Source of the DNA: a bacterium | GTDB taxonomy: Bacteria; Zhuqueibacterota; Zhuqueibacteria; Residuimicrobiales; Krinioviventaceae | Direction: 5' to 3' | Assembly: GCA_963693055.1 (NCBI GenBank) | Contig: OY843751.1 | Location: 3,552,001-3,616,000, forward strand | Length of the DNA: 64,000 nt | Part shown: piece by piece, positions 1-64,000 of the stretch | Position numbering within the stretch: position 1 is the first letter of the stretch | Layout of the letters: every line of letters begins with the position of its first letter | Position numbers and translations under genes: made by a program | The notes under the pieces: generated by a model | Database searches by the model: none | Seen by the model: the letters and a program-made list of their open reading frames with translations, nothing else | What the model was told of the DNA's origin: nothing

Positions 1-2492
1 AATGAAGCCAGAGTCACAGGTACAATAGAACCCGCACCCGCGGTAACAACCGGTCTGATAATAAAATCATGAGAAGTAATACCGCTCAACCAACCTGAAC
101 TGGTAAAAATACAAGACCGGTTATCCGGTGTACCATTATTTGATTCACTAAAAATAACCAATTTATCAGCGCTATTTGGAATAGAAAGTACAATATGATA
201 ATCCTGCCCAGCTTGCACCATAGCGTGCGCATCAAGAAGATTAAAATAATGCATAGAATACTGAGAAACCTGGTCAGAAGCTATTGAAACGGTATGTGTA
301 CCAGACAACTTGGTGCCGGGCTTACTGTCAGAATTTGTCCAGATCTCAACATCCAGAGTACTAGTAAGAGGATGAACATCATAGTTTGATTGTAACATAT
401 ATGTATGCACATAAAACCCAGTCACTTGTCCGGTAATAGATGGTGTGAACCTTACAGAAACTTTGGGATATTCGTTCGTGCCATACCCCATACTGACAAC
501 ACCATCATAATCATCTTGCTCATCATAAACCAGCACTTCAGTTTCTGCAGAACTATTTGATTGTGCATCACCCATGGCTTTAAATACATTCAGTTTACCA
601 TAGCCCCATGATGGATCCCAGACAGTTGAACCGGTATAATCATCCAGGTCTGCATTTTCTGTAATGAGTGATAATAACTGGCTGTGGTCTAAATTGGGAT
701 TCTGTTCAAATAAAAGCGCAACAGCACCGGTAACAACCGGGCACGCCATACTGGTGCCCTGCATTAATATATGTTGTTGACCAGGCATTATTCTGCTTGT
801 TGAAGGAGAACTCCATTGTGACATTGCAGAAGCAATTTTATCACCGGGAGCTGCAATATCCGGTTTTTCACGATTATCTCTGGTAGGTCCAACACTGCTA
901 AAATCAGAAATTTCGCCTAAATACTGAGCAGAGCCTCCCCAATACATGTCACTGTTATAATTCAACCAATACCAGCGGTGTGTAGATGAAGCCACCGAAA
1001 TCACTTCTGCAGCGGTAGCGGTGTTGGTATATTCTGAATCAGAGCCGGTTAAATCAACTGAAGCATAATCGGTACCAATAACAGCATCAGTAAACCACAT
1101 ATGGTAGCCTAGATTCATACCATAGGTACTGGTTAATGTAAGTGTCCAGGTTCCAACCGCAGGATTGACATTTGTTACTCCATCATAAATTCTCACCGTA
1201 ACATAACGATCACCATTATTTCCATCCATATAATTCAACATTTTGACAGAACCGTCAGACCGGTCCGCATCACGGTCATCTCCAATAGTAGTTGTTACCA
1301 AATCACCATTGGGCGACTTTAACATTGCAGTAATATTCGCATTATCATCAAACCATACCTCAAACCTTAGATCATCATTATTGGTACTGCTTTCTGGTGT
1401 GTAAGAGGGAATGGTGAATGTTATGGTTGTTGAACTGTTTGCAGGTACGGTACCTGCTTTATGTATAAGATCGTTACCTTCATTACCCGCTGATTTTACA
1501 ACAGCCCTTCCCGCGTCAACAAACGAATTAATTGCCACACTGCTGTTATCTGTACCATCATGCGGACCACTTTGTGATCCCGCACTGTAATTCACAACAA
1601 CAGGTTTACCTAGAGACGCAGCTTTTTCTCTGCAATACGTCAGACCATCAATAAAATCCGAAGTGTAAAAACTTCCATCGCCTCCCTTAATAACGATGAT
1701 ATCCGCTTTGGGCGCCATACCTGCATAATTGATTGTTGCCAAAGAAGAGCCATTTCCTGCGGCAGTACCGGCAACATGGGTACCATGGCCATCAATATCT
1801 TTTTGGCGAACAAATCCGGATGTAACACCATTCATATCATCTTCAATTTGTGCCTGGTTATATTCCACTCCAAAATTACAACCGGATTCTGAAGGAGCAG
1901 TTTCACTGCCGGTAGCATTCAGCGTTTGGTCCCAAATGTAAAGGATACGGCTTTTTGTAGGATCGTCAGGATCACGAAAATCTCCATGTTCGTAATCGAT
2001 ACCCGTATCATAAATACAAACAATAACATCCTCACCTTGGTATTCTGTATTATTCAGAAATCCGGAATGCAGCATATCTGCACCAATCAACCCTCTGGTA
2101 ACGTCGTTATTGATTTTGTCAATTCGGTCTGCTCTCAGAGATTTAACACTGTTTAATGTTGCTGCAGATAACAATTGATCAATTGTAGCGTGGACCGTAA
2201 CAAAATTGGGTAAAATAGAATTAACCTGTATTCCTTTTGTTACCAGTTCTCCCGGATTTTGGGTATAAATAATTGCTCTGATTTGATCACTGTTTGCAAG
2301 ACGGGCATTTACATATGCCTGTGGAACAGATGTTTTATTTTCTGATTTATCAATCATAACACTTTTTAACTGCGGTTCAAATTTATCAACCTGCTCTGAA
2401 CTCAAAATATCGAACAATGGATTTTGTGCCGCATAAAGAAACATTGGCAGAATAATTAAAATACGCATACATCTTGCCACAAATGGAACCAT
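1..2492 (-). CDS. S8 subtilisin-family serine protease (Csp-like, with internal beta-sandwich insertion), secreted; 3' end truncated by window edge
   Basis: Not in the ORF track because it has no stop in the window. Manual translation from ATG 2492 (GGGAGG RBS) gives signal-like MVPFVARCMRILIILPMFLYA and catalytic-triad motifs VIVCIYDTGIDYEHGDF (~2000), DGHGTHVAGTAAGNG (~1780) and MQGTSMACPVVTGAVALL (~750). Confidence 0.9.
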   Translation of the reverse strand, partial: MVPFVARCMRILIILPMFLYAAQNPLFDILSSEQVDKFEPQLKSVMIDKSENKTSVPQAYVNARLANSDQIRAIIYTQNPGELVTKGIQVNSILPNFVTVHATIDQLLSAATLNSVKSLRADRIDKINNDVTRGLIGADMLHSGFLNNTEYQGEDVIVCIYDTGIDYEHGDFRDPDDPTKSRILYIWDQTLNATGSETAPSESGCNFGVEYNQAQIEDDMNGVTSGFVRQKDIDGHGTHVAGTAAGNGSSLATINYAGMAPKADIIVIKGGDGSFYTSDFIDGLTYCREKAASLGKPVVVNYSAGSQSGPHDGTDNSSVAINSFVDAGRAVVKSAGNEGNDLIHKAGTVPANSSTTITFTIPSYTPESSTNNDDLRFEVWFDDNANITAMLKSPNGDLVTTTIGDDRDADRSDGSVKMLNYMDGNNGDRYVTVRIYDGVTNVNPAVGTWTLTLTSTYGMNLGYHMWFTDAVIGTDYASVDLTGSDSEYTNTATAAEVISVASSTHRWYWLNYNSDMYWGGSAQYLGEISDFSSVGPTRDNREKPDIAAPGDKIASAMSQWSSPSTSRIMPGQQHILMQGTSMACPVVTGAVALLFEQNPNLDHSQLLSLITENADLDDYTGSTVWDPSWGYGKLNVFKAMGDAQSNSSAETEVLVYDEQDDYDGVVSMGYGTNEYPKVSVRFTPSITGQVTGFYVHTYMLQSNYDVHPLTSTLDVEIWTNSDSKPGTKLSGTHTVSIASDQVSQYSMHYFNLLDAHAMVQAGQDYHIVLSIPNSADKLVIFSESNNGTPDNRSCIFTSSGWLSGITSHDFIIRPVVTAGAGSIVPVTLAS

Positions 2493-2531
2493 CTTTGCCT
2501 CCCGAATTCGTTAATTATAATAGTATGAAAT

Positions 2532-2570
2532 AAAAAAAGCACATTGGAAAAATTTTTTTCTCCAATGTGC
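2532..2570 (-). terminator. Intrinsic terminator after the LamG gene
   Basis: GCACATTGGA/TCCAATGTGC 10-bp stem followed by T7 on the minus strand. Confidence 0.7.
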
Positions 2571-2619
2571 AAAAACTTAAAACCCCCAAATTGCTAAAAA
2601 CAATGTTAACCCCTGAATA

Positions 2620-3963
2620 TTATTTTAATAGTGAAACTTTTGTATATTTTGAATATCCACCAGTTTTCAACTTTACCAGATAAACACCACTTGCGGCATT
2701 GATTCCGCTACTTGTTTTCCCATCCCATTTAATTTCATGACGACCGGCAAACATACCATTATTCAAAAGGGTTTTTATTAATCGGCCCTGAATATCATAT
2801 ACCTGTAGCGAAACATTTCCATCCTGAGCTAGATCAAAAGTAATAGTAGTTTCTGGATTAAAAGGATTGGGGTATGCCGGATATAATTGATGGGTATCAA
2901 TCACTGATACCAGAGTAACATCTACAACCTGGCTATATTCTTTGTCACCATTTACGGCAACGTTAACAATACAATACTGATATGTATTATCACTTTTAAC
3001 TGATTCATCAGTATAGGTATATTGAGTGGTGTGGGATACAGTTCCCTGTCCGATTAATTCAGAATTATATGTATAGCTATCAATAGTCTGCCATTCAGCA
3101 CCAACACCCTGACGACGCATGATCTCAAAACCCAGATTGTCAGTCTCACTTGCAGTAATCCATTGCAATTCTACCGCTTTACCGTCTTTAACAGGATTGG
3201 CCTCAAACAGGGCCATCTCTACGGGTAAAGAAAGATCTCCATTGACAAACCAGGACCAACCTGGTCCTGTTATTGTACCATCATTGCTGCCATAACTATC
3301 AGTAGCACTGCTTCCGGAGCCATCATCAAATTTATAATAAGAAACCATATTGGCATAGTTGGGGTGTGAAGCCGTCACAGGGGCATTCTTCCAGGTACTG
3401 ATAGTTGATTGGATTAAAGCTGTATTCCATATTCTTACTTCATCAATATCACCAATAAAACCTCTGGCAGTATCAGATGGACGTTCAGCAATCAATAGAT
3501 TATTTGCGGTTGATGTAATCGTAGTTGCTGTAAATGTGCTATTCCCAGCACTCACTCCATTAATATAAATATAAATAGCAGTACCATTAAATGTAACAGC
3601 AACATGGCTCCAAACCAAAGGAGTTAGAGGTGAAGTACTGTAAACCACTTTTGGGCCAGCTTCGGTATTTATAACAACTAATACTGTTTGTTCAACTTCA
3701 TTATAAGTTACAAGGCTAACATTCACTCCTGTAGAAGCCTCATCACCATCAGAAATAATTACTCCTGCACCACCTACAAGAAAATAATTTGTTTCATTGG
3801 GACGTACCCAGGCTTCAACTGTCAAGCTTGAAGTTGGTAAAAAGGTTGCACCACAATCGACATAATCATTTCCCGCAAAATCAATTGCCCATCCAGCACC
3901 CTGAGCATATAAACCGGATGACCACAATAGTAAAAGGATAAATACAGTAATCCTTGTTTTCAT
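2620..3963 (-). CDS. Secreted LamG-like jelly-roll protein with C-terminal FlgD-Ig/T9SS-like sorting domain
   Basis: Start ATG 3963 with GGAGG RBS and a signal peptide (MKTRITVFILLLLWSSGLYA). LamG motifs TVEAWV, WSHVAVT, IYINGV, GDIDEVRIW. C-terminal PVEMALF..WITASETDNLGFEI and YPNPFNPETTI..WDG..SGVYLVKL. Confidence 0.8.
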   Translation of the reverse strand: MKTRITVFILLLLWSSGLYAQGAGWAIDFAGNDYVDCGATFLPTSSLTVEAWVRPNETNYFLVGGAGVIISDGDEASTGVNVSLVTYNEVEQTVLVVINTEAGPKVVYSTSPLTPLVWSHVAVTFNGTAIYIYINGVSAGNSTFTATTITSTANNLLIAERPSDTARGFIGDIDEVRIWNTALIQSTISTWKNAPVTASHPNYANMVSYYKFDDGSGSSATDSYGSNDGTITGPGWSWFVNGDLSLPVEMALFEANPVKDGKAVELQWITASETDNLGFEIMRRQGVGAEWQTIDSYTYNSELIGQGTVSHTTQYTYTDESVKSDNTYQYCIVNVAVNGDKEYSQVVDVTLVSVIDTHQLYPAYPNPFNPETTITFDLAQDGNVSLQVYDIQGRLIKTLLNNGMFAGRHEIKWDGKTSSGINAASGVYLVKLKTGGYSKYTKVSLLK

Positions 3964-4145
3964 AACGTCCTCCGAAAAAAATCTACAAATTGTATGCACA
4001 TGCATAAAAAAATCAATATATTGAAATTACTAATTTTTAATTCAACAGTCAACAAATAAAATTGAACCACCATAAAAACACATTCAACTCACTAAATATA
4101 TTGAATATACATATTATTGCAATCCATTGCGGATCTGTTTCAAAT

Positions 4146-4185
4146 AAAAAAAAGCACATTACTGCAAATTGCAGATGTGCTTTTT
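4146..4185 (-). terminator. Intrinsic terminator after thiI
   Basis: AAAAAGCACAT...ATGTGCTTTTT inverted repeat with inner CTGCA/TGCAG stem, just downstream of the thiI stop. Confidence 0.7.
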
Positions 4186-4199
4186 CCAGGTCATACAAT

Positions 4200-5414
4200 C
4201 TATTTTTCAGGGAAATATAGAATTTCCAAATCTGCTTCTTTTACTGCATTTTTCAACAATTCTTCTATATTTTCAATATTGCTTTCTGCTTCATGCACCT
4301 CGTCCAGTTTTGCATGCGTTTCGGGACTTTTAGGGAGTAAGTAGCTGCAGCAATCATCATAAGGTTCAATCGAGGTTTCAAAAGTATCCAGTTTTTGTGC
4401 CTGCTCTATAATATCTTCTTTATCCGAACCAATTAACGGTCTTAGAATAGGTAAATTTACCACTTCGGAAATGGCTATAATATTATCCAATGTCTGGCTG
4501 GCAACCTGCCCAACGCTTTCACCGGTAACAAGCGCTTTTGCTCCTTCTTTATAGGCAATCATTTCCGCGAGTCGATACATCATTCTCCGGTACATAATAA
4601 TGCGCAGTTTGGGTGGCGTGTTGAGAATAATAGCTTCCTGGATTTTTGCAAGAGGCACAAAATAGATCACACTCTTGTACTGATACTGTGTCAATTTTTC
4701 CGCAAGTATGCGGGTATTATACCAGGATGATTTTTCCGTAAAGGGGAAACTGTGAAAATGTACAAACACCACTTTGCAACCACGTGTCATCATTCTGTAA
4801 GCGGCAACCGGAGAATCTATACCGGAGGATAACAAACTAACCACCTTACCGCTGCTTCCTACTGCAAGCCCCCGAATACCTTTAATCCGCTCAAAAGAAT
4901 AATATATTTTATGGTTAAATATTTCTATTGTACAAGTAAGTTCGGCATTTTTCAGGTCTACTTTTTTATGCATGCCCTCTACTACTCTGGCACCAACGAT
5001 CTGATTTACTTGAACAGAACTGATAGGATAATCTTTATCTGCTCTTCTTGTATTAATACGAAAACTCTCAAAGTCCAGATCTTTGATTTTTTCATAAACC
5101 TGCTCCTTTAGCACATCTACATCCCAATCACCCCGATATGCAATATTAAAATGAGCAATACCAATCACTTTGGACAACCGTTCGCTTACCTTGTTTAAAG
5201 TAGATTCATCATCCATAAAGATAAACATACGTCCATAATCATTTCGCACACGAATCCCCGGTACATCACTCACCGCCTTTTTCATACTTTCCTTGAGTCT
5301 TTTTTCAAAAAAGTTGCGGTTCTTTCCTTTTAGCCCCACTTCACTATAGTGCACCAGAATACATAAAGATTCTGTATTTTGTATTTCTGTCATAAATCTT
5401 TCCAAATTTAACAT
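4200..5414 (-). CDS. thiI: tRNA 4-thiouridine(8) synthase ThiI (THUMP + PP-loop, no rhodanese domain)
   Basis: HYSEVGLKGKNR, PP-loop LLSSGIDSPVA, TGESVGQVASQT, RPLIG, PYDDCC. Start may be ATG 5393. Confidence 0.93.
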   Translation of the reverse strand: MLNLERFMTEIQNTESLCILVHYSEVGLKGKNRNFFEKRLKESMKKAVSDVPGIRVRNDYGRMFIFMDDESTLNKVSERLSKVIGIAHFNIAYRGDWDVDVLKEQVYEKIKDLDFESFRINTRRADKDYPISSVQVNQIVGARVVEGMHKKVDLKNAELTCTIEIFNHKIYYSFERIKGIRGLAVGSSGKVVSLLSSGIDSPVAAYRMMTRGCKVVFVHFHSFPFTEKSSWYNTRILAEKLTQYQYKSVIYFVPLAKIQEAIILNTPPKLRIIMYRRMMYRLAEMIAYKEGAKALVTGESVGQVASQTLDNIIAISEVVNLPILRPLIGSDKEDIIEQAQKLDTFETSIEPYDDCCSYLLPKSPETHAKLDEVHEAESNIENIEELLKNAVKEADLEILYFPEK

Positions 5415-5418
5415 TCAT

Positions 5419-5462
5419 AAAAAAATCCCTCCTGCGGATTCTATCCATAGAAAGGATTTTTT
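5419..5462 (-). terminator. Intrinsic terminator after fadF
   Basis: Minus strand AATCCTTTCTATGGAT-aga-ATCCGCAGGAGGGATT-T-tract; the stem pairs well only on the minus strand, through G-U wobbles. Confidence 0.6.
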
Positions 5463-5488
5463 AATAACAACATTACTATTAAAAATAT

Positions 5489-7477
5489 CTAGTCAATGGA
5501 TTCTGCAACAATCTGCGCAATATCCTTAACTGTAAGTTTTTCTTCCAGTCCGGTTTCATTGATACCGTCTGCAAACATGCTCATACAAAATGGACAAGCA
5601 ACACCTACAGTAGAAGCGCCACAGCTTTCAGCATCTTTGACACGAATATGGTTAATACGCTGTCCTTCTGTTTCTTCCATAAACATGCGTCCACCACCTG
5701 CACCACAGCAAAAGCTCTTGTTGTGCGAGCGTTCCATTTCTACAAAGCCATCTTTGCTGGCAGCTTTTAGCACGTTACGGGGTTCATCATAAATCTGATT
5801 ATATCGCCCAATATAGCAAGAATCATGGAAGGTTATTTTCCCATGTCCATTTGCATTGATTTTGATTTTGCCCGAGCTGACCAGTTCATTGATCAATTGT
5901 GTATGATGAATCACTTCATAATGGCCTTCAAATTGAAGATATTCATTTTTGATCATATGAAACCCATGCGGGCAGCATGTAACAATCTTTTTGAATTTAT
6001 ATTGTTTAAATACTTCAACATTCTGTTCAGCATTCATCTGGAATAGGTACTCATTACCTGCACGGCGAGCAGGATCGCCACAGCATCCTTCTTCCATGCC
6101 CAGAATGGCATAATCAACACCAGCGGCATTTAATATTTTTGCAAATGCTTTTGATATTTCTTTACCACGATCATCAAATGAACCGGAACAGCCTACAAAC
6201 CAGAGATATTCTGCTTCCTGCTTTTCAGACATTAGCGGTACATCTAGCCCTTCAGTCCAATCTGCACGGGTACTGCTTCCCATATTCCAAGGATTCATAT
6301 TGGTTTCCAGACCTTTAAAAGCAGCATTCAATTCCTGTGGAAAATTATTTTCCATCATCATTTGCGCGCGACGCATTTCCAGAATGGTTGGAATATGTTC
6401 GTTAGATACAGGACACGTTTCCATACATGCACCACAAGTGGTACAAGCCCAAATTTCATCCTGGGTTATCCATTTTTCCATAATCGGTTCGGAAATTTCT
6501 TTGCCGCCCAAAATATTATCGCTTTCATGCATCATGTGTTTACGGAGACTCATCATAACAACTTTGGGAGATAAAGCTTTATCGCTTTGAAAAGCAGGGC
6601 AAACATCCTGGCAGCGGCCGCAATCTACACAGGAAAAAAAGTCGAGATTGTTTTTCCACTGAAACTGGTTAATATTAGTTGCGCCAAATTCTTCTACCTG
6701 CTCAAAATCAATCTTTTGCAAAGTGCCAATAGGTTCATGGGTACGCAAAAAGATATTAATGGGTCCGGCAATGAGGTGAAAATGTTTGGAATGAGGTATA
6801 AAAACCAAAAATCCCAAAACCATTAAAATATGTGCCCACCAGAACACTGCATTGGCAACCTCTAAAGAGTTATGAGACATACCCTGCAACAAAGGTACAG
6901 TAGCACGTGTAAATGGCATCCATGCGGCAAAAGACTGGCCATCATGTAATATAATTTCAGCAGCCTGGTTGAGTAAATAGGTAACCATCAAACCAAAAAT
7001 AAATGACAGCACAATTGCGCTTTGAGGAGATTTGGAGATCTCGACAGGTTTTGTAATACCATCGGGTTTGAAAGCAAAACGACGAATGCCCATATATACA
7101 GAACCAACAATACACAAAATAGCTACTATATCTACACCCAGAAACCATATATCATTAACAACATTCTTTCCAAACAGAGAGAATCCCGGTATCCATGCAC
7201 CCACAACATGGTTTATGGTTGCAACAGAAAAAAAGGCAAATCCATAAAAGATAAAAGCATGCATAATACCTGCAACCGGTCTGTCTTTGATTGAACAAAG
7301 CTGAGACATTACTTTGCCAACCACATAGGTTAAACGACCAACCGGATTGTCCAAACGGTTTACGTCTTTTAAACCCGATTTTACAAGACGATAACGCTTA
7401 CGCACCTCTAGTGAAAAGAAAGCAACTGCCGCAGCAATACACAAAAGCAAAACGATTTGACCAACTATTCCCAACAA
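5489..7477 (-). CDS. fadF: Membrane-bound Fe-S oxidoreductase, FadF/HdrD-like (TM domain + 2x[4Fe-4S] + CCG domains); probable ETF:quinone oxidoreductase
   Basis: N-terminal TM helices with His residues; CVDCGRCQDVCP and CTTCGACMETCP; CCG motifs GCCGDP and CCGAGGG; directly downstream of etfBA. Confidence 0.8.
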   Translation of the reverse strand: MLGIVGQIVLLLCIAAAVAFFSLEVRKRYRLVKSGLKDVNRLDNPVGRLTYVVGKVMSQLCSIKDRPVAGIMHAFIFYGFAFFSVATINHVVGAWIPGFSLFGKNVVNDIWFLGVDIVAILCIVGSVYMGIRRFAFKPDGITKPVEISKSPQSAIVLSFIFGLMVTYLLNQAAEIILHDGQSFAAWMPFTRATVPLLQGMSHNSLEVANAVFWWAHILMVLGFLVFIPHSKHFHLIAGPINIFLRTHEPIGTLQKIDFEQVEEFGATNINQFQWKNNLDFFSCVDCGRCQDVCPAFQSDKALSPKVVMMSLRKHMMHESDNILGGKEISEPIMEKWITQDEIWACTTCGACMETCPVSNEHIPTILEMRRAQMMMENNFPQELNAAFKGLETNMNPWNMGSSTRADWTEGLDVPLMSEKQEAEYLWFVGCSGSFDDRGKEISKAFAKILNAAGVDYAILGMEEGCCGDPARRAGNEYLFQMNAEQNVEVFKQYKFKKIVTCCPHGFHMIKNEYLQFEGHYEVIHHTQLINELVSSGKIKINANGHGKITFHDSCYIGRYNQIYDEPRNVLKAASKDGFVEMERSHNKSFCCGAGGGRMFMEETEGQRINHIRVKDAESCGASTVGVACPFCMSMFADGINETGLEEKLTVKDIAQIVAESID

Positions 7478-7517
7478 AACACTCTCCTTAAATAATATTG
7501 ATAATAACGAAATACTG

Positions 7518-8483
7518 TTATTTCAACTTTTTCATTTCTTCTGTGACAGCAGGAAGCACTTGAAACAGATCACCAACAATACTGTAATCCGCACGTTTTA
7601 CAATAGGTGCTTCAGGATCTTTATTGATAGCCACAATGCATTTTGAACCAGACATTCCCGCCCAATGCTGAATTGAGCCGGATGCACCAATCATAAAATA
7701 CAATGAAGGAGAAACCACTTTACCGGTTTGACCAACCTGTTCATCATGGGGACGCCATTCAGCATCAACAACCGCACGTGTGGCACCCACTGCACCACCC
7801 AGCGTACTGGCAAGTTCTTCAACGAGATTAAAATTTTCAGCAGAACGTAATCCGCGTCCACCGGTTACAATAATATCAGCATCAGCAACATCCAGCTTGT
7901 CACCACCGGTCTTTTTCACTTCTTTAACGGTTATTTTTGATTCAACGGCAGGTACATCCATAGATTCCACAGCACCGGCTTTGGCATCTTTGACCGCTTC
8001 AAACATACCCGGGCGTAAAGAGATAACTTTGACATCACCTGCAACCTGAGCATTGGTAAACACTTTGCCCGCGTATAGTGAACGTTCAACAACAATATCG
8101 CTGCCATTCACACTAATGCCAACACAATCAGAGGCTACCGTTACACCCAATGCTGCTGCAACACGTGGAGCAAGATCGCGTGTTTGCGCAGTTGCAGAGA
8201 ACAAAACAATATCTAAAGATGAATCCTGAGCGGCTTTAACAACAGTTGATTTATATACATCAGGATTATATTGTTCAAGAGCAGCATTTTCAGCAGTAAT
8301 AACAACATCAGCACCATATTCGCCCAATACAACAGCTTTATCAGCAACGGACGCGCCCATAACCAGCGCTTTTACATCAGCACCTGAACTATTGGCAATT
8401 TTACGGGCCTGAGAAACCGCCTCAAGTGATGCTTTTTTCAACTCACCATTTTGAATTTCTGTTACAACAAGTATAGTAGACAT
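7518..8483 (-). CDS. etfA: Electron transfer flavoprotein alpha subunit
   Basis: GGRGL, VGATRAVVDA, QVGQTGKVVSP, GASGSIQHWAGM, AINKDPEAPI. Confidence 0.96.
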   Translation of the reverse strand: MSTILVVTEIQNGELKKASLEAVSQARKIANSSGADVKALVMGASVADKAVVLGEYGADVVITAENAALEQYNPDVYKSTVVKAAQDSSLDIVLFSATAQTRDLAPRVAAALGVTVASDCVGISVNGSDIVVERSLYAGKVFTNAQVAGDVKVISLRPGMFEAVKDAKAGAVESMDVPAVESKITVKEVKKTGGDKLDVADADIIVTGGRGLRSAENFNLVEELASTLGGAVGATRAVVDAEWRPHDEQVGQTGKVVSPSLYFMIGASGSIQHWAGMSGSKCIVAINKDPEAPIVKRADYSIVGDLFQVLPAVTEEMKKLK

Positions 8484-8512
8484 TTATCTAGACCTCCGGA
8501 TTTCTGAAATAA

Positions 8513-9265
8513 TTATATCACTTTGGCTTCTTCACGAAGCAGTCTTACGAGTTCTGCTGCGGCATCTGCACCTTCACCAACAACTTTGCCATCCTGACGG
8601 GCAGGTGGATAACTCATAGTATCAATTTTAATGGTGTCATCATCTACACTAGCAGCTTCTTCTGCAATCTGTTTTTTCTTTGCCATCATAACACCACGGA
8701 TAGAGGGATATCTCGGTTCGTTTAAACCTTTTTGGCAGGTTACAATACAAGGTAAAGACACTTGCACAACTTCAGTTCCGCCTTCAATCTCACGCTCGGC
8801 TGTAATAGAGCCGTCTTCAACATCCAATTTAGTCACAACCGTAACACAGGGAATGCCGAGCAATTCACCCAACATGGGTCCCAGTACCATATTGCCATCA
8901 TCAATGGTTTCTTTACCCATCAAAATGAGATCATAATCCAGAGTTTTAACTTTTTCTGCAAGCAGCTTGGCGGCTGACAGGCCGTCAATGGAATAAGCAT
9001 CATATTTCAAATGCAATACATCATCAACACCCATTGCAACAGCGGTCCGTAATGCTTCCTTGACCCGTTCGGGCCCCCAACTGATTGCGGTAACATTTTC
9101 AGCTTTGCCGGCTTCTTTAATTTTTATAGATTCTTCAAGGGCAAATTCACAAAACGGATTTACAATAAATTTAATACCAGCTTCGGCAATGCTTTTTTCA
9201 TCGGAACCGATCTTGATATTTGCTTCAGTATCAGGAACTTGTTTAATACACGCTAAAATTTTCAC
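8513..9265 (-). CDS. etfB: Electron transfer flavoprotein beta subunit
   Basis: Likely GTG start at 9265 (GGAGG RBS); CIKQVPDT, NPFCEFALEE, LNEPRYPSIRGVM. Confidence 0.95.
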   Translation of the reverse strand: MKILACIKQVPDTEANIKIGSDEKSIAEAGIKFIVNPFCEFALEESIKIKEAGKAENVTAISWGPERVKEALRTAVAMGVDDVLHLKYDAYSIDGLSAAKLLAEKVKTLDYDLILMGKETIDDGNMVLGPMLGELLGIPCVTVVTKLDVEDGSITAEREIEGGTEVVQVSLPCIVTCQKGLNEPRYPSIRGVMMAKKKQIAEEAASVDDDTIKIDTMSYPPARQDGKVVGEGADAAAELVRLLREEAKVI

Positions 9266-9316
9266 ACAAACCTCCAGTTCATTTTTCACTGTTCTACAGC
9301 TAACCTGTAAAGGAAT

Positions 9317-9345
9317 AATATATAAAGCCATGACAGGAAAGTCAA
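9317..9345 (-). promoter_or_regulatory. Sigma70-type promoter for etfB-etfA-fadF
   Basis: TTGACT (9345-9340) - 17 bp - TATATT (9322-9317). Confidence 0.65.
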
Positions 9346-9353
9346 ATAATAAT

Positions 9354-9366
9354 TGAATGAAATTCA
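9354..9366. promoter_or_regulatory. Putative TetR/FadR operator (TGAA-N5-TTCA) upstream of the etfB promoter
   Basis: TGAATGAAATTCA; same palindrome as three sites in the fadR-fadL intergenic region. Confidence 0.6.
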
Positions 9367-9379
9367 GGCAATTACCCGA

Positions 9380-9958
9380 TCAGGCGGCTATGCCATCCAG
9401 AATAACTTTGATTATCTGATCTGCAGAATCTTCAAGGTCAATCTTTCTGGATTTTGACAGGGTCCAGTTCATAGAAATCTGATCAAGAGCGCCAAATAAA
9501 ATCTGCTTAAATATTGTAGGATGAATTTCTTTTTTAAACTCGCCATTGGTTTGACCCAATATAAAAGCTTCGGAAATAATGTTCAAATATTCTTTATACT
9601 TTGTACCATTATAACCATGAATAAACTTGCTGCTCTGGCGCAATTCAAGTTCAAGCAACTGTGCCATATCCGGTTTTTCACGCACCATGGTCAAATGCCC
9701 CGTAATAAAGGCCTCAAGCTTTTCCCGTGCAGTCTTTTTTCGCAGCAGATTGTTCTTCATATTATCTATAATAGGTACCATTTCTTCTTCAAATATAGAA
9801 ATCAAAATATCGTCTTTATTTGTAAAATATAAATAAGTTGTACCCGTAGCAACGCCAGCTTGTCTGGCAATTTCTTCCACTTTGGCGTTAAAAAAACCGT
9901 CACGTGCAAAAACTTTAATTGCAGCCTGTAAGATTTTGGTACGTTTCACTGTGTCCAT
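9380..9958 (-). CDS. fadR: TetR-family transcriptional regulator, Bacillus FadR(YsiA)-like
   Basis: HTH IARQAGVATGTTYLYFTNKDDILISIF; C-terminal QLLELELRQS resembles the YsiA-type domain; context etfBA-fadF and fadL. Confidence 0.75.
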   Translation of the reverse strand: MDTVKRTKILQAAIKVFARDGFFNAKVEEIARQAGVATGTTYLYFTNKDDILISIFEEEMVPIIDNMKNNLLRKKTAREKLEAFITGHLTMVREKPDMAQLLELELRQSSKFIHGYNGTKYKEYLNIISEAFILGQTNGEFKKEIHPTIFKQILFGALDQISMNWTLSKSRKIDLEDSADQIIKVILDGIAA

Positions 9959-10009
9959 GAATTTCTCCGGATTAGAAGTAATAGGTGTTTGTATAAATTA
10001 CAAAAATTA

Positions 10010-10148
10010 TGAGTGACATTCAAATACAAAATTAATGAAGCGGCTTCATTTAGACTCATAAAGTAACCGAGATTTTCCACTTTGTCAATATTTAATATTG
10101 ACAAAGCCATATTTTTTTGTTAACATTACAAAATATGAAGCAAATTCA
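10010..10148. promoter_or_regulatory. Divergent fadR/fadL promoter pair with three TGAA-N5-TTCA operators
   Basis: Palindrome CTTTGTCAATATTTAATATTGACAAAG (10080-10106) holds two outward-facing TTGACA boxes. -10 boxes TAACAT (10121-10126, +) and TACTTT (10065-10060, -) both lie at 17 bp. Operators at 10010-10022 (one mismatch), 10036-10048 and 10136-10148. Confidence 0.75.
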
Positions 10149-10208
10149 TGAAATAAAACCAACCGGAAAATGTTTTCCGAAATAACTAACCTAATTAAGG
10201 GAGGGAGT

Positions 10209-11699
10209 ATGCGTCGTTTAACAGCGATAGTAACCCTGACATTAACAATCTTGTTCTTATCATCCCAAATATTTGCCACAGGCCTTGATCTGACTGGTGT
10301 TGGCGCACGCGCACAAGCATTGGGTGGCAATTACCGAGCAGTCTCTGATGACTGGAGCGCAATGCATTGGAATCCAGCCGGGATGGCTTTTACCCAGGGT
10401 TTTACAGCAGGATTCAGTTCAGAACTGATCAAAGTTAACGTTGGTTACACCCCGGCACAGATAGCAGGCATGCAGTTTAGTACAATAAATACTAGTGAAA
10501 CTAATAATGAACCCAAAACCTTTTTTGTTCCTTCCGGTGGCCTCTATTACAGCGATGGCAAAAAAGCCTTTGGTTTGGGTATTTGGGCTCCCTTTGGTCT
10601 TGGCGCAAAATGGGATGTAATGAACACTATGGATTATAACTCTAATTATCCCGAATTTGACTATGATGATGACTTGATGGTTATCAACATTCAACCTACA
10701 TTTGCTTACAAATTAAACGATAAACTTTCTCTCGGTTTGGGTGTTGGTTTTGTAATGGCTGATATTATGATCCAAAAACCTAATTTCACTCCTAATCCAT
10801 ATATTTTCAACGAAACTCTAAACGCAACAGTAACTGGTAATGCTATACTTTACAATGGATTAAACAATGCAGGTGCTTTTAATCCTGCTTACAATCATTT
10901 GATTACAGATACCAACCTGAATGGTAGTGGTTTTGGATACAGCATTAATGCCGGTTTGATGTTTAAACCCTCCGAAACCTTATCAATTGGCGCATCTGTA
11001 CAATACTATTCTACAATAACTTTGGATGGAACTGTTGACGCAACTGCGTATTTTGCTGACAACGAAGCAGTTCATACAATTGTTGATTATTGGATTGCGC
11101 CACAAATTGCTCAAGATCCTTCTTTATCTGCTACAGAAAAATTGGTTATTTCCAATTTCTATTCCGGTGGAAGCATAGCTAAAGCAAACGAAAATGATGT
11201 AACTGCTGAAATGCCATTACCTCTCAAATTAGGTTTGGGCATTTCCTGGACTGGTATTCCAAACTTGCTTCTTTGTGCCGATGTAGCACTTACACAATGG
11301 TCAGTATGGGACAGAATTGAAATTAAAGATGAAGACGGTAACTTGTTCAGTGAACTGGTTGAAGAGTGGGAAAACACTATTCGCTTTGGATTAGGCGGAG
11401 AATACAATTTTGGTATGCTGGTAGCACGGGGAGCATGGTACACTGAACCCAATGCTGCAGTTGATGAAACCATGACACTGAGTATTCCTGACTTTAACAA
11501 ACGTAATGTTTTAATGGGAGGTATTGGATTGCCTTTGGGTCCTGTTACTTTGCATGCTAGTTATGAAAAAATTATGGTTGGTGACAAAGAGGTTTCTGAC
11601 TGGAATTATGATGCTGCATCAAGCGGTTATCATAACCTTGCTGGTAGTTTTAATATGAACATTGATATAATCATGTTTGGCCTGGATTACAATTTTTAG
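10209..11699 (+). CDS. fadL: OmpP1/FadL/TodX-family outer-membrane transporter for hydrophobic compounds (long-chain fatty acids)
   Basis: ATG 10209 after GGAGGGAG; signal peptide; GARAQALGG..DWSAMHWNPAGM hatch motif; APFGL; INIQPTFAYKLNDKLSLGLG; C-terminal Phe. Confidence 0.85.
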   Translation: MRRLTAIVTLTLTILFLSSQIFATGLDLTGVGARAQALGGNYRAVSDDWSAMHWNPAGMAFTQGFTAGFSSELIKVNVGYTPAQIAGMQFSTINTSETNNEPKTFFVPSGGLYYSDGKKAFGLGIWAPFGLGAKWDVMNTMDYNSNYPEFDYDDDLMVINIQPTFAYKLNDKLSLGLGVGFVMADIMIQKPNFTPNPYIFNETLNATVTGNAILYNGLNNAGAFNPAYNHLITDTNLNGSGFGYSINAGLMFKPSETLSIGASVQYYSTITLDGTVDATAYFADNEAVHTIVDYWIAPQIAQDPSLSATEKLVISNFYSGGSIAKANENDVTAEMPLPLKLGLGISWTGIPNLLLCADVALTQWSVWDRIEIKDEDGNLFSELVEEWENTIRFGLGGEYNFGMLVARGAWYTEPNAAVDETMTLSIPDFNKRNVLMGGIGLPLGPVTLHASYEKIMVGDKEVSDWNYDAASSGYHNLAGSFNMNIDIIMFGLDYNF

Positions 11700-11774
11700 T
11701 TTTTTTATTTGGAATAATGTAGTATATTTATAAGTTTTTATCATCAGGGTTCCCAACCAAAAAATGGGACCCTG

Positions 11775-12617
11775 ATGAATAATAATAAATTCCGAATAAA
11801 AATGATTTGTAAAAAAACTGTATTACTCTTATCAATATTACTACTCTTCTTTTGGTTCTCTTGCGATACGGATCCCGGCCTTGAACCCACTGCCAGCGGT
11901 ATACATGGAACCGTTTTTTTTGAAAATGACTGGCCTGAAAATACAGACGAAATCATTGTTGTAGCTTCTCTTAAATTTCCACCAACTTCTATTACTGATA
12001 TTATTCTTAGCGATCCGCTTCCTTTAAATGTGGATTCGGCAGAATATACTATTTATACGGATCCTATGGATTTTGCTGCTATTGGTGTGGTTTGGAAAGA
12101 AAAAGACCAACCCTGGGATGTTACCAATATCATTGGCATCTATTTTCCCACTGAAAACAAATTTTCTCCCGGTACAGTAACAATCCCTAATAAAAACACA
12201 ATTCTGGATTCCATAGATATCAATGCAGATTTATCAAAAGCCAAGCCAGCAGTAGAAAGTGAAATTCGGGGAACGTTGAGAGTAACAGGTGATTGGCCGC
12301 AAGGTGCTACATCAGCACTGGTAGTTGCGTCGGTCCCTCTCCTCCCCTCAGGTTTGATGGATATTACCCTGGGCATTCCCATTGAAGCGGGATTCGATTC
12401 CACAGCATACTCTTTTTCAGTACAACCCGGTACGTATAGGCTTTTGGGAGTGTTGGTTTTGGTTAAAGGAGAGCAAGTAGGTATTAACAGTATCCGTGGA
12501 CTGTATTACCAAAATCCGGGTGATGCTTTTCCCGGTTCTGTTCGAATTGCATCCGAAACATCCGTCATTGAAAACATTGATATAGATGTTAACTTTAACG
12601 AACCTGTATTTCCATAA
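11775..12617 (+). CDS. Uncharacterised lipoprotein with two tandem ~120-aa beta-rich repeats
   Basis: Lipobox-like FFWFSC; repeats SGIHGTV..DWP..VVAS..GIY..PGTVTI..IDINADL and SEIRGTL..DWP..VVAS..GLY..PGSVRI..IDIDVNF. Start may be ATG 11802. Confidence 0.65.
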   Translation: MNNNKFRIKMICKKTVLLLSILLLFFWFSCDTDPGLEPTASGIHGTVFFENDWPENTDEIIVVASLKFPPTSITDIILSDPLPLNVDSAEYTIYTDPMDFAAIGVVWKEKDQPWDVTNIIGIYFPTENKFSPGTVTIPNKNTILDSIDINADLSKAKPAVESEIRGTLRVTGDWPQGATSALVVASVPLLPSGLMDITLGIPIEAGFDSTAYSFSVQPGTYRLLGVLVLVKGEQVGINSIRGLYYQNPGDAFPGSVRIASETSVIENIDIDVNFNEPVFP

Positions 12618-12618
12618 T

Positions 12619-14766
12619 ATGAAGAATATTATAAAAAATATAATCCTGACAGTTCTGATACCGGTTATGATATACGCCCAAACATCCGGCAGCATTACAG
12701 GACAAGTCACAGATAAAACGAACGGTGGTCCCTTGCCAGCGGTTAACCTGATGTTAATGGGCACGGTATTGGGCACATCTACTGATGTTAATGGCAACTT
12801 TGAAATGGGAAAAATCCCACCCGGTTCATATCAGATTCGGGTTACCATGATGGGATACAAGCGCATCGATCAGAAAAATGTTATCGTCAAAGCCAACCAG
12901 ACGACCTCAATCAATTTCGAACTTGAAGAAACCATAATCGAGACTCCCGAAGTACTTATAACCGCGAATAAACGCCGTCAAAGCATTCAGGACGCCACCA
13001 ACAGTGTTGGAGTTATGACCGCCCGTGAGATGAAGCAAAAAAATGAAATCTATCTCGACAAAGTATTAGAAAATGTATCTGGTGTAAATTTTATAGGTTC
13101 GCAGATCAATATTCGCGGATCGTCAGGCTACAATTACGGTGCCGGCAGCCGGGTTTTGTTTTTGGTAGACGGTGTTCCGGTAATGCCCGGAGACAGCGGA
13201 GATATAAAATGGGACCTTATACCGGTTACTCAGATTGAACAGGTAGAGATCATCAAAGGTGCAGGTTCGGCATTATATGGTGCAAGTGCAATGGGTGGGG
13301 TTATCAATATTATCACCAAAAAAGGGACTGTCAAACCGGTCACCAACTTGCGCATGTCCAGTGGTATTTATGATCAGCCTCGTTTTGAAGAATGGAAATG
13401 GACAGACAGAACTTTACACTTTGACGATATCAATATTGACCACAGTCGCAGAGTAGGTAAATCTGACGTTTCCTTTTCTGTTGGACGTCAACAGAGTACC
13501 GGATATCGCCAAAACGGAGATTATCAACGCATTAACGCTTCTGCCAAAGTCCACACCATAATAAACGGGCAACACAATTTCACTATATCTTCAAATTTTG
13601 AAGGCGGAAAACGCGGCGCTGGTCTCATGTGGCGTAGTCAACGCCAGGCACTTGAAGTAGCACCGGAAGCTGTGGGTGACCTGATCCGCTCAGATAAATT
13701 TGGTCTCAATGCATTCCACAACTGGATTGCCAACAAGAATTTTAAACTAAAGACCCGTTTATCATACTTTCAGAATTTCTGGAAAAATTATTTTCACGAC
13801 AGTGATAACGCTTCTACTTCAAAACGATCAGGATTTGAAGTCCAGGGAGATTACCAGTTTAGCGACAACAACTCGATCACTTTTGGAACGGAAGAGTCCT
13901 GGGACCATGTGAATTCTGGTCTGGTAGGCGACCATGATCAATATGCCATTGCTTTTTATGTCCAAAATGAACGCAATTTGCTTCCAACTGTGATCTTGAC
14001 GCTGGGACTTCGATACGATTACCAGGACGTTGATATAGGTTTTACCGATTCTGAACTCAGTCCCAAAATTGGCATGGTATGGCATGCACAGCCTTTTGTT
14101 ACATTTCGGGGATCATCAGGAAGAGGCTTCAGGGCAGCCAGCATGTCTGAAAGATTTTCCGATTCCATCTATTCGGGTATAAGACTGGTACCAAACGAAA
14201 GCCTGAAATCCGAAACCGCATGGTCGCACGAGCTTGCAATGAATTTACATCCCTCCCCTTTTATCTTTATTGATATTGCGGGTTTCTGGAGCGACTATTG
14301 GGACCTGATAGAACCTGAACCGGATGAAACGCAAACCGTTCAGTTTATTAATGTGACCCGTGCAAGAATCAAAGGTATTGAAACTCATATCAAGTATATG
14401 CCCTGGTTTATCAAGGGATTAAACTTTGATATAGGTTATACCTATATGGATCCGCAGGACCTGGATATAAATGATGTTCTGGCTTATCGCTCAAGACATA
14501 TCGTAAATACATCAATCCTTTGGCAGCTTGGCTTTATGGAAGCCGGACTGGATTATATTTTTGTAGACAGGCTTGAGAATGTCAAAGTCTACCCCAATGA
14601 TGAACGGGTATCTCAAAAAACAATGAATGCGAGAATTGGGTTTCGTTATGGCAATTACTCGATATTTTTAAACGGTAACAATATATTGAACCATAACCAT
14701 ACTCAAATGGAAAGGACTTTATTACCAATCAGAAACTATGTTGTTGCCGTATCTACAAGTTTTTAA
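12619..14766 (+). CDS. TonB-dependent receptor with N-terminal carboxypeptidase-regulatory-like domain
   Basis: Signal peptide; GSITGQVTD..GTSTDVNGNF; plug INIRGS, LVDGVP, IEQVEIIKGAGSALYGASAMGGVINIITK; LKSETAWS; C-terminal Phe. Confidence 0.92.
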   Translation: MKNIIKNIILTVLIPVMIYAQTSGSITGQVTDKTNGGPLPAVNLMLMGTVLGTSTDVNGNFEMGKIPPGSYQIRVTMMGYKRIDQKNVIVKANQTTSINFELEETIIETPEVLITANKRRQSIQDATNSVGVMTAREMKQKNEIYLDKVLENVSGVNFIGSQINIRGSSGYNYGAGSRVLFLVDGVPVMPGDSGDIKWDLIPVTQIEQVEIIKGAGSALYGASAMGGVINIITKKGTVKPVTNLRMSSGIYDQPRFEEWKWTDRTLHFDDINIDHSRRVGKSDVSFSVGRQQSTGYRQNGDYQRINASAKVHTIINGQHNFTISSNFEGGKRGAGLMWRSQRQALEVAPEAVGDLIRSDKFGLNAFHNWIANKNFKLKTRLSYFQNFWKNYFHDSDNASTSKRSGFEVQGDYQFSDNNSITFGTEESWDHVNSGLVGDHDQYAIAFYVQNERNLLPTVILTLGLRYDYQDVDIGFTDSELSPKIGMVWHAQPFVTFRGSSGRGFRAASMSERFSDSIYSGIRLVPNESLKSETAWSHELAMNLHPSPFIFIDIAGFWSDYWDLIEPEPDETQTVQFINVTRARIKGIETHIKYMPWFIKGLNFDIGYTYMDPQDLDINDVLAYRSRHIVNTSILWQLGFMEAGLDYIFVDRLENVKVYPNDERVSQKTMNARIGFRYGNYSIFLNGNNILNHNHTQMERTLLPIRNYVVAVSTSF

Positions 14767-14867
14767 TTCATTTATTATGAAACAAGTGTAACATTTTATC
14801 GTATAATATATCTTGTACTCGGAAAAATCACAATTCCTATAAAGCTTTCACAAAGAAAGGAGCAATA

Positions 14868-16535
14868 ATGCGTAACCTATTAATTACAGGAGTAATCGTA
14901 GTGATGGGTTTAACTCTAGTTGGTTGCAGTAATGGTGTACCGGGAAAAGCCGATACAGCCCTGGTTGAAAAAGAACTGGCTAAACTGGCACCGGTAGATC
15001 TTGAATGCGATTTATCATCTCTATCTCAAAACGACAAAAAAGCCCTGGCAAAGTTGGTTGAAGCTGCTAAAGTTATGGACCAGCTATTTTTAATCCAGGT
15101 ATCACCCGAAAATCCTGAATTAAGAGCAGAACTGGTTAAAGATCCTTCTGCGCAAAAACATCTTGAACTGTTTGACATTATGTTTGGTCCCTGGAACCGA
15201 TTGGTAGAAGACGAACCCTTTATTGGTACCGAAGAAAAACCGGAAGGTGCTGGTTTTTATCCCGTGGATATGACCAAAGAAGATTTTGATGCAGCCGTTC
15301 AGGCAAACCCGGAATTAGCAGATGCATTTAAAAGCGAATTCACAATTATTGAAAAACAAAATGGTGAATTGGTACCTGTCCCCTATCATCAACATTATAA
15401 ACAACTGGTAGACAAGGCAAGTGCACTGTTAAAAGAAGCAGCAACTCTTACAGATGACGAAACATTAAAAACATTCCTCAATCTTCGTGCAGATGCATTA
15501 CTGACTGATGATTATTTCAAAAGTGACATGGCCTGGATGGACCTTGCCGGTGATCTTGAAATTGTAATCGGTCCGTATGAAGTGTATGAAGACGGAATTT
15601 TTAATTACAAAGCAGCTTACGAAGCATTCCTGTGTATTGTGGACCATGATGAAAGTGAAAAACTTGCCCATGTTGCCCAATATCTGAATGATATGGAAGC
15701 GTATTTACCTATCCCCAAAAAGTATAAAAACTTTGAGCGAGGTTCTTCTTCACCCATCAAGGTTGTGCAGGAAGTTTTCTCAGCGGGCGATACCAAAGCC
15801 GGCATTCAAACTACTGCTTTCAACCTGCCCAATGATGAACGTGTACGTGAAGCGAAAGGCTCTAAAAAAGTGATGTTGAAAAACATTGCTCGCGCAAAAT
15901 ATGACAAATGCTGGATCCCCATTGCAAATACAATTATTGCACCGGAAGCTCTGGAAAATGTATCTTTTGATGCCTATTTCAACCACGTTCTGATGCATGA
16001 AGTAAGTCATGGCCTGGGACCCGGAAACATTACACTTGCAGATGGCACAGAAACCTCTGTAGGTAAAGAACTCAAAGAACTGTATTCTACTATTGAAGAA
16101 TGTAAAGCAGATATCTTGGGTGTTTATTTTGTAAAATTCATGATCGACAAGGGTGTATTCACCAGCGATCTTGAAGATAGCATGTTCGCTACCTATCTGG
16201 GTGGAATGTTCCGTTCTATCCGTTTTGGTATTGACGAAGCCCATGGTGGTGGTGTAGCAATTCAATTTAACTATATGATTGAACAAGGTGCATTTTTTGA
16301 AGATGCAAACGGTAAATTAAATGTAGATGAAACCAAAGTAATTCCTGCTATTAAAAAACTGGCTACCCGTATTCTCACGCTCCAGGGTGAAGGCGATTAT
16401 GATGCAGCTAAAGCTTTGATCGATGAATACCGCAAAGTTACTCCACTTATGCAGCGTTTGATTGATGAATTAAAGGATGTACCGGTAGATATACGTCCGG
16501 CTTATCCGGTTTTGACTGAATTGGAAACAATGTAA
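14868..16535 (+). CDS. Peptidase M49 (dipeptidyl-peptidase III-like) lipoprotein, HEXXH-pentapeptide type
   Basis: Lipobox LVGC; AFNLPNDERVR..GSKKV; HEVSHGLG; EECKAD; RSIRFG..EAHG. Confidence 0.85.
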   Translation: MRNLLITGVIVVMGLTLVGCSNGVPGKADTALVEKELAKLAPVDLECDLSSLSQNDKKALAKLVEAAKVMDQLFLIQVSPENPELRAELVKDPSAQKHLELFDIMFGPWNRLVEDEPFIGTEEKPEGAGFYPVDMTKEDFDAAVQANPELADAFKSEFTIIEKQNGELVPVPYHQHYKQLVDKASALLKEAATLTDDETLKTFLNLRADALLTDDYFKSDMAWMDLAGDLEIVIGPYEVYEDGIFNYKAAYEAFLCIVDHDESEKLAHVAQYLNDMEAYLPIPKKYKNFERGSSSPIKVVQEVFSAGDTKAGIQTTAFNLPNDERVREAKGSKKVMLKNIARAKYDKCWIPIANTIIAPEALENVSFDAYFNHVLMHEVSHGLGPGNITLADGTETSVGKELKELYSTIEECKADILGVYFVKFMIDKGVFTSDLEDSMFATYLGGMFRSIRFGIDEAHGGGVAIQFNYMIEQGAFFEDANGKLNVDETKVIPAIKKLATRILTLQGEGDYDAAKALIDEYRKVTPLMQRLIDELKDVPVDIRPAYPVLTELETM

Positions 16536-16552
16536 GTATGAAAGGGACAGAT

Positions 16553-18439
16553 ATGAAAAAAATCATAGGGGTTCTTATGATCGCGATATCAATGCTGTTT
16601 GCAACAGCTACAGAAAACAAAGCCCAAACACGTGAACGTTCTGAAATTGAAGATAGTTTCAAGTGGCAACTGGAAGACATGTACGCATCAGTTGCGGATT
16701 GGAACAAAACCAAAGATGAGTTGGCTCAGGAAATTGATGTTCTGGCTTCTAAAAAAGGAACTTTGGCCAATTCCGCCAAAGACCTGGCTGACGCGTTAAA
16801 ATTATCAACAGACATTACCAAAGAGTTTTACAAACTCTATAGCTATGCCAGTATGAGTTATGATGAAGACACTGGTAATTCAGAAACCATGGCCTTGCGT
16901 CAGCAAATGCAACAACTGGGAACCCAGTTTGGCGCAAAAACATCATGGATTGAACCTGAAATTCTGTCGATGGATCCTGAAAAGGTCAAAAGTTTTATTG
17001 ACTCTGAAAAAGGACTAGAGACTTATAAATTCTATCTAAATGACTTGTTACGTCGTCAAAAGCATACACTTTCTGAAAAAGAAGAAACCATTCTGGCACA
17101 ATCTTCAATGATGGCTTCAACCCCGAACGATATTTATGGTGTATTCAGCAACTCTGAATTACCTTATCCTGAAGTTACTTTGAGCGATGGTACTACCGTA
17201 ACACTGAACAAATCCAACTATTCACTGTACCGTGCTTCTACAAACCGTGAAGATCGTGAAATAGTATTTGATGCTTTTTTTGGCGCATTGTCAAAATTCA
17301 AAAATACCTTTGGTACACAATTATATGGTGAAGTAAAAACCAACTTGTTCTATGCTCGTACTCGTGGATACAATTCCAGTCTTGAACGTGCATTGGACGC
17401 AAACAATATTCCTACAGATGTTTATCTGAAACTGATTGAAAATGTAAACAATAATCTGGACTCTTTTCACAGATACCTGAAACTGAAACAACGCATGCTG
17501 GGTGTAGACACCTTGAAATATTGTGATATTTATGCACCGGTAGTTGAAGGTTTGGATCTCAATTTTGATTACAACCAGGCACAGGACATGGTTTTGGCAT
17601 CTCTTGAACCCTTGGGTGATGAATACAAGAATGTTGTACGTAAGGCGTTTGATGAACGCTGGATCGATGTTTATCCTACTCCGGGAAAACGTTCAGGTGC
17701 ATATTCCAATGGTTCTGCATATGACATACATCCCTACATTTTACTCAACTATAACGGTAAATATGATGATGTCAGCACACTGATCCATGAACTGGGTCAT
17801 ACCATGCACAGCTATTATTCAAACCATGCACAACCTTTCGAAACCTCAGATTACTCTATCTTTGTTGCCGAAGTTGCTTCTACTTTTAACGAAGCGCTGT
17901 TGATTCATGATCAGCTTGAAAAGATCAAAGACGACAAAGTTAGATTGACCTTGTTAATGAACTACCTTGACGGTCTCAAAGGTACTGTTTTCCGTCAGGC
18001 TCAGTTTGCTGAATTTGAATTAAAAATCCATGAAGCGGTTGAAAACAATCAACCCCTTACTGGTGACACATTGACCAAAATGTATGCGGATATTGTTCGC
18101 AGATATTACGGACACGACAAGGGTGTTTGTATTGTAGATGATACATGGACTTCTGAATGGGCATATATTCCCCATTTCTATTACAATTTCTATGTATATC
18201 AGTACTCTACATCTTTTACTGCATCCACAGCATTGTCTGAAAAAGTTATCAATGGTGAAAAAGGTGCGGTTGAAAAATACCTTAAATTCATTTCTTCCGG
18301 TGGCAGCGATTATCCCATCAACCAACTCAAAGATGCGGGTGTAGACATGACCACATCCGATCCTTTTAACAAGACAATGGAAAAAATGAACAAAGTAATT
18401 GATGAGATTGAAGACATTTTGGCAAAAAATGTATTATAG
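16553..18439 (+). CDS. pepF: Oligoendopeptidase F (M3B) with signal peptide
   Basis: RWIDVYP..GKRSGAYS, HPYILLNY, HELGHTMHS, AEVASTFNE, IPHFYYNFYVYQY; ATG 16553 after AAAGGGA. Confidence 0.92.
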   Translation: MKKIIGVLMIAISMLFATATENKAQTRERSEIEDSFKWQLEDMYASVADWNKTKDELAQEIDVLASKKGTLANSAKDLADALKLSTDITKEFYKLYSYASMSYDEDTGNSETMALRQQMQQLGTQFGAKTSWIEPEILSMDPEKVKSFIDSEKGLETYKFYLNDLLRRQKHTLSEKEETILAQSSMMASTPNDIYGVFSNSELPYPEVTLSDGTTVTLNKSNYSLYRASTNREDREIVFDAFFGALSKFKNTFGTQLYGEVKTNLFYARTRGYNSSLERALDANNIPTDVYLKLIENVNNNLDSFHRYLKLKQRMLGVDTLKYCDIYAPVVEGLDLNFDYNQAQDMVLASLEPLGDEYKNVVRKAFDERWIDVYPTPGKRSGAYSNGSAYDIHPYILLNYNGKYDDVSTLIHELGHTMHSYYSNHAQPFETSDYSIFVAEVASTFNEALLIHDQLEKIKDDKVRLTLLMNYLDGLKGTVFRQAQFAEFELKIHEAVENNQPLTGDTLTKMYADIVRRYYGHDKGVCIVDDTWTSEWAYIPHFYYNFYVYQYSTSFTASTALSEKVINGEKGAVEKYLKFISSGGSDYPINQLKDAGVDMTTSDPFNKTMEKMNKVIDEIEDILAKNVL

Positions 18440-18444
18440 ATAAC

Positions 18445-18478
18445 AAAAAAGCCGGTTCATTCAGAACCGGCTTTTTTT
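18445..18478. terminator. Bidirectional intrinsic terminator between convergent pepF and methyltransferase genes
   Basis: A6-GCCGGTTC-attca-GAACCGGC-T7. Confidence 0.85.
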
Positions 18479-19614
18479 ATTTTCCGTGTACCCGAGTACA
18501 ATTCATATTCCAACAAACGACATTCTATAGGCCCATTATAAAAGATTTTTTTACTTTTTGTTTTAAGACCTACCTTTTTACCAAGATCCAGATTCCCTGT
18601 AAAAACATACCCCATATAACCGTGGCAGCTCTGTTTAAAAAAATCGCCAATTCCCTGGTAAACCGGTTCTAAACGCTTTTCTTCATTCAAACGTACACCA
18701 TATTCGGGATTTAGAATAACTATACCTTCATCACCGGGAACCTTGGTTTCACTATAATCGCAAACATCAAAAGTAAGCAAACGATGCACACCCGCAGTTT
18801 CAGCATTTCTTTGAGCAGCAAATATAGCATCTTTAGAAATATCACTGGCTATTATGGGAACATCCACTCCTTTTGATTGTTTTCTGCACGCAAGTCTTAC
18901 CTCTTTATAGATGTTTGCGTCATACGGTTTCAAGTGCATGAAACCAAAATTGGTGCGCAATAATCCGGGTGCCTTGTCAGCAGCTATCAAAGCCGCTTCA
19001 ATGGCAAGGGTACCGCTACCACACATGGGATTAACAAACGCACTCTCTCCTCTCCATCCTGTTGAAAGAATAAGCGCGGCTGCCAGACATTCCTGCATAG
19101 GCGCTTTGTAGGGCATTTTTCGATATCCACGTTTTGCCAGCGGTTCTCCGGAAGTATCCAAATAAATTGCGCCTTCATTTTCCCGCCAGTATAAAAACAA
19201 AACAGCTTTACTGCGGTCAGAACCCGAATCCGGGCGGCGGCCAAATTTTTCCTGCATGCGGTCTACTACTGCATCTTTGCATTTTAAATTGGCAAAACGT
19301 GTATCTCGTATATTTTCATTGCTCACCGATGATGTGATGCTGAAATATCCATGTTCAGACAAATAGTCTTCCCAGGGGACCTGTCTTATATGTTTATACA
19401 TGTCATCAGGAGTACGTGCATTGAAATCTTTTAAATGGTACAAGACACGCAATCCAGTTCGTAAATGAAAATTTAATTTTATCGTATCGTTGAATGTACC
19501 TTCGGTAAATACACCGAGCTGTTTTTCATCCAAAACCGGAAAACCGAGTTCTCTTATTTCTTCAGCTAGTACGCCGGAAATTCCTTTGGCACATGTTACC
19601 AGTATTTTTGCCAT
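18457..19614 (-). CDS. THUMP-domain class I SAM-dependent RNA methyltransferase (RlmL/YpsC-like, m2G)
   Basis: LDTSGEPLAKRGYR, APMQECLAAAL, NPMCGSGTLAIEAA, ILNPEYG, NGPIECRL. Confidence 0.88.
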   Translation of the reverse strand: MAKILVTCAKGISGVLAEEIRELGFPVLDEKQLGVFTEGTFNDTIKLNFHLRTGLRVLYHLKDFNARTPDDMYKHIRQVPWEDYLSEHGYFSITSSVSNENIRDTRFANLKCKDAVVDRMQEKFGRRPDSGSDRSKAVLFLYWRENEGAIYLDTSGEPLAKRGYRKMPYKAPMQECLAAALILSTGWRGESAFVNPMCGSGTLAIEAALIAADKAPGLLRTNFGFMHLKPYDANIYKEVRLACRKQSKGVDVPIIASDISKDAIFAAQRNAETAGVHRLLTFDVCDYSETKVPGDEGIVILNPEYGVRLNEEKRLEPVYQGIGDFFKQSCHGYMGYVFTGNLDLGKKVGLKTKSKKIFYNGPIECRLLEYELYSGTRKIKKAGSE

Positions 19615-19700
19615 ATTCTAAATAAATTCCTGTTTTATAATTCTCGAATATGAATATACTCTTTTTATGTCAATTAATCACGGATTAATTAAGAATACAT

Positions 19701-19727
19701 AAAAAAAGCCCGGTTTATACGGGCTTT
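19701..19727 (-). terminator. Intrinsic terminator closing the 44-kb minus-strand pectin locus
   Basis: Minus strand AAAGCCCG-tataaac-CGGGC-T7. Confidence 0.8.
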
Positions 19728-19805
19728 AATCAAATATGTTTTGATCAAAAAAACGAACCAGCGCAATAATGAATAACCAGCTAATTTAATCAGAAATTAA
19801 ACATT

Positions 19806-21200
19806 TCAATCAACAATACTATTCAAGTATTTCTCCAACATGGTATAACCGTCTTTAGCTATGATATTTCTATCATTGGGATCGTCTTTATTTAGATGAT
19901 TCTCAATCTCCCAAACATCAGGCATGCCATCATTATCAGAATCTGTGGGGGCCGGAGCACTTTTAAGTATTGGCCAGCCACCAACATCATTTTGGGTGTC
20001 AATAATGCCACATATTTTTGATGGATCAGCAACCTGGTGCTCATTTTTATAACTGAGCCCTTCAAAGGTTGCATTGCCTGTACGTACTTCGTTAATAATT
20101 CTTTTATCAATGGCATCTCTTTTGGGCACAATTGCGCCCGCATTGTTTAGAACAGTTTGGTAAGCTTTTTGGGCAGTTTGTTGTTTAATAGACATGGATG
20201 GCCAGGGTTCATCAAGTTTGATTTTTTCTACAGATATATCCGTTTGTACTCCTCCATCCCAATTATGGGCTGAAACCTCATCATTACCCTCAACAACATT
20301 ATCTGCGATGTACCATTTTCCATGATCTGTTTCGCTTCTAAAAGAGGGACTGGCAATTCGGTACGATACATTACCGGGCTTTGTAGCCGGACCCGGTTTA
20401 TAATAATTGGCAACAATATTAAAACTGGAAAAATTAAATCGATCATCACCGGTTTGAAACTTTTCACCACCGTAAAGGCTTTGATACCCCCAGTTATAGA
20501 TCACATTATTTCTATAATCCGTATATCCGGAACCCGAAGCCATTCTCGGATTTCTACTGCTATGATGCGCCAGCAGATTATGATGATAGGAACTATAATT
20601 ACTTCCCCAAATACCACCAAAACCGTGAGAACCTTTGATATGATTAGATTTACTCATACTTTCTGAAATAATGCACCATTGAACCGTCACACTATCGCAA
20701 TGATAGATCGACATACACTCATCAACACTCCAGCTTGCTGATATATGGTCAAGAATAATATTTTTAGTAAATCGGCTCGATATGGCATCATAATCATTAC
20801 CCGATTCATCCCCCAGTCTTACCCGAAGGTATCTGATGATGACATGGTCCGCATCAATACTAATGGGATGTCTTTTAATACAAATACCATCACCCGGTGC
20901 TGTTTGGCCAGCTATGGTAATATACGGTTTCTTGATTTTTAATGGACTTTCAAGATCTATTGTACCAGACACCTCAAAAACAACTGTTCGTGGACCTGAG
21001 GCCTCAATCGCAGCTCTTAGACTTCCTTCTCCGCTATCATTCAAATTGGTAACTTTGTATACAACACCACCCCGACCGCCTGATGTATATTTCCCATAAC
21101 CCTCGGCTCCGGGAAAAGCGAGTTGTTGAGAATGTAGCTGTCCAAATATTATTAAGATTATAAACAATACTACTGATTTAAAAATGTAAAAATACTTCAT
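19806..21200 (-). CDS. Pectate lyase, PL1 (subfamily 2-like), secreted
   Basis: Signal peptide; LAFPGAEGYG..GGRGG, TIAGQTAPGDGI, DHISASWSVDE, RNPR, DSDNDGMPDVWE, GYTMLEKYLN. Confidence 0.88.
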   Translation of the reverse strand: MKYFYIFKSVVLFIILIIFGQLHSQQLAFPGAEGYGKYTSGGRGGVVYKVTNLNDSGEGSLRAAIEASGPRTVVFEVSGTIDLESPLKIKKPYITIAGQTAPGDGICIKRHPISIDADHVIIRYLRVRLGDESGNDYDAISSRFTKNIILDHISASWSVDECMSIYHCDSVTVQWCIISESMSKSNHIKGSHGFGGIWGSNYSSYHHNLLAHHSSRNPRMASGSGYTDYRNNVIYNWGYQSLYGGEKFQTGDDRFNFSSFNIVANYYKPGPATKPGNVSYRIASPSFRSETDHGKWYIADNVVEGNDEVSAHNWDGGVQTDISVEKIKLDEPWPSMSIKQQTAQKAYQTVLNNAGAIVPKRDAIDKRIINEVRTGNATFEGLSYKNEHQVADPSKICGIIDTQNDVGGWPILKSAPAPTDSDNDGMPDVWEIENHLNKDDPNDRNIIAKDGYTMLEKYLNSIVD

Positions 21201-21219
21201 AGTTTACTCTCGTCTTAAA

Positions 21220-22662
21220 TTATTCAACGGTAACAACTATCCGTTGATATCTCGTTAATTGCGGTGTTCCTGAATCTTTTACCTCGCAAATGACATGAAG
21301 GGTTTCACCTTTAGCAGCATCTTTAGGAATAATAAAGGATGCCTGTTCCTGCCCTGCATCTTTAATATCAATGATTCCATCATAGGTATCCGCTTCTTTA
21401 TATTGCCACCATTGATATGTAAGATCATCTCCATCCGGATCGGTTGTGCCCTTGGCGTTTAAATTCACCAAATCACCCGGTTTAGCCTGCAAATCATTTG
21501 CATGTGCCAGCCTAACGATTGGCGGATGATTGGCCTCATCATACGAATTCACACACCAGTCGGCACGGGCAGCAAAATCATTTTGAAACGCATCGGACCA
21601 TCTCCAAATGGGTTTAAAATATTCAGCATGGTCATTACTGTTTGATACAGTTGCGCCTTTTTTAGAACTCGTTCTTCCCCATGCCGATGAGCCATACCAC
21701 CGACCTTTAGGATATTCATAACCTTTTTCTGGTACCGGATCAAGCCAGGTGTTCTCTCGAATGCGTACATAGCGACCACCCCAGCCTCCCCAGTCCGGAG
21801 ATTCAAGGTTTCGCAAACCGGTAACAATCGCGTGCATAAATGAGGGCGAATCGCCTTCGGAACGGAAATCCCCGTCATCAAATCCTTTATCGCCTGCTTT
21901 GTGTGCTTTGTAAAGCGAGCACAAAGGACCATGATTATCTAATATATTGCTTTTCATCCACTCGCCAACATAATATGGATGCATATCCTGGGGCTGACAG
22001 GTCTTCCATCGATAGGCAATGGCCTCAAACTGGTCAGAAATAATGGTTAGGATATTATATTTGCCCCAATGCGGACGAATATATGCCTGATAGGTTGAAT
22101 CCTGTTCCCAGATAAAAAAGAAGCGGATTTTGTTGGCCACCTCTTGCATACGATCAGGATGATCTTCTTCAATTGTCCTGAGCGCTCGCGCTATAGTATT
22201 GGTTCCACCCCAGGCCTGCAGCCAAACCGGACGATCATCAGATTTGTCCAATAATACTTTGACAATCAACTCTGAACCGGCAGTTATTTTATCCATTTCA
22301 CCTTCAGTTTCAACATTTCCAAGTGCTGTACGTGCTTTAAGGTAATCCGGAGTAGGATATTCAGGATCATGCTTGACCAGGTTGGGATAAACCTGCGTGT
22401 ACGCATCAAGATAGGGATCAAGCCAGTCATCACCGGCCCACCGGTGTCCGTGCCAGTGATATTGCGAACTGGAGGTTACAATCGCTTCAATGTCCCAGTC
22501 ATTGGTATAAAGCAGACAACGCACCATGGAACACTCGTCATCAATCTCTCCATCACTGGTAATAATAACGCGTGGTTTTTCTGAATCTTGAGACTGGTTT
22601 ACGGCAAACACATATAATGATGTTAACAAAATAATTAATAGTATAAAATTTATGATTTTCAT
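21220..22662 (-). CDS. DUF1593 (nucleoside-hydrolase-like) secreted protein with C-terminal Ig/PKD-like domain
   Basis: ATG 22662 with GAGG RBS; KPRVIITSDGEIDD, AWGGTNTIA, SEGDSPSF, GGWGGRY, FQNDFAARADWC..ANHPP, DPDGDDLTYQWW. Confidence 0.8.
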   Translation of the reverse strand: MKIINFILLIILLTSLYVFAVNQSQDSEKPRVIITSDGEIDDECSMVRCLLYTNDWDIEAIVTSSSQYHWHGHRWAGDDWLDPYLDAYTQVYPNLVKHDPEYPTPDYLKARTALGNVETEGEMDKITAGSELIVKVLLDKSDDRPVWLQAWGGTNTIARALRTIEEDHPDRMQEVANKIRFFFIWEQDSTYQAYIRPHWGKYNILTIISDQFEAIAYRWKTCQPQDMHPYYVGEWMKSNILDNHGPLCSLYKAHKAGDKGFDDGDFRSEGDSPSFMHAIVTGLRNLESPDWGGWGGRYVRIRENTWLDPVPEKGYEYPKGRWYGSSAWGRTSSKKGATVSNSNDHAEYFKPIWRWSDAFQNDFAARADWCVNSYDEANHPPIVRLAHANDLQAKPGDLVNLNAKGTTDPDGDDLTYQWWQYKEADTYDGIIDIKDAGQEQASFIIPKDAAKGETLHVICEVKDSGTPQLTRYQRIVVTVE

Positions 22663-22673
22663 TAAACAAATCC

Positions 22674-24161
22674 TCAATTTAATAATGCCACAGCAGACTG
22701 CCATCCCTTGTAATCATTCATCACATCAGGATTCTCCAGGGGATAATACACAATATGATCATATTTCAATTGTTTCAAATCATTCAGGTCTTTATACATA
22801 CCTGAACCCAATCCAGCCATTAATCCAGCACCCAGTGCAGAAATATCGGCTATACCTATATTATTTACATTAACACGCAAAAGGTCAGAGATAAACTGCA
22901 TTACAAATTTATTATTGGTAATACCACCATCGGCCATCAGTTCCTTTAAGGAAATGCCGGCATCTGCTTCCATAGCAGTGATCACGTCTTTTATCTGGTA
23001 AGGAATGGATTCCAATGCAGCCCGAACAATATGACGCTTGTCCGCACCAAAGGTCAAACCGCTGATCACAGCCCTTGCATCCATCTGCCAATGCGGCGCA
23101 CCTAATCCGCTGAATGCAGGTACCAAGTACACGCCTTCATTGCCATCCAAAGCAGTGGCCATAGCTTCTGTTTCTGACGAATCCGAAAATAGTCCCAACT
23201 GGTTCTTGAGCCAATTGATACTTGCTCCCGCAGTAACAATAATGCCTTCCAAGGCATAATCCGTTCTGTCAGCAGTGCTCCAGCAAATCGTTGCAACCAT
23301 ACCATTCTTAGATTCTACCCTTTTGCTGCCGGTATTCATCAAAATGGAGGAACCCGTACCCAAGGTAACTTTGGCATCTCCGGGAGCAAAGCATCCTTCG
23401 CCGAAAGCAGCCGCGTGCGAGTCTCCAATCATGCCGGTTATGGGAATAGGAGCTTCAAACACACCTTCAAAATCAGATGAACCATAATTATAAGCAGAGG
23501 GTTTGGGTTCGGGAAGGTTTAGTTTCTCCACACCAAACAATTTCAGCATTTCACTGTCCCATTTCAGCTCATTTATATTGAAAAACAGGGTTCGTGATGC
23601 ATTGGTATAATCCGTATAATAACTTTTTGCCTGTGTCAATTTATATAAAAGCCAGGAATCCACAGTACCGCCAAAAGCTTTGCCTGAATCAATTGCTGAT
23701 TTTACTATATCACTGTTCTCATTCAACCACATGACTTTAGTACCGGAAAAATAAGGATCAATGATTAAACCGGTGCGGGCTGTGATTTCTTTTTCAACAT
23801 CCTGCGTTTTGAGTCGGTTACAGATTTCTACCGAACGTTTGCACTGCCAAACTACCGCATTATGTAACGGATTGCCTGTTTCATCCCATAGTAAATAGGT
23901 TTCACGCTGGTTCGAGATTCCGCATGTGTTAATATTGTTCAAATCACCGCCCTGTTGTTTATACTGATCTACACACTGGTGAACGGATTCAATAACCGTT
24001 TGATAAATTTCTTCAGGGTTCTGTTCTACAAAACCGGGTTTGGGATAACTTGAAGCCAGTTCCACAGTTGCTTTAACAATCAGCTTTCCATTTTCGTCAA
24101 ATAAAACAGTTTTTGTTCCACTGGTGCCCTGATCAATCGCCAGGATTAATTTCTGCTGCAT
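22674..24161 (-). CDS. aplK: FGGY/glycerol-kinase-like kinase; probable D-apulose kinase
   Basis: LAIDQGTSGTK, GISNQRET, VWQC, DPYFSGTK, GDSHAA (GlpK has GDQQAA), YALEG; follows split transketolase in an apiose-type cluster. Confidence 0.7.
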   Translation of the reverse strand: MQQKLILAIDQGTSGTKTVLFDENGKLIVKATVELASSYPKPGFVEQNPEEIYQTVIESVHQCVDQYKQQGGDLNNINTCGISNQRETYLLWDETGNPLHNAVVWQCKRSVEICNRLKTQDVEKEITARTGLIIDPYFSGTKVMWLNENSDIVKSAIDSGKAFGGTVDSWLLYKLTQAKSYYTDYTNASRTLFFNINELKWDSEMLKLFGVEKLNLPEPKPSAYNYGSSDFEGVFEAPIPITGMIGDSHAAAFGEGCFAPGDAKVTLGTGSSILMNTGSKRVESKNGMVATICWSTADRTDYALEGIIVTAGASINWLKNQLGLFSDSSETEAMATALDGNEGVYLVPAFSGLGAPHWQMDARAVISGLTFGADKRHIVRAALESIPYQIKDVITAMEADAGISLKELMADGGITNNKFVMQFISDLLRVNVNNIGIADISALGAGLMAGLGSGMYKDLNDLKQLKYDHIVYYPLENPDVMNDYKGWQSAVALLN

Positions 24162-24170
24162 GAAAAATCC

Positions 24171-25115
24171 TTACTTTAATAATTGCTTTGCGGTTTCTGC
24201 CAATCCTTGTGCAGAAATACCATAATGACCAAATATTTCCAATTGACTACCAGTAACCGTATATTCATCAGGAATGCCTACACGCTTGAACGCGGTAGAT
24301 ATACCAGCTTCCAGAATTAGTGCGGCAACGGCCTCTCCCAGACCACCATTAACCAGATGTTCTTCTACTGTTATTACTGCATTACAGGATTGGGCCGCTG
24401 ATAAAATCGCTTCATTGTCCAGAGGTTTTATGGTATGCATACTTATCACTCTTGCAAATATTCCATAATCTGCCAGTTCCTCAGCAGCTGCAAGTGCATG
24501 ATAGACCGTTTCTCCTGTAGCAATTAAGGCAACATCATCACCTTTGCGCAAGGTTATGGCTTTGCCCGGTTCAAACACTGTATTTTCCGAGTGCAGATCA
24601 TACATGGGGCGTTTTCCAAACCGAACATAAACGGGATGCGGCATTTCAGCCGCAGCCATAATAGCATGACGGGTTTCAAAATTATCAGCAGGTACCATTA
24701 TCATTATATTATTAATAGCTCGCAATACAGCCAGATCGTGCAGTGAGTGGTGTGTAGAACCCAGGGCACCATAACTGACACCCGAGCTAATACCCACCAA
24801 CGTTACGGGATTATCAGAATAACAGACATCATTTTTGATCTGATCTAACGCACGGGCAGATAAAAAACAGCCCGGTGATACGGCAAAAACTTTTTTACCT
24901 GTAGATGCAAGTCCGGCAGATATGCCTACCAGATTCTGTTCAGCAATACCAACTTCAACAATCTGGTTTGGATATTTTTCTCCAAAAGGTACCAGTTTCC
25001 CTGACCCGCGGGAATCACTGGTTACTGCAAATATCGATTTATCTGTCTCTGCCAGTTCCATTAAGGTATTGGCAAAGACCTCAAGATTGGGTTTTCCTAA
25101 TACAAGGGAATTCAT
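24171..25115 (-). CDS. aptB: Transketolase C-terminal subunit; probable apulose-4-phosphate transketolase B
   Basis: TSDSRGSG, VGIAEQNLVG, GSTHHSLHD, TVEEH..GGLG. Confidence 0.75.
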   Translation of the reverse strand: MNSLVLGKPNLEVFANTLMELAETDKSIFAVTSDSRGSGKLVPFGEKYPNQIVEVGIAEQNLVGISAGLASTGKKVFAVSPGCFLSARALDQIKNDVCYSDNPVTLVGISSGVSYGALGSTHHSLHDLAVLRAINNIMIMVPADNFETRHAIMAAAEMPHPVYVRFGKRPMYDLHSENTVFEPGKAITLRKGDDVALIATGETVYHALAAAEELADYGIFARVISMHTIKPLDNEAILSAAQSCNAVITVEEHLVNGGLGEAVAALILEAGISTAFKRVGIPDEYTVTGSQLEIFGHYGISAQGLAETAKQLLK

Positions 25116-25213
25116 TACGAATACCAGCCTTTCAAATTATATAAACTTGCCTGCCTGTATAACAAGCCAGGCAATGCATTTTATCTATATACCGCCACAA
25201 GCGGTGAATCTAA

Positions 25214-26038
25214 TTATAATGCGGACAACTGGCTATCCAGCTCCTGCATAGCAGTTTCATATTGTTCATCCGAAGGAACACCGTGGTGCCACTTTTTCAC
25301 ATTTTCCATAAAAGAAACACCTTTGCCTTTAGTGGTACGGGCAATAATCATAGTGGGTTTGCCGGTTTCCAAAGGCGCATTGTTCAATGTTGTTTCCAAC
25401 TCGTCAAAATTATGGCCATCAACCGTTTTTACAGCCCAACCAAATGCAGAAAATTTTTCTTCTAAAGGATCGGTCTCACATACTTCCTTGGTTGGGCCGG
25501 TGATCTGTAATCCGTTATAATCCAGAATGGCTACAAGATTGTCCAGCTTGTAATGCGATGCAGACAGCATGGCCTCCCAGTTTGAGCCTTCTGCTAACTC
25601 GCCATCTCCCAGCAGAGTAAATACCCGATAAGGAAGCTTGTCTTTTTTAGCAGCCAGGGCCATTCCCACACAGATTGGCAGCCCATGTCCCAATCCTCCG
25701 GTATTCTGCTCAATCCCTTTTACCTTACGGGTAGGATGCCCCACATAATTAGACTGGTACTTGCATAATGTTTCAAGATCAGTTACAGGGAAAAATCCCT
25801 TGTCTGCCAGCACAACATATAATGCTTCAACCGAATGCCCTTTGCTTTGGATATAGCGGTCACGGTTGGGATCAGAAAAGTTATCCGGCGTTACATTCAA
25901 AACGCGGTTATAAAGAACATTTAATATATCTATACAGGAAAGATCTCCGCCGGTATGACCGGCATTGGCGATCTTTATATATTTCAATATATTTTTTCGA
26001 TACTCGATCGATTTTTTCAACAATTCAGTTTTATTCAT
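25214..26038 (-). CDS. aptA: Transketolase N-terminal (TPP-binding) subunit; probable apulose-4-phosphate transketolase A
   Basis: GHTGGDLS, QSKGH, GHPT, GDGELAEGSNWEA, TTKGKGVSFME, WHH. Confidence 0.75.
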   Translation of the reverse strand: MNKTELLKKSIEYRKNILKYIKIANAGHTGGDLSCIDILNVLYNRVLNVTPDNFSDPNRDRYIQSKGHSVEALYVVLADKGFFPVTDLETLCKYQSNYVGHPTRKVKGIEQNTGGLGHGLPICVGMALAAKKDKLPYRVFTLLGDGELAEGSNWEAMLSASHYKLDNLVAILDYNGLQITGPTKEVCETDPLEEKFSAFGWAVKTVDGHNFDELETTLNNAPLETGKPTMIIARTTKGKGVSFMENVKKWHHGVPSDEQYETAMQELDSQLSAL

Positions 26039-26059
26039 TTTTACTCAACTATTTCATTA

Positions 26060-27466
26060 TTATTGATGATTATAAACTTCCCATCCCAGGTATTTACTGA
26101 ACGCTTCGTTTAAAACACCTGCGGTATGAGACAAATTCATGGCAACATGGTGTTCAAATCCATTTTCACAGATATGTCTCAAAAGCCCCTCCAGATTGGG
26201 AATATTTGCAACAGCTCGGCTGCCAAAGGTATCTAACGGATCATTGGTAAAATCGCCATGGCCTACATACGCATTAATTAATCCTATTGAATCATCGGTT
26301 GACAAGCGGGCATACGTCAATGGACCTGCAGGTGTACGCCCTTCCAGTGCACCATAGGTATTTTCTTCACCTAAAGTAGAGCCCAAAATGGGTGCAGTAC
26401 TGATTGCTATATCCGGTATAAAGGATTTTGCCCAGTTACCGCAATGGAACATGACGAGTTTATCAGGCTCGCCACCGTAATTATTGTTCCAATCAGCGAG
26501 TGCGCTGGGGCGTCCCGATGCCAACTGTAATGCATACATGGATAATGCACCCATTACATCTACTTCACAAGCACTGGGGATGAGTCTTTCACTCATCATG
26601 CTCATGCTGGTACAAACATTTATACCGAAATTCATCTGTAATGAATCCCAACATTGGATTGCGGTTGCGTTTAAACCATTTTCCTCTACGAAACGGTTGA
26701 TCACTGCATCCAGTTTGGCCATGGACATTAATTTTTCTTCCGGTACTTTATCATAGTTAGCAAACGCTTTAATGGTTTCCAAACTCTTTTTCGCTGCAGG
26801 ATCGCTGTTACTCAGGCGATCAAAATCACCCCAAATCTGGGACAAGTCAACGGTTACCACATTTATTCCATATTCCTGCAACAGTTTCTCACTATAACGT
26901 ACTGTATTAAAAGCACCAGGACGTGCGCCAATGGCACCAATACGTGCATTCTTTAAACCGTTTACAACACGGCAAACCGATACAAAATCAACGAGATCTT
27001 TATGGAACGCTTCATCCTTCAGACTCATCACATGTTTGCTGGTCAAAGAGTATGGAATACCTGCCTGACGCAGATTATTACATACAGAGATTTTACCGCA
27101 TAATCCATCACGACGGAGTGCAGGGTTCATTTTATTCAAATCATCCGGGCTTGCCTGGATTAAAACAGGCACATTTAATCCGGAAAGCTTAATCGTATCC
27201 AAAACTCCACGTTCATCGCCAAAGTTGGGTAAAACAACCAAAACACCCTCTATTTCGTCACGATGTTTTTTAAACAGTTCAGCACAAACTTTGGCATCCT
27301 GATATGCTTCAACACCGCCAAGTTTTGTTACAGATTCATCCAGCATGATGGGAACAATGTCTAATTTTTTAAAAAGTGCAAAGATATCTGCACGTGCTTC
27401 TGATACCAGATGGTCTGGAAAAAAGGCACGGTTACCAACAATAACACCCAACGTTGTTTTGCTCAT
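26060..27466 (-). CDS. L-fucose/L-arabinose isomerase-family protein; candidate D-apiose isomerase
   Basis: NFGDE, RDGLCGKISV, AIQCW, SACEVD, FHCGN, GFEHHVAM; lies between the ABC transporter and transketolase. Confidence 0.7.
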   Translation of the reverse strand: MSKTTLGVIVGNRAFFPDHLVSEARADIFALFKKLDIVPIMLDESVTKLGGVEAYQDAKVCAELFKKHRDEIEGVLVVLPNFGDERGVLDTIKLSGLNVPVLIQASPDDLNKMNPALRRDGLCGKISVCNNLRQAGIPYSLTSKHVMSLKDEAFHKDLVDFVSVCRVVNGLKNARIGAIGARPGAFNTVRYSEKLLQEYGINVVTVDLSQIWGDFDRLSNSDPAAKKSLETIKAFANYDKVPEEKLMSMAKLDAVINRFVEENGLNATAIQCWDSLQMNFGINVCTSMSMMSERLIPSACEVDVMGALSMYALQLASGRPSALADWNNNYGGEPDKLVMFHCGNWAKSFIPDIAISTAPILGSTLGEENTYGALEGRTPAGPLTYARLSTDDSIGLINAYVGHGDFTNDPLDTFGSRAVANIPNLEGLLRHICENGFEHHVAMNLSHTAGVLNEAFSKYLGWEVYNHQ

Positions 27467-27480
27467 TATTTTCTCCTCAA

Positions 27481-28461
27481 CTATATATTATTCTTAATCT
27501 CTCTACTCATTTTGTCAATTATGACTGCCAACAGAATTACCAGCCCTTTAATGACCTGCTGCCAAAATGGTGAAACGTTTAATAAAACCAGTCCGTTATT
27601 CAAAACACCAATGATCAGCGCTCCCTGCACGGTTCCAATAATAGAACCGCGTCCACCGGACAATGACGTCCCGCCTATAACAACAGCGGCAATAGAGTCC
27701 AGCTCAAAGCCCATACCCGCGTTTGGCTGCGCTGAATCAAGCCTTGAGGTAACCAACAATCCGCCTACAGCCGACATGGTGCCGGCAAGGGTATACACAA
27801 TCATTTTAACACGATCTACATTTAGACCTGACAGGCCGGATGCTTTTTCATTGCTTCCAACCGCGTAAATATAACGTCCTAATCTCTTTTTACGGGTAAG
27901 GACCACCATCAGCACAACAATCAAAGCTGTAATCCACACCGGTACAGGGATGCCCAAAAACCATCCGGTTCCCATAAAAGCAAAAGAATTTCCCAAACCG
28001 GTAATGGGAAATCCACCAGTCCATAACATGGTCAATCCGCGGGCCATGGTTAACATGGCAAGGGTGGCTACAAAGGGTGGAACTCGGAAACGGGTAATAG
28101 CCAATCCATTGACCCAGCCCAGGGCTGAGCCGGTCACCAGACCGGCAATAACTGCTCCCAGAAATGTGAATCCGATAAACAGGTTTAAACCCGGAATTTC
28201 AATACCATTTTTCAGTAATCCGGCTGCTACCGCACCACTAATAGCCAGTATGGACCCTACAGAAAGATCAATGCCTCCCGTTAAAATAACCAGGGTCATT
28301 CCCATGGATAAACAGACATTGACCGATATTTGTCGCATCACATTCCAGGAATTATCAACGGTTAAAAACTTTTCCGTAAAAATGGATAAAAAAACAATCA
28401 TGATCAGCAATGCAATCAATGACTGGAACCGTAATAATGTATTTTTCAAATTCTTGTTCAT
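27481..28461 (-). CDS. Monosaccharide ABC transporter permease (RbsC-like)
   Basis: GMTLVILTGGIDLSVGS, VPPFVATL, GRYIYAVGSNE, ELDSIAAVVIGGTSLSGGRG. Confidence 0.93.
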   Translation of the reverse strand: MNKNLKNTLLRFQSLIALLIMIVFLSIFTEKFLTVDNSWNVMRQISVNVCLSMGMTLVILTGGIDLSVGSILAISGAVAAGLLKNGIEIPGLNLFIGFTFLGAVIAGLVTGSALGWVNGLAITRFRVPPFVATLAMLTMARGLTMLWTGGFPITGLGNSFAFMGTGWFLGIPVPVWITALIVVLMVVLTRKKRLGRYIYAVGSNEKASGLSGLNVDRVKMIVYTLAGTMSAVGGLLVTSRLDSAQPNAGMGFELDSIAAVVIGGTSLSGGRGSIIGTVQGALIIGVLNNGLVLLNVSPFWQQVIKGLVILLAVIIDKMSREIKNNI

Positions 28462-30011
28462 GCAATTTCCTGTTTCTGTGTTTCAATACTCTTGGGGATT
28501 GCCGCACATAGTAAATTTTCTTCTGTCGCCTGAGATGGGGTAAATTCACCGTTTAATTGTCCCTCAGACATGACTAAAATCCGGTCCGAGATAGCAAGTA
28601 CTTCGGGCAATTCAGAAGAGACCATAATGATGCCCAATCCTTTTCCCGCCAACTCGCTGATAAGTTTATAAATTTCATTTTTTGCGCCAACATCTACCCC
28701 GCGTGTGGGCTCGTCCAGGAATAATATACGGGGATGCGTAGCCAGCCATTTAGCAATAACAACTTTTTGCTGATTCCCCCCGCTCAATTTTTCAACCGCC
28801 TGTGTTGTTCCGGGCGTTTTAATCTTTAATTGTTGTATATAATCTTGTGCAAGGTTCTGTTCAGCCTGACAGCTTAAAAATCCACATTTTTCAATCTGTT
28901 GTATATCGGCAAGGCTGATATTCTCTGCAACACTCATCTCTATAATTAATCCCGCGGATTTGCGGTCTTCATGCACATAGCCAATTCCGGCATCTATGGC
29001 CTGTTGCGGATTTTCAATAGAGATTTTACTGCCATCAATATAAATAGAGCCGGTGTGCGCATTGCCATACACACCGAAAATACAATCAAACAATTCGGTA
29101 CGTCCCGCACCCATCAAGCCGAAAATACCCAGCACCTCACCTTTTTTCACATGAAAGGATATATCTTTTAATAAATAATCATTCTCTCTGGCAGGATGTT
29201 TCAGACTCAGGTTTTCAATTTGAAGAACCTCAGCACCAATACTCACTATATCCTTTACGAAAAAATCATCCATATCTCTGCCAACCATGGACCGGATGAT
29301 ATCTTCCTGAGTAAATTCTGAAGAGGGTCCGGAGGTTATATATTGTCCATCTCGAAAGATGGTTATTGCATCAGCAATTTTATCTAGTTCGTCCAGCTTG
29401 TGAGTAATATAAACAATAGCAACACCATCAGCTTTTAGGGATTTAATGAGACCAAACAAAATATCCACTTCATGTTCACTGATTGCCGAAGTTGGCTCAT
29501 CCATGATAATAATTCTGGCATTCAAAGAAAGTGACTTGGCAATTTCAACAATCTGCTGCTGACCTACACGCAGATTTTCGACAGCAGAGTGGGAATGAAT
29601 ATCTGAATTGAGTTTTTGCAACAGCGCCCGCGTATCATCAGCCATCTTTCGATAATCGATAAAACCCAGTCGGGTTAAAGGTTCGCGTCCCAGAAAAATG
29701 TTTTCAGCAACCGTCAGGTGAGGTATCAGATTCAATTCCTGATGGATGATGGCTATACCCAGATCCTGAGCATGCCGGGGGCCGGTAAAACGGACTGGCT
29801 CGCCATCTAGCAGCAGCGTACCCTCGTATTCCGTATATACACCGGACAAAATTTTCATCAAAGTGGATTTACCCGCTCCGTTCTCTCCCAGAATGGCATT
29901 AACCTGTCCCGCGTAAATATCCAGATCAACATTCTGCAATGCCAGAACACCGGGAAATCGTTTACTCACTGACCGTGCAGCGAGTACGGATTTTAATACT
30001 GCATTACTCAT
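28458..30011 (-). CDS. Monosaccharide ABC transporter ATP-binding protein (RbsA-like, two ABC domains)
   Basis: GENGAGKST, MDEPT, LSGGNQQK, LDEPTRGVDVGAK. Confidence 0.95.
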   Translation of the reverse strand: MSNAVLKSVLAARSVSKRFPGVLALQNVDLDIYAGQVNAILGENGAGKSTLMKILSGVYTEYEGTLLLDGEPVRFTGPRHAQDLGIAIIHQELNLIPHLTVAENIFLGREPLTRLGFIDYRKMADDTRALLQKLNSDIHSHSAVENLRVGQQQIVEIAKSLSLNARIIIMDEPTSAISEHEVDILFGLIKSLKADGVAIVYITHKLDELDKIADAITIFRDGQYITSGPSSEFTQEDIIRSMVGRDMDDFFVKDIVSIGAEVLQIENLSLKHPARENDYLLKDISFHVKKGEVLGIFGLMGAGRTELFDCIFGVYGNAHTGSIYIDGSKISIENPQQAIDAGIGYVHEDRKSAGLIIEMSVAENISLADIQQIEKCGFLSCQAEQNLAQDYIQQLKIKTPGTTQAVEKLSGGNQQKVVIAKWLATHPRILFLDEPTRGVDVGAKNEIYKLISELAGKGLGIIMVSSELPEVLAISDRILVMSEGQLNGEFTPSQATEENLLCAAIPKSIETQKQEIA

Positions 30012-30639
30012 GAGAACCTGAAATAATTTTTATCGGGATAATACCCAGGGGATCAATTTCGGGATCATCCTGACTCACTTCGGCAGCACCGATAAATGAA
30101 ACGGAGTGTCCCGTTTGCAACTGGCTTTTTGCAGGATTTACCACCAACTCTCTCACCCGTTTATTGATCTCTGAAGAAATGGCATTAAACTCCATGCTGT
30201 TGGGGAAATCACTCACATCCACCAATCCGGAAGCATCCCGGACAGCGTTGCCAAACAGATCCAGAGCAATCAGCAAGACATCCGGGTTTCCGTCTTTTGT
30301 TGTATCCAAATAAAATCCACTCGGTTCAATCTTGACCACAGTACCCTCACCTTTGATCAAATAAGCGTGTTTGGATGCAATACCCAGTGTTTTAGCATAT
30401 TTCGATACAGCTTTATCCATATCATTTTGAAATAATGGAAGCAGAACATTTGCATCCACAGCTTGGCCCAATACAGACGGAAGTTCTTTATCCCAAAAAT
30501 TCTGTACATATATTTGGGCATCAAAAACATCGGATTTAGCATTTTCTTTCATCTTGTCCAGTTTCTTGATATAAACAGACTGGGACAATATGACCAAACC
30601 CAACACCAGAAAGATAAAATATTTAATTTTTCTCTTCAT
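30004..30639 (-). CDS. DUF2291-family membrane-anchored periplasmic protein
   Basis: N-terminal hydrophobic anchor; [25 protein letters not shown]; position between SBP and ATPase typical of DUF2291. Confidence 0.7.
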
Positions 30640-31585
30640 TTTTTCCATATGCAGTATATTTTTCAATATTTTCCTGATTCACCAGTTCAACAGCAATAGG
30701 CAACTTTTGCGGGAAATCGGTTTTGCCATTCAAATACTGGTCTGCCATTTCAGCAGCCGTACGGGCCATTACTTTGGGAAACTGCATGCCGGTTGCCATG
30801 ATTTTACCGTCACGGATAGAATCTACAACATCTTTGGCACCGTCAAACCCAAACACCATAACATTGTCCGCTTTACCGGCAGATGCCAGTGCCTGGTATG
30901 CACCCATAGCCATTGCATCGTTTCCACAAAATACCGCGTCAATATCGGGATTTGCCTGCAATATAGATTCCAATACTTCCATAGCCTTATTACGGTCAAA
31001 ATCCGCACTCTGTTGCGCAACCATTTTTATATCAGTGTAATTATCAACAACACTGTGGAAACCGCGTGAACGGTTCCAGGTATTATTGTCACCAACCAGG
31101 CCCAACAACTCTACATATTTACCTTTTCCGTCTAATTTCTTGACAAAATACTGTCCCAGGGCAACACAACCGGAATAATTATCAGAAAGAATTTGTGATA
31201 CAGCGTCGGTATTGGAATTGATCTCGCGGTCCATGCAGAATGTAGGTACCCCCGCTTCTTTGGCGCGCTTGACATTGGATATTGAACCCTCTGCATCAGT
31301 AGGATTAAACAAAATTGCCTGATAACCGGCGGCTATAATGTTTTCAAAATGGTCCGTTTCTTTTGCATTATCATTTTGAGAATCAAAAATGGTTACCTTG
31401 TAACCCAACTCACGAGCTCTCTCGCCAGCAGTTTCACCCAGTACAACAAACCAGGGATTGTTCAGTGTAGAGATAACAACTGCAATCTGTTTTTCTTTCT
31501 CCGCATTTTGACCGGCATCTTTGCTGCATGCGGTGAACAAGAAAACAGATATCACACTCAAAAGAATGATAATTTTTCTAGACAT
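30623..31585 (-). CDS. Sugar ABC substrate-binding lipoprotein (RbsB-like); probable D-apiose-binding
   Basis: Lipobox FTAC; [36 protein letters not shown]. Confidence 0.88.
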
Positions 31586-31601
31586 TTTTTACTCCTGTTA
31601 T

Positions 31602-32363
31602 TTAGGCAATAATAAACTCTATACCATGCCTTGCAAATTCCTGACGATCCTGGTCGGTAATACCATCATCAGTAATTAGATAATTGATAAGCGACAATGC
31701 ACCCAAGCTGGCAAGTGATTGAACTCCAAGTTTTGAGGAATCTGCAACCAGATAGACTGTATTGGCCGCTTCGATCATGGCTTTTTTCACCGGCAAATCA
31801 CTCAGACTGGGGTATGTTAATCCGGCACGAAGGGTAATGCCTGCTGTTGCTAAAAACAATTTATCCACATGTACATTTTGAAAAAATTCCGCTGCCTTTT
31901 GCCCGGTAAGCGACAATGTAGGCGCCTTAAATTCACCGGCAGTAAGCAAAACCGTTATACCAGGCTGGCCACCAATGATGAGTGGAATATTGACTGCATT
32001 TGTCACCACAGTCAGATTTTTATGATCAACAAGACATTTGGCAACCTCTGTAGTTGTAGTGCCAGAATCCAGGATGATCGTATCTCCATCATCAATAAAC
32101 TCGGACGCTTTTCTGCCAATGCGCGCTTTTTTATCCATATTTTCGTTATGCTGAAAAGAAAACGATTGTACCTGGCTGGGCAGACTTTTTAAAAAAGCAC
32201 CGCCATGTTCGCGCATAATCAATCCATCATCTTCCAACCTTGCCAGATCCTGCCGAATGGTTACCTCTGAAATGCGAAAAATCCTGCTCAAATCAGAAAC
32301 CTTGGCGTTACCATCTTCTTTAATCAGATCAAGTATTCGTTGTCGTCGTTGTGAAGCAAGCAT
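31602..32363 (-). CDS. DeoR/GlpR-family transcriptional regulator of the apiose module
   Basis: SEVTIRQDLARLE..HGGA; IILDSGTTT; VADSSK. Confidence 0.93.
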   Translation of the reverse strand: MLASQRRQRILDLIKEDGNAKVSDLSRIFRISEVTIRQDLARLEDDGLIMREHGGAFLKSLPSQVQSFSFQHNENMDKKARIGRKASEFIDDGDTIILDSGTTTTEVAKCLVDHKNLTVVTNAVNIPLIIGGQPGITVLLTAGEFKAPTLSLTGQKAAEFFQNVHVDKLFLATAGITLRAGLTYPSLSDLPVKKAMIEAANTVYLVADSSKLGVQSLASLGALSLINYLITDDGITDQDRQEFARHGIEFIIA

Positions 32364-32401
32364 AGATAAACCTGATGTTACATATAATATCTCATTTGCC
32401 T

Positions 32402-32430
32402 ATTATACTCATAAATACATCAAAAATCAA
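32402..32430 (-). promoter_or_regulatory. Sigma70-type promoter for the deoR-ABC-apiose genes
   Basis: TTGATT (32430-32425) - 17 bp - TATAAT (32407-32402). Confidence 0.65.
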
Positions 32431-32439
32431 CAAAAATAA

Positions 32440-32484
32440 AAAATAATCGAAAGCAAATGAAAGGTTTTTGCTTTCGATTATTTT
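32440..32484. repeat. Perfect 18-bp inverted repeat (terminator after PL11 and/or DeoR operator)
   Basis: AAAATAATCGAAAGCAAA-tgaaaggtt-TTTGCTTTCGATTATTTT, immediately after the PL11 stop; T-rich tail on the minus strand. Confidence 0.75.
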
Positions 32485-32485
32485 A

Positions 32486-34339
32486 TCATTCACCAAGATA
32501 ATAGCTTATCATGGGTGAATGAGAATAACCCATAGACCGGTGTGTTACATCATTGCGGTAAAGTGGGTCCTGCATGAGACAGACGCGTCTGTCTTCTGCC
32601 GGAATCGTTGTTTGATAAATCCGCAATTCTCCATCTGTAAACGTAACAATCTCTTCACGCCAGTCACCGGCAATATCAGCGATCAATTGAACACCACGTC
32701 CCAAATCTTGCAGATAGGTTTCCCCCTGCCATTTGGAAACCGTGCCTCTGAATAAAATCTCTCTCAATTTATCACCATCCCACCAGACAAGGAAATCCTG
32801 CGGAGGGGCTTCCTGATCAATTCTTTTACCATCAGCCGTAAAATAAAAACGCTCGCCAGCAACTTCCATACCCGGAAACGCAGGATCAATATCACCGACT
32901 ATAGCACGACTCATTTCATTATCATTTGTTGCCTCTCTTACTCCAAACAACAGATCACCGGTTTTCGCGTCACGGAGATTTGCACCCAATTGTGGATGGG
33001 GTTCTTCAATAATATACCAGACCTCCAGCCCGGGATGTTCAGGATTAATATCCGACAAGTAAAAGCGGTCTCCATGCCCCAGTCCGGTGCACCACATGGT
33101 TTTTCCGGTATTGTCGATTGCAATGGATCCATTCAAAATCTCATCACATCCATCACCATCTATGTCTCCGGTTTTGATACTGTGTTGTCCCTGCCCCTGG
33201 TACATAAGAGGAGCGCGTTCATTGGTCCAGCGCCAAATCTTTCTCAGCTTTTTATTTTCAAATGCCCAGGCATCTATTTTCATCATACCATAAATACCGC
33301 GAACAACCAATACACTTGGAGTTTTACCATCAAGATAAGCAACTCCCAGCATGTGCCGCAAAGAACGGTTACCAGAGTTATCGCCCCAGTCCTGTACCTT
33401 TCCGCGTTCAATCCAGTCTACTTTGTCCAGCTCTTTACCGGTCTCACCATCATAAATCGATAGATATTCCGGACCGTCGATAACAAAGCCTTCCCCCCCG
33501 TCAATGGCCTCTTTTTGTGTGGCTGCATAAGGTGCGGTTTTTACACAAACTTCGGCTTTATTGTCACCATCCAGATCGCGTACAACCATGGGTGAAAACC
33601 AAATGCCCTGGTTGATATTCCAACCCAGATCAATGCGCCACATAAACTTGCCGCTTTTGCCGTCATAGGCATCAATCTTGTAAGAATCCTTGCTGGGACG
33701 TACCCGACCAGGATCAACACTCTGCCTTGGATGTTTAACCACAAAATCGTAAACACCATCTCCATTTAAATCACCTACAGCAATTCGGTCAACACCTTCC
33801 ACATCTTTTAAGGGGATAGAACGATATTGTGGATTGCTTTTAGCGGGATCAACAGTTACCTCTGCAAGTTTTTGGCTGGTCTTGCTGTCTTTTAAAACAT
33901 ATATGGTTTTGCCATCAACTTTGGATTTATCGATAAAATCAGTGGTCAAAGAAATGGGACTGTCATTCAATTGCTTTTCTTTTTTCTTTTTATCCATTCG
34001 AAAAATATTTAAAGCAATGTCATTATCATCAGAGGATAACAACCTCCACGACAAATACACATTACCGTCTGTCAGGACTGTACCTGTCAAACCGCGATCA
34101 ATCAGTTCTTCAATTCGCTGTTCAGCCCAACCCAATTTCGCATCAGGGTTATAAAGCGGATCAATTGCATAAAAATTGAGATTGGGTGGTATCTCTTCCG
34201 GTGTTATTTCACGCAAAGTATTGTCGTTATTTTCAGGCGGACGCGTAGATACCTGCCTGGGTGTATATTGCTCCTGTGCTATGCTATATGTAAAACAAAT
34301 AACAATCCAAATCAAAGTGCTAAAAACGATTCTTTTCAT
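32486..34339 (-). CDS. Rhamnogalacturonan lyase, PL11 (YesW/YesX-like)
   Basis: ATG 34339 with AGAGG RBS and signal peptide; LIDRGL, VYLSWRLL, GDLNGDG, WRIDLGWNI, AYLDGKTPS, QGQH..DIDGDGCDEI, GLGHGD, ADIAGDWREE, LMQDPLYR. Confidence 0.85.
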   Translation of the reverse strand: MKRIVFSTLIWIVICFTYSIAQEQYTPRQVSTRPPENNDNTLREITPEEIPPNLNFYAIDPLYNPDAKLGWAEQRIEELIDRGLTGTVLTDGNVYLSWRLLSSDDNDIALNIFRMDKKKKEKQLNDSPISLTTDFIDKSKVDGKTIYVLKDSKTSQKLAEVTVDPAKSNPQYRSIPLKDVEGVDRIAVGDLNGDGVYDFVVKHPRQSVDPGRVRPSKDSYKIDAYDGKSGKFMWRIDLGWNINQGIWFSPMVVRDLDGDNKAEVCVKTAPYAATQKEAIDGGEGFVIDGPEYLSIYDGETGKELDKVDWIERGKVQDWGDNSGNRSLRHMLGVAYLDGKTPSVLVVRGIYGMMKIDAWAFENKKLRKIWRWTNERAPLMYQGQGQHSIKTGDIDGDGCDEILNGSIAIDNTGKTMWCTGLGHGDRFYLSDINPEHPGLEVWYIIEEPHPQLGANLRDAKTGDLLFGVREATNDNEMSRAIVGDIDPAFPGMEVAGERFYFTADGKRIDQEAPPQDFLVWWDGDKLREILFRGTVSKWQGETYLQDLGRGVQLIADIAGDWREEIVTFTDGELRIYQTTIPAEDRRVCLMQDPLYRNDVTHRSMGYSHSPMISYYLGE

Positions 34340-34376
34340 TTCTATTTCCTCTCTGATTTTGAATAACAATCCGGTT

Positions 34377-36428
34377 CTATTGCTCAATTACCACCATTGA
34401 ATATAAACGGGTTTCGGGCACAGTAAATGTAATTTTCCCATTCTCTTCCACATATTCCAGATTTACAGGATCATCCAAATCCGGAGTAAAGTATTTGACT
34501 GATTTAATCTTGCCATCATATTGTTTTTGAATTGTGGTTGCAAATGCGGGTTCAGGTTGTTCGTTAAAGTTGATAAAATGTGCCAGTGTTTCACGGGATT
34601 CATCCCGGTTGAGCAGCTCCATAACTGTCGTGAGAGAAGCATCGCACGCTAATGCAATTTCGTTAGGAATATTAGATACCAGGGTTTGATAAATCTCGCG
34701 ATGATTTGCCGGCAAAACCCATTGCGGTGGTGACATTTTTTCACCTCTACGCAATGTTGCGCCCGGTTCAGGATCATCAACCGTAAAATCTACTTGTTTT
34801 TTCTCTTTTTTACCCGGTATAATCTCGGGTATATAAACAATCTTGCCCTTGCCTTCTTTTCTTGCAGGTAATAAAGGATTTGTATGTCTCTTTTCGCGCC
34901 ATCCGTTGTACTCGGCAGTATTACCGGCTATGACCAATATACCACCATTGCGAACATAATTAAGCAGCAATTCAACCTGCTCGTTCGAAACACATTCCTG
35001 TCCCGCCAGTACAATTGCCTTATACTGATCAGCACGATCAAGCTGTTCTTCAAACAGCAGATCAAAAGGCACTTTATGCTGAATCAGGATTTGTTCCATA
35101 AGGGTGGCCGGTTCATATGTAGCGTTAATACTATATGCCATTGAAGCCCAGTTACGGAGCACAGCAACATCTGCAACATTATCGGTTAATGTGTAAAACC
35201 GATCATTATACTCTCTAAAGAATTCCAGTTCAGGCGTAAAGGCATTAAACGCTCCGGAACCAAAAGGTGCGCCAACGGCTCCCGGAATCTGTTTCTGATG
35301 TCCGAATGCCATGTGCAAAACTGCTTCAAGGGGTTTGCGACATGAATTTTCACATCCGGTATTTAAACGTCTGGCTATCTTGTACGAACGGATCTGCGAG
35401 ATCAACGCACCGGTATTCTCATCGATATGTGCATCATAGCCGCCGGTATCAAAAGCCAGCAAATCTATATGGTCTTTAAAAAAGGGTTGATATACCGCAT
35501 TGGTCCAGTACCGGTTAAAACTGTAAACACCTTTGATATTGAAAAGCACAACAACATTGGGGTTCTGGCTCTTTACATATTCATAAAGATCATTGCAATG
35601 ATTGGCAAGCGACTTGCATCGAAAACGCACCCACTCTTGCAGAACCGGGTCATTTAACTCGCGTATACCATCCGGTTGGGTTTCGGATGACCATTCATTA
35701 ACACGTACCCATTCAGGGTCCGGAAGACCAAAACGGCGCATCATGGCTTCTTTTGTGGGATATTCCTCTCGGAGATAATCGCGAAACGCTTTCATACAAC
35801 GGGAACAACGACAGGATTTGGGCTCCGCCTGCAGCATGATATTATCAAAAGCAATCTCGTCCGCGTGCAGATCATTTATACCAATATCCAGTATACGTTT
35901 AACATAATCCCGATATGCCGGTTCGTTGGGACATGCATAATGCCGAAAAGTCTGCAATCCATAAGGAACCCATTGGTCGTTCTGGTCTCGCTGTTCCCAG
36001 TTCACAGCTTGGGGCACTTCACGATACAGCGTTTCAGTAAACATGGTACCTGCCATATAGATACTGACTTTCATACCATGCTTGTGCATAATGTCCGCTG
36101 TCGCAATAGCCTTTTTGATATTTGGCATTTCATATTCCAAACCAAAGCCTTTGTAGAAAAATATTCTTCCCCATTTAACTCCGGCTTTTGCCATATTGGC
36201 AATATTTTCGGGGGAGCACATGTCGCTATAACGTTGGGGTTCGTTATCAAAATGTCCTCCTCGCCGCATCAGGAATTCTATAGGTTCATGCGTTAACCAG
36301 GTAATATCTTTAGCTTGTTCCTGGTGTAGTTCTGCTCGTTTTTGCCATTTGGTTTTTGAATCATTATCAACAGCAAAAAGCTGTAATGAAAATAAAATCA
36401 CACAACATAAAATGATTTGCTTTTTCAT
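34377..36428 (-). CDS. Uncharacterised secreted glycoside-hydrolase-like protein (TIM barrel + GH42-like trimerisation domain)
   Basis: Signal peptide; ACPNEPAY, FDN..CRCSRC, EWVRFR; VPFDLL..YKAIVL..YVRNGGILV. Confidence 0.55.
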   Translation of the reverse strand: MKKQIILCCVILFSLQLFAVDNDSKTKWQKRAELHQEQAKDITWLTHEPIEFLMRRGGHFDNEPQRYSDMCSPENIANMAKAGVKWGRIFFYKGFGLEYEMPNIKKAIATADIMHKHGMKVSIYMAGTMFTETLYREVPQAVNWEQRDQNDQWVPYGLQTFRHYACPNEPAYRDYVKRILDIGINDLHADEIAFDNIMLQAEPKSCRCSRCMKAFRDYLREEYPTKEAMMRRFGLPDPEWVRVNEWSSETQPDGIRELNDPVLQEWVRFRCKSLANHCNDLYEYVKSQNPNVVVLFNIKGVYSFNRYWTNAVYQPFFKDHIDLLAFDTGGYDAHIDENTGALISQIRSYKIARRLNTGCENSCRKPLEAVLHMAFGHQKQIPGAVGAPFGSGAFNAFTPELEFFREYNDRFYTLTDNVADVAVLRNWASMAYSINATYEPATLMEQILIQHKVPFDLLFEEQLDRADQYKAIVLAGQECVSNEQVELLLNYVRNGGILVIAGNTAEYNGWREKRHTNPLLPARKEGKGKIVYIPEIIPGKKEKKQVDFTVDDPEPGATLRRGEKMSPPQWVLPANHREIYQTLVSNIPNEIALACDASLTTVMELLNRDESRETLAHFINFNEQPEPAFATTIQKQYDGKIKSVKYFTPDLDDPVNLEYVEENGKITFTVPETRLYSMVVIEQ

Positions 36429-36443
36429 CTCGTTTTATCCTTG

Positions 36444-38723
36444 TCAGTTATTAAGCAATTCCTGCAATATCATGGTGCTGTTCATATCTTTTATAGTCAG
36501 GTTTTTCTTGTTTCCGGCAGCATTCCATGCATTTTGAATATATTTCAGTTCTTTTTTATTCAAAGTAGTATCAATTTCACGTTTGGCATTGACCATATTG
36601 GTCAATACTACCCGTTTCGGTGCCAGTGATGCCAATAGTTGCGGTGTATCATAATATGCCAGCACATTATGAATGAACAAAAACGGACTTGCAGCACCAT
36701 AAGGTTTTAGTGCCAGCTCTTTAAAGGAACTCACCATATGGTCCAGCACTATATTTTCAATATTTTCATTCAATACTGCCGCATGCAGGGCCAGCATGGC
36801 ACCGTCTCCATAGCCATAAATATCCAATGCTTTCCCTTGCATATCCACACGAGATTCCAGATATGCTATTCCGGTCATTAAATCGTGTAACCGCATACCA
36901 AACAATGGTTTCTGCATTTCGTATGCAAAGGCGTTAAAATCTGCTTCATTGTCCTCTCGGCCGTAAATGATCTGATATCCCTTGAATACCGGGCCATCGT
37001 CACGGTTCTTTTGCTCAGGATGCGGATCAGCAAATTCATTATAACCCCGCAAATCCAGTGCAAAGACACGACAGCCGGATTTTGCAAGTTGTTTTATAGT
37101 CTCTATACCATTAGCTTTGCCACGTTCATGTACGTACACAACCGTGCGACCGGTTTCCCGATCAAAAGAATCCGGGGTCAGCATCATGCCAGGCATCCAC
37201 AGACCCCGTTCGGAGTGAAGTAAAATTCTTTCGAGTTTAAAGTCGTCACCACTAGATGTATTAACAATACGAGACTCTACATATGATGTCATGGAATCTA
37301 GCTTTAAAACGGTTTTAATTTTATCTGATATAGATTTTCGCAATGTATCGATATCCGATCTTGATTTTATTTCAGTAAAAGATGGGGAAATATCCTGAAC
37401 ATATTTTTCATTCAAGGTCAGTAACGATTCACTTCCCAATTCTTCAACAGAACCGGATTGGGTTACATTAATATCTTTAGCACCTCTAACCTCTACCGGT
37501 ATTTCCACATTATTTTCTTCCAGTTTATAAAATTTCTGGCTCAACCAGTGATACATGGTCTCACGGGACTCTCGGTTATAATTATGCGGTGCACCAATAA
37601 GATGATATGCAACAGTACGCTCTCTATCATCACCATACACACGGGTAAATACACCATTGATCTCGTTATACATATCTACCGAGGTATTTAAAATATCTTT
37701 ATCTCCGGTTGCATTGATAAGCAGCATATCCTTAACATTCTTCATCATGAGCAAATCAGACAACTCGAAGCCATATTTAATACGTCCGGGAATATTTTGT
37801 TCACCATCCAGATTCCCTTTGCCGGAATGCGGTACTGTTCCATAATGCCAATTGGCACATACGGGAATAACAGCGGTAATTCGGGGATCGGCGCCTGCAA
37901 CATATTGTGTTTGAGAGCCACCTCCCGATGCGCCGGTCACGGCAATCCGGGTTGTGTCTGCATTGTCAAAACCGCACAACACATCAATTCCACGGATACA
38001 GTCCCAAATAAAGTAATTCGTCAAATTATGTCCGGTGAGATGGAGCTGCAGGTTCAATGCAATATGCTGATGTGTTGCCTGCCCCATATCAGATTCCATT
38101 TCAGAATCGGGATTAAATAAAATCTTGCGTTCACCCTGTCCAAAGGGATCAAAGGCAAGAACAATATAGCCCAAACGTGCCAGCATGGAACAGCGCTGCT
38201 GCATATGGATAGCGCCTTTACCATCAATTTTGCCTTTACCTCCCCACCAGTGTCCGGTTGTACACAACATAAGCGGATAAGGAGCGGCATGGGTTTTTGG
38301 CACATACAGATTGGCTGTCACCAGGTAACCCGGTAAACTCTCGTATGTAATTCGTGACAAGTCATAATCCCCACAATCCACAGTGCCATAATATTTAACA
38401 TTTAATGGTGATTTTTCGGGAAAAGGTCCCACACACTCTGTATAGATATTACGCATCTTTTCACGGTATCGATCAAATTCGGAAGCATCCTGAACCGCAT
38501 CAAGCTCGATTCTTCGTTTGGCAAAGGAGGCATCCGCAATTTCTCCAAAATAATCCAGTAACTGCTGGTTTGGATCAGCTACATCCATACCGGGATGAAT
38601 AACTGTTATATCTTTTACCTGCAAGCCTGACAGGTCAACTGCATACCCCATAGAAACAGTAAATAAAAGGACAAAAAATAGTATGGGTACATTTAGCCAG
38701 AATTTATGTAAATTCTTTTCCAC
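36444..38723 (-). CDS. Secreted tandem alpha/beta-hydrolase (acetylxylan-esterase-like) carbohydrate esterase
   Basis: GTG start; YESLPGYLVTANLYVP, GH, FDPFGQGER, nucleophile elbow TGASGGG, HNY; second domain DLRG..GMRLHD..GYGDGA lacks the Ser. Confidence 0.7.
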   Translation of the reverse strand: MEKNLHKFWLNVPILFFVLLFTVSMGYAVDLSGLQVKDITVIHPGMDVADPNQQLLDYFGEIADASFAKRRIELDAVQDASEFDRYREKMRNIYTECVGPFPEKSPLNVKYYGTVDCGDYDLSRITYESLPGYLVTANLYVPKTHAAPYPLMLCTTGHWWGGKGKIDGKGAIHMQQRCSMLARLGYIVLAFDPFGQGERKILFNPDSEMESDMGQATHQHIALNLQLHLTGHNLTNYFIWDCIRGIDVLCGFDNADTTRIAVTGASGGGSQTQYVAGADPRITAVIPVCANWHYGTVPHSGKGNLDGEQNIPGRIKYGFELSDLLMMKNVKDMLLINATGDKDILNTSVDMYNEINGVFTRVYGDDRERTVAYHLIGAPHNYNRESRETMYHWLSQKFYKLEENNVEIPVEVRGAKDINVTQSGSVEELGSESLLTLNEKYVQDISPSFTEIKSRSDIDTLRKSISDKIKTVLKLDSMTSYVESRIVNTSSGDDFKLERILLHSERGLWMPGMMLTPDSFDRETGRTVVYVHERGKANGIETIKQLAKSGCRVFALDLRGYNEFADPHPEQKNRDDGPVFKGYQIIYGREDNEADFNAFAYEMQKPLFGMRLHDLMTGIAYLESRVDMQGKALDIYGYGDGAMLALHAAVLNENIENIVLDHMVSSFKELALKPYGAASPFLFIHNVLAYYDTPQLLASLAPKRVVLTNMVNAKREIDTTLNKKELKYIQNAWNAAGNKKNLTIKDMNSTMILQELLNN

Positions 38724-38737
38724 AATTCACCTCTAAT

Positions 38738-40291
38738 TTAATGCTTCAATTTCTTCCAACCTTTGATAGTCAGATTGTCATCAAGCTTTGATGATTTGAA
38801 CAAGAAACTGCTAAAATAACCAACGGCCATCAAAACCAGATGACTGTAAACACCCAGCATATACTTGTGCTGTGAAAAATTAAATTTGCCCAAATCCAAT
38901 AAAATCCTGGGTTCGTCTCCAATGGGGAACTTTGTTGAAGTCAACACGGCCCAACCGGTAAAGAGTATGCAGGCAATAATTCCAATATTTGCTCCCTGAC
39001 GGTTTGCCCGTTTGCTGAACAAACCCAGAATAAACAAACCTGCAATCCCTCCGGAAAAAATAGCATACAAGGTAAAAACAATACCCAAAACACCGGTATC
39101 ACCCGCTTTGACATACAGCGTAGCGACAATCATAGCTGCCAAACCAGACAATAATACCACAGTTCTCCCTATGACCATTTGCTGTTTTTCCGTACAATTG
39201 GGATTAAACCGTTTATAATAATCCTCAACACCTATGGCAGCAAGACAGTTGAGATCAGAATCCAAACTCGATATAGCTGCGGCTACCAACGCGGCAAGGA
39301 TCAGCCCGATAACACCCACAGGAAGTTCTGACATGATAAAAATCGGGAAAACCGCATCAGGACGAATATCCGCTGGTAAAACACCACTATTGATCTGATA
39401 AAAAGAATACAAGGCCGTACCAATAAACATAAAAATAGCCCAAACAGGTACGCTAAGGAACACACCCATCAAAGCAGCTTTAATTGCACCTTTTTCGGAA
39501 CGTGCAGTGAGATAACGTTGGACTATGGTTTGATCTGTTCCATATTTCTGAATCGCGTAAAATACACCATTCAGTACCATTACAACAAAAGTCAGTTTTT
39601 TAAAATCCCAATCAAAGGGGCCAAAACCCATTTTGTGGTTATCCATAGCAATTCTTATAACCTCAGCCGGGCCTCCCTCGGGTATAAAAAGTAGAAAAGC
39701 CATACAAAGCAACCCGCCACCGATGAGCATAAATCCCTGAAAAACATCCAACCAGATAACCGCTTCTATACCGCCGAGCAACGTAAGCACAACCACTGAT
39801 ACACCCAGCACCCAGATGATCATATAGGTACTGACGCCCATAATGTTGGAAAGCGCAAGGGCAAGCAAAAAGAAAACCGTACCCATTTTAGAAAAATGTG
39901 CCAGTATAAATGCCAGCGAGCTGTATAAACGCGCCATAAATCCGAATCTTTTTTCAAAATATTCATAAGCGCTTATACCGATAACCTGACGATACAAGGG
40001 TACAATAAATTTCACCAATGCAACCAATACAATGGGTACCATTAATCCCTGGACGAGACGTATCCAGTTTGACGCATAGCCTTCTCCGGGATATGCCAGA
40101 AAAGTCACACTACTGATCAAAGTAGCCAGTATTGACATACCCACAGCCCATGAAGGAATCGATCCGCTGGCCGCAAAATACTTTTTGGTATTATTTTGAC
40201 CACGCGAGAAAAACGCCCCAAGGCCCAATGCAATCAAGAGTGATACAAAAATGATGATATAGTCAATAATATGCAAAGCAGGTTGGTCCAT
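38738..40291 (-). CDS. Sodium:solute symporter (SSS; sialic-acid/sugar-acid type)
   Basis: ATLISSVTFLAYPG, YEYFEKRF, GGIEAVIWLD, GTDQTIVQRYL, AAISSLDSDLN; many TM helices. Confidence 0.9.
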   Translation of the reverse strand: MDQPALHIIDYIIIFVSLLIALGLGAFFSRGQNNTKKYFAASGSIPSWAVGMSILATLISSVTFLAYPGEGYASNWIRLVQGLMVPIVLVALVKFIVPLYRQVIGISAYEYFEKRFGFMARLYSSLAFILAHFSKMGTVFFLLALALSNIMGVSTYMIIWVLGVSVVVLTLLGGIEAVIWLDVFQGFMLIGGGLLCMAFLLFIPEGGPAEVIRIAMDNHKMGFGPFDWDFKKLTFVVMVLNGVFYAIQKYGTDQTIVQRYLTARSEKGAIKAALMGVFLSVPVWAIFMFIGTALYSFYQINSGVLPADIRPDAVFPIFIMSELPVGVIGLILAALVAAAISSLDSDLNCLAAIGVEDYYKRFNPNCTEKQQMVIGRTVVLLSGLAAMIVATLYVKAGDTGVLGIVFTLYAIFSGGIAGLFILGLFSKRANRQGANIGIIACILFTGWAVLTSTKFPIGDEPRILLDLGKFNFSQHKYMLGVYSHLVLMAVGYFSSFLFKSSKLDDNLTIKGWKKLKH

Positions 40292-40321
40292 TAACAGCTC
40301 CTATAAAAGTAAAAACGGATA

Positions 40322-41467
40322 CTAGATAAAATCAGGCCATTTATAACTACCCGGCTTGACGGTTAAATTTATTTCCGGGTGGCAGGCAACGTTCATTCGA
40401 ACTACACCGGGCCCAAGCTCTTGAATTGGAATAAATCTTTGCCATCCCATATGTCTTACAATTGCAGATGCAGTTGATCCGCCTTCAATAAACAATTCAT
40501 TTACTTTAAACTGGACAAGAATTTTAGCTACAATTACAGTAACAAGCTCTAATAACCTTTCAGTCAAGTTTTCAATAGGCGGAAGACTCTGACTGACTGC
40601 AATTACCAATTTTTCACATCCGTATATTTCTTTTAATATATTGTTTACCCATTCATCAATAGATTTTTCTTTATTCTTTTCAAGTTCTAAAAACGATGCG
40701 GGAATCTCTCCCAGAATGAATTGTTTCTGCCCAAACATCTTTATCGAGTTTACTCTATTCGGTGAATTACTACCGCAAACACAAAGAACATTTTTTGAAA
40801 AATCTGGTAAAGATTCAAGCTCAATTTCCTGACGCTCAAATTGAGAACCAAGCAAAGCATCAAAATAATCAGAACTACCAGCAGGCAGTGTATTCGCTGG
40901 ATTGATATTTGTCCAGAATTTCATTTCCATGCTATTATTGCATTCACCAATAACAATTCCAGCCTCAGGGACTCCCTGATCTACAGAACGATATTCTATC
41001 AGCATTTCGTCGGATTCATTGAATCGTTTTAAAACATCAGATACTGTAACGGGAAAATCAATATCATGTGCAAATTCAGTTTCATCTAGAGGTACACCAT
41101 GTATATAATAATGCCCACCATCAATAACCCGACCGGCAGATGGATTTGCGGGCACAAGTAAAGCTAATGGTATATGTAATTGATTCATCATTTCTTTTAT
41201 CTCTGGCAACAAATGTCCCCGAAGAACGGAATCAATCTTTTTATAAATCCACTCCGGAGAAAGATTTTTCAATATTGTTGCTATTTCAGCAATCTTTTCA
41301 ACTGCACTTTTTTCAGTAGATGACCGGGTATTAGAATCGATTATAAGCAAATCTGACTCGCAACTGGAAATGGGCTTTGTACATATTTCAACACGTTTAC
41401 CATAACGAAGCGCGATTCCTCCCATTTCAGCACTACCCGAAAAATCATCAGCTACTACTGCTATCAT
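40322..41467 (-). CDS. Four-carbon acid-sugar kinase (DUF1537; DtnK/DenK family)
   Basis: ADDFSG, YKKIDSVLRGH, PANPSAGR, GS, EGGSTA, VKPGS. Confidence 0.85.
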   Translation of the reverse strand: MIAVVADDFSGSAEMGGIALRYGKRVEICTKPISSCESDLLIIDSNTRSSTEKSAVEKIAEIATILKNLSPEWIYKKIDSVLRGHLLPEIKEMMNQLHIPLALLVPANPSAGRVIDGGHYYIHGVPLDETEFAHDIDFPVTVSDVLKRFNESDEMLIEYRSVDQGVPEAGIVIGECNNSMEMKFWTNINPANTLPAGSSDYFDALLGSQFERQEIELESLPDFSKNVLCVCGSNSPNRVNSIKMFGQKQFILGEIPASFLELEKNKEKSIDEWVNNILKEIYGCEKLVIAVSQSLPPIENLTERLLELVTVIVAKILVQFKVNELFIEGGSTASAIVRHMGWQRFIPIQELGPGVVRMNVACHPEINLTVKPGSYKWPDFI

Positions 41468-41520
41468 TTAAAACTCCTTGTCAACATCGCCCTGCTGAAT
41501 TCTTTTACCACTTTCATATT

Positions 41521-42561
41521 CTATTTTCTGCTCCTTGCCATTGTTATAGCATATTCAATAGCATAAATCAAAGCCATGGGACTTGCAATCCCTTGCCCTG
41601 CAATTTCAAATGCTGTTCCGTGATCCACAGAAGTTCTAATGATGGGTAAACCCAATGTAATATTCACGCCACTAACATTTTGCATTTGCTGCTTTTTATT
41701 GTCCCACTTGAAACCTATCAGTTTGAACGGTATATGTCCCTGGTCATGATACATAGCCACACATCCGTCATAATATCCACCAACTGCCTTGGGGAACAAG
41801 GTATCTGGTGGAACAGGGCCTTCCACGTCCATCCCCTCGCCAACCGCTTGTTCAATGGCTGGACGTATATGCTTTATCTCTTCATCTCCAAAAAGCCCAC
41901 CATCTCCCGAATGCGGATTCAATCCTGCCACACCTATCCGGGGATTAGATACGCCAAATTGCCTGCAGGCCGCTTCCATAAGCTTGATAACATCCACAAT
42001 ACGATCTTTGGTTATAATTTCACAAGCCTGATGTAAAGAAACATGGGTCGTGACATGTATAACCCGAAAATTACCATGTGCAAGCAGCATGGCAACACTG
42101 GGTGTGTTGGTTAATTCAGCATAAATCTCAGTATGACCGGAATAATGATGTCCGGCAAGATTCATAGATTCCTTGTTCAGGGGGCTGGTTACTGTAGCGT
42201 CTATCTCTCCTACAAGAGCAAGTTCAATGACTTTTTTAACAGATTGATACGCGGCATTGCCACACATAGCATTGATTTCACCATATTGCAATTGCTCCAT
42301 ATTTACCAGATCCAGATCCATTACATCAATGGTGCCGCATTCAAATCTCGCATCACTTACTCGAGTACTTTTGTGGATATATAAATCCTTTCCACTAAAA
42401 GTCATTGCTTGTTGTAAAACATTTGCATCACCTATTACTATAGGCTTACACTTTTCATAAATATCAGGAAAGGCCAATGCCTTTATAATAATCTCTGGCC
42501 CTATTCCGGCCGGATCTCCCATTGATATTCCTAATATGGGTTTTGATTCAACATTTGACAT
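41521..42561 (-). CDS. pdxA2: PdxA-family oxidative decarboxylase; probable D-threonate-4-phosphate dehydrogenase (PdxA2)
   Basis: MGDPAGIGPE, GHTE, HVTTH, LNPHSG, MYHDQGHIP, RTSVDHGTAF; adjacent to a DUF1537 kinase. Confidence 0.8.
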   Translation of the reverse strand: MSNVESKPILGISMGDPAGIGPEIIIKALAFPDIYEKCKPIVIGDANVLQQAMTFSGKDLYIHKSTRVSDARFECGTIDVMDLDLVNMEQLQYGEINAMCGNAAYQSVKKVIELALVGEIDATVTSPLNKESMNLAGHHYSGHTEIYAELTNTPSVAMLLAHGNFRVIHVTTHVSLHQACEIITKDRIVDVIKLMEAACRQFGVSNPRIGVAGLNPHSGDGGLFGDEEIKHIRPAIEQAVGEGMDVEGPVPPDTLFPKAVGGYYDGCVAMYHDQGHIPFKLIGFKWDNKKQQMQNVSGVNITLGLPIIRTSVDHGTAFEIAGQGIASPMALIYAIEYAITMARSRK

Positions 42562-42574
42562 TTGTACTTTTTCT

Positions 42575-43501
42575 CTAATTCATCAATTCTTTTAATGCGA
42601 TTTCGATTTGTTGCGCCTCTAATAACGATAATGCTAAAATCGGTGGCAATACAACTTTTTCACACAATCCGAGTGAATGCATGCATACTTTGAGTGCTGC
42701 AAGAGACTGGCTTAGAATGCGATCTTTTTGGTATACAAGAGATATATCATTGGTCGCCTTTTGCAGCGTTTCTGCCTGTTCTCTCTCTCCTTTTATTGCG
42801 GCATTGTACAAATCCCGATACATACCAGGAACGATATTTCCGGTACTGGGTACAATCCCATCCGCACCATTTAAAAGCGCATATGTAGATTGTGCGGCCC
42901 AGCCTATTAGAAAACTAAAATCACTATTGTCTTTCCACAGGGTTATACATTTATCCAGCCTTGCTGGGTCTCGTTCAGAGTCTTTTAATCCTGAAATATT
43001 GGGATGTTTACTCAACGTTTCTAAAACATCCAGAGGAATGGACATCCCCGTAGTTCCGGGGATATTGTATACAATCAACGGGACAGGACTGGCATCTGCA
43101 AGCTTCTCAAAATACTGCAACATATGATTTGGGGTCAATGGATAATATTCCGGTAAATGTGCTACTACCGCATCAACACCCAAGTCTGCAAATTGCCGGG
43201 CCATTTCAACACTGATCTGAAAACAAGTGCTGTCAATACCTGCATATGTCAACTCTTTTTTGTTCGTCACACTTACCATTTCCGAAACCAGCTTAACTTT
43301 TTGATCCAAAGGTATGGATGCCGCTTCTCCGGTTGTTCCCAATACAAAGGGACTGGTTTTGGCAGCAACCAGATGCTCGGTAATTTTGGCAACGGCTCTT
43401 GTATCAACTTTATTCGAGTTAGTAAAAGGTGAAACCATGGGTACAACCACACCGCTGTATTTTTTTCGACTAGTCAATATACATTCCTGTTTATAATGCA
43501 T
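42575..43501 (-). CDS. DHDPS/NAL-family class I aldolase; candidate Dha aldolase
   Basis: GTTGE, IVYNIP, Schiff-base GLKDS; probable TTG start at 43477. Confidence 0.85.
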   Translation of the reverse strand: MHYKQECILTSRKKYSGVVVPMVSPFTNSNKVDTRAVAKITEHLVAAKTSPFVLGTTGEAASIPLDQKVKLVSEMVSVTNKKELTYAGIDSTCFQISVEMARQFADLGVDAVVAHLPEYYPLTPNHMLQYFEKLADASPVPLIVYNIPGTTGMSIPLDVLETLSKHPNISGLKDSERDPARLDKCITLWKDNSDFSFLIGWAAQSTYALLNGADGIVPSTGNIVPGMYRDLYNAAIKGEREQAETLQKATNDISLVYQKDRILSQSLAALKVCMHSLGLCEKVVLPPILALSLLEAQQIEIALKELMN

Positions 43502-44636
43502 TCATATAAATTTCAGTGGCAATTTTTTCATCTATTGTGAGTGGATTATTTTTCAATAATCGGGTAACGGTTAATGCAGATTTAACCATGCCGGGTATAT
43601 CATCCATTGTAATGCCAAATTCTGACATTTTGAATGGTATACCAATATTTTTCATCAGGGATTTAAGAGATTCCACTCCGGCCATAGCAGTATCTAAATC
43701 AGTATCAGCAAGATCTGCTCCCAATGCCAATGCAATCTGCGCAAATCGCTCCGGTGCGGATGGTATGCTTGCTTGCATTACATATGGCATCATAACCGCT
43801 ATGGACAATCCATGGGGTACATGAAATTCTCCGCCCAGGGGATACGCCAACGCGTGAACAGCCGCAGTGTTAACAGGGCCCAGGCACATACCGCCATACA
43901 TACTCCCCAAAGCCAATCTTGAACGGGCTTCTTTATCTTGTCCATTCTTCACCGCGGTTTCAAGATTTTCCGAAATATAGCGAATACCTTCAAGCGCATA
44001 CATATCTACCATGGGATGTGCGTTAATATTGATATACGACTCGAGGCAATGCGATAGAGCATCAATGCCTGTAAATGCAGTAACATTGGGTGGAACTGAT
44101 AAAGCCAACAACGGATCAATATAGACCCGATCAGGTACCAGCCAGGGGCTAATGATCCCTTTTTTCAGATTGTCATGTTCATCCAGCAATATAGAATTGG
44201 GAGACACTTCACTGCCCGTACCTGCGGTAGTTGGTAAACAGGCCAGGAATATTTCCCTACTCTGCAAATTACCAATGCCAATAGTATCATATATATCCTG
44301 ATTTTTATTACAGAGTGCTGCTACTATCTTGGCCAGATCCATTACACTGCCCCCACCTATAGCGGCTACACTATCGATACTATGACTTGATGCAATTTCC
44401 CGTATACGTTCTGCATCGCGAACTATGGGTTCATTAGCAAGATCATCAACAACAATTACGGAATCACAAGATTTTTGTAAAATTTTGATTTGTTCATCAA
44501 TAACAGGAACCAATGGTGCAATGGTTACAATTAATAAACTTTTAAACTTTAAGGATAAAATATCATCTACAAACTGATCAATGCAGTTTTCTCCGAAAAC
44601 AACATGACGTGGAAATGTAAAACTTGTATTTTTCAT
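43491..44636 (-). CDS. Iron-containing (family III) alcohol dehydrogenase / aldehyde reductase
   Basis: GGGSVMD, PTTAGTGSE, DALSHCLES, HALAY..HVPHG. Confidence 0.92.
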   Translation of the reverse strand: MKNTSFTFPRHVVFGENCIDQFVDDILSLKFKSLLIVTIAPLVPVIDEQIKILQKSCDSVIVVDDLANEPIVRDAERIREIASSHSIDSVAAIGGGSVMDLAKIVAALCNKNQDIYDTIGIGNLQSREIFLACLPTTAGTGSEVSPNSILLDEHDNLKKGIISPWLVPDRVYIDPLLALSVPPNVTAFTGIDALSHCLESYININAHPMVDMYALEGIRYISENLETAVKNGQDKEARSRLALGSMYGGMCLGPVNTAAVHALAYPLGGEFHVPHGLSIAVMMPYVMQASIPSAPERFAQIALALGADLADTDLDTAMAGVESLKSLMKNIGIPFKMSEFGITMDDIPGMVKSALTVTRLLKNNPLTIDEKIATEIYMNAL

Positions 44637-44662
44637 AATTTATAATATATTTCTCCCAAATA

Positions 44663-46549
44663 TTAGTATCTTGTTCTGAAATTCTTTAAATAATATACAA
44701 CAGGTGCAACAGGATCGTCAGGTCGTTTTTCATCAAATCCCGGTACAAATTGATCACCGCTTTTGTATTCGGTCACATCATTGGTTAAGCGATAATCGCC
44801 TGTACGAAAGATAATCCGTTCGGGAACAGTCCCTTTGGCAGAAAAAGCAGCGTTTGTTACCAACTTTTCGTCATTTAATGATAAATTAAACTGTTCTTTT
44901 TTTGCGTCCAGATCGATCATGACAGTATACCATTTCCCGGATTCAATTTCAGTAACAGATGTTGCATTGTTGTTCCCTTTTTTCACCAAAAGCGAACCGG
45001 TTGTGTCAAATCGGGCCTGTACCAAACGTTCTCCTTTGGCAGACACAACTTCAACATCAAGCACCTGGTGCTGACATTCTGCATATAAATCAAACGAGAT
45101 TTGCTGTTTTTCAGATTTATTAAATACCCGTACAGCCTTGGCATAGTCATAGGGATCCACATCTTTGAGCATCAAACATTTTTCAGATGCATAGGGTGCT
45201 ACTACAACCTCTACCGGGCACCATTTGGGGCTGTAAACATTCCAGTCTGTAACAACACCACCGGTTTCCATTTCATTAAAATTATCATTAATGGGACCTG
45301 TAACATCTCCGCGCACAGGCACCGGTATGCGCGAAATCCACATATCCTCTTTACTCACTGAATAAACAACCCAAAGATCATTGCCCGGGGGATTACCATT
45401 CCCTTCAATAATTCCTCGTACATATTGAGGTCCGGGTCTTTTTTCACGTCCCCAAAACCGTTTGAGGGGTACTTCACTGTGGACATTTAATAAATTATCG
45501 AAATGAATCCCATCATCTCCGGTAGCAATACTTAGTGGATGTCTGGCAAGGCCGCCAGTTGGATTATAAACCAATGCATACTGCCCGTTATCCATACGCT
45601 GTGCCCAAATCTTAGCACCGGCATAACTCAGAGTATTACATTGTACGGGTTCTGACCAGCTTTCTCCTTGATCAAAGCTCAAAGTAGTCCAGCGAGCTTT
45701 AAAGAAACCAACCAGTACACTGTCAGGACGGGTATAGTAACAAAAAGCCTGTCCCGGACTTTTCTCTCCATCGTCCATGATCCAGGGAACACGATAAAAA
45801 TCATCCTTGTTTGCTGCAGTGCGATCTTCTTCCCACCATTGTATGCGTTTGACCTTGTCATTTAAAAAAGCATCACAGGCAGATACAAAACCTTTATCAT
45901 TAGATTCTGTATACATGGGGTAAGTCATGTCTTTTTTACGCCCAAAGTTGGCTTTGATACTGTAAATGGGACCAAAGGTATTGTCCTTATAAACTTCACG
46001 CACAACTCGTCCAACACCGTCACCTTTATTGCCGCCATAAAAACCAAAAGCCAACAGCCTGCCATCAGGTGCTACATAAAAAGCCATACGTTGGTGCATG
46101 TGAATGAGATCTACCCAGTCGCCTTCTCCCGGTAAAAAATAGATGGGAAATATAACCTGGGGCTTGCTCCAGTTTTTGCCATCTTTAGACATTGCAACAA
46201 GTGTTACGCCCGGTGGAATGTGTTCACCAGTGGGATTTGACAGATAAATACAATAAAACATGCCATTCCAATATGTCAGCATAGGTGCATGGTTATAGGT
46301 CCACCCCATATCATCAGCCAGCTCGGGATGGGTGCGGTTGGCCCGCAATATCTGATAATTTTGTACACCCACAGCGGGACGGAATTGTCCGTCATGGTAA
46401 CCTGAATCATAATCGCTATTTGACGTGGTTACCGGCCCAACATAGCGTACCGGTTCAGATTTATCTCCAGGTTTAGCATAAATTTGGATAATACTTGACA
46501 ATACAATCAGCAGAGTTGATATAATGTGTTCAATTTTCATTCGTTCCAT
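44663..46549 (-). CDS. GH143-like Dha (3-deoxy-D-lyxo-2-heptulosaric acid) hydrolase, stand-alone, secreted
   Basis: Signal peptide; YHDGQFRPAVGV..RANRTHPE..GWTYNHAPML, GEHIPPG, MHQRMAFY, GVGRVVRE, QWWEED, AKIWAQR, GPQYVRGI, YSVSKEDMW recalled as the BT1020 N-terminal domain pattern; RG-II context. Confidence 0.72.
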   Translation of the reverse strand: MERMKIEHIISTLLIVLSSIIQIYAKPGDKSEPVRYVGPVTTSNSDYDSGYHDGQFRPAVGVQNYQILRANRTHPELADDMGWTYNHAPMLTYWNGMFYCIYLSNPTGEHIPPGVTLVAMSKDGKNWSKPQVIFPIYFLPGEGDWVDLIHMHQRMAFYVAPDGRLLAFGFYGGNKGDGVGRVVREVYKDNTFGPIYSIKANFGRKKDMTYPMYTESNDKGFVSACDAFLNDKVKRIQWWEEDRTAANKDDFYRVPWIMDDGEKSPGQAFCYYTRPDSVLVGFFKARWTTLSFDQGESWSEPVQCNTLSYAGAKIWAQRMDNGQYALVYNPTGGLARHPLSIATGDDGIHFDNLLNVHSEVPLKRFWGREKRPGPQYVRGIIEGNGNPPGNDLWVVYSVSKEDMWISRIPVPVRGDVTGPINDNFNEMETGGVVTDWNVYSPKWCPVEVVVAPYASEKCLMLKDVDPYDYAKAVRVFNKSEKQQISFDLYAECQHQVLDVEVVSAKGERLVQARFDTTGSLLVKKGNNNATSVTEIESGKWYTVMIDLDAKKEQFNLSLNDEKLVTNAAFSAKGTVPERIIFRTGDYRLTNDVTEYKSGDQFVPGFDEKRPDDPVAPVVYYLKNFRTRY

Positions 46550-46573
46550 GAGTTTTCCATAATTTATAATGTA

Positions 46574-49279
46574 TTAAAAATGATCAGCTATACCTTCGGA
46601 AAGGAACTGATAACTACCGGATTCAAGTTCAAAAATCACCAAGTCATCCTTTATTTCAATAAAACGTACGCCAACAGATTGATCAACAGGAGCCATATTC
46701 TCCTTGACCTGTTTTATATTCACGGCAGGTAAATGCAATTCTGCTGTTGTATTTGCGGGTATGGTCACATCCAGAACCAGATCATTGTCACGGATTTTCC
46801 AGCTTGACTCGATACGGCCATACAAGGATGTATAATGCGAATTGACATACGTTATTCTCTTGTTGGGTTGCGGCTTTAACAGGATTTTTCTAAATCCGAC
46901 CTCTTTGGCATCAATACCGGCCATGACCGAAAACATCCATTCACAAACAGAACCAAACGCATAATGACTGAATGAATTCATACCATCGGGGTTAAAACCG
47001 CCATCAATGGTATAACTGTTCCAGCGTTCCCAAATTGTGGTAGCGCCATTAACTACCGAATAACCCCATGATGGAAAATCTGTATTTAAAAGCAATTGAT
47101 AAGCAATATCCGTATAACCGAAACGGGTCAATGAGGGCAGCAGATGTTTAACGCCCAGAAAACCGGTTGCCAGATTACCATTATTTTCTTTAATCAAATC
47201 AGCAAGATATTTTGCAGCCCTTGCCTCCTGCTGTGAATCCAGCAGCCCAAAATAAAGTGCCAGAGTATAACTGGTTTGTGTATGTTCAGAGATGCGACCA
47301 TTACTTGCCACATATTTATCTTTGAATGCCAGACGGATTTTTTCAAAAAGATCAGTGTAATAATCAATGTCACTATTTTTTCCCAGAACTGAAGCCATTT
47401 CAGCCATCAGTTTCACATCATACGCGTAAAATGCACTGGCCAAATAATCAAGCGATGTCTGTGCGCCGATTGCCAGCCAGTCACCCCAGTCATTTTCATT
47501 TGCCGCAAGTAGGTAACCATCAGAACGATTGTTCATATAGTCTATAAATTTTTGCATTGCCGGATACATGTACTCGAGCAGACGTTTATCTCCATACATC
47601 TGATAGATAACCCAGGGTACAATAACGCCGGCATCTACCCATCCCGAGGCTTGTTCATTTTTGAATACAAATGAATACGGTGCCCAATCGGTAAAAATCC
47701 CATCATTTTTTTGTGCGTCTACCAGATCAACCAACCATTTACGCATAAAGGAAGCAATATTTGCATTATATGCTGCGGACCGGACATAGATTTGCGCATC
47801 TCCGCTCCATCCACAACGTTCATCTCGTTGCGGGCAATCAGTAGGCACTTCAAAGAAATTGGACCGCTGGGTCCACAATATATTGCTGTATAATTGGTTC
47901 ACCATATCATCAGAGCACTCTAACCGTCCTGCCGGGTGAATATCAGAATTCACAATAATACCGGTTACTGTATGTTCATCCGGCACAAAAGACAATCCTC
48001 GTACCTCAACATACTGAAAGCCGTGATAAGTGAAACGTGGCTGCCAGAGTTCCGTACCGTCACCATTCAGGATATATGTATCAATCGCTCTGGCAAAACG
48101 CAGGTTCTCGGTCATTAAACTGCCGTCGGGATGGAGCATTTCACCATAACGGATTACAACCTTGCTGCCTGCCTCTCCTGTCACTTTGATCCGTGCAAAA
48201 CCTGCAAAATTTTGTCCCATATTAAAAAGGTACACACCTTGTTCAGGTTCGGTAATTTCAACAGGTGTCATTTCTCCTGTCATACGTACTGGCACAGTAG
48301 GATAAGCCTCTAAAACACCTTTTGCAGGTTCAATGAGATCAACCGGTTTCCAGGTTTTTTCTATATAGCCTGCAAGGTTCCAACCTAAAAGTTCGCTACA
48401 GGCATCATAGGTTTCGCCCATGAACAGGTCCGCTTCTTTAATCGGGCCTATGGCAGTAGTCCATGACGAATCAGAACAGATGACTTGTTTCTCGCCATTT
48501 TCCAGCTCCACTTCCAACTGACACAACAGCGCGGGGGTATCGCCATATTGGTTACGGGGATTGGGGATATTTTGGTCCAGGCAAAACCCTACATAACCGG
48601 CATACCAACCATCAGCAAGTATGGCACCAATGGAATTTTCACCCTTGAATAAATAATGTGTTACATCAAAAGTATGATAATAGATACGTTTGTTATAATC
48701 TGTCCAACCGGGCACAAACATCCGTTTTCCAACTTTATCACCATTAATTGAAGGCTCTACCAACCCCAATGCAGTGACATACAACGTTGCCTTGGCTGGA
48801 GTCTCATCAAGCTCGAACGTTTTCCGCAGAAATGGGCTGGGCGGCAATCTCAAATCTTTACCGCGAAATTCAGCAGGATAGTCGTTCAAATTCCGGTTAC
48901 GCCCTATCCATTGGGCTTGCCAGTCATCCTTCTCAAGCAATCCCATAGACCACATATTAATATCACTCCAGGGTGACCATGTGTCATCTTTGTCCCAAAT
49001 TCTGACTTGCCAGTAACAGTGCATACGGGATTTCAAAGGTTTTCCCTTGTAAGGAACAAGCACGCACTGATCACTCGTTATTTTACCGGAATCCCAGAGA
49101 TCAGCAAAGTCACGTCTCAACAAGTCCTGGCCGGAAGCCACACGAATCTGATACGCGGTCTGTTTTTGACCGCGTTGTTCAGATTCAATAATCCAGCTTA
49201 AACCCGGTTGAGTAACATCAATCCCAAGGGGATTATCGAGGTACTCACAGGTTAGTTTATTTACACTTGCATCTGTCAT
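46574..49279 (-). CDS. GH78 alpha-L-rhamnosidase without signal peptide
   Basis: LTCEYLDNPLGID, LWDSGK, GQNFAG, PRFTYHGFQY, PTDCPQRDERCGWSGDA, GATTIWERWN, MNSFSHY. Confidence 0.93.
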   Translation of the reverse strand: MTDASVNKLTCEYLDNPLGIDVTQPGLSWIIESEQRGQKQTAYQIRVASGQDLLRRDFADLWDSGKITSDQCVLVPYKGKPLKSRMHCYWQVRIWDKDDTWSPWSDINMWSMGLLEKDDWQAQWIGRNRNLNDYPAEFRGKDLRLPPSPFLRKTFELDETPAKATLYVTALGLVEPSINGDKVGKRMFVPGWTDYNKRIYYHTFDVTHYLFKGENSIGAILADGWYAGYVGFCLDQNIPNPRNQYGDTPALLCQLEVELENGEKQVICSDSSWTTAIGPIKEADLFMGETYDACSELLGWNLAGYIEKTWKPVDLIEPAKGVLEAYPTVPVRMTGEMTPVEITEPEQGVYLFNMGQNFAGFARIKVTGEAGSKVVIRYGEMLHPDGSLMTENLRFARAIDTYILNGDGTELWQPRFTYHGFQYVEVRGLSFVPDEHTVTGIIVNSDIHPAGRLECSDDMVNQLYSNILWTQRSNFFEVPTDCPQRDERCGWSGDAQIYVRSAAYNANIASFMRKWLVDLVDAQKNDGIFTDWAPYSFVFKNEQASGWVDAGVIVPWVIYQMYGDKRLLEYMYPAMQKFIDYMNNRSDGYLLAANENDWGDWLAIGAQTSLDYLASAFYAYDVKLMAEMASVLGKNSDIDYYTDLFEKIRLAFKDKYVASNGRISEHTQTSYTLALYFGLLDSQQEARAAKYLADLIKENNGNLATGFLGVKHLLPSLTRFGYTDIAYQLLLNTDFPSWGYSVVNGATTIWERWNSYTIDGGFNPDGMNSFSHYAFGSVCEWMFSVMAGIDAKEVGFRKILLKPQPNKRITYVNSHYTSLYGRIESSWKIRDNDLVLDVTIPANTTAELHLPAVNIKQVKENMAPVDQSVGVRFIEIKDDLVIFELESGSYQFLSEGIADHF

Positions 49280-49461
49280 GAAGCTGTATCATCCTTTTTC
49301 TTTTGCATCCAAAACGGAGCAGTTAGAAACCATAAAAACATACCCGCCAGCATCAGCTGTGCGTGCAGGTTCCAGGAAATCACCTGTTTGAACACAAAAA
49401 ATGAGGGTAATATTGTCAAAGCCAGACCTATATATGACAATACCATTAATAAATTTCTCAT
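49276..49461 (-). CDS. 61-aa two-TM small membrane protein
   Basis: Two hydrophobic segments; starts 3 nt after the permease stop; its stop overlaps the GH78 start (ATGA). Confidence 0.7.
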   Translation of the reverse strand: MRNLLMVLSYIGLALTILPSFFVFKQVISWNLHAQLMLAGMFLWFLTAPFWMQKKKDDTAS

Positions 49462-49464
49462 AAC

Positions 49465-50901
49465 CTAGGCCTCCACGGTTTTGTTAAGATCAGTACTTTT
49501 AACACCAAACAGACCATATTTCTGTTCCAATGCGCTAAACACAATATAAAAGATTACGGTAATGAACCAGCCGGGAAGTGCCAGAAAATAGATTTCAAGG
49601 CTGTATTTAAAATACAGATAGAGACACACAGCCAGTGATCCACCCCATGCAAGCGCGGATGGAATACTGAACATTTTATTCATCAATTCAGCATAGTTGC
49701 TTTTCAATCCAATTTTTGGGAACACCCAGAAATCGATAAAAATAAATGCGCCAACTGGCATAAAAATGAGGCCATAAAGCGCAACAACTTCGGTTAAACG
49801 GTTTACAACCGCCGGAAACATGGCAATAATTGTAGTTGCAGTACCGGCAACCAGGGTCACTTTCCAACGTTTCCAGTTCGGTGTAGCCACCTGGAACGCC
49901 AAACCTGCACGGTACAGGGTAGGATTCGCAGTAGTCCATCCTGCAACCACAACGGTTACCGCACCAACAACACCTGCGCCTAACAATGCAATGGGACCGG
50001 GAGCAATGCTGTTATTGGGATTAATAGCAAGCGCAGCAGCACACAATATACCGGATGCTACCCAGGCCACGTAATGCCCTAAAAACATGCCAAAAGCGGA
50101 TGCAAAACCATAGGTCCATTTTTTTGCATAACGGAACAATGTCATGTCTGACATACCAATATGCTGATGAAGATTACACAACCATGAGAAAAAAATTACA
50201 TGCCAGATGGTGAATTTTGATTGGCCGGCAACTACATTACCAGTCCAGATTTTTTCATTGGCAACAGACCAAAAATCACCCAGTGAGGTCACACCCAGTT
50301 TGGGCAATACCGCAAAAGCAGATGCAACAAAGACCAGAAACATCCAAGGTGCGCTGACTTTGGCAAACTTGGCCAGTTTTTCAAAACCCAAAATGGCAAG
50401 TAAAGAAACCACTGTTCCCACTGCAAATACAACTACTACCCAGGTAACACCAGTGGGCATGGTATCTGTCAGTTTGGGCATGGGCATATTAAAAGGAAGT
50501 CCCACCGCGGTTGCCGAAACAGTAACCATAGCCCCGGCTAGAAGGCATAAAATTAATGCGTACAAAATCCCATAAATAAAAGTTAAATAGGGACCACAGA
50601 TTTTTCGGATCTGCCAGTAAACGGTCAAACGGGTCCTGACTGCGATTGGAGCGCAGTACAATGCCCAACTCAAAACCGCCAGAATATTACCAATGATTAG
50701 ACCGATAAACAGGTCAGGTGCGGTTACACCATGTACAACAAACAGGGGTCCTAACACAAATTCTGTTCCGGCAATATGCTCGCCAGAAAACATTGCAATA
50801 AAATTCGATGATCCCTGCAATTTGTCTTTTGACACGGGCTCACGGTCAAATTCATACAAACCGTCAAGCCGCTTGATCAATCCACCTTTTTCTTTACTCA
50901 A
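49465..50901 (-). CDS. NCS1/cytosine-permease-like secondary transporter
   Basis: TTG start after AGGAG; about 12 TM segments; GEHIAGTEF, DMTLFRYAK, GWTTANPTLYRAGLA. Confidence 0.72.
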   Translation of the reverse strand: MSKEKGGLIKRLDGLYEFDREPVSKDKLQGSSNFIAMFSGEHIAGTEFVLGPLFVVHGVTAPDLFIGLIIGNILAVLSWALYCAPIAVRTRLTVYWQIRKICGPYLTFIYGILYALILCLLAGAMVTVSATAVGLPFNMPMPKLTDTMPTGVTWVVVVFAVGTVVSLLAILGFEKLAKFAKVSAPWMFLVFVASAFAVLPKLGVTSLGDFWSVANEKIWTGNVVAGQSKFTIWHVIFFSWLCNLHQHIGMSDMTLFRYAKKWTYGFASAFGMFLGHYVAWVASGILCAAALAINPNNSIAPGPIALLGAGVVGAVTVVVAGWTTANPTLYRAGLAFQVATPNWKRWKVTLVAGTATTIIAMFPAVVNRLTEVVALYGLIFMPVGAFIFIDFWVFPKIGLKSNYAELMNKMFSIPSALAWGGSLAVCLYLYFKYSLEIYFLALPGWFITVIFYIVFSALEQKYGLFGVKSTDLNKTVEA

Positions 50902-50942
50902 AGTTCACTCCTGTAGATTGGGTTATATTGTTAAGTTAATTT

Positions 50943-52373
50943 CTATTCAATCTGTCCGGGTACACTAAAATCTTTAGAGGCATCATCCAGCACCAGTACC
51001 CAATCATTACCTTCTGCCATTTCACCCGGAGGATCAAAGCTATGGCTTCCACGGTTATCCAGTTCGCCAATCAACTCGGCTTTACCATCACGGGGATTAT
51101 ACCACCATGCCTTTACTTTATCACCGGAAATTTTCCCAAGTGCTACATCAAAGGCACGTCCAGTATAGGTATAAAATACCGCATAACTATTACCGCGAGT
51201 TGCAATGACATAATCATATTTTTCACCGTTTTCACCGGCAACCAGTGACTGATCAGGAACACGATCAAAATACGGACGAGACAAGAACAAATTCTTAACG
51301 TACTGCATTTGTCCGGCACCGGGATCATTTATAGCTTCGTACCAGTATTCTTTTGCTCCATATGATGCTTTGGGGTATTCGGGCTTGTGCATCTGCATGA
51401 CCGAACTGTTTCCATATGAATGCCCGCAAGCGCCCGCGCAAACATCCCACCAGGCATAACGGCGTGCGTCTTTGGCTTCCCAAAATGGCTCATTGGGATC
51501 ATGAAGTCCCTGTGGTATGCCTTCATAAGAGGGTTCACCATCCAATGTGGGCTTGACAGGTTTTAAATCATAGTCATTTTTGACATAACGCCAGCTGTCT
51601 TCGCCCCAGGGATTGGAACCATCATCATTCTGGTCATATCTTCTGTGACCGGATTGAAACATGTTAAAATCAAGCCAGGATTCATTATGGAACCAGGTTG
51701 ACGAGTTTGCACGTCCAAACGGATGAAAAGTAACCAGATGGTTCGGATCTTTGGTTTTGAATATGGTTCCCATAGTATTCCATACATCCATACCGTCGGT
51801 GCCTTGAATATCTCCACCAGTAATCCAGATGATATTGGGTTTATCTTTGTAACGTTCTACAAGGAAATTGGCATAGGGTTCAATATTACTCATATTGATC
51901 TTGCCGGATTTGACAATACTGCCCCAGCTAGCAACCATACCAATGTAAATATCGTTTTCCGCTGCCTTGTCAACAATATAATCCACATGGTCCCAGTAAT
52001 CATAAGCTTTTGGATCTGCCGGGTCATTGCCCGGGGTTACATTGGGTTTTGAAGGATCTACATCAACAAAAGCACTGTCACCAAAAGTGTTAACCATGGG
52101 TAACCCGTGCAGCACCATGATCTGAATGACATTATATCCCTTTTCTTTGCGATTTGTGATAAATGTATCAGCTTCGGTACGGTCCAGTCTGCGAAAGGCC
52201 AGCCATCCGGTATCTCCCAACCAGAAAAACGGTTTGCCGTTTTCAAACTGCAAAAACCTTCCATTTTCTGAAACAACCAGATTTCCATTGTCCCAGGGTT
52301 TCATTTTGGTGGTTTGAGTACCGGAACACCCAACCAGCAATGCGAGGAACAACAACAAAAAGAGTTTTTTCAT
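50943..52373 (-). CDS. GH140 apiosidase (DUF4038 + C-terminal beta domain), lipoprotein
   Basis: Lipobox LVGC; VSENGRFL..GKPFFWLGDTGW, YWDHVD, IWITGGD, TFHPFG, WLDFNMFQSGH, DGEPSYE, WWYNPRDG, NDWVLVLD. Confidence 0.88.
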   Translation of the reverse strand: MKKLFLLLFLALLVGCSGTQTTKMKPWDNGNLVVSENGRFLQFENGKPFFWLGDTGWLAFRRLDRTEADTFITNRKEKGYNVIQIMVLHGLPMVNTFGDSAFVDVDPSKPNVTPGNDPADPKAYDYWDHVDYIVDKAAENDIYIGMVASWGSIVKSGKINMSNIEPYANFLVERYKDKPNIIWITGGDIQGTDGMDVWNTMGTIFKTKDPNHLVTFHPFGRANSSTWFHNESWLDFNMFQSGHRRYDQNDDGSNPWGEDSWRYVKNDYDLKPVKPTLDGEPSYEGIPQGLHDPNEPFWEAKDARRYAWWDVCAGACGHSYGNSSVMQMHKPEYPKASYGAKEYWYEAINDPGAGQMQYVKNLFLSRPYFDRVPDQSLVAGENGEKYDYVIATRGNSYAVFYTYTGRAFDVALGKISGDKVKAWWYNPRDGKAELIGELDNRGSHSFDPPGEMAEGNDWVLVLDDASKDFSVPGQIE

Positions 52374-52415
52374 CCCTTTACTCCTGTTTTATATAAATCT
52401 TAATAATTCTCTACA

Positions 52416-54443
52416 CTAGCGATTAACCGGCAGCCATACCGACATATCGCCTTTGCCTCGGTTGCCCCAGGCAAAATAGGGTACCAGACAGATTTCCAAA
52501 TCATCCGGAGCATCATCAGAAATAGGCCGGTAAAGTTCATTCCATTCCGGTTCGTTTACAGATAATGCCTGACCTTCAAGGCATACAATGGTCTGCTCTT
52601 CTATTTTTTTGACATTAGGTACCAGTTCAACATCTTCTGGCAGCAGAATATCTGACACATTCACGCCCTTGGGCAGGTCTGCAGATTCCAGGCAATACAC
52701 AACCGGTCCGCGTTGCACGGCAACCTGATTGCGTGTTTCTTCAACCAGCGGATTTGCTTGCATGAGCATTGCAGGCATGGGAAAATCCAGTTCAATGCGG
52801 TCGCCCTTTTTCCACTGACGTGTGATCTCGGTATAACTGGAAGGTACCGTTTTTGTATCTACAGATTCACCATTGATCTGAAGCGCTGCTCCCGTTGACC
52901 ATCCCGGTATCCGCAGCATGATAGAAACAGGTCCGGTTGGCACTTTTTCAACAGAGATGTTAATTTTCCCGTCCCATGGATAATCTGTTTTCTGCACCAA
53001 TCGGATTTCTGATCCATTTTCTAATTCTGTATCTATTGTATTAGCTCCATATAAATGCACCCATACACCTTTTTCAGAGATGCTGTATGCATAGCTGTTA
53101 ACCTCTGCAACGGTTCTGACTACATTTGGCGGACAGCAAAAGCAGGATATATAAGGTTCACGTTCACGTGACCAGCGCAATTCAAAAGGAGTGCGATGAT
53201 CTACCCGCAAAGGATTGGTATAAAAATAACCTTTTCCATCCAGGCTGATGCTGGACAATACACTGTTGTAAAGTGCAAGTTCAAGCACATCTGCAAATCG
53301 TGCCTCGGCAGTGGCGTTCAGCATTCTCCAATTCCATAACACATTACCAATATTGGCGCACGACTCATTATGTGCGGTTTCGTTATGAAGTTGAAATTCT
53401 CTACCATATGCCTGATGCACCTGTTGAATCTCGGGGGGACTGTATGATGTACCATCCGGTGAGACACCATCATAAAGCGCACCACAGCCACCGGTAATAT
53501 ACATCTTTGTGTTGACCATATCGTGCCAGATCAAGTCCAGCGTTTTTAACAGGGTCTCATCTCCGGTTTCCGCATAAACATCCGCAACACCGGCATATAG
53601 ATAATTTGCACGCACCGCGTGCCCCTGAGCTTTTGTCTGTTGCCTGAACGGTACACGGTCCTGATTGTGATCGGTACCGTTTTCAACATACTTGCGGATC
53701 TCTATCAGGCTTTCTGCCAACTCTAAATATCTCGGTTCTTTTGTGGTGCGGTACATTTCAACAACACCCATATAATGAGAGGGACAAATGGCGTTTCTGG
53801 CAAGTTCGGGGGTTGAATTTTTATAAAAATCGTATAGGAAATCCGTAGCACGGATAGCAATTTCTAACAGACTCTTTTTTCCGGTTACACGATAATGAAC
53901 ACATGCGGCGGTCATGAGATGCCCCATGTTATAGGTTTCGAAATGCAGCCGGTCAGCAAATTCGTTTACCTCGGTTTGATGATAGCGTTGCTGAATGATT
54001 ACCGGTGTATGGATATATCCATCCTCACGTTGGCATTTGGCGATAACAGGAATGAGTTCATCCATCAATCTTTCAATTTCTTTATCACCCGTTATAGCAT
54101 AAACCGTAACAGCCGCTTCAAACCATTTGTAAAAATCACCATCATGCCACGATGGCCCATCGTGTTCACCGGTATGGATTCCGGCAGCAATTAGAAAATT
54201 CTCCCAATTGTGGCTAATATCCACATCTTTGAGAATGTCCCACATGTGCGGTACCATAACATCACTGCAAACCTGAAAACGTTCAGCCCAAAATCCATCG
54301 GTCCAGGTAACATCATCCAGATCAACATTTTTCAGTTTAACATTGGGACTGTTTTCCGTATTCAGTAATCCATTACTTCCCGCCCAGAGCTGGAACGAGA
54401 GAACACATAATATATATACGATTATTTTTTTCATGTATTTCAA
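52416..54443 (-). CDS. GH127 of the aceric-acid-hydrolase type
   Basis: Signal peptide; HDGDFYKW, FETYNMGHL, NAICPSHYMG, GHAVRANYLY, HQAYG (Gln at the usual acid/base Glu), ESCAN, CFCCPPN. Confidence 0.82.
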   Translation of the reverse strand: MKYMKKIIVYILCVLSFQLWAGSNGLLNTENSPNVKLKNVDLDDVTWTDGFWAERFQVCSDVMVPHMWDILKDVDISHNWENFLIAAGIHTGEHDGPSWHDGDFYKWFEAAVTVYAITGDKEIERLMDELIPVIAKCQREDGYIHTPVIIQQRYHQTEVNEFADRLHFETYNMGHLMTAACVHYRVTGKKSLLEIAIRATDFLYDFYKNSTPELARNAICPSHYMGVVEMYRTTKEPRYLELAESLIEIRKYVENGTDHNQDRVPFRQQTKAQGHAVRANYLYAGVADVYAETGDETLLKTLDLIWHDMVNTKMYITGGCGALYDGVSPDGTSYSPPEIQQVHQAYGREFQLHNETAHNESCANIGNVLWNWRMLNATAEARFADVLELALYNSVLSSISLDGKGYFYTNPLRVDHRTPFELRWSREREPYISCFCCPPNVVRTVAEVNSYAYSISEKGVWVHLYGANTIDTELENGSEIRLVQKTDYPWDGKINISVEKVPTGPVSIMLRIPGWSTGAALQINGESVDTKTVPSSYTEITRQWKKGDRIELDFPMPAMLMQANPLVEETRNQVAVQRGPVVYCLESADLPKGVNVSDILLPEDVELVPNVKKIEEQTIVCLEGQALSVNEPEWNELYRPISDDAPDDLEICLVPYFAWGNRGKGDMSVWLPVNR

Positions 54444-54460
54444 ACCTCCGATTTAAAAAA

Positions 54461-56038
54461 TTATTCCTGAATACGGGTGAGTCGCAGTGCCATATAAGGC
54501 TTTTTCGGGAATTTAATTACCGAATGGTCTTTATCAATATAATTATAGCGGTTCAGCATTTCAACTGTATAAACTTTATTTATGGGAGTAATGGTCATAT
54601 TCCATGTATCTATCAATTCGGCTTTGAATTTCATGCCATTTTCAAGACCTTCATCCGGCAGCTTGAATTCCCATTCTTCCGGTGTGTGTTCTGCAAAATA
54701 GTAGAGATAATATTCACCATATTTACCAGCCGCATTCAGCAGATAATAGTGGTCTAATGGTTGTAGACCTTCCTGCGGACCAGACTCTACAATTTCACGC
54801 AAAAACCCAATGCGTTCTGCACTGGTTCCGCGCAACACACCACCTTCGGAAATCCAGTCGATCTTGGATTCATGCTCAATAGCCTCACCATGTGTGGCAT
54901 AAGAACCTCCGATATAGGCGATCCAGAAACGACGGGTCATTTCCTCACCGGAAAGCTGTCCCCATCGGCTGGCAATATTGCCTTCGTAATTGATCTCGTC
55001 ATTCACCAGCGGTTTTCCGTAAATATCACGGACTACCATACATACACCAAAATTACGTACTACATTATAATACTGCAAGCTGACATGGGTAACCCAGGGT
55101 TTGGTATAATCGTACAAATCACCGGCATTATGGATAGAACGGAGATGATGATACGGGTCCTTGTCTCTAACAACCTTAAAATAGTGGTCCCAATCTTCCG
55201 CAGTTAAATGCCGGATAAAGCTATTCTCGTTTGCCAGACTCCACCAGACATTACTGTACGCTCCCAATCTGGCGATAACATAACGCAGATACCGGTCATT
55301 GGTCTCGCGATCCATTGTATCGAATCCAAACTTTCCATTATCATAAGGTCTGAACAGGATCACATCCGCTTCAATACCCAATTCTCGCAGGCGTTCTACA
55401 TTCTTTTCAAACGCTTTAAAAAATGTGGTATTAAACCGAGAGAAATCCCATTTATTTTCCGGTTCTCCTTCAAAGGGAAACTCTTTGATTGCTCGGGGAC
55501 CCTCTACATAATCCTCAGTATAATTGGGTAATACCAGGAAGCGTACCTTGTTAAAGGGAGAATTCTTTAACGTTTCAAGGGTCTGGTTTTGCAGTTCAGG
55601 GGATTCAAAACACCACTGGTAGCAGGTGGTGCCGAAGGGAAAGTACGGTTTGCCATCCGCATAAGCAAAATGATACTTGTTCCGCACAACAACGGGACCA
55701 TGACTATCTGATTTGGGGGCAATACAGGTAAACTCTCCTGTCAGACCATCCAGTTCTTTTTTATTACTGTGGGTCTTGAATGTCCATTCCCCTTCCAGAT
55801 CAGGCATGAATCGTATTTTAAAAATGCCTTCTCCATCGTAAAAACCTTCCGGCTCATATACAGCATGGGTAGAATCACTGTGATGGAATTCAGCGCTTAA
55901 GGTAATACCGACAAAGGGATTGCCATAATCAGGACCGTTAAATTCCGCTTCATAAATATCCCATTTTTCTACTTTTTGTTGCTGTGCAAAAATTATGGTT
56001 GTGAATAGTAAAATCATCAATACCAGACTCTTTTTCAT
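54461..56038 (-). CDS. DUF5060-DUF4038-DUF5605 apiosidase-like putative glycoside hydrolase, secreted
   Basis: VEKWDIYE..GP..GNPF, GFYDG..IRFMP, HFAYADGKPYFPFGTTCY, SPFNKVRF, WWSLANE, SIHN, DEINYEG, IDTWNMTI. Confidence 0.75.
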   Translation of the reverse strand: MKKSLVLMILLFTTIIFAQQQKVEKWDIYEAEFNGPDYGNPFVGITLSAEFHHSDSTHAVYEPEGFYDGEGIFKIRFMPDLEGEWTFKTHSNKKELDGLTGEFTCIAPKSDSHGPVVVRNKYHFAYADGKPYFPFGTTCYQWCFESPELQNQTLETLKNSPFNKVRFLVLPNYTEDYVEGPRAIKEFPFEGEPENKWDFSRFNTTFFKAFEKNVERLRELGIEADVILFRPYDNGKFGFDTMDRETNDRYLRYVIARLGAYSNVWWSLANENSFIRHLTAEDWDHYFKVVRDKDPYHHLRSIHNAGDLYDYTKPWVTHVSLQYYNVVRNFGVCMVVRDIYGKPLVNDEINYEGNIASRWGQLSGEEMTRRFWIAYIGGSYATHGEAIEHESKIDWISEGGVLRGTSAERIGFLREIVESGPQEGLQPLDHYYLLNAAGKYGEYYLYYFAEHTPEEWEFKLPDEGLENGMKFKAELIDTWNMTITPINKVYTVEMLNRYNYIDKDHSVIKFPKKPYMALRLTRIQE

Positions 56039-56805
56039 TCTAAATCTCCGGGATCAGTAGTTACCAGCCATTTGGCAAGTGATAAATTTTGTTTATTAAT
56101 ATCTTTTGCAAACAGACCTGCCATTTCTATAGCGCCATATTCGCAAAAATGTGTATCATCCTGTTTTCCATCCGGACAGCAGGGAAACGCATCCGGGCCA
56201 AACCATAAAAACAGTTCTTTTGAACCTTCGGGACCTTTGGACACAATTATTTCTTTACTCAAAACGTGCATATCTACCAGAGGAACTTGCTGCTCTTTTG
56301 CGGTCAGACGTACCGCATCCGGATACTTTCCATGCGTATCAAAGAATTTACCTTCCTCATCAAAACGTCTGCGCATAATAGGCGTACATAGTATAGGTTT
56401 CGCTCCCTTTTCTCTGCTCTTTGCTATAAACATTTCCAAATTGGCTTTATAGGTGCCAAAAGGTGTTGTATAGCGTGTGGAATCATAATCTTTTTCATCA
56501 TTGTGGCCAAACTGGATGATCAAATAATCACCCGCTTTTATCGAATCCAATACAACTTGCCAGCGTCCTTCATCAATAAAACTTTTAGAGCTTCTTCCAT
56601 TTCTCGAATGGTTATCAATAGTCGCGTATTCATTAAAATATCGCGGCAGTAACTGTCCCCATCCACGTTCAGGATTACCGGTATCCAGGGGTTTGTCTGC
56701 CATGGTAGAATCGCCAATCATGTAAATGGTTACTGGTTTGTTGGTATCACAGGAAAAGATAACCATGCTGAAAATCATCAGTAAAAAAAGAATGTGATTT
56801 TTCAT
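56035..56805 (-). CDS. Rhamnogalacturonan acetylesterase (CE12, SGNH), lipoprotein
   Basis: IGDSTMA, GWGQ, GRSSKSF, QFGHND, DDTH; lipobox IFSC. Confidence 0.9.
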   Translation of the reverse strand: MKNHILFLLMIFSMVIFSCDTNKPVTIYMIGDSTMADKPLDTGNPERGWGQLLPRYFNEYATIDNHSRNGRSSKSFIDEGRWQVVLDSIKAGDYLIIQFGHNDEKDYDSTRYTTPFGTYKANLEMFIAKSREKGAKPILCTPIMRRRFDEEGKFFDTHGKYPDAVRLTAKEQQVPLVDMHVLSKEIIVSKGPEGSKELFLWFGPDAFPCCPDGKQDDTHFCEYGAIEMAGLFAKDINKQNLSLAKWLVTTDPGDLE

Positions 56806-56875
56806 AACAATACCTTAATTAATACACATTTTGGATGAAATCATATTATCAAAATTAAATAATCATACTATACAC

Positions 56876-59584
56876 TTAATGGGATACAATTCGTTTAGCG
56901 TCACGCTTTAATACTTTGCGGTCCATAGGAACAGCACCTAAAATAATATAGCTTCCCTTGCCTATCATTTCCACATCATACACACCCGTTTCATATTCAA
57001 AATTATGTAAATCGAGAGCCGGCAGTTCTGATATAATAGCGGCATTTCTTACGCGTGGAGCAAAGCCGCCACGTTCATTAGCGCGGGCTTCAAAATCCGG
57101 ATTAGGGACCTGCAGCCATTGAGAGTCTTTGTTCTTGAAATAACCTACCAGTAATCGTAATGGCTCATTCACTTTTATACGAAAGGTCATAACATCATTT
57201 TGGGCCTGTTTGTTGGAAAACCGGATTCCTTTTAATCCAATAAACTCGGGAGCAATGTCTTGAATTTCAAAATCCTCATCTGTAAACACCCTGGCGCCCA
57301 TTTCTACAGTATAGTACTCGCCATTGTCAGACAATAACTCGTAATCCGCATTAGGATAGGGTTCCATATCCTTGTCCGCAAATCGCAGATTCGGATCGAC
57401 CTTGCCGGATTCCAGATCAGACACATATTGTTTAAATCCTGCAAGTTCTTCTTCGTACAAGGGCAGCACCTGGGTCCAATGATAATTGTAAGGAGTACCG
57501 TCAACCTCTCCGGGAAATGGAATACGACGATGATAGGTCAACATGCTTTGGGCCATACTATAGGTATCCCGGGTTCTTTCGGTCAATTCTCTAAAATAAT
57601 CCAAACTCTTGACCAGATTCGTCTCTGCGGATTTTAAATCATGAATGTCGTTTGAGAAATCATATCGCAACACATCCATTGCTGCTTTTACTTTGTAATA
57701 AAAATTCCAGGAAAGCAATTGAATGCAAATGATATCATTTTTATACCGCTCAAACTCGTCTTTATTTCGGGTGACATATTTTTCAGCCTGTTGGATTGAT
57801 TGCATTGCCCTGTCTGCAAATTCCACTGCACCATGTATCACCGAAGGCGGTGTTTCGCCAACATGCGGTTGCTCGTTCCACTCTTTTTCAGCATATTCCT
57901 GCAAGCGTTCTCCGGGAGGTGCCTGAGAAAGCCATAAATCCGGAAACGGGCTATACGGTTCAGGATTCGCCAACTGGTCCAATGTCATACCCAGGGAAAA
58001 GGTTTGTCGATTTCCCTCGGTAATTCCAAACCGTCGCAGCAGCATAGGCGCACATTCACCGGCATCATTCAAAGCATCCAGTATATTAACTGCGGCTTGT
58101 TCACTACCAAATTTTTCTGCAAGACGTGCAATCCAATACGCTTTTTCTCCTGCTTCATCCCGCCAGGGGTTCCAGGCATAACGGGCCCAAGCCTCGTACC
58201 ACATCCAGTCCCGTTCATATTGCAGTAATTGGGGTTCTACCTTGTCCCCGGCGTAAGGCCAGTTCCAGTAAAATAATGGATAGAGATGCAAGCCCTGAGC
58301 TTCCAACCGTTCTTCCATAGCTTGTACGCTTTTTTGAATAAAACGCTGCGCTCCATAACGAAACGGTTCCAGGTTTGCCAATATATGCACATTCACAACA
58401 TGCTGCGATCCTAACCGGCTCATATCCAAATGGACCTGCCGCCAGGGACCGCGAGGTTCGGTGGTGGTCAGCGATTCACCATTATATTTTGCCATGGTAT
58501 AGAGATTTTTATATAGTGGTAATGCAGCTTCCATAATCGCTTTGGGATCTGTAGCATGCGCGCGCAATACAATGGGAGGTTCCTCTGTTTTCCCCAAAGC
58601 GTTTAATCCATCCTTCACTCCGGGGATAATTACCTTGGTAAACCATTCAACCTGATTTTCGGTACCGCGCAGTGCTTCACCTAAACAAACCAGTAATCCG
58701 ACATTGGGATATTTTTCCACAAACGCGGCAATGGATTTACGATTATAATCAGATACCAACGGACTGGGCTCTCTGTGCTGGGTATCAATATTGTGTTTTT
58801 CCGCAAAGGGTTGTGATACAAAAATATTATAAAACATTTGAATAATCCAGATACCGCGCTTGTCCGCTTCGGTTGTGATGTATTCAAACATTTCCACATT
58901 TTTTTCAAAAATCGCATCAGATACTTCAATAGCGTAAGGATACGCTTTTAATTTCACCAATGACGCAAAGGGATGTCCGTTCCACAAATAAAGTGTATTC
59001 AGTCGGTTTTCCACCATCAAATCCAGATACTCTTTCCAAAAGGATTTATCATAGAAAAACGGAAAATTCTCGGGAGTATAGGGATATTCATACATTTTGC
59101 GATCAGGCAAGATCTTGGGTTTTTGCATACCAATCACAGTACCGCGAAGCACCATGCTAGGCTGGTCTGTTACATCCAGATCGATTGGCAACGCCCCTGC
59201 GGTTTGAATACGGTTTGCCAACTCGAGGCAACCATACAACACACCTGAGGGATCCGCACCGATCACATAAATTCTATCTTTATCGGATTTGAGTACAAAT
59301 CCTTCCTTGTCGATCTCAATTTGTGAGAATGCATCATTTCCATCTGGTAAATCCGAATTATTTCGTGTACCAATAATAATGATTTTATCTTTGAACGACT
59401 GGTTACCCGTGCGGGTAACATTTGATTCAAAACCCAGTGTTTGCAAAACGGTTGTAATTTTCTCAATTCCAAAAGCAATCCGGGGTACATGTTTTTGGGG
59501 AGATACTATTGTTACAGATTCTGCTGAATAGCTGATTGAAACAGCCAATAGCAAAATCAACAATATTTTGGATTTATAAAACAT
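56876..59584 (-). CDS. GH138-like alpha-D-galacturonidase, secreted
   Basis: GH20/GH67-like N-domain GADPSGVLYG; YEYPYTPENFPFFYDK, YLWNGHPF, LVCLGEAL, IVLRAH, KYNGESLT, NVHILANLEPFRY, RRFGITEGNRQT recalled as the BT0997 pattern. Confidence 0.78.
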   Translation of the reverse strand: MFYKSKILLILLLAVSISYSAESVTIVSPQKHVPRIAFGIEKITTVLQTLGFESNVTRTGNQSFKDKIIIIGTRNNSDLPDGNDAFSQIEIDKEGFVLKSDKDRIYVIGADPSGVLYGCLELANRIQTAGALPIDLDVTDQPSMVLRGTVIGMQKPKILPDRKMYEYPYTPENFPFFYDKSFWKEYLDLMVENRLNTLYLWNGHPFASLVKLKAYPYAIEVSDAIFEKNVEMFEYITTEADKRGIWIIQMFYNIFVSQPFAEKHNIDTQHREPSPLVSDYNRKSIAAFVEKYPNVGLLVCLGEALRGTENQVEWFTKVIIPGVKDGLNALGKTEEPPIVLRAHATDPKAIMEAALPLYKNLYTMAKYNGESLTTTEPRGPWRQVHLDMSRLGSQHVVNVHILANLEPFRYGAQRFIQKSVQAMEERLEAQGLHLYPLFYWNWPYAGDKVEPQLLQYERDWMWYEAWARYAWNPWRDEAGEKAYWIARLAEKFGSEQAAVNILDALNDAGECAPMLLRRFGITEGNRQTFSLGMTLDQLANPEPYSPFPDLWLSQAPPGERLQEYAEKEWNEQPHVGETPPSVIHGAVEFADRAMQSIQQAEKYVTRNKDEFERYKNDIICIQLLSWNFYYKVKAAMDVLRYDFSNDIHDLKSAETNLVKSLDYFRELTERTRDTYSMAQSMLTYHRRIPFPGEVDGTPYNYHWTQVLPLYEEELAGFKQYVSDLESGKVDPNLRFADKDMEPYPNADYELLSDNGEYYTVEMGARVFTDEDFEIQDIAPEFIGLKGIRFSNKQAQNDVMTFRIKVNEPLRLLVGYFKNKDSQWLQVPNPDFEARANERGGFAPRVRNAAIISELPALDLHNFEYETGVYDVEMIGKGSYIILGAVPMDRKVLKRDAKRIVSH

Positions 59585-59648
59585 AAAACCTCAACTCCTT
59601 AAACATACGCTAAAATCATTATACTGAAAATCATTTATTACTCTGCAC

Positions 59649-62132
59649 CTATTTATATGCTGGCTGTAACGTTTTAAAAACTTTCAGGGATACCGGACCC
59701 TCTGACGGCCACTTGCCATCAGGCATTGGGATGGTTACCAAAGATTCGGGATCCAACACAACATGTTTGATCCGTTCGCGGTGCCAGGTATATACAATAT
59801 GTACCAATCCGTCACGGGATTGGATGACTGACGGATACGAAAACTGCTTGCCATAGTCGTCAAGATAATCAAGGATCATGGCAGCTTCCCAGTTGATGCC
59901 GTCACGACTTGTTGCAACATTTAATATTCCGCGGCCCTTGCGTCCCATACCCGGCTGGGTACGTGTTGAATGGTTATAAACGAGCAGTTGCCGACCATCT
60001 TTTAACGTTACACCATCCAATCCTGAATTGTTGTTAGGCATGCCCAACGTATCCAGGGGTGTCCAGGTAAGCCCCTTATCCTCTGACCAGCTTTCACCGA
60101 TAAAACCATGTTTTGAACTGGTCCGACAAAGTAACTGAATGCGCCCATCAGGATAGGTTAAAAGCGTTGGCTGAATAGCTCCAAATCCATCCTTTGGTAG
60201 AATGGGTCCAATAAAGGTCCAGGATTTGCCATTATCTGTACTGCGCTCAACATGCACACGCCACCCGTTTTCATCTTCAATACTTGAAGGGGACAAGATG
60301 GTACCATCCGCAAGCTGAATGGGTTTATTCTTGACCGCACCAATAAAATCATTACCCACTTTTTGGGGTTTGCTCCAGGTATGGCCGCCATCGCTCGAGG
60401 TCTTGACTCGCCCCATAAATTCTGTTTCAGGTATAAAGACTTTGTAAAAAAGCAAGAGATCCCCGCCTTGAGGTTGAAACAATACAGGATTCCCGGTAGC
60501 CATACGTTCGCCACCTTCATCTCCATCGGCTACACTTACGGGAGCAGACCATGCACCTCCGGGAGCTTTACGAGACATCCAGATTTCAACATCAGGATTC
60601 CCCTCCCCTGATCCTGCAAAATACACACACAACAGCTCACCGTTTTCCAGTTCCAGTATTGATGAGGAATGACAGGATCGGAACGGTCGCGAGTCTCCAA
60701 AAACAAATTCTTCTAATTGCAATCCCGCGCGTTCGGTCAAATTTATATAATCAATAAATATTGCCGGATCCGTATTATTGAGATACTCTTCAAGGTTGGT
60801 ATATCCATCTCCATCCTTGTCCATTTTACCATCAGACGCATCATGGGGATCAAAGCCCATTTCCTTTTCCCAAGAATCCGGCATACCATCCTGGTCCGTA
60901 TCGATCGGTGCGGAAGCGGAAACAAGCTCAGGCCAGCCGCCGACATCATTCTGGCTTGTGATGATCTTGCCGGTGCGGTTTTTGACAGATGTGACAATAC
61001 GTATGTCCACAGCATCCCGTTTTGGCAGAATTGCCCCGCCACTCTGCAAAACGCGTTTATATGCTTCAGGTGCTTCCAAATGTTTTACAGGGCCGGTTTC
61101 AAAAGGTTGATCTTTTTTATAATTGCAAATATCATTATCAGACCAGGATTCCCGCCATCTCAGCAAACTCCATTGGTCCTCAACGAGTTGACCATCATAA
61201 TAATTTTCGGCAAAATAAGAACGGTTATAAGGTGAACCGGTGGAATAAGCAATACCATTATTTGCTGAATTTATACCGGGTATGAGATAATTGCCCACAT
61301 AATTCAAACGTGTAATGCTTATTGCGTCATTGCTATAACCCGCATAATCACCGCCCCAGTTATAGATTACATTGTTTCTGAAATCAAGCAAAAATCCATC
61401 AGAGTCTTTAAAATAAGGATTATCATCATAATTACCCGGACGCGGATTACGACCGCGGTTGTGCGCGTAAAGGTTGTAAAGATAGCTGAATTTTGCACCA
61501 CCTGAACCGCGGATCAGGGAACCAAATCCGTGATTATCGGGATTTAAACCCTCGGTAATGAAACACCATTGAACGGTGATTCGGGTCATATTGGGATAAT
61601 GGGTCGAGGCAGATAACGCTTCATCCAGGCTCCAGCTTGCGGAACAGTGATCAATGATAATGTCCCATCCTTTGGAAACACTGATAGCATCTTTACCCTG
61701 AAGACCGCCGACGCCATGCATGGAATCGCCCAATCGACAACGGATGTAACGAATAATCACATCATGTGTAGCTACATCAAGGGTTTCACCTTTAATACAT
61801 ATTCCATCGCCCGGCGCTGTTTGTCCGGCAATGGTGATGTAAGGATTTTCAATATCAAGCTTACTTTTGATCTCAATGATACCCGAGATATCAAATACAA
61901 CCGTACGGCGGCCTTTTTGCTCTACTGCCCATCTCAGGCTTCCGGGTCCATCATCATTAAGGTTGGTAACATGTAGAACTTTGCCACCGCGTCCGCCTTT
62001 GGCATATGCGCCAAAACCTTCAGCACCAGGAAAAGCCGGAATTTCTTTCACTTCTGCCAACAAGCTTGATGTTATTAGTAAAAAAGAAACAGTACACAAC
62101 ATACTCAATCGTATCAAAATATTCTTTTTCAA
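59649..62132 (-). CDS. Bimodular PL1 pectate lyase + BNR/sialidase-like (GH33-like, candidate Kdo hydrolase) domain
   Basis: Probable TTG start 62132. PL1 from PAFPGAEGFG to DGYTNLEEYLN; then CHSSSI, GNPVL, Asp-boxes SSDGGHTW/STDNGKSW/SEDKGLTW/SRDGINW, KNKP, IQP, NNNSG, SYP, YTWHR. Confidence 0.82.
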   Translation of the reverse strand: MKKNILIRLSMLCTVSFLLITSSLLAEVKEIPAFPGAEGFGAYAKGGRGGKVLHVTNLNDDGPGSLRWAVEQKGRRTVVFDISGIIEIKSKLDIENPYITIAGQTAPGDGICIKGETLDVATHDVIIRYIRCRLGDSMHGVGGLQGKDAISVSKGWDIIIDHCSASWSLDEALSASTHYPNMTRITVQWCFITEGLNPDNHGFGSLIRGSGGAKFSYLYNLYAHNRGRNPRPGNYDDNPYFKDSDGFLLDFRNNVIYNWGGDYAGYSNDAISITRLNYVGNYLIPGINSANNGIAYSTGSPYNRSYFAENYYDGQLVEDQWSLLRWRESWSDNDICNYKKDQPFETGPVKHLEAPEAYKRVLQSGGAILPKRDAVDIRIVTSVKNRTGKIITSQNDVGGWPELVSASAPIDTDQDGMPDSWEKEMGFDPHDASDGKMDKDGDGYTNLEEYLNNTDPAIFIDYINLTERAGLQLEEFVFGDSRPFRSCHSSSILELENGELLCVYFAGSGEGNPDVEIWMSRKAPGGAWSAPVSVADGDEGGERMATGNPVLFQPQGGDLLLFYKVFIPETEFMGRVKTSSDGGHTWSKPQKVGNDFIGAVKNKPIQLADGTILSPSSIEDENGWRVHVERSTDNGKSWTFIGPILPKDGFGAIQPTLLTYPDGRIQLLCRTSSKHGFIGESWSEDKGLTWTPLDTLGMPNNNSGLDGVTLKDGRQLLVYNHSTRTQPGMGRKGRGILNVATSRDGINWEAAMILDYLDDYGKQFSYPSVIQSRDGLVHIVYTWHRERIKHVVLDPESLVTIPMPDGKWPSEGPVSLKVFKTLQPAYK

Positions 62133-62167
62133 AATCCCATCTCCCAAAAAGTTAATTACAACTTTTC

Positions 62168-63460
62168 TCATTTAGGTTCCAGACAACGGTTTATACGGGC
62201 CTCAAAATCATCGAGAAACGCTTTGCGCCATTGATTCACCGTAACAGCTCCATAGTGGGCACCCTCTTTAAATTCAGGCTCAAGCCTATCGGTCCACCAG
62301 TGCGTATGGGCTACTGCTTTGTCATATTTGGGCAAACTATTCTCTGCAACAGCAGTAAAAACACCTTTTCCGCCATCCAGCTCAGATATATCGCTCTTGA
62401 TTTGATAATTCCAAACACCAACAGCCTTTGGCGCAAAACGGAGTATATACTTGCCGTTTCCATAATAATAACCCTGAAAATCCTGTTTTGCAATAGTAAA
62501 AGTAAATTGCGGTTCATCGTTCGCAGGACCTATATCCGGTCCATCCAAAACAATCTCAATTATACCAAAAACTTCAACTTTGTCGTTTTTGTTTGTGTGT
62601 CCGTAAAAAACCGATTTTGGACGATAATCGGTTTTGGTATAACTCCCTCCCCAGCTTTCATCAGAGGGATCATCAGGATTCCCATGCAGCAGCCATGCAA
62701 CACTGGGAGTGTCTCCCATCTTGATACTGCCGCCATAATAGTTTCCAAAAGCAGTACCCAAAGCTCCATGACCGTCAATATTTTGCTTGAAAAACTCTAG
62801 GTTATCATAGCTACCATCCATTATTCCACCGTTGAACCAGCCACGATACGTGGAATTACTCTCAATCATCCATAAATCGGGGAAATTCTCTTCAATATAA
62901 TTGTATGCATCCGCACCCCACTTTTTATTGGGACCACCGATATAATAAATTCGTATCTTTTCCTGAATGCTCGGGTCATCATGCAATGCCTGTGCAACAT
63001 CCTCCAACAGCCCCCATACCAATATGTTCAGGGGACGTGGATCGTCCTTGTGCGTACATTTAATAATCCAGTCCGAGCCTTCTGTTGCGTCCCGGTAACC
63101 TTTGCCGGGTGCGCGATCAATTGCGCCCTGTTTGCACACAGCACGTAACACATCAGGATCAGGATAATTCTCTGACCATGTTTTTAAATTGTCATAATCT
63201 TTTTCATACAGATCAATGATATCAAAAATATCCTCTTTTGTACCCGCACCCCAAGGAGAAGCAATCAGTCCTTCGGTATCAAACACATCGGCATAAAGCA
63301 AATAATGGATCATGGATTGAAAATCATCAGGATCGCTGCCACCGATATCACTACTCACAATTACCCGGTATCGCTCACCAGTTAACGCTCCACTATGAGA
63401 TTGTGAAAATCCCAGAACAGGCAAAAAAATTATCGCCACTATTAAAATTATTCTTTTCAC
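62168..63460 (-). CDS. Second DUF1593 (nucleoside-hydrolase-like) secreted protein
   Basis: GTG start after AAGGAG; RVIVSSDIGGSDPDDFQS, TEGSDWII, DPRPL..VWG, KMGDTPS, SWGG. Confidence 0.78.
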   Translation of the reverse strand: MKRIILIVAIIFLPVLGFSQSHSGALTGERYRVIVSSDIGGSDPDDFQSMIHYLLYADVFDTEGLIASPWGAGTKEDIFDIIDLYEKDYDNLKTWSENYPDPDVLRAVCKQGAIDRAPGKGYRDATEGSDWIIKCTHKDDPRPLNILVWGLLEDVAQALHDDPSIQEKIRIYYIGGPNKKWGADAYNYIEENFPDLWMIESNSTYRGWFNGGIMDGSYDNLEFFKQNIDGHGALGTAFGNYYGGSIKMGDTPSVAWLLHGNPDDPSDESWGGSYTKTDYRPKSVFYGHTNKNDKVEVFGIIEIVLDGPDIGPANDEPQFTFTIAKQDFQGYYYGNGKYILRFAPKAVGVWNYQIKSDISELDGGKGVFTAVAENSLPKYDKAVAHTHWWTDRLEPEFKEGAHYGAVTVNQWRKAFLDDFEARINRCLEPK

Positions 63461-63567
63461 GGATTTGCTCCTTATTCAAGTCTATACATGTACAAGACAA
63501 AATAAATAATAATAATTAAAGAATAATTAAAACCACTTTTCAGGCCAAGCAAACACATTCCTTTATA

Positions 63568-64000
63568 TTATCTTTTTAAAATAGCTGTAGGCCTGGCTCC
63601 ATTTTCAAAAACAATCTGATTTTTCTCTAATTCAGAATTCAGTATTTCAATATCTTTGGTTTTGTTTCCAACCAATTTGATAAAAACATTGTCATTATTC
63701 ACAACTTTGGGTGAATCAATGGATACATTTATACTATTTGCAATAGTCAATGCCGGACCGGTTACAGGTTCAATACATACATTCTTTAACTGGATTCCAT
63801 CCGCATCTACGCACATTAATCCTTTATCTGCGGAAATATTGACATTATCCAGGTGTATGCCCCGTATTGGCATTTCCGGCAATCCCTGCAGCAAAACGGC
63901 ACGGCCCGCTCCACGACAGGTAACATCACTCAACCAGATATTACGGAATTGTGGAGTCTCTTCCGAAACAGGTACCGCAGGAGCGCCCTCATTCCCACCG
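63568..64000 (-). CDS. C-terminal part of a GH28 polygalacturonase-like beta-helix protein (5' end beyond window)
   Basis: Frame open to the window edge: PVSEETPQFRNIWLSDVTCRGAGRAVLLQGLPEMPI. Confidence 0.72.
   Translation of the reverse strand, partial: GGNEGAPAVPVSEETPQFRNIWLSDVTCRGAGRAVLLQGLPEMPIRGIHLDNVNISADKGLMCVDADGIQLKNVCIEPVTGPALTIANSINVSIDSPKVVNNDNVFIKLVGNKTKDIEILNSELEKNQIVFENGARPTAILKR

Follow-up and report, generated by a model that had tools for sequence, protein, structure and literature searches.

From 19806 to 64000 of the window (the whole 64,000-nucleotide stretch of DNA that was analysed), 29 complete ORFs and one ORF cut by the window end lie on the minus strand throughout, and the junctions between array ORFs run from -44 to +185 bp. 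The array continues past 64 kb to ~76.8 kb, giving 36 genes on one strand over ~57 kb; positions beyond 64000 are window-equivalent. An earlier sequence-only reading described about 30 consecutive minus-strand genes with short or overlapping junctions, extending over at least 44 kb and ending at a terminator at ~19.7 kb, and this description held in each respect; two terminator-like sites were found in 19400-20000, where 0.3 were expected. The array is headed at its 5′ end by the gene for a 1081-aa TonB receptor, and a 539-bp gap separates this gene from a regulator gene. The boundary features, regulators, pectin enzymes and a permease are:

19705..19727, minus strand: terminator-like hairpin at the array end (8-bp stem, 5 GC pairs, then a T run)
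19806..21200, minus strand: secreted PL1-type (PelZ-like) pectate lyase with signal peptide (NF041900, 154 bits, below cut-off)
21220..22704, minus strand: DUF1593 / Sde182 nucleoside-hydrolase-like protein (PF07632, 246 bits; PF21027; PDB 2yhg_A, E 7e-59)
31602..32363, minus strand: DeoR-family regulator (DeoRC, HTH_DeoR)
32486..34387, minus strand: PL11 rhamnogalacturonan lyase (RGL11_C, 377 bits)
34377..36428, minus strand: GH42-like secreted protein (Glyco_hydro_42, 44.8 bits)
36444..38723, minus strand: two-domain esterase (AXE1, 41 bits), distantly like the 6goc esterase (6goc_A, E 1e-11), which we take to be BT1017 (CE19)
44663..46549, minus strand: GH143 Dha-hydrolase homologue lacking a GH142 half (5mqr_A residues 38-577, E 6e-120; PF24067, Beta-prop_BT_1020, 274 bits)
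46574..49279, minus strand: GH78 alpha-L-rhamnosidase, predicted signal-less (five GH78 Pfam domains)
49465..50901, minus strand: permease, NCS1-like by the names of its homologues
50943..52373, minus strand: GH140 apiosidase-family lipoprotein (Pfam Apiosidase, 375 bits)
52416..54443, minus strand: GH127 aceric acid hydrolase (NCBIfam NF049879, 1110 bits against a cut-off of 950)
54461..56038, minus strand: DUF5060 + apiosidase-like + DUF5605 protein (Pfam)
56035..56805, minus strand: GDSL esterase (Pfam)
56876..59584, minus strand: GH138 alpha-galacturonidase homologue (NF049878, 1148 bits, below the cut-off of 1300)
59649..62171, minus strand: fusion of a PL1-type lyase (9buj_A, E 4e-44) and a BNR (GH33-like) domain (BNR_2, 264 bits, C-terminal half)
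62168..63460, minus strand: DUF1593 + DUF5060 protein (Pfam)
63568-65247, minus strand: first GH28 gene (cut by the window at 64000; called from the whole ORF)
65262-66839: second GH28 gene
66872-68995: GH95-like protein, 707 aa
69024-70073: GH43-like protein
77367-78539: XylR/AraC-type regulator, across the 539-bp gap from the TonB receptor gene

The family calls proposed from the letters alone survive HMM and PDB tests for GH127, GH140, GH143, GH78, GH28, the BNR/GH33-like domain and the PL1-type lyases; the GH138 protein aligns over nearly its full length (model positions 6-886 of 901) but scores below cut-off. The PelZ-like matches of the two lyases, which we take to belong to family PL1, reach 154 and 167 bits, below the 840 cut-off. 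The PL11 lyase was missing from the family list of the sequence-only reading. Signal peptides are present on the GH143, GH140, GH127, GH138, GH28, BNR-domain, PL1-type and PL11 proteins and on the esterases. The GH143 and GH138 genes, like the DUF1537 kinase and PdxA-type genes described below, occur once each in the genome, all inside the locus. Among the further families suggested for checking, GH2, GH95 and GH106 are present in the genome but outside the locus, GH88/105 gave marginal matches only, and the locus showed no GH142.

The GH78 ORF opens at the first start codon that follows a stop, and the protein lacks a hydrophobic N-terminus; a homologue (G135, 40% identity) carries a signal peptide. 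The neighbouring permease (478 aa, ~10 TM segments) has no Pfam match even at E<=5; homologues ~65% identical to it are named as purine-cytosine permease family (NCBI, JGI), and a paralogue (55% identity) adjoins a RhaA-like isomerase elsewhere in the genome. The pairing of this signal-less GH78 with an NCS1-like permease suggests cytoplasmic cleavage of one rhamnoside. Three inner-membrane transporter types had been proposed for the locus; Pfam confirms the ABC and SSS types, and the NCS1 type is only partly confirmed, by homologue names but not by Pfam.

The PULs of Bacteroides thetaiotaomicron for the plant pectin rhamnogalacturonan-II (RG-II), in the BT0977-BT1030 region, were reportedly described by Ndeh et al. 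in 2017. Our locus shares with them homologues of the GH127 aceric acid hydrolase, GH140 apiosidase, GH143 Dha hydrolase and GH138 alpha-galacturonidase, together with those of GH78, GH28 and a PL1-type lyase, a GH33-like domain, the esterase with its distant likeness to 6goc, and the clustering of enzymes with a TonB receptor and regulators (B. thetaiotaomicron enzyme table in PMC13501991). Unlike them, it has no SusC/SusD; what accompanies its receptor is a T9SS-tailed protein plus a PorV-like barrel. Its GH143 stands alone, GH2, GH95 and GH106 lie outside the locus, and cytoplasmic apiose and (predicted) Dha pathways are built into it. In a preprint that also lists the RG-II sugars (10.64898/2026.03.13.711244), B. 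thetaiotaomicron is said to secrete Kdo and methylated sugars, and pathways for these in other gut microbes are given as unconfirmed.

The in-locus enzymes are only part of the B. thetaiotaomicron RG-II degradome, and the locus mixes RG-II families with RG-I/HG enzymes (PL11, GH28, PL1-type). This could instead be a general pectin locus, for homogalacturonan, RG-I or apiogalacturonan, in which the RG-II-family homologues have other substrates and RG-II goes unused: the PL11, the two GH28, the two PL1-type lyases and the esterases would all fit, as would the absence from the locus of many side-chain families, the sub-cut-off GH138, and the nearest paralogue of the receptor group described below, which heads a plain pectate locus. 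Apiose, too, occurs in the apiogalacturonans of aquatic plants as well as in RG-II. We nevertheless consider a general pectin locus improbable, since the aceric-acid hydrolase passes its equivalog model, the GH143 protein matches BT1020 (E 6e-120), aceric acid and Dha are to our knowledge known from RG-II only, and the four single-copy genes named above all lie in this locus. The RG-II degrader first proposed from sequence is supported, by family calls that withstand testing and by a SusD-free genome, with a partial in-locus enzyme set. Acting in the periplasm or at the surface, the signal-peptide enzymes would free Dha, apiose, aceric acid and galacturonate, as well as Kdo in view of the BNR domain.

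Profile search of the window agrees with the earlier statement that its visible part has no SusC/SusD pair. A TonB receptor does head the array, however; it lies 9.6 kb past the window end and has an N-terminal carboxypeptidase-regulatory-like domain, as might be expected of an ordinary Bacteroidota PUL with SusC/SusD just outside the window. This receptor, however, reaches 41.9 bits on the SusC/RagA model TIGR04056, whose cut-off is 368, and that model has 56 matches genome-wide, none above cut-off and nearly all spanning only its N-terminal part. The Pfam models SusD_RagB, SusD-like_3, SusD-like_2 and SusD-like find no match in the genome, which is complete (100% completeness), while all four match B. 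thetaiotaomicron. SusD is sparse in the host phylum, being found in 57 of 151 sampled genomes (1-6 copies each) and in one of 16 other genomes of the host family, and eight of the nine ThiI relatives with organism labels are KSB1/Zhuqueibacterota. On the four-model SusD null, the SusC score and these relatives we reject the Bacteroidota PUL, to which we give next to no chance. The same results support a KSB1-type host without SusD, in keeping with the non-Bacteroidota origin suspected at the outset.

The genome encodes SprA (662 bits), so a T9SS translocon is present, and the genes at the head of the array are:

70317-71330: PorV/PorQ-family barrel (NF033709, 178 bits against a cut-off of 90)
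71355-73532: a 725-aa T9SS-tailed protein, here called X
73582-76827: the TonB receptor (TBDR), 1081 aa

The host genome holds 11 tight sets of a TBDR, an X paralogue and a PorV-like gene. In a metagenome sample of 80 loci, with X homologues 39-71% identical, the TBDR is directly upstream of X in all 54 loci with enough upstream DNA, the PorV-like gene immediately follows X in 71 of 71, and the triad is complete in all 48 with both flanks; pectin genes lie beside it in 37 of the 80. The only printed instance of this arrangement that we found is a pair of unexplained genes, 'hypA/hypB', in the Rhodothermus marinus alginate locus, in a figure legend of PMC9530828.

Besides a signal peptide and a T9SS tail, X has a galactose-mutarotase-like body and an FN3 domain. 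In its structure model (pLDDT 87, pTM 0.84), residues 35-497 fold as a supersandwich of the galactose-mutarotase type (5nz7_A: Z 16.5, 268 residues at rmsd 3.8 A), and residues 623-725 are similar to the C-terminal domain of PorZ (5m11_A: Z 10.6, 84 residues at rmsd 2.3 A and 24% identity); the fold comparison found no catalytic domain. An HMM of the X tail matches the C-termini of ordinary T9SS cargo in the genome, with X-type tails forming a separate subclass (39-167 bits, against <30 for other cargo, among the matches listed). The predicted complex of the barrel with X residues 495-725 gave an ipSAE of 0.92, against 0.00 for the best of three controls; three runs shared at least 90% of contacts, with partner pLDDT of at least 79. 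Of solved complexes, 116 of 157 attain the ipSAE mark, against two of 215 mismatched pairs; this calibration holds only roughly here because custom alignments were used.

Complexes of PorV with cargo tails have already been solved, so the barrel-X result may merely mirror that likeness. X and its barrel might then be ordinary T9SS cargo and shuttle, an adhesin or enzyme lying merely beside a receptor that works alone; several triads also have flanks without clear carbohydrate genes, and in the nine other triads of the genome whose flanks were scanned, clear carbohydrate genes or LacI/hybrid-kinase sugar regulators were found in only four. We think this rather unlikely in view of the invariant gene order, the many paralogous triads within one genome, the distinct subclass of the X tail, the carbohydrate-binding type of fold modelled without a catalytic domain, and the near-canonical PorV (242 bits) kept elsewhere in the genome. 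We propose instead that X is anchored to the cell surface through a PorV-like barrel of its own, as the complex model predicts, and is the likely surface partner of the TonB receptor. The receptor would take in pectic fragments, aided by the carbohydrate-binding fold of X. The arrangement recalls SusC/SusD (RagA/RagB), in which a glycan locus starts with a large TonB receptor whose N-terminus has a carboxypeptidase-regulatory-like domain, and a surface-partner gene follows, but X is not a SusD-fold lipoprotein and comes with its own barrel gene. With PorQ-PorZ and PorV-cargo pairs it shares the PorZ-like C-terminal domain and the predicted docking on a PorV/PorQ-family barrel.

Between the PL1-type end of the array and its centre lies a block at 22.7-31.6 kb:

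22674..24161, minus strand: FGGY kinase, predicted apulose kinase (AplK-like; best genome match of E. coli AplK, 36% identity)
24171..25115, minus strand: split transketolase C-terminal subunit (AptB-like; 45% identity to E. coli AptB; Pfam)
25214..26038, minus strand: split transketolase N-terminal subunit (AptA-like; 51% identity to E. coli AptA)
26060..27466, minus strand: FucI-type sugar isomerase, putative apiose/apulose isomerase (Fucose_iso_C, 105 bits)
27481..31585, minus strand: ABC importer of permease, ATPase, DUF2291 protein and lipoprotein SBP (Pfam)

A D-apiose transketolase pathway (MetaCyc PWY-8089) was reportedly described by Carter et al. in 2018, and the block resembles it in the AplK-like kinase, split AptA/AptB and ABC importer with SBP and DUF2291. 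When the E. coli apiose cluster was searched against the whole genome, eight of ten queries matched at E<=1e-5, five of them (AptA, AptB, AplK, permease and SBP) with their best genome match inside the block. AptA and AptB discriminate well (264 bits against 104 for the next match, and 235 against 121), AplK weakly (327 against 304), and the block ATPase is only the second-best genome match of its counterpart; the four importer components, DUF2291 included, are those of E. coli. The isomerase, a single-copy gene in the genome, found no match in a PDB sequence search. On these comparisons the block is orthologous to the E. coli apiose cluster. Apiose would be imported by the ABC system, isomerised by the FucI-type enzyme, phosphorylated by the AplK-like kinase and converted by the AptA/AptB-like transketolase to xylulose-5-P and DHAP. 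Isomerisation differs among the systems, with the FucI-type enzyme here, two SDR oxidoreductases in E. coli (the SE15 cluster) and ApsI in the Pectobacterium cluster, clusters described in PMC13001218. Unlike those clusters, this block sits within a polysaccharide locus beside a GH140 gene.

A second block, at 38.7-44.6 kb, adjoins the GH143 gene:

38738..40291, minus strand: sodium:solute symporter (SSS), putative Dha importer (SSF, 146 bits; adjoins the block in relatives)
40322..41467, minus strand: DUF1537 acid-sugar kinase, predicted D-threonate kinase (SBD_N + NBD_C)
41521..42561, minus strand: PdxA-family oxidative decarboxylase, predicted 4-phospho-D-threonate dehydrogenase (PdxA, 359 bits)
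42575..43501, minus strand: DHDPS/NAL-family class I aldolase, predicted Dha aldolase (DHDPS, 165 bits)
43491..44636, minus strand: Fe-dependent alcohol dehydrogenase, predicted aldehyde-acid reductase (Fe-ADH + ADH_Fe_C)

D-threonate catabolism by DtnK (DUF1537) and PdxA2 was reportedly described by Zhang et al. in PNAS in 2016, and here too a DUF1537 kinase is followed by a PdxA-family oxidative decarboxylase that would yield DHAP. The locus differs in placing an aldolase and a reductase upstream of this pair, in including a symporter and a Dha-releasing glycosidase, and in that both members of the pair score below the D-threonate equivalog cut-offs: the top NCBIfam match of the kinase is D-threonate kinase (123 bits against 450), and that of the PdxA-type protein is D-threonate 4-phosphate dehydrogenase (NF002891, 336 bits against 583). 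The aldolase keeps the YNIP catalytic Tyr and GLKDS Schiff-base Lys (alignment to 4xky_A). GH143 is the family given as releasing Dha in the enzyme table of PMC13501991. By our own reasoning, a cut of 3-deoxy-D-lyxo-heptulosarate between C3 and C4 would leave a threo C4 aldehyde-acid, reduction of which gives D-threonate. The block is therefore predicted from its gene families to turn the sugar acid Dha into pyruvate, DHAP and CO2 by a route so far undescribed: after SSS import, the aldolase would yield pyruvate and 4-oxo-D-threonate, the Fe-ADH would reduce the latter to D-threonate, and the kinase and PdxA-type enzyme would phosphorylate and oxidatively decarboxylate this to DHAP and CO2.

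Linkage to GH143 is conserved. In ~40 kb around the GH143 genes (~40-62% identical) of ten relatives, the aldolase, PdxA-type and kinase genes lie within ~4 kb of GH143 in seven, in two the PdxA-type and SSS genes alone are present, with the nearest GH143 at a distance of 0.4 and 14.7 kb, and no Dha-block gene was found in one; in the 95%-identical relative (L004) the block is fully syntenic. The Fe-ADH is absent from the block in five of the ten, with a split transketolase there instead in four of these five. This transketolase is unaccounted for by the Dha model. Across 151 genomes of the phylum, which are kin and not independent, a close kinase homologue (E<=1e-20) occurs in 11 of 18 GH143-positive and four of 133 GH143-negative genomes, leaving seven GH143-positive genomes without the kinase.

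The block might serve another role: its substrate could be free D-threonate, a different C4 acid sugar or Kdo, or it could be the last part of a non-phosphorylative rhamnose/fucose pathway (aldolase and lactaldehyde reductase) or belong to vitamin B6 synthesis. Such a role would suit the four kinase-positive genomes without GH143 and the five relatives without Fe-ADH, and lactaldehyde reductase is among the best Fe-ADH names (243 bits). The dehydrogenase, lactonase and dehydratase needed for rhamnose/fucose are, however, absent from the locus, and the kinase and PdxA-type enzyme would be left idle; cleavage of Kdo would yield a neutral pentose rather than an acid sugar. The PdxA-type protein clears the cut-off of the generic PdxA model TIGR00557 (353 bits against 290) and is the sole PdxA-family copy in a genome that also has PdxJ, so it may also serve vitamin B6 synthesis, but PdxS provides a PdxA-independent B6 route. 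As only Dha accounts for all five genes with no gap, and the block is found at GH143, at least partly, in nine of the ten relatives, we regard a non-Dha role as unlikely.

On balance we consider it fairly probable that this is a 36-gene, one-strand pectin/RG-II locus of a SusD-free KSB1-type bacterium, likely working in three stages of capture and import, sugar release, and catabolism, in the last of which apiose and Dha would cross the inner membrane and be burnt. Depolymerisation is physically linked to rare-sugar metabolism in the array, as first suggested, through the apiose pathway and the predicted Dha pathway. If the Dha route is true, D-threonate would be an intermediate of Dha breakdown and not a starting nutrient.

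The genome that carries the window is a single contig of 6.535 Mb with 39.4% GC, rated 100% complete with 1.26% contamination, and the long one-strand run claimed for 19806-64000 is real: it holds 29 complete ORFs and a thirtieth that the window edge cuts, every one of them on the minus strand, with intergenic junctions of -44 to +185 bp. The terminator claimed for its end corresponds to a minus-strand, terminator-like hairpin at 19727-19705 directly after the last gene; the stretch 19400-20000 has two such sites, where shuffled sequence would give 0.3. The same-strand run goes on past 64 kb, and from receptor to terminator it amounts to 36 genes over 57 kb. Since gaps of up to 243 bp lie inside the array (the widest being 243, 185, 122 and 107 bp), it is likely to comprise several transcription units. 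Three sequencing runs of a single study contain the whole stretch and may be its source; no RNA run that contains it is listed. Its further part, in window-equivalent coordinates, is as follows:

beyond 64 kb, minus strand: two GH28 genes
beyond 64 kb, minus strand: a 707-aa protein, GH95-like by atlas features only
beyond 64 kb, minus strand: a GH43-like gene
beyond 64 kb, minus strand: a PorV/PorQ-family barrel (NF033709, 178 bits, cut-off 90)
71355-73532, minus strand: X, 725 aa, no Pfam or PDB relative found by sequence
73582-76827, minus strand: a TonB receptor (TBDR), 1081 aa, head of the array
past the receptor: a 539-bp gap, then a XylR/AraC-type regulator

PDB sequence searches gave no match for the 478-aa permease of the array, the 707-aa protein, X or the FucI-type isomerase, and a relaxed Pfam scan (E<=5) gave nothing useful for the 478-aa permease or X.

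On the plus strand at 10170-18439 lie a FadL/TodX-type outer-membrane protein, a 280-aa protein of no family, a 726-aa TonB receptor with a carboxypeptidase-regulatory-like domain, an M49-like peptidase and an M3 oligopeptidase F, which may form a peptide uptake and degradation unit. The minus-strand row at 5489-9958 (TetR regulator, ETF beta and alpha subunits, a 662-aa Fe-S/CCG-domain oxidoreductase) looks like an electron-transfer module of the fatty-acid oxidation type. Downstream of the locus region, at window-equivalent 89-102.7 kb, there is a type IV pilus/T2SS-like set with a secretin, two T2SSE ATPases, T2SSF, a PilS-like kinase, a response regulator and a 957-aa Big_1/invasin-repeat protein.

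Among known glycans rhamnogalacturonan-II (RG-II) is often described as the most complex. The RG-II-specific families named by the sequence-only reading largely withstood HMM and PDB tests. GH127 passes the NCBI aceric acid hydrolase equivalog (NF049879, 1110 bits vs a cut-off of 950), GH140 matches Pfam Apiosidase (PF13204, 375 bits), and GH143 matches both Pfam Beta-prop_BT_1020 (PF24067, 274 bits) and the BT1020 structure 5mqr_A (E 6e-120); the GH78 and BNR_2 (GH33-like) calls likewise have clear Pfam matches. For GH138, the 902-aa protein aligns over its full length with the alpha-galacturonidase model NF049878, but at 1148 bits it falls short of the cut-off of 1300. The locus GH143 protein aligns to residues 38-577 of the 1108 in 5mqr_A, the N-terminal (GH143) half only, whereas BT1020 of Bacteroides thetaiotaomicron (B. 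theta) has a GH142 beta-L-arabinofuranosidase as its C-terminal half. To the families already listed can be added a PL11 lyase at 32486-34387. PelZ-like lyase domains occur in two proteins, with scores under cut-off; for one of the two, the pectate lyase structure 9buj_A is a match at E 4e-44. The locus further encodes a GH42-like and a DUF5060/apiosidase-like protein. No clear Pfam call for GH2, GH95 or GH106 was found inside the locus; elsewhere in the genome there are five matches to the GH95 catalytic domain, 17 to GH2 and at least one to GH106, as well as two more GH140 copies, and the profile for GH105 unsaturated galacturonyl hydrolase (PF07470) gave marginal matches only (best 25.7 bits).

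Members of the DUF1593 family (Sde182 nucleoside-hydrolase-like) occur at 21220-22704 and 62168-63460, one of them fused to DUF5060. We know of no activity assigned to this family, for which a structure is solved (2yhg); its recurrence inside a pectin locus hints at a carbohydrate-active role. The GH78 gene adjoins an NCS1-like permease gene. That transporter assignment is in part upheld, homologues at ~65% identity being so named by NCBI/JGI, but the ~10-TM protein has no Pfam match. The GH78 protein has no signal peptide, and its ORF opens at the first start codon after a stop; a 92%-identical copy in L004, a locus from a 95%-identical relative, likewise has none, and a 40% homologue in genome G135 of the same phylum has one. 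A 55%-identical paralogue of the permease adjoins a RhaA-like isomerase in a second locus, and our guess is that the GH78/permease pair has a rhamnoside or rhamnose role. That second, RG-II-related locus (genome 4961832-4978546, L042) holds a LacI regulator, the RhaA-like isomerase, the permease paralogue, an esterase, a sulfatase, a URO-D-like protein, an SSS symporter, a second GH140, a DUF5916/CBM9 protein and a GH106 rhamnosidase. Alignment to L004 (488-5601) breaks the GH140, GH127 and DUF5060 genes into several pieces whose query ranges overlap, through either assembly-error frameshifts or gene decay; the DUF1537 kinase of genome G110 is likewise in two pieces.

A SusC/SusD pair just past 64 kb would have made this an ordinary Bacteroidota locus, and such a pair was looked for. 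The next DNA instead carries one TonB receptor, at 73582-76827, and it is not of the SusC type: on the SusC/RagA model TIGR04056 it scores 41.9 bits vs a cut-off of 368, over model positions 3-220 only. Genome-wide this model gives 56 matches, none over cut-off and nearly all to its N-terminal part only. The SusD models PF07980, PF14322, PF12771 and PF12741 have zero matches in the complete genome, B. theta being positive in each control, and the gene after the receptor, X, has no Pfam match and a fold that differs from SusD. The locus shares with a SusC/SusD-type polysaccharide utilisation locus (PUL) its co-localised CAZymes and regulator, but the SusC/RagA transporter and the SusD lipoprotein are absent.

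The lineage points the same way. SusD is found in 57 of 151 sampled genomes of the phylum, with one to six matches each, and in 1 of 16 other genomes of the family; such sparseness is not as expected of a Bacteroidota sample. Among the 120 best relatives of the window's ThiI, nine carry organism labels: seven candidate division KSB1, one Zhuqueibacterota and one Calditrichaeota, Zhuqueibacterota being the name proposed for KSB1 in a passage of PMC11683472. The genome encodes the T9SS translocon SprA (662 bits) and one near-canonical PorV (242 bits vs a cut-off of 250). Because of these labelled relatives, SprA and PorV, the assignment to a poorly studied FCB lineage is supported, and so is the reading of the array as an RG-II locus without SusC/SusD, with these corrections: a TonB receptor heads the locus, RG-I/HG enzymes (PL11, GH28, PL1-type) are in it as well, and its set of RG-II enzymes is partial. 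A GH143 scan of named genomes returned one locus only, L004.

At the head of the array is a triad: receptor, X and PorV-like barrel. A blastp search with the three proteins against all ORFs of the genome gave 11 tight sets of TBDR, X paralogue and PorV-like gene, and one looser set; the X paralogues are of 685-1280 aa, and their likeness lies mainly in the last 100-270 residues. The closest set, at 47-51% identity, stands at the front of a pectate locus that encodes PL10, GH28 and T9SS-tailed DUF4957/DUF5123 proteins. Flanks of nine other sets give a mixed picture, with clear carbohydrate genes or LacI/hybrid-kinase sugar regulators at four of them. The locus of the closest paralogue (genome 3243305-3259546, L039) comprises T9SS-tailed DUF4957/DUF5123, a 556-aa protein of no family, TBDR, X, PorV-like, a 1216-aa T9SS cargo, PL10 Pec_lyase and GH28. 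Metagenome contigs gave 484 relatives of X, and conservation was read from the best 80 loci. Wherever at least 1.2 kb of DNA precedes X (54 loci), a TBDR homologue on the same strand has its end no more than 1.5 kb before X (54/54); wherever at least 0.9 kb follows it (71 loci), the start of a PorV-like gene is no more than 1.5 kb away (71/71); and both genes flank X in 48/48. Homologues of the locus PL1-type lyases, GH28, GDSL or two-domain esterases are neighbours of the triad at 37 of these 80 loci. Full-length X homologues (40-73% identity) are all unnamed and without Pfam domains, the labelled ones coming from Fidelibacterota/Marinimicrobia, KSB1, Kryptonia and 'bacterium I07'.

An AlphaFold model of X from a 45-row alignment (pLDDT 87, pTM 0.84) contains, by VIA-align, a galactose-mutarotase-like beta-supersandwich at residues 35-497 (5nz7_A, Z 16.5, rmsd 3.8 A over 268 residues, with many further matches at Z 10-16), the fold found at the N-terminus of GH94, GH116, GH15 and GH65 enzymes. 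The end of the model, residues 623-725, is similar in fold to the PorZ C-terminal domain (5m11_A, Z 10.6, rmsd 2.3 A over 84 residues, 24% identity); Foldseek with the whole model gave low-TM domain matches only, PorU and PorZ among them. Pfam Por_Secre_tail has no match on X. An HMM of the X tail has 99 domain matches among the genome ORFs: 13 X-family proteins score 39-167 bits and the others, among those listed, score below 30 bits and are, with few exceptions, at the very C-terminal end, several of the matched proteins carrying Pfam Por_Secre_tail or FlgD_ig tails. Because of this PorZ-like C-terminal fold and the matches of its tail to the C-termini of T9SS cargo, X is a predicted T9SS cargo with a tail subclass of its own.

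Complex prediction of barrel residues 22-337 with X residues 495-725 gave an ipSAE of 0.92 (median of three runs), whereas the highest of three controls scored 0.00. This passes a mark that 116 of 157 solved complexes and 2 of 215 mismatched pairs also attain, a calibration that applies only approximately because the prediction used our own alignments. At least 90% of contacts recur in all three runs, the partner pLDDT does not fall below 79, and the predicted barrel contacts fall almost wholly in X 629-725. PorV-cargo complexes have been solved, and the pass of this prediction may reflect likeness to them. PorZ sits on PorQ via an uncleaved tail, and we suggest that X would similarly be exported by the T9SS, be kept on the cell surface by an uncleaved tail bound to its private barrel, and hand pectic chains to the TonB receptor. 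Such a role in the capture and hand-over of pectic chains would give X the job that in Bacteroidia belongs to SusD and the surface glycan-binding proteins. In the literature found, the triad appears in print once, as unexplained genes in a figure legend on the Rhodothermus marinus alginate locus (PMC9530828). For a described TBDR/T9SS/PorV uptake module the searches returned T9SS and Bacteroidota papers only, as judged by their listings, and the Caldithrix paper has nothing on glycan receptors.

Behind this front end lie two blocks of cytoplasmic catabolism. The first, at 22674-32363, encodes a DeoR regulator, a solute-binding protein (SBP, 30623-31585), a DUF2291 protein, an ATPase, a permease, a FucI-type isomerase, a split transketolase and an FGGY kinase, and we read it as apiose import and catabolism, because its composition matches the pathway and because of orthology searches with E. 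coli. The D-apiose transketolase pathway has the genes aplK, aptA, aptB and apsI (PMC13001218), and the cluster of E. coli SE15 comprises an SBP, DUF2291, ATPase, permease, FGGY kinase, regulator, two transketolase subunits and two SDR oxidoreductases. When these 10 proteins were searched against all ORFs of the genome (E<=1e-5), the window genes were the best matches for AptA (51% identity, 264 bits; next best 104), AptB (45%, 235 bits; next best 121), the permease (44%, 248 vs 164 bits) and the SBP (32%, 168 vs 83 bits). The window kinase is the best match to AplK (36%) by a narrow margin, 327 vs 304 bits, and its score on the NCBIfam glycerol-kinase subfamily model is over the cut-off as well (566 vs 498 bits); the window ATPase is the second-best match to its query. 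At that threshold the DUF2291 and regulator queries matched no ORF of the genome, and in the reverse search the window DUF2291 is 26% identical to that of E. coli (E 9e-7).

The isomerisation step differs. Both E. coli SDR queries match genes outside the locus, which has the FucI-type isomerase where E. coli has two SDR oxidoreductases, and we infer that this isomerase performs the step in the putative apiose block; E. coli, which has no apsI either, still grows on apiose (PMC13001218). A FucI-type isomerase with a pentulose kinase could also make the stretch at 22.7-27.5 kb a route for D-arabinose from Kdo, which we rank lower: that route has no need of a private split transketolase, and it was set aside after the orthology searches favoured apiose.

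The second block, at 38738-44636, has an SSS symporter, a DUF1537 kinase, a PdxA-family enzyme, a DHDPS/NAL-family aldolase and an Fe-ADH beside GH143 (44663-46549), and GH143 is the family that releases Dha (PMC13501991). By our own chemical reasoning, the symporter would import Dha, and a class I pyruvate aldolase would cut it between C3 and C4 into pyruvate and OHC-CHOH-CHOH-COOH. Dha is 3-deoxy-D-lyxo-hept-2-ulosaric acid, and the remaining centres would be threo (C5 left, C6 right in Fischer projection), which, numbered from the carboxylate, makes the reduced product D-threonate; this C4 aldehyde-acid would thus be reduced to D-threonate, phosphorylated and oxidatively decarboxylated to DHAP and CO2. 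DUF1537 kinases and PdxA2 are said, from work of Zhang et al. in 2016, to turn D-threonate via its 4-phosphate into DHAP and CO2. The DUF1537/PdxA2 pathway family is also summarised in a passage of PMC13753588.

The aldolase (42575-43501), aligned to 4xky_A, keeps the tyrosine motif YNIP and the lysine motif GLKDS. The window kinase has Pfam DUF1537 domains and its top NCBIfam name is D-threonate kinase (NF047819, 123 bits, below the cut-off of 450 and over the N-terminal part only), while that of the PdxA-type enzyme is D-threonate 4-phosphate dehydrogenase (NF002891, 336 bits, below 583); both proteins thus fall short of the equivalog cut-offs of the DtnK and PdxA2 pathway. The PdxA-type enzyme may also serve vitamin B6 synthesis, because its gene is the only copy in the genome, it passes the generic PdxA model (TIGR00557, 353 bits, over the cut-off of 290) and PdxJ is encoded too; against this, PdxS is also present.

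Conservation beside GH143 is consistent with the Dha pathway. GH143 is present in 18 of 151 phylum genomes, across eight families, and for ten of these ~40 kb round GH143 was taken and 37 locus proteins were mapped onto it. Aldolase, PdxA-type enzyme and kinase lie within ~4 kb of GH143 in seven (genomes G135, G132, G068, G110, G100, G042 and G004); two have the PdxA-type enzyme and SSS only (G124, 0.4 kb from a GH143, and G094, 14.7 kb); and the block is absent near GH143 in one (G052), whose kinase homologues are on other contigs. L004 is fully syntenic with the window block. A close kinase homologue (E<=1e-20) occurs in 11 of 18 GH143-positive vs 4 of 133 GH143-negative genomes, counts that are inflated by kinship. 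The Fe-ADH is absent from the block in five of the ten relatives, and in four of these (G132, G094, G068 and G124; loci L027, L017, L023 and L019) its place is taken by a split transketolase, directly upstream of the aldolase/PdxA-type/kinase/SSS block and 36-43% identical to that of the window, which the Dha model leaves without explanation. Across 8.1 million PMC papers and 0.36 million preprints 'heptulosaric' never occurs together with 'threonate', and occurs with 'aldolase' only in three papers that, by title and abstract, seem unrelated to Dha breakdown; PMC12994016 has no passage on D-threonate.

Taken as a whole, this would be a pectin/RG-II locus that resembles a PUL but differs in its outer-membrane front end and brings its own rare-sugar catabolism, its functions being predicted from sequence. 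We propose tentatively, and believe slightly less readily than we doubt, that KSB1/Zhuqueibacterota are environmental RG-II degraders without SusC/SusD, which capture pectin by a receptor-bound, T9SS-delivered binding protein on a private PorV-like barrel and, unlike B. theta, burn the rare sugars themselves, including Dha by an undescribed five-step pathway. The B. theta RG-II system is the only characterised one according to a preprint (10.64898/2026.03.13.711244), whose 2026 survey of 22,053 CAZy genomes found complete RG-II degradomes only in Bacteroidota and one near-complete in Verrucomicrobia; the main text of the two KSB1 genome papers mentions no pectin, rhamnogalacturonan, TonB or SusD. 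RG-II-specific hydrolases in a KSB1 locus widen the likely degraders to an uncultured phylum of sediment and soil. If true, the Dha pathway would provide D-threonate catabolic genes with a first natural source. The locus makes two questions testable with a few recombinant proteins: the fate of Dha, and how glycans are fed to TonB receptors in FCB bacteria that lack SusD.

Follow-up and report, generated by a model that had tools for sequence, protein, structure and literature searches.

A candidate catabolic pathway for Dha encoded by a conserved five-gene unit

Overview of the proposed pathway

A five-gene unit in the window (the whole 64,000-nucleotide stretch of DNA analysed here), conserved in many bacteria that degrade plant and algal walls, probably converts the rare seven-carbon sugar acid Dha to pyruvate and D-threuronate, and the latter via D-threonate and its 4-phosphate to DHAP and CO2. 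In the proposed scheme, a GH143 hydrolase would free Dha from side chain D of RG-II or from a sulfated Dha-containing glycan, and a SiaT-like symporter would bring it into the cell with Na+. An aldolase would then split the C3-C4 bond via a Schiff base on K173, giving pyruvate and D-threuronate, whose aldehyde would be reduced to D-threonate by an iron-containing alcohol dehydrogenase (Fe-ADH). Finally, a DUF1537 kinase would form D-threonate 4-phosphate, and a PdxA2-type enzyme would oxidise C3 and decarboxylate the product to DHAP. The last two steps would correspond to a known bacterial route, whereas import, cleavage and reduction would be new assignments.

A broader interpretation is also favoured, with more reserve: this would be the first catabolic pathway for Dha, in which a Dha symporter, a Dha aldolase and a D-threuronate reductase, all of them new activities, feed DtnK/PdxA2, both in RG-II degraders and in aquatic sulfatase-GH143 bacteria attacking Dha-rich green-algal scales and thecae, with a transketolase variant as a second use of D-threuronate. 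In agreement with the sequence-only reading, which knew of no such pathway, no earlier description of Dha catabolism was found in the literature searched.

Gene organization and family assignments

Six open reading frames on the minus strand occupy exactly the span 38738-46549, with gaps of 13-53 bp between genes, except that Fe-ADH and the aldolase overlap by 11 bp (Table 1). Pfam, NCBIfam and PDB comparisons agree on the family of all six, which confirms the original description of six contiguous, co-oriented genes of named families. The further claim that this block constitutes a complete pathway stands for its genes and families but not for a self-contained block: the six genes are embedded in a longer series of RG-II and apiose genes that all point the same way (approximately 18457-63460), and the conserved unit consists of the five genes without GH143. 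A promoter and terminator scan gave nothing usable.

Table 1. Genes of the candidate Dha locus and their predicted roles
Gene product	Position	Strand	Length	Matches	Predicted role
SSS symporter, SiaT-like	38738-40291	-	517 aa	PF00474, TIGR00813, 5NV9	Dha importer
DUF1537 four-carbon acid-sugar kinase	40322-41467	-	381 aa	PF07005 + PF17042	D-threonate kinase
PdxA2-like NAD-dependent oxidative decarboxylase	41521-42561	-	346 aa	PF04166	D-threonate-4-phosphate dehydrogenase
DHDPS/NAL-family Schiff-base aldolase	42575-43501	-	308 aa from ATG	PF00701	Dha aldolase
Fe-ADH	43491-44636	-	381 aa	PF00465/PF25137	D-threuronate (tartaric semialdehyde) reductase
GH143-like hydrolase, stand-alone	44663-46549	-	628 aa	PF24067, PF22585, 5MQR	Dha release

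The assignment of the sixth gene to a GH143-like hydrolase was borne out. Its product matches the N-terminal Dha-hydrolase domain of BT1020 (5MQR; residues 38-577, E 6e-120) as well as PF24067 (274 bits, cut-off 27) and PF22585, has the architecture of the BT1020 N-terminal beta-propeller plus a CBM-like domain, and begins with a hydrophobic stretch that, judged by eye, resembles a signal peptide. GH143 catalysis has been attributed to a Tyr-Glu nucleophilic pair (PMC6811678). Both Y376 (within a GPQY.RG motif) and E240/E241 align with BT1020; among 35 sequences, Y376, R154, R336, R364 and R378 are conserved in 100% and E240/E241 in 97%. The gene is present in one copy, with GH142-like genes elsewhere in the genome, and its product is predicted to hydrolyse the Dha glycoside, releasing Dha.

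The aldolase probably starts at a TTG at 43477 (300 aa) rather than at the ATG, because the database copy has 300 aa and homologues begin at this position. It shows the features of the DHDPS/NAL superfamily, namely a TIM barrel, GxxGE (here GTTGE), a catalytic Tyr (Y145) and a Schiff-base Lys (K173). The lysine had been described as intact, and indeed neither K173 nor Y145 varies in any of the 90 clade sequences, with G55-E59 also conserved. An AlphaFold model (pLDDT 95) resembles NAL, DHDPS, YagE and 4XKY with TM-scores of 0.84-0.90 at 22-30% identity; such a model supports the fold alone and is silent on the substrate. The closest solved sequence relative is 4XKY from Bacteroides thetaiotaomicron (E 5e-38, 30% identity). 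In a quick tree that took in 56 of 109 sequences, the aldolase belongs to a distinct clade (37 rows, SH-aLRT 100) with the signature KDSE...R, GWAA and YQ, in which GWAA stands where the 4XKY-type clade has an acidic GPEE. R181 was considered as a dedicated ligand of the C7 carboxylate and dropped, as DHDPS and HOGA1 carry Arg at the aligned position. The protein is a predicted Dha aldolase.

The Fe-ADH scores under every named NCBIfam cut-off. In iron-containing alcohol dehydrogenases, GGGS is the cofactor motif, and an Asp and three His residues are the metal ligands; the corresponding GGGS (G94-S97), D192, H196, H261 and H275 are conserved in 100% of 60 sequences, which places the protein in this family. 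It is a predicted D-threuronate reductase.

The PdxA protein is closest in the PDB to 4JQP, 2HI1 and 6E85 (E 4e-90 to 6e-84), the last being a D-threonate 4-phosphate dehydrogenase, whereas other PdxA entries match at 1e-55 or weaker. Thus, it is closer to PdxA2-type structures than to biosynthetic PdxA, and it adjoins the DUF1537 kinase. H173, H217 and H272 are conserved in 100% of 75 sequences. Although it lies outside the PdxA2 equivalog NF002891 (336 vs a cut-off of 583 bits), it is PdxA2-like by context. It is predicted to be a D-threonate-4-phosphate dehydrogenase, the end product of the PdxA2 step being DHAP.

The DUF1537 identity of the kinase was confirmed by HMM comparison, with PF07005 (111 bits) and PF17042 (34 bits), corresponding to the SBD_N and NBD_C domains, both above cut-off. 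Among 74 sequences, the DD motif (D7-D8) is conserved in 100%, and K.DS.LRG and GG.T are also conserved. The best of the specific models is the DtnK equivalog NF047819, for which the kinase is far under the cut-off (123 vs 450 bits); on the OtnK model it reaches 66 bits, also under cut-off. Its best PDB match is 4XFM (E 6e-19), a DUF1537 structure that we take to be DtnK. The protein is predicted to be a D-threonate kinase, and its threo/erythro preference is not readable from its sequence here.

DUF1537 kinases of known function phosphorylate four-carbon acids (PMC10971088). Dha fits this kinase/PdxA2 pair because its cleavage would give a four-carbon uronate, whereas Kdo would give D-arabinose, a poor fit. 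By Fischer-projection reasoning, C4-C7 of Dha would become D-threuronate and, after reduction, D-threonate. The stereochemical match proposed in the sequence-only reading is an argument from consistency and does not amount to a test, since DUF1537 kinases for D-erythronate also exist (PMC10971088) and the kinase is below the specific cut-offs.

The symporter exceeds the SSS family cut-off (TIGR00813, 232 vs 184 bits). By best hit, its nearest solved relative is 5NV9 (E 1e-78), the sialic acid symporter SiaT of Proteus mirabilis (PMC8461474). The five-gene unit likely imports Dha through this SiaT-like protein.

Conservation of the unit

Loci were identified by an alignment-based scan of genome contigs, and the best 80 of 569 matches were confirmed, a selection that favours close relatives and includes near-copies (L028, L093/L095 and L088/L091/L098). 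Among the 50 of these best 80 loci that have full flanks, PdxA and the adjacent kinase occur in all 50, the symporter in 47 (54-70% identity beyond its own genus) and Fe-ADH in 45; when all 80 are counted, including those with incomplete flanks, the corresponding numbers are 70, 69, 65 and 62. In the same 50, GH143 is found in only 18, GH140 in 11 and GH127 in 4. Thus, GH143 is a variable neighbour outside the conserved core. Some members of the aldolase clade (L060, L069, L083) occur without the module.

The five-gene order recurs in Bacteroidota, Calditrichota, KSB1, Ignavibacteria, Planctomycetota and Pseudomonadota (phyla taken from record titles), which suggests that the unit is more than a chance arrangement. 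An accidental grouping of dapA, adh and a pdxA for vitamin B6 synthesis within a polysaccharide locus is accordingly contradicted by the linkage data and appears highly improbable. It could draw on the PdxA protein, which passes TIGR00557 (353 vs 290 bits) and is the only PdxA in a genome that also encodes PdxJ, so that it may have a secondary part in B6 synthesis (PMC9997740). However, the genome encodes PdxS too, and the aldolase falls short of the DapA equivalog (TIGR00674, 146 vs a cut-off of 206 bits), while a second paralogue (C1:3405802-3406530) carries DapA-type motifs.

Fe-ADH is absent from 5 of the 50 full-flank loci drawn from the best 80 of 569, and no orthologue was found elsewhere in any of the five such genomes tested. 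A split transketolase replaces it in five loci (L018, L035, L040, L056, L062), and a search of three of those genomes found no Fe-ADH orthologue at another site; Prevotella loci as well as L017 and L043 have neither gene. These exceptions would suit a scheme in which Dha and the aldol step are right and D-threuronate is routed otherwise, for example by isomerization to a 3-oxo-tetronate before phosphorylation or by transketolase condensation; the weak score of the kinase on the OtnK model and an engineered transketolase connecting 5-ketogluconate and tartaric semialdehyde (PMC12016104) point the same way. On the other hand, the joint presence of Fe-ADH and PdxA in 45 of the 50 loci fits a reduce-then-oxidise order, and neither an isomerase nor a class II aldolase-type decarboxylase recurs among the neighbours, which leaves this alternative quite unlikely.

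Genomic linkage to GH143

The module was expected to co-occur with GH143, and this was found at the genome level (genome under study excluded): all 21 unit carriers have GH143 compared with 53 of 150 genomes in a Sphingobacteriales-level sample, 3 of 4 carriers compared with 10 of 250 genomes in a second sample, and 5 of 6 compared with 7 of 40 in a third. The carrier counts exclude aldolase matches assigned to other clades, i.e., one in the 150-genome sample (G422, 209 bits) and 16 below 240 bits in the 250-genome sample. Within one genus, including the genome under study, the aldolase module and GH143 are present in the same 4 of 8 genomes. Of 13 tested genomes whose locus lacks GH143, 9 have it at another site; it was not found in seven module-bearing genomes (L061, L043, L079, L080, G232, G309, G002), for which MAG incompleteness is possible.

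Conversely, most GH143 genomes do not carry the unit, the aldolase being absent from 32 of 53 and 7 of 10 of them in two samples. The unit is also absent from B. thetaiotaomicron, where no PF07005 (DUF1537) match was found. A family-level sample around G041 comprised 7 genomes, leaving aside mainstream gut Bacteroides, and among the 120 listed matches to a Tannerella member, the only named ones are Bacteroides sp. 214, 224 and 51, the rest being MAGs.

Dha and Kdo as candidate substrates

The Sphingobacteriales-level sample cannot distinguish Dha from Kdo because the 54 of 151 genomes that have RG-II GH33 (at least 446 bits) are the ones that have GH143. More informative are 16 loci sharing a sulfatase, in which GH143 occurs in 9 and GH33, GH78, GH140 and GH127 in none, compared with 76 non-sulfatase loci with GH33 in 12 and GH143 in 21; both sets include kin and are non-independent, and Fisher p-values on these counts overstate the difference. 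The GH33 figures come from a separate GH33 query, as initial "BNR840" counts had mixed GH33 and pectate-lyase-domain matches. Among sulfatase-locus genomes chosen for in-locus GH143, a GH33 match is absent genome-wide in 3 of 5 and GH140 in 4 of 5. Dha is a component of prasinophyte scales and of the Tetraselmis theca (PMC10762512), and such algal glycans are a plausible second substrate.

A module serving Kdo or 5-O-methyl-Kdo, whether on its own or alongside Dha, would yield pyruvate and D-arabinose, and the other three enzymes would process a five-carbon acid. D-Arabinonate and D-threonate share the C2/C3 configuration, and the co-occurrence of the module with GH33 is as tight as that with GH143 in RG-II degraders. 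The module frequently adjoins GH33/GH78 instead of GH143, and GH33 often lies immediately upstream of Fe-ADH (L063, L088, L091, L097, L104). Both natural Dha sources, RG-II and algal coverings, also contain Kdo or methyl-Kdo (for the algal ones, PMC10762512), and other BNR proteins in the sulfatase-type loci could be Kdo hydrolases. Moreover, the genome under study has GH33-like domains, and no close 4XKY-type or third-clade aldolase was found in it, which suggests that its aldolase may also serve Kdo. Nevertheless, we consider this reading unlikely. RG-II-type GH33 is missing from all the sulfatase-type loci, and GH33 has aldolase and SSS partners of its own without kinase or PdxA, from two other aldolase clades. 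One is the 4XKY-type clade (L116, L118, L142, L148, L150), which co-resides with the module in G304, G305 and G309 (with a match of that score class in G041); the other, a third clade, lies beside the module in L074, L100 and L125. Use of Kdo would also require sugar oxidation by Fe-ADH, while the conserved unit has no lactonase, and the characterised DUF1537/PdxA2 substrates named in those parts of the literature covered by the search are four-carbon acids.

Neither aceric acid nor apiose is a 2-keto-3-deoxy acid. The idea that the module handles some other acid sugar of RG-II or algal glycans, be it aceric acid, oxidised apiose or an intracellularly formed 2-keto-3-deoxy acid, comes from the GH127, GH140 and apiose-type clusters nearby in the window, L017 and L123, as well as from the apionate kinase OiaK being part of DUF1537. 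However, the low GH127 and GH140 counts given above, including their absence from the sulfatase-type loci, the clustering of OiaK-like kinases apart with a RuBisCO-like protein (L143, L144) and the lack of a recurring dehydratase in the module make it very improbable, and Dha is retained as the predicted substrate.

Relation to known systems and implications

The D-threonate/D-erythronate pathway was reportedly described by Zhang et al. in 2016. It is composed of DtnK/DenK and PdxA2 (PMC10971088, PMC7954711, PMC9997740). As in that pathway, the DUF1537 kinase here adjoins a PdxA2-type dehydrogenase and a transporter, but it represents a divergent subfamily, and the aldolase, Fe-ADH and SiaT-like symporter are fixed upstream partners, implying that the tetronate would arise intracellularly from a larger sugar. 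Sialic acid catabolism (SiaT plus NanA) and Kdo aldolase systems likewise combine an ulosonic-acid glycosidase, an SSS symporter and a pyruvate-releasing Schiff-base aldolase; however, the present aldolase is only 22-27% identical to NALs and under the NanA equivalog cut-offs (115 vs 281 and 91 vs 382 bits), and NanE/NanK are not among the recurring neighbours.

The RG-II degradome of B. thetaiotaomicron shares the GH143 domain and surrounding GH78, GH127, GH140 and GH33-like genes; GH143 is fused to GH142 in BT1020 but stands alone here. The same species encodes the 4XKY aldolase, which we take to be BT_2814, within BT_2813/BT_2814 (SSS plus NanA-like). This closest solved relative also has an SSS partner, yet its type forms a separate clade linked to GH33/BNR genes, with kinase/PdxA linkage in none of 8 loci examined. 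The galactarate/glucarate route, which runs via GarL and GarR, follows a similar logic of aldol cleavage of a 2-keto-3-deoxy diacid, semialdehyde reduction and phosphorylation, whereas the route proposed here is one carbon longer, uses other families at every step and adds an oxidative decarboxylation.

RG-II degradation has been mapped as far as the released monosaccharides, and the literature searched covers the release of Dha, not its fate. The module supplies a candidate enzyme for each step in cultured species, namely Pedobacter puniceum, Dyadobacter psychrophilus, Chitinophaga rupis and members of Niastella, Pontibacter and Larkinella. If the assignments are right, they would account for one way in which D-threonate arises in nature to feed the DUF1537/PdxA2 pathway, and thousands of "dapA/pdxA/adh" annotations would be corrected (the aldolase has 2960 homologues at E <= 1e-40, not all of which belong to this clade). 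As most GH143 carriers do not possess it, the unit would also serve to mark Dha users and cross-feeding, and it would indicate an unstudied locus for the degradation of algal scales. In addition, the aldolase could be used for the enzymatic synthesis of Dha.

Gene content and genomic setting

The six co-oriented genes that the sequence-only reading had placed at 38738-46549 were recovered there on the minus strand, with gaps of 13-53 bp and a single 11-bp overlap, and all six proposed families (GH143-like, Fe-ADH, DHDPS family, PdxA, DUF1537, and SSS) were confirmed by Pfam, NCBIfam, and PDB searches. The hydrolase matched PF24067 and the N-terminal domain of BT1020 (E 6e-120), and both DUF1537 domains were present in the kinase. 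The aldolase, likely starting at a TTG at 43477, keeps the expected Schiff-base lysine (K173) together with GTTGE and Y145; its structure model, compared with known structures, is a NAL/DHDPS barrel, and it scores below the DapA and NanA cut-offs. In Fe-ADH, the cofactor motif and the four metal ligands are intact, and PdxA is nearest to PdxA2-type structures, including D-threonate 4-phosphate dehydrogenase (6E85). DtnK was the top-scoring model for the kinase, yet the score lay far under the DtnK cut-off. The structure closest to the symporter was SiaT, consistent with uptake of a 2-keto-3-deoxy acid.

These genes are enclosed in a long co-oriented run that also contains GH78, GH140, GH127, a GH33-like domain, and an apiose-type cluster, which points to an RG-II degradation region. 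The latter cluster, presumably resembling the non-oxidative D-apiose pathway, adjoins the module in three genomes (the window's own and those of loci L017 and L123), suggesting that RG-II rare-sugar catabolism genes cluster. The window's genome, a single 6.5-Mb contig, carries just one gene for each of GH143, DUF1537, and PdxA. Because it encodes PdxJ and no second PdxA, the module PdxA may additionally participate in vitamin B6 synthesis (PMC9997740, in part); the presence of PdxS counts the other way.

Several further features were observed. Two loci encode the symporter as a fusion with a ~460-aa domain; in several others a similar stand-alone gene comes after the symporter gene, that of L074 being a weak glucuronyl-esterase match. 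In the window's genome, a LacI regulator gene lies near the start of the RG-II region, beside a GH142-like gene. At the thresholds applied, neither Pfam nor NCBIfam matched a 478-aa hydrophobic protein, which has GH78/GH127 neighbours also in L032.

Features of the window, its genome (contig C1), and homologous loci (L) from other genomes
Feature	Location	Strand	Remarks
SSS symporter	38738-40291	-	
DUF1537 kinase	40322-41467	-	
PdxA	41521-42561	-	
Aldolase	42575-43501	-	
Fe-ADH	43491-44636	-	
GH143-like	44663-46549	-	
Apiose-type cluster	22674-32363	-	fucose-isomerase-like, split transketolase, FGGY kinase, sugar ABC transporter, DUF2291, DeoR regulator
Esterase-like gene	36444-38723		after symporter
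478-aa hydrophobic protein	49465-50901	-	55% paralogue in genome
LacI regulator	C1:3632147-3633139		outside window; 55% identical to LacI preceding module in other loci
PdxJ; PdxS	C1:6298594-6299268; C1:15246-15863		
Symporter fusion	L088:13445-16399; L091		
Split transketolase	L040:8124-9974; L018:4147-5958; L035; L056; L062		in place of Fe-ADH
Sulfatase-type loci	L020, L021, L022, L064, L089, L108, L124, L147, and 8 more		recurrent: LacI, T9SS-type protein, TonB-dependent receptor, sulfatase, module, GntP permease, GH143, BNR proteins
4XKY-type aldolase, GH33/BNR, SSS	L116:8010-11444; L118:8554-11987; L142; L148; L150		
Third-clade aldolase	L074:7758-8738; L081; L100:7867-8817; L125:10134-13224; L145:7160-12530		within RG-II loci
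OiaK-like kinase set	L143:6544-11237; L144:6374-11043; L084		OiaK-like kinase, OiaX-like RuBisCO-like protein, racemase-family protein, bile-acid-symporter-family protein

A conserved five-gene unit

A search of GTDB genomes with 35 aligned aldolases gave 569 confirmed loci, of which the best 80 were retrieved; 50 of these were full loci, flanked on each side by 9 kb or more. All 50 full loci (among the best 80 of 569) contained PdxA and the kinase, 47 the symporter, and 45 Fe-ADH, and the usual arrangement was Fe-ADH, aldolase, PdxA, kinase, SSS; glycosidases were GH143 (18), GH78 (13), GH140 (11), and GH127 (4). These counts indicate a core of five genes rather than the proposed six, GH143 being a variable, though the most frequent, glycosidase neighbour. 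LacI precedes the module in 27 of these best 80 loci. In a quick tree of 56 of the 109 sequences, SH-aLRT support for the aldolase clade was full; a few of its members (L060, L069, and L083) had no module genes nearby. The module is a real, widespread, and well-conserved catabolic unit; the conserved gene order and an aldolase below the DapA cut-off leave accidental gene assembly hardly credible.

The expected co-occurrence with GH143 was borne out in genome counts excluding the centre genome: GH143 was found in 21/21 aldolase-clade genomes versus 53/150 overall at the order level, 3/4 versus 10/250 at the phylum level, and 5/6 versus 7/40 among relatives of the window's genome. In one genus of eight genomes, the centre genome included, both genes were in the same four. 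Among 13 genomes without GH143 in the module locus, nine carried it elsewhere; seven genomes with the module gave no GH143 match. The relation is one-way, since 32/53 (order) and 7/10 (phylum) of GH143 genomes lacked the clade aldolase, and the GH143-carrying control B. thetaiotaomicron had no DUF1537 match. An OiaK-like kinase set was observed in GH143 genomes without the module, 30-50 kb or less from RG-II loci.

Dha or Kdo as the substrate

The module is probably a Dha catabolic pathway to pyruvate, DHAP, and CO2. With the substrates that we infer for all its enzymes, GH143 would release Dha, the symporter would import it with Na+, and the aldolase would cleave it to pyruvate and D-threuronate, which would be reduced to D-threonate, phosphorylated, and oxidatively decarboxylated to DHAP and CO2. 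By Fischer-projection reasoning, C3-C4 cleavage of Dha should give a four-carbon D-threo uronate reducible to D-threonate, and such an open-chain aldehyde suits Fe-ADH. The DUF1537 family includes D-erythronate kinases (PMC10971088, in part), so the match with D-threonate is no independent test; a different lower route from Dha appears improbable, and action on another acid sugar very improbable.

RG-II GH33, taken as a Kdo hydrolase from its placement beside or fusion to GH78, as in BT1013 (PMC13501991, in part), marks the same 54/151 genomes as GH143, which limits the separation of Dha from Kdo by this control, and often lies directly upstream of the module. Moreover, no evident Kdo aldolase besides that of the module is encoded in this genome, which leaves room for dual use. 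That the module serves Kdo, or Kdo and Dha, is nevertheless unlikely, and three lines of evidence argue for Dha. First, 16/92 module loci (two from one genome) have a sulfatase in common, in most cases together with a TonB-dependent receptor; nine contain GH143, and GH33, GH78, GH140, and GH127 were in 0/16, although p-values for this context overstate because related genomes are non-independent. Of five such genomes, chosen because their locus holds GH143, four gave no GH140 match and three no GH33 match. Second, GH33 is paired with other aldolases. A separate clade nearest 4XKY (deposited as dihydrodipicolinate synthase) partners GH33 and SSS without kinase or PdxA in genomes that also carry the module, a candidate module for Kdo or another ulosonate; the third clade described below is a further aldolase partner of GH33. 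Third, Dha would give the four-carbon uronate named above, whereas Kdo would yield neutral D-arabinose, unsuited to a kinase of four-carbon acids and to a dehydrogenase that decarboxylates beta-hydroxy acids.

The sulfatase-type loci, which lack RG-II enzymes, are candidates for targeting a sulfated glycan that contains Dha, for instance that of green-algal scales; Dha and methyl-Kdo are constituents of prasinophyte scales and the Tetraselmis theca (PMC10762512, in part). A third, divergent DHDPS-family clade, with CLSSE replacing GTTGE, the lysine retained, and an SSS partner, adjoins the module in L074, L100, and L125, and in two loci is accompanied by a 543-551 aa fucose-isomerase-like protein.

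Variants of the unit

In five loci, the place just upstream of the aldolase is taken by a split transketolase (~41% identical to that of the window) instead of Fe-ADH; neither gene is present in Prevotella loci, L017, or L043. Searches of five genomes whose loci lack Fe-ADH gave no orthologue of it elsewhere. By analogy, the transketolase could condense D-threuronate to D-tagaturonate; an engineered transketolase performs an analogous reaction with tartaric semialdehyde (PMC12016104, in part). The kinase and PdxA still present in L035 and L040 are unexplained by such a reaction.

Relation to previous work

The literature check found no description of Dha catabolism or the module in searchable full text; a prior mention may exist in subscription journals, databases such as MetaCyc, or supplements. 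Relevant papers were covered in part (PMC6353982, PMC6811678, PMC8461474, PMC9997740, PMC10762512, PMC12994016, PMC12016104, PMC13501991, PMC10971088, PMC7954711, PMC12978539). In the accessible text of bioRxiv 10.64898/2026.03.13.711244, the word "aldolase" does not occur, and section 14 describes a P. vulgatus locus from BVU_0214, without CAZymes or SusCD, as co-regulated on RG-II; this locus could be either the present module or an apiose cluster. The module is most likely the missing Dha pathway, of which the lower half would be already known and the upper half new.

Follow-up and report, generated by a model that had tools for sequence, protein, structure and literature searches.

We analysed a 64-kb window (the whole stretch of DNA under study) and propose that a permease of NCS1-like fold and a 61-aa membrane protein encoded there would form a two-subunit, cation-coupled importer of a rhamnose-apiose disaccharide (Rha-Api), which the adjacent GH78, lacking a signal peptide, would split inside the cell. 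We lean slightly towards this reading; the substrate assignment rests on gene context. The wider permease family likely imports L-rhamnose, and the branch holding the window copy (subclade A) would be re-tuned to a rhamnoside.

The four open reading frames lie on the minus strand in the order GH140, permease, small ORF and GH78. The GH140 (50943-52373, 476 aa), a BT1012-like apiosidase lipoprotein, is separated by 41 nt from the permease (49465-50901, 478 aa, TTG start), which is followed after 3 nt by the small ORF (49276-49461, 61 aa), a two-helix membrane protein. The stop of the small ORF overlaps the start of the GH78 (46574-49279, 901 aa), a long SaRha78A-like α-L-rhamnosidase, by 4 nt (ATGA). 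This order and the ATGA coupling had been described in an earlier note on this DNA, and all four ORFs were recovered at these positions. A promoter and terminator scan of 44001-57000 was uninformative (42 promoter sites where 34.5 were expected, 13 terminator sites where 11.1 were expected). Just downstream in the window, an aldolase, a reductase, a kinase and PdxA form an acid-sugar cluster with its own SSS transporter. The GH33-like domain of the window is fused to a lyase, not to a GH78.

The GH140 matched the Pfam Apiosidase family (PF13204, E 4.6e-112) and PDB entries 3kzs/5msy (E 9.7e-157), was homologous to BT1012 over its full length and had a lipoprotein-like N-terminus (LLVGC). Its GGD and DGEP motifs aligned to 3kzs/5msy; we take 5msy to be BT1012 and these motifs to hold the catalytic pair. 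The characterised GH140 is reportedly endo-acting, and the window enzyme is the predicted supplier of Rha-Api. Next to it on the minus strand, a GH127 aceric acid hydrolase with a signal peptide (52416..54443; NF049879, 1110 bits against an NCBIfam cut-off of 950) is predicted to trim AceA-Rha-Api to Rha-Api. An apiose uptake and catabolism operon (22674..32363, minus strand) encodes DeoR, a binding protein, DUF2291, an ABC ATPase and permease, an isomerase, a split transketolase and a kinase. It was assigned by Pfam and by identity to the E. coli SE15 genes AptA (51%), AptB (45%) and AplK (36%), which are named apiose genes (PMC13001218); the isomerase is putatively ApsI, judged by Pfam domain and position only. 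This operon is the likely consumer of released apiose.

The permease had no Pfam match at E<=10 except a chance one to DUF4516, sequence searches of NCBIfam and the PDB gave nothing useful, and its placement came from fold search only. With an AlphaFold2 model (pLDDT 90.7), the best Foldseek match was CodB (7qoa, E 2.7e-10). The VIA comparison gave Z 35.2 for CodB (rmsd 3.0 over 393 residues), 30.1 for Mhp1 and 24.1 for the next family, and a profile match to CodB/Mhp1-type NCS1 had a probability of 97%. Of the curated NCS1 models, neither PF02133 nor TIGR00800 matched the permease; on the latter, two homologues scored about 44 bits against a cut-off of 353. The label 'NCS1-like' given by the earlier note was therefore invisible by sequence and borne out by fold (Foldseek, VIA). 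No Pfam match indicated DMT, MFS or ABC membership, as in RhaT, RhaY or the ABC rhamnose transporters; the fold is that of LeuT instead.

CodB (7qoa) and Mhp1 (2jln, 4d1a) are the closest folds and share the Na2-site pair of TM8: Thr323/Thr324 align to CodB Thr278/Thr279 and are kept in 89% of clade A rows and 100% of the others. In contrast to these two proteins, the window permease, only 16% identical, has Leu for the TM3 Trp, rhamnose-gene neighbours and a small partner. The roles of the CodB site residues were taken from PMC9379551. The nucleobase-stacking Trp is absent, CodB Trp108 aligning gap-free to Leu121 in a sequence-profile alignment rather than a residue-level structure overlay, and position 121 is Leu in 89-100% of rows. 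By the same kind of alignment, CodB Gln105 corresponds to Leu118 and Asn280 to Ala325. The TM6 aromatic Phe204 maps ambiguously to Leu241, since a gap of two residues leaves Trp240 and Asn243 as further candidates; position 241 is Phe in most non-A rows and Leu in the window permease. Glu41, His42, Glu47, Asn243 and His247 are family invariants, and the motifs EHxAGTE (TM1), N-x3-H-x-G-x2-D (TM6) and WTTANP (TM8) are common to rhamnose-operon members and clade A. Diagnostic of clade A are Gln246, an aromatic residue at 114, Leu118 and Leu241.

That the small ORF is a genuine gene is shown by 11 synonymous against 2 non-synonymous codon differences from a near-identical locus (L001) and by its conservation across phyla. 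Of 130 evaluable loci outside the Flavobacteriaceae, 120 have it directly after the permease, and two natural fusions of the pair were found (L024 and P0122). No Pfam or NCBIfam family matched it. The predicted complex with the permease scored 0.76, while the best control, drawn from unrelated natural proteins that were possibly not membrane hairpins, scored 0.00; the mark set for this score was reached by 116/157 solved complexes and 2/215 mismatched pairs. Contacts agreed by at least 98% between runs, with a partner pLDDT of at least 80. The predicted contact surface comprises permease residues 178-205 (TM5) and 309-315 (start of TM8), and the interface Trp186 is lost where the partner is absent. 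Adjacency, fusions, complex score and Trp186 loss all support the earlier suggestion of an accessory subunit, and the small protein is a conserved partner with a predicted accessory role. To our knowledge, no small partner has been described for any NCS1 transporter, nor is any NCS1 protein known to transport sugars or to depend on such a subunit. SGLT2-MAP17, present in the PDB, likewise joins a LeuT-fold symporter to a small membrane protein. Bacterial SSS transporters also pair with small membrane partners (YjcH-ActP, MctB-MctC), and fusion or adjacency of the two genes is a further parallel; unlike these, the window transporter is NCS1-like rather than SSS.

A survey of 165 loci (29 clade A and 136 others), sampled by exact peptide patterns, showed what surrounds such permeases; because the clade loci are related to one another, their counts should not be read as independent events. 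The family is large, with matches in 7656 of 8000 scored candidates and members in 63/167 genomes of this phylum, and subclade A received an SH-aLRT of 99. Rhamnose catabolic genes lie near the permease in 56/136 non-A loci, 28/30 Flavobacteriaceae-type loci among them, versus 0/29 in clade A. RhaEW exceeded its NCBIfam cut-off in family neighbourhoods, where GH106, RhaA and LUD-domain lactate genes also occur. That the permease and small protein belong to a large rhamnose-linked family, of which the window copy is a specialised branch, had escaped the earlier note.

The survey tied subclade A to signal-less GH78s, RG-II enzymes and apiose catabolism. A signal-less GH78 adjoins the small gene in 27/29 clade A loci (24, plus L005, L097 and L030), whereas all 10 GH78s examined directly downstream of non-A permeases carry leaders. 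RG-II enzymes were found near 15 and apiose genes near 11 of the 29 clade A permeases, and one or the other near 19, against 0/136 outside in each case; transketolase pairs at 36-39% identity (L019, L035, L037) were left out of the apiose count. Ten of the 29 had neither within 10 kb (6/23 among loci of at least 12 kb). At L029, L031 and L041 the permease directly follows apiose catabolic genes. Two KSB1 loci with clade A residues were found later: in L211 the permease sits with apiose genes at the operon end, and L284 has a signal-less GH78 and a distant GH140 homologue. Exceptions were L084, whose GH78 bears a leader, and L211, with no GH78 in the stretch examined. The GH140, which the earlier note had placed in the module, was rejected as a fixed part of it, because a strict orthologue occurs in 2/29 clade A loci only.

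The window GH78 has five rhamnosidase-associated Pfam domains in the SaRha78A-type architecture, including the catalytic barrel (best PDB match 3w5m, E 6.7e-234). As the earlier note had stated, it is alone among the complete CAZymes of the locus in lacking a signal peptide. Its N-terminal hydrophobicity was 0.54, versus 2.66-4.09 for 13 other CAZyme-like ORFs, by a crude score that is not specific (a cytoplasmic Fe-ADH reached 2.72), and its open frame extends just 3 codons upstream of the ATG, leaving no room there for a hidden signal peptide. By inspection, it is the only one of the genome's 12 GH78s without a hydrophobic leader. BT1001 cleaves the Rha-Api disaccharide after BT1012 has acted (PMC7939467; bioRxiv 10.64898/2026.03.13.711244), and its structure is PDB 3cih (PMC4690510). 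The claim that the window GH78 is of this characterised type did not hold: it is of the long SaRha78A-like type, is 23.7% identical to a BT1001 orthologue where a true orthologue scores 1285 bits, and gave no match to 3cih, including with its C-terminal half at E<=10. Rha-Api activity therefore cannot be transferred to it from BT1001. A single origin of the signal-less partner GH78s was not seen on a FastTree tree; they fall in several separate groups, indicating that the signal-less state recurs.

Compared with the RG-II system of B. thetaiotaomicron (BT1012 GH140, BT1003 GH127, BT1001 GH78), the window has orthologues of the GH140 and GH127, and Rha-Api is expected from both systems. BT1001 orthologues carry a leader, absent from the predicted substitute here, a leaderless long-type GH78 beside an inner-membrane importer. 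This genome has no BT1001 orthologue (best GH78 24%), nor do any of the five clade genomes examined. Among 12 Bacteroidales with an aceric acid hydrolase, eight have a BT1001 orthologue and none has the permease; the four with neither indicate that neither is required. Secreted GH140, GH127 and other RG-II enzymes would leave L-Rha-α1,3-D-Api outside the cytoplasm, as known for the B. thetaiotaomicron orthologues. The permease would then import it, probably with Na+ at Thr323/Thr324, the small protein packing against TM5 and TM8 in a structural or assembly role. Inside the cell, the GH78 may free rhamnose and apiose, substituting for the missing BT1001, and the apiose would pass to the isomerase-transketolase-kinase operon 14 kb downstream. 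Such a pathway would be an intracellular RG-II end-game, unlike the periplasmic Bacteroides route, and would let degraders other than Bacteroides complete RG-II breakdown in the absence of BT1001. Against this reading, Rha-Api could also be cleaved in the periplasm, by the 11 GH78s of the genome that bear leaders.

The public annotation of homologues as 'purine-cytosine permease', together with CodB as the closest fold, would point to a conventional permease for cytosine or purines that became inserted in a pectin locus. We regard this as extremely improbable given the missing TM3 Trp, the failure to match or approach the TIGR00800 cut-off, and the absence of nucleobase genes among annotated neighbours, annotation covering part of the neighbours. 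The missing Trp and the rhamnose and apiose gene context instead support a probable sugar substrate, as the earlier note had proposed. Its weak alternative, import of the aceric acid that the adjacent GH127 would release, draws on the presence of a GH127 near 8/29 clade loci and 0/136 others. It is very improbable, because several other RG-II markers have counts comparable to that of GH127, no mid-helix Lys or Arg that could pair with a carboxylate was found in TM1, 3, 6, 8 or 10, and the coupling to GH78 would go unexplained. The same lack of a basic residue counts against another rhamnose-capped RG-II fragment, most plausibly Rha-α1,5-Kdo of side chain C, with the GH78 in the role reportedly played by the GH78 domain of BT1013. 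BT1013-like GH78-GH33 fusions in Bacteroidales form the sister group to that of the window GH78 (SH-aLRT 97), a placement that fits Rha-Kdo equally; the lyase-fused GH33-like domain and the nearby aldolase cluster agree. We nevertheless consider this fragment unlikely, as the window GH78 shares only 35% identity with the BT1013-like domain, a level that two other GH78s of the genome equal or exceed, the acid-sugar cluster has its SSS transporter, and a GH33-like gene lies near 1/29 and an aldolase near 2/29 clade loci, against 11/29 for apiose genes.

Two free sugars were also weighed. Import of free D-apiose, the GH78 being a co-regulated neighbour, would suit L211, where a clade-type permease ends an apiose operon and no GH78 adjoins it, and several clade loci in which genes of apiose catabolism surround the permease and no ABC transporter is visible. 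We find it quite improbable, since the DUF2291 ABC system of the window matches the E. coli SE15 apiose cluster, and neither the signal-less rhamnosidase beside 27/29 copies nor the family's rhamnose ancestry would be accounted for. A second importer of free L-rhamnose, the cytoplasmic GH78 acting on rhamnosides taken up in some other way, is rather unlikely: the TM1, TM6 and TM8 motifs are shared with rhamnose-operon members, and the leader-bearing GH78s beside non-A members would yield free rhamnose, but a paralogue already fills that role, rhamnose catabolic genes are missing from clade A loci, and clade A has substitutions where the other members are invariant (Asn114 to aromatic, Met246 to Gln). 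For Rha-Api, the broadest form of our proposal has an NCS1-derived family switching from nucleobases to sugars as a two-subunit Na+-coupled L-rhamnose importer in KSB1, Planctomycetota, Verrucomicrobiota and Bacteroidota, with one branch re-tuned to Rha-Api and repeatedly recruiting signal-less GH78s; we judge its chances to be even.

If correct, the proposal would give a substrate class to a large family labelled as purine-cytosine permeases and add a further class of rhamnose transporter. The portions of PMC3870299 consulted describe L-rhamnose transporters of DMT, ABC and MFS types and genomes without a candidate, with no mention there of NCS1. The non-A permeases share a rhamnose-operon position with RhaT (DMT), RhaSTPQ/RhaFGHJ (ABC), RhaY (MFS) and RhiT but belong to a different superfamily. 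Among the matches listed by a literature search with thin coverage of subscription journals, no work linked such a permease to rhamnose or apiose. The second permease copy of this genome adjoins its only RhaI-like gene, which suggests a division of labour, with free apiose entering through the ABC system of the window; RhaB and RhaEW orthologues were not found with the queries used. Because the two paralogues of this genome differ at a small set of pocket residues, a specificity switch would be directly testable. RhaT-family genes occur in this genome and in 2/3 Flavobacteriaceae tested, beside a different isomerase-like gene; given this co-occurrence in 3/5 genomes, the idea that the family replaces RhaT wherever it occurs was not supported.

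We annotated the window with Pfam and NCBIfam models, and the results showed that the module sits within a long same-strand RG-II locus whose members include a GH138-like protein, a GH127 aceric acid hydrolase whose NCBIfam score exceeds the model's cut-off, a GH143-like homologue of BT_1020, a fusion of a lyase with a GH33-like domain, PL11 and esterases. The window corresponds to C1:3552001-3616000 of genome G000, which is complete at 6.5 Mb and whose closest named relatives belong to candidate division KSB1. The four-gene order read in the earlier note was borne out: GH140 (50943-52373), the permease (49465-50901, 478 aa), the small protein (49276-49461, 61 aa) and GH78 (46574-49279, 901 aa) are minus-strand ORFs separated by gaps of 41 nt and 3 nt and then joined by a 4-nt ATGA overlap. 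Leader peptides were judged by eye and with a crude score of N-terminal hydrophobicity. Of 14 CAZyme-like ORFs of the window that were scored, this GH78 alone lacked a leader, as had been claimed; it was also the only leaderless one among the 12 GH78s of G000, and upstream room for a leader was absent as well.

Sequence searches of the permease against Pfam, NCBIfam and PDB assigned no family. An AF2 model built from a 74-sequence alignment (pLDDT 90.7) was closest in fold comparison to the NCS1 transporters CodB and Mhp1, with SSS and APC transporters far behind. Profile alignment to CodB (E. coli numbering following PMC9379551) showed that the sodium-site Thr-Thr is retained and that Leu121 stands at Trp108, Leu118 at Gln105 and Ala325 at Asn280, the equivalent of the TM6 aromatic being ambiguous. 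The proposal of an NCS1-like permease thus held for the NCS1-symporter build, but two tests of NCS1 membership, on the curated model score and on the TM3 Trp, were negative. We file the protein as an NCS1-like family and not as an NCS1 member. It is an NCS1-fold transporter that has a small partner and whose substrate is likely a sugar.

The survey of the family took in 165 loci, of which 45 came from genomes, 80 were drawn from 546 metagenome hits, and 40 were KSB1-phylum regions picked by flank length from 71 matches in that phylum. In a 118-row tree (quick mode, without bootstrap), the window permease fell in a 29-row clade with SH-aLRT 99, here clade A. Clade-A rows have Gln246 in 100% of cases, where the other groups have Met in 95-100%, and their position 114 is aromatic, compared with an invariant Asn. 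Nine partial rows were omitted from the tree, and their nine loci all bear non-A motifs; the 40 KSB1 regions were assigned by motif, which added locus L211 to clade A. The resulting count of 29 clade-A loci leaves out the window and includes the near-identical L001. Cultured carriers of the family include Bythopirellula polymerisocia, with a clade-A permease (L034), and Algibacter, with a rhamnose-operon permease (L045).

A homologue of the small gene directly followed the permease in 28/29 clade-A loci (L024, the remaining one, being a fusion), in 92 of 101 other evaluable loci (5 more were too short) and in 0/30 Flavobacteriaceae-type loci, counts that hold only roughly because they are based on alignments made in this analysis. 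Three of the nine misses do show the small gene on separate inspection, and another three have a two-helix tail at their end. The fusions, at the permease C-terminus, occur in L024 and protein P0122, which are close relatives of each other. Searched by genome, small-protein hits followed a family permease in 3/3 cases in Bythopirellula and 2/2 in G000, and homologues were absent from 3/3 Flavobacteriaceae genomes. Prediction of the permease-small protein complex, a check proposed earlier, scored 0.76 against 0.00 for the best control; the same mark was attained for 116 of 157 solved complexes and for 2 of 215 mismatched pairs. The runs shared at least 98% of contacts, with partner pLDDT at least 80. 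The tightest predicted contact joins permease Trp186 to partner Trp44. Trp186 was found in 100% of 89 rows from partner-bearing groups; in 29 Flavobacteriaceae-type rows the position is mostly Ile, Phe or Val, and Ala312 is replaced by Phe. The modelled complex supports binding of the small protein to the permease, and the Trp186 pattern is independently informative on this contact. Gene adjacency, the fusions, the complex score and the Trp186 pattern agree with the suggestion of an accessory subunit, and the small protein is very probably a subunit of the permease.

In Flavobacteriaceae, the permease neighbours are RhaEW, RhaI, RhaB, and lactate and lactaldehyde dehydrogenases; elsewhere outside clade A they include RhaI-like, RhaA, GH106 and leader-bearing GH78. 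Rhamnose catabolic genes, counted without RhaA and GH106, lay near 56/136 non-A loci and near 44/88 of those of at least 12 kb. Half of the non-A loci had no rhamnose gene matching the references used, so other substrates are possible in some branches. The rhamnose transporters in the sections of PMC3870299 consulted are of DMT, ABC and MFS types, the NCS1 type not being among them. RhaT-family genes co-occurred with the permease family in 3/5 genomes tested, beside another isomerase-like gene. We consider a rhamnose-related family substrate probable. A RhaT-family gene is paired with a 470-aa isomerase-like gene at G000:C1:3976659-3979152 and in loci L291 and L292, a pair conserved between G000 and two Flavobacteriaceae (isomerase-like protein, 58% identity). 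A second permease of G000 (G000:C1:4974799-4976169) and its small gene lie with a LacI regulator and a RhaI-like gene in L048 (G000:C1:4967348-4978546); after these come genes for a sulfatase, a UroD-like protein and an SSS transporter, together with another GH140, 40% identical to that of the window. G000:C1:4722717-4725858 carries a class II aldolase, an aldehyde dehydrogenase-like gene and two short EutN/CcmL-like ORFs, a set presumably resembling microcompartment genes for rhamnose or fucose breakdown.

In clade A, a leaderless GH78 adjoined the small gene in 27/29 loci (24 intact and co-oriented, one with a frameshift, one truncated at a contig end, one convergent); in the exceptions, the GH78 of L084 has a leader and L211 shows no GH78. 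These partner GH78s stem from several separate GH78 groups, relatives of which carry leaders. The neighbourhood survey found clade-A homologues with RG-II enzymes, as anticipated, in 15/29 loci against 0/136 non-A loci, and apiose genes in 11/29 against 0/136; the contrast spans four phyla but is not a statistical test, since clade-A loci are kin and the references were taken from the window. No rhamnose catabolic genes lay near clade-A permeases (0/29). L284, looked at after the survey, has the clade-A residues, a leaderless GH78 and a GH140 homologue. A DUF5060-apiosidase-like-DUF5605 protein, a distant GH140 relative encoded at 54461-56038 (minus strand), is the RG-II-type neighbour met most often in clade A (12/29 loci) and a candidate apiosidase where a true GH140 is absent. 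A recurring set near L019, L035, L037, L004 and L005 comprises a second split transketolase (36-39% to that of the window) and Asp/Glu racemase-like, bile-acid-symporter-like, aminotransferase and UroD-like genes. This set might form a pathway for a further RG-II sugar.

According to PMC7939467 and bioRxiv 10.64898/2026.03.13.711244, BT1012 cuts Api off the backbone and BT1001 next requires the free Rha-Api disaccharide. G000 has equivalents of BT1012 and of the GH127 BT1003; no BT1001 orthologue was found in G000, nor in 5/5 clade-A genomes, some of which are small bins and may be incomplete. Among 12 Bacteroidales with aceric acid hydrolase, 8 had BT1001 and none the permease. The paralogue in L048, whose neighbouring RhaI-like gene scores below its model's cut-off, plausibly handles free rhamnose, and the DUF2291 ABC system of the window plausibly handles free apiose. 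The ABC system belongs to a complete apiose uptake and catabolism operon (22674-32363, minus strand) matching the apiose cluster of E. coli SE15. Given its rhamnose-linked family, its coupling to a rhamnosidase inside the cell and its tracking with apiose catabolism, the window permease is most simply read as an importer of Rha-Api. Eleven secreted GH78s of G000 could make the cut outside, and in one third of clade-A loci neither an RG-II nor an apiose marker was seen. As substrate, Rha-Kdo is a real rival, because the group to which the GH78 belongs is the sister of BT1013-like domains; Kdo-related neighbours, however, are rare (1-2/29 clade-A loci). On balance, we lean towards import of Rha-Api by the window copy. 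In a Bacteroidales genome without BT1001 (G407), a leaderless GH78 lies beside GH127, and genes for an MFS transporter and a RhaT-family protein come next (L280:3688-8959); this genome possibly follows the same strategy inside the cell through a different importer.

A cluster at 38738-44636 (minus strand), directly following the GH143-like Dha hydrolase, encodes Fe-ADH, a DHDPS-family aldolase, PdxA-like and threonate-kinase-like proteins and an SSS transporter. This may be a Dha catabolic route, in which aldol cleavage would give pyruvate and tetruronate, reduction would give threonate, and the kinase and PdxA2 would follow. A Bacteroidales genome has all five genes close to GH143 and GH33 homologues (L278-L279), and L030 has four of them. 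At 59649-62171 (minus strand), a pectate-lyase-like domain is fused to a BNR/GH33-like domain that shares 42% identity with the tail of a BT1013-like fusion. The window also encodes, at 21220-22704 and 62168-63460 (minus strand), two Sde182 nucleoside-hydrolase-like proteins that bear signal peptides, and homologues turn up again in the RG-II/apiose loci L006, L211, L275-L276 and L284.
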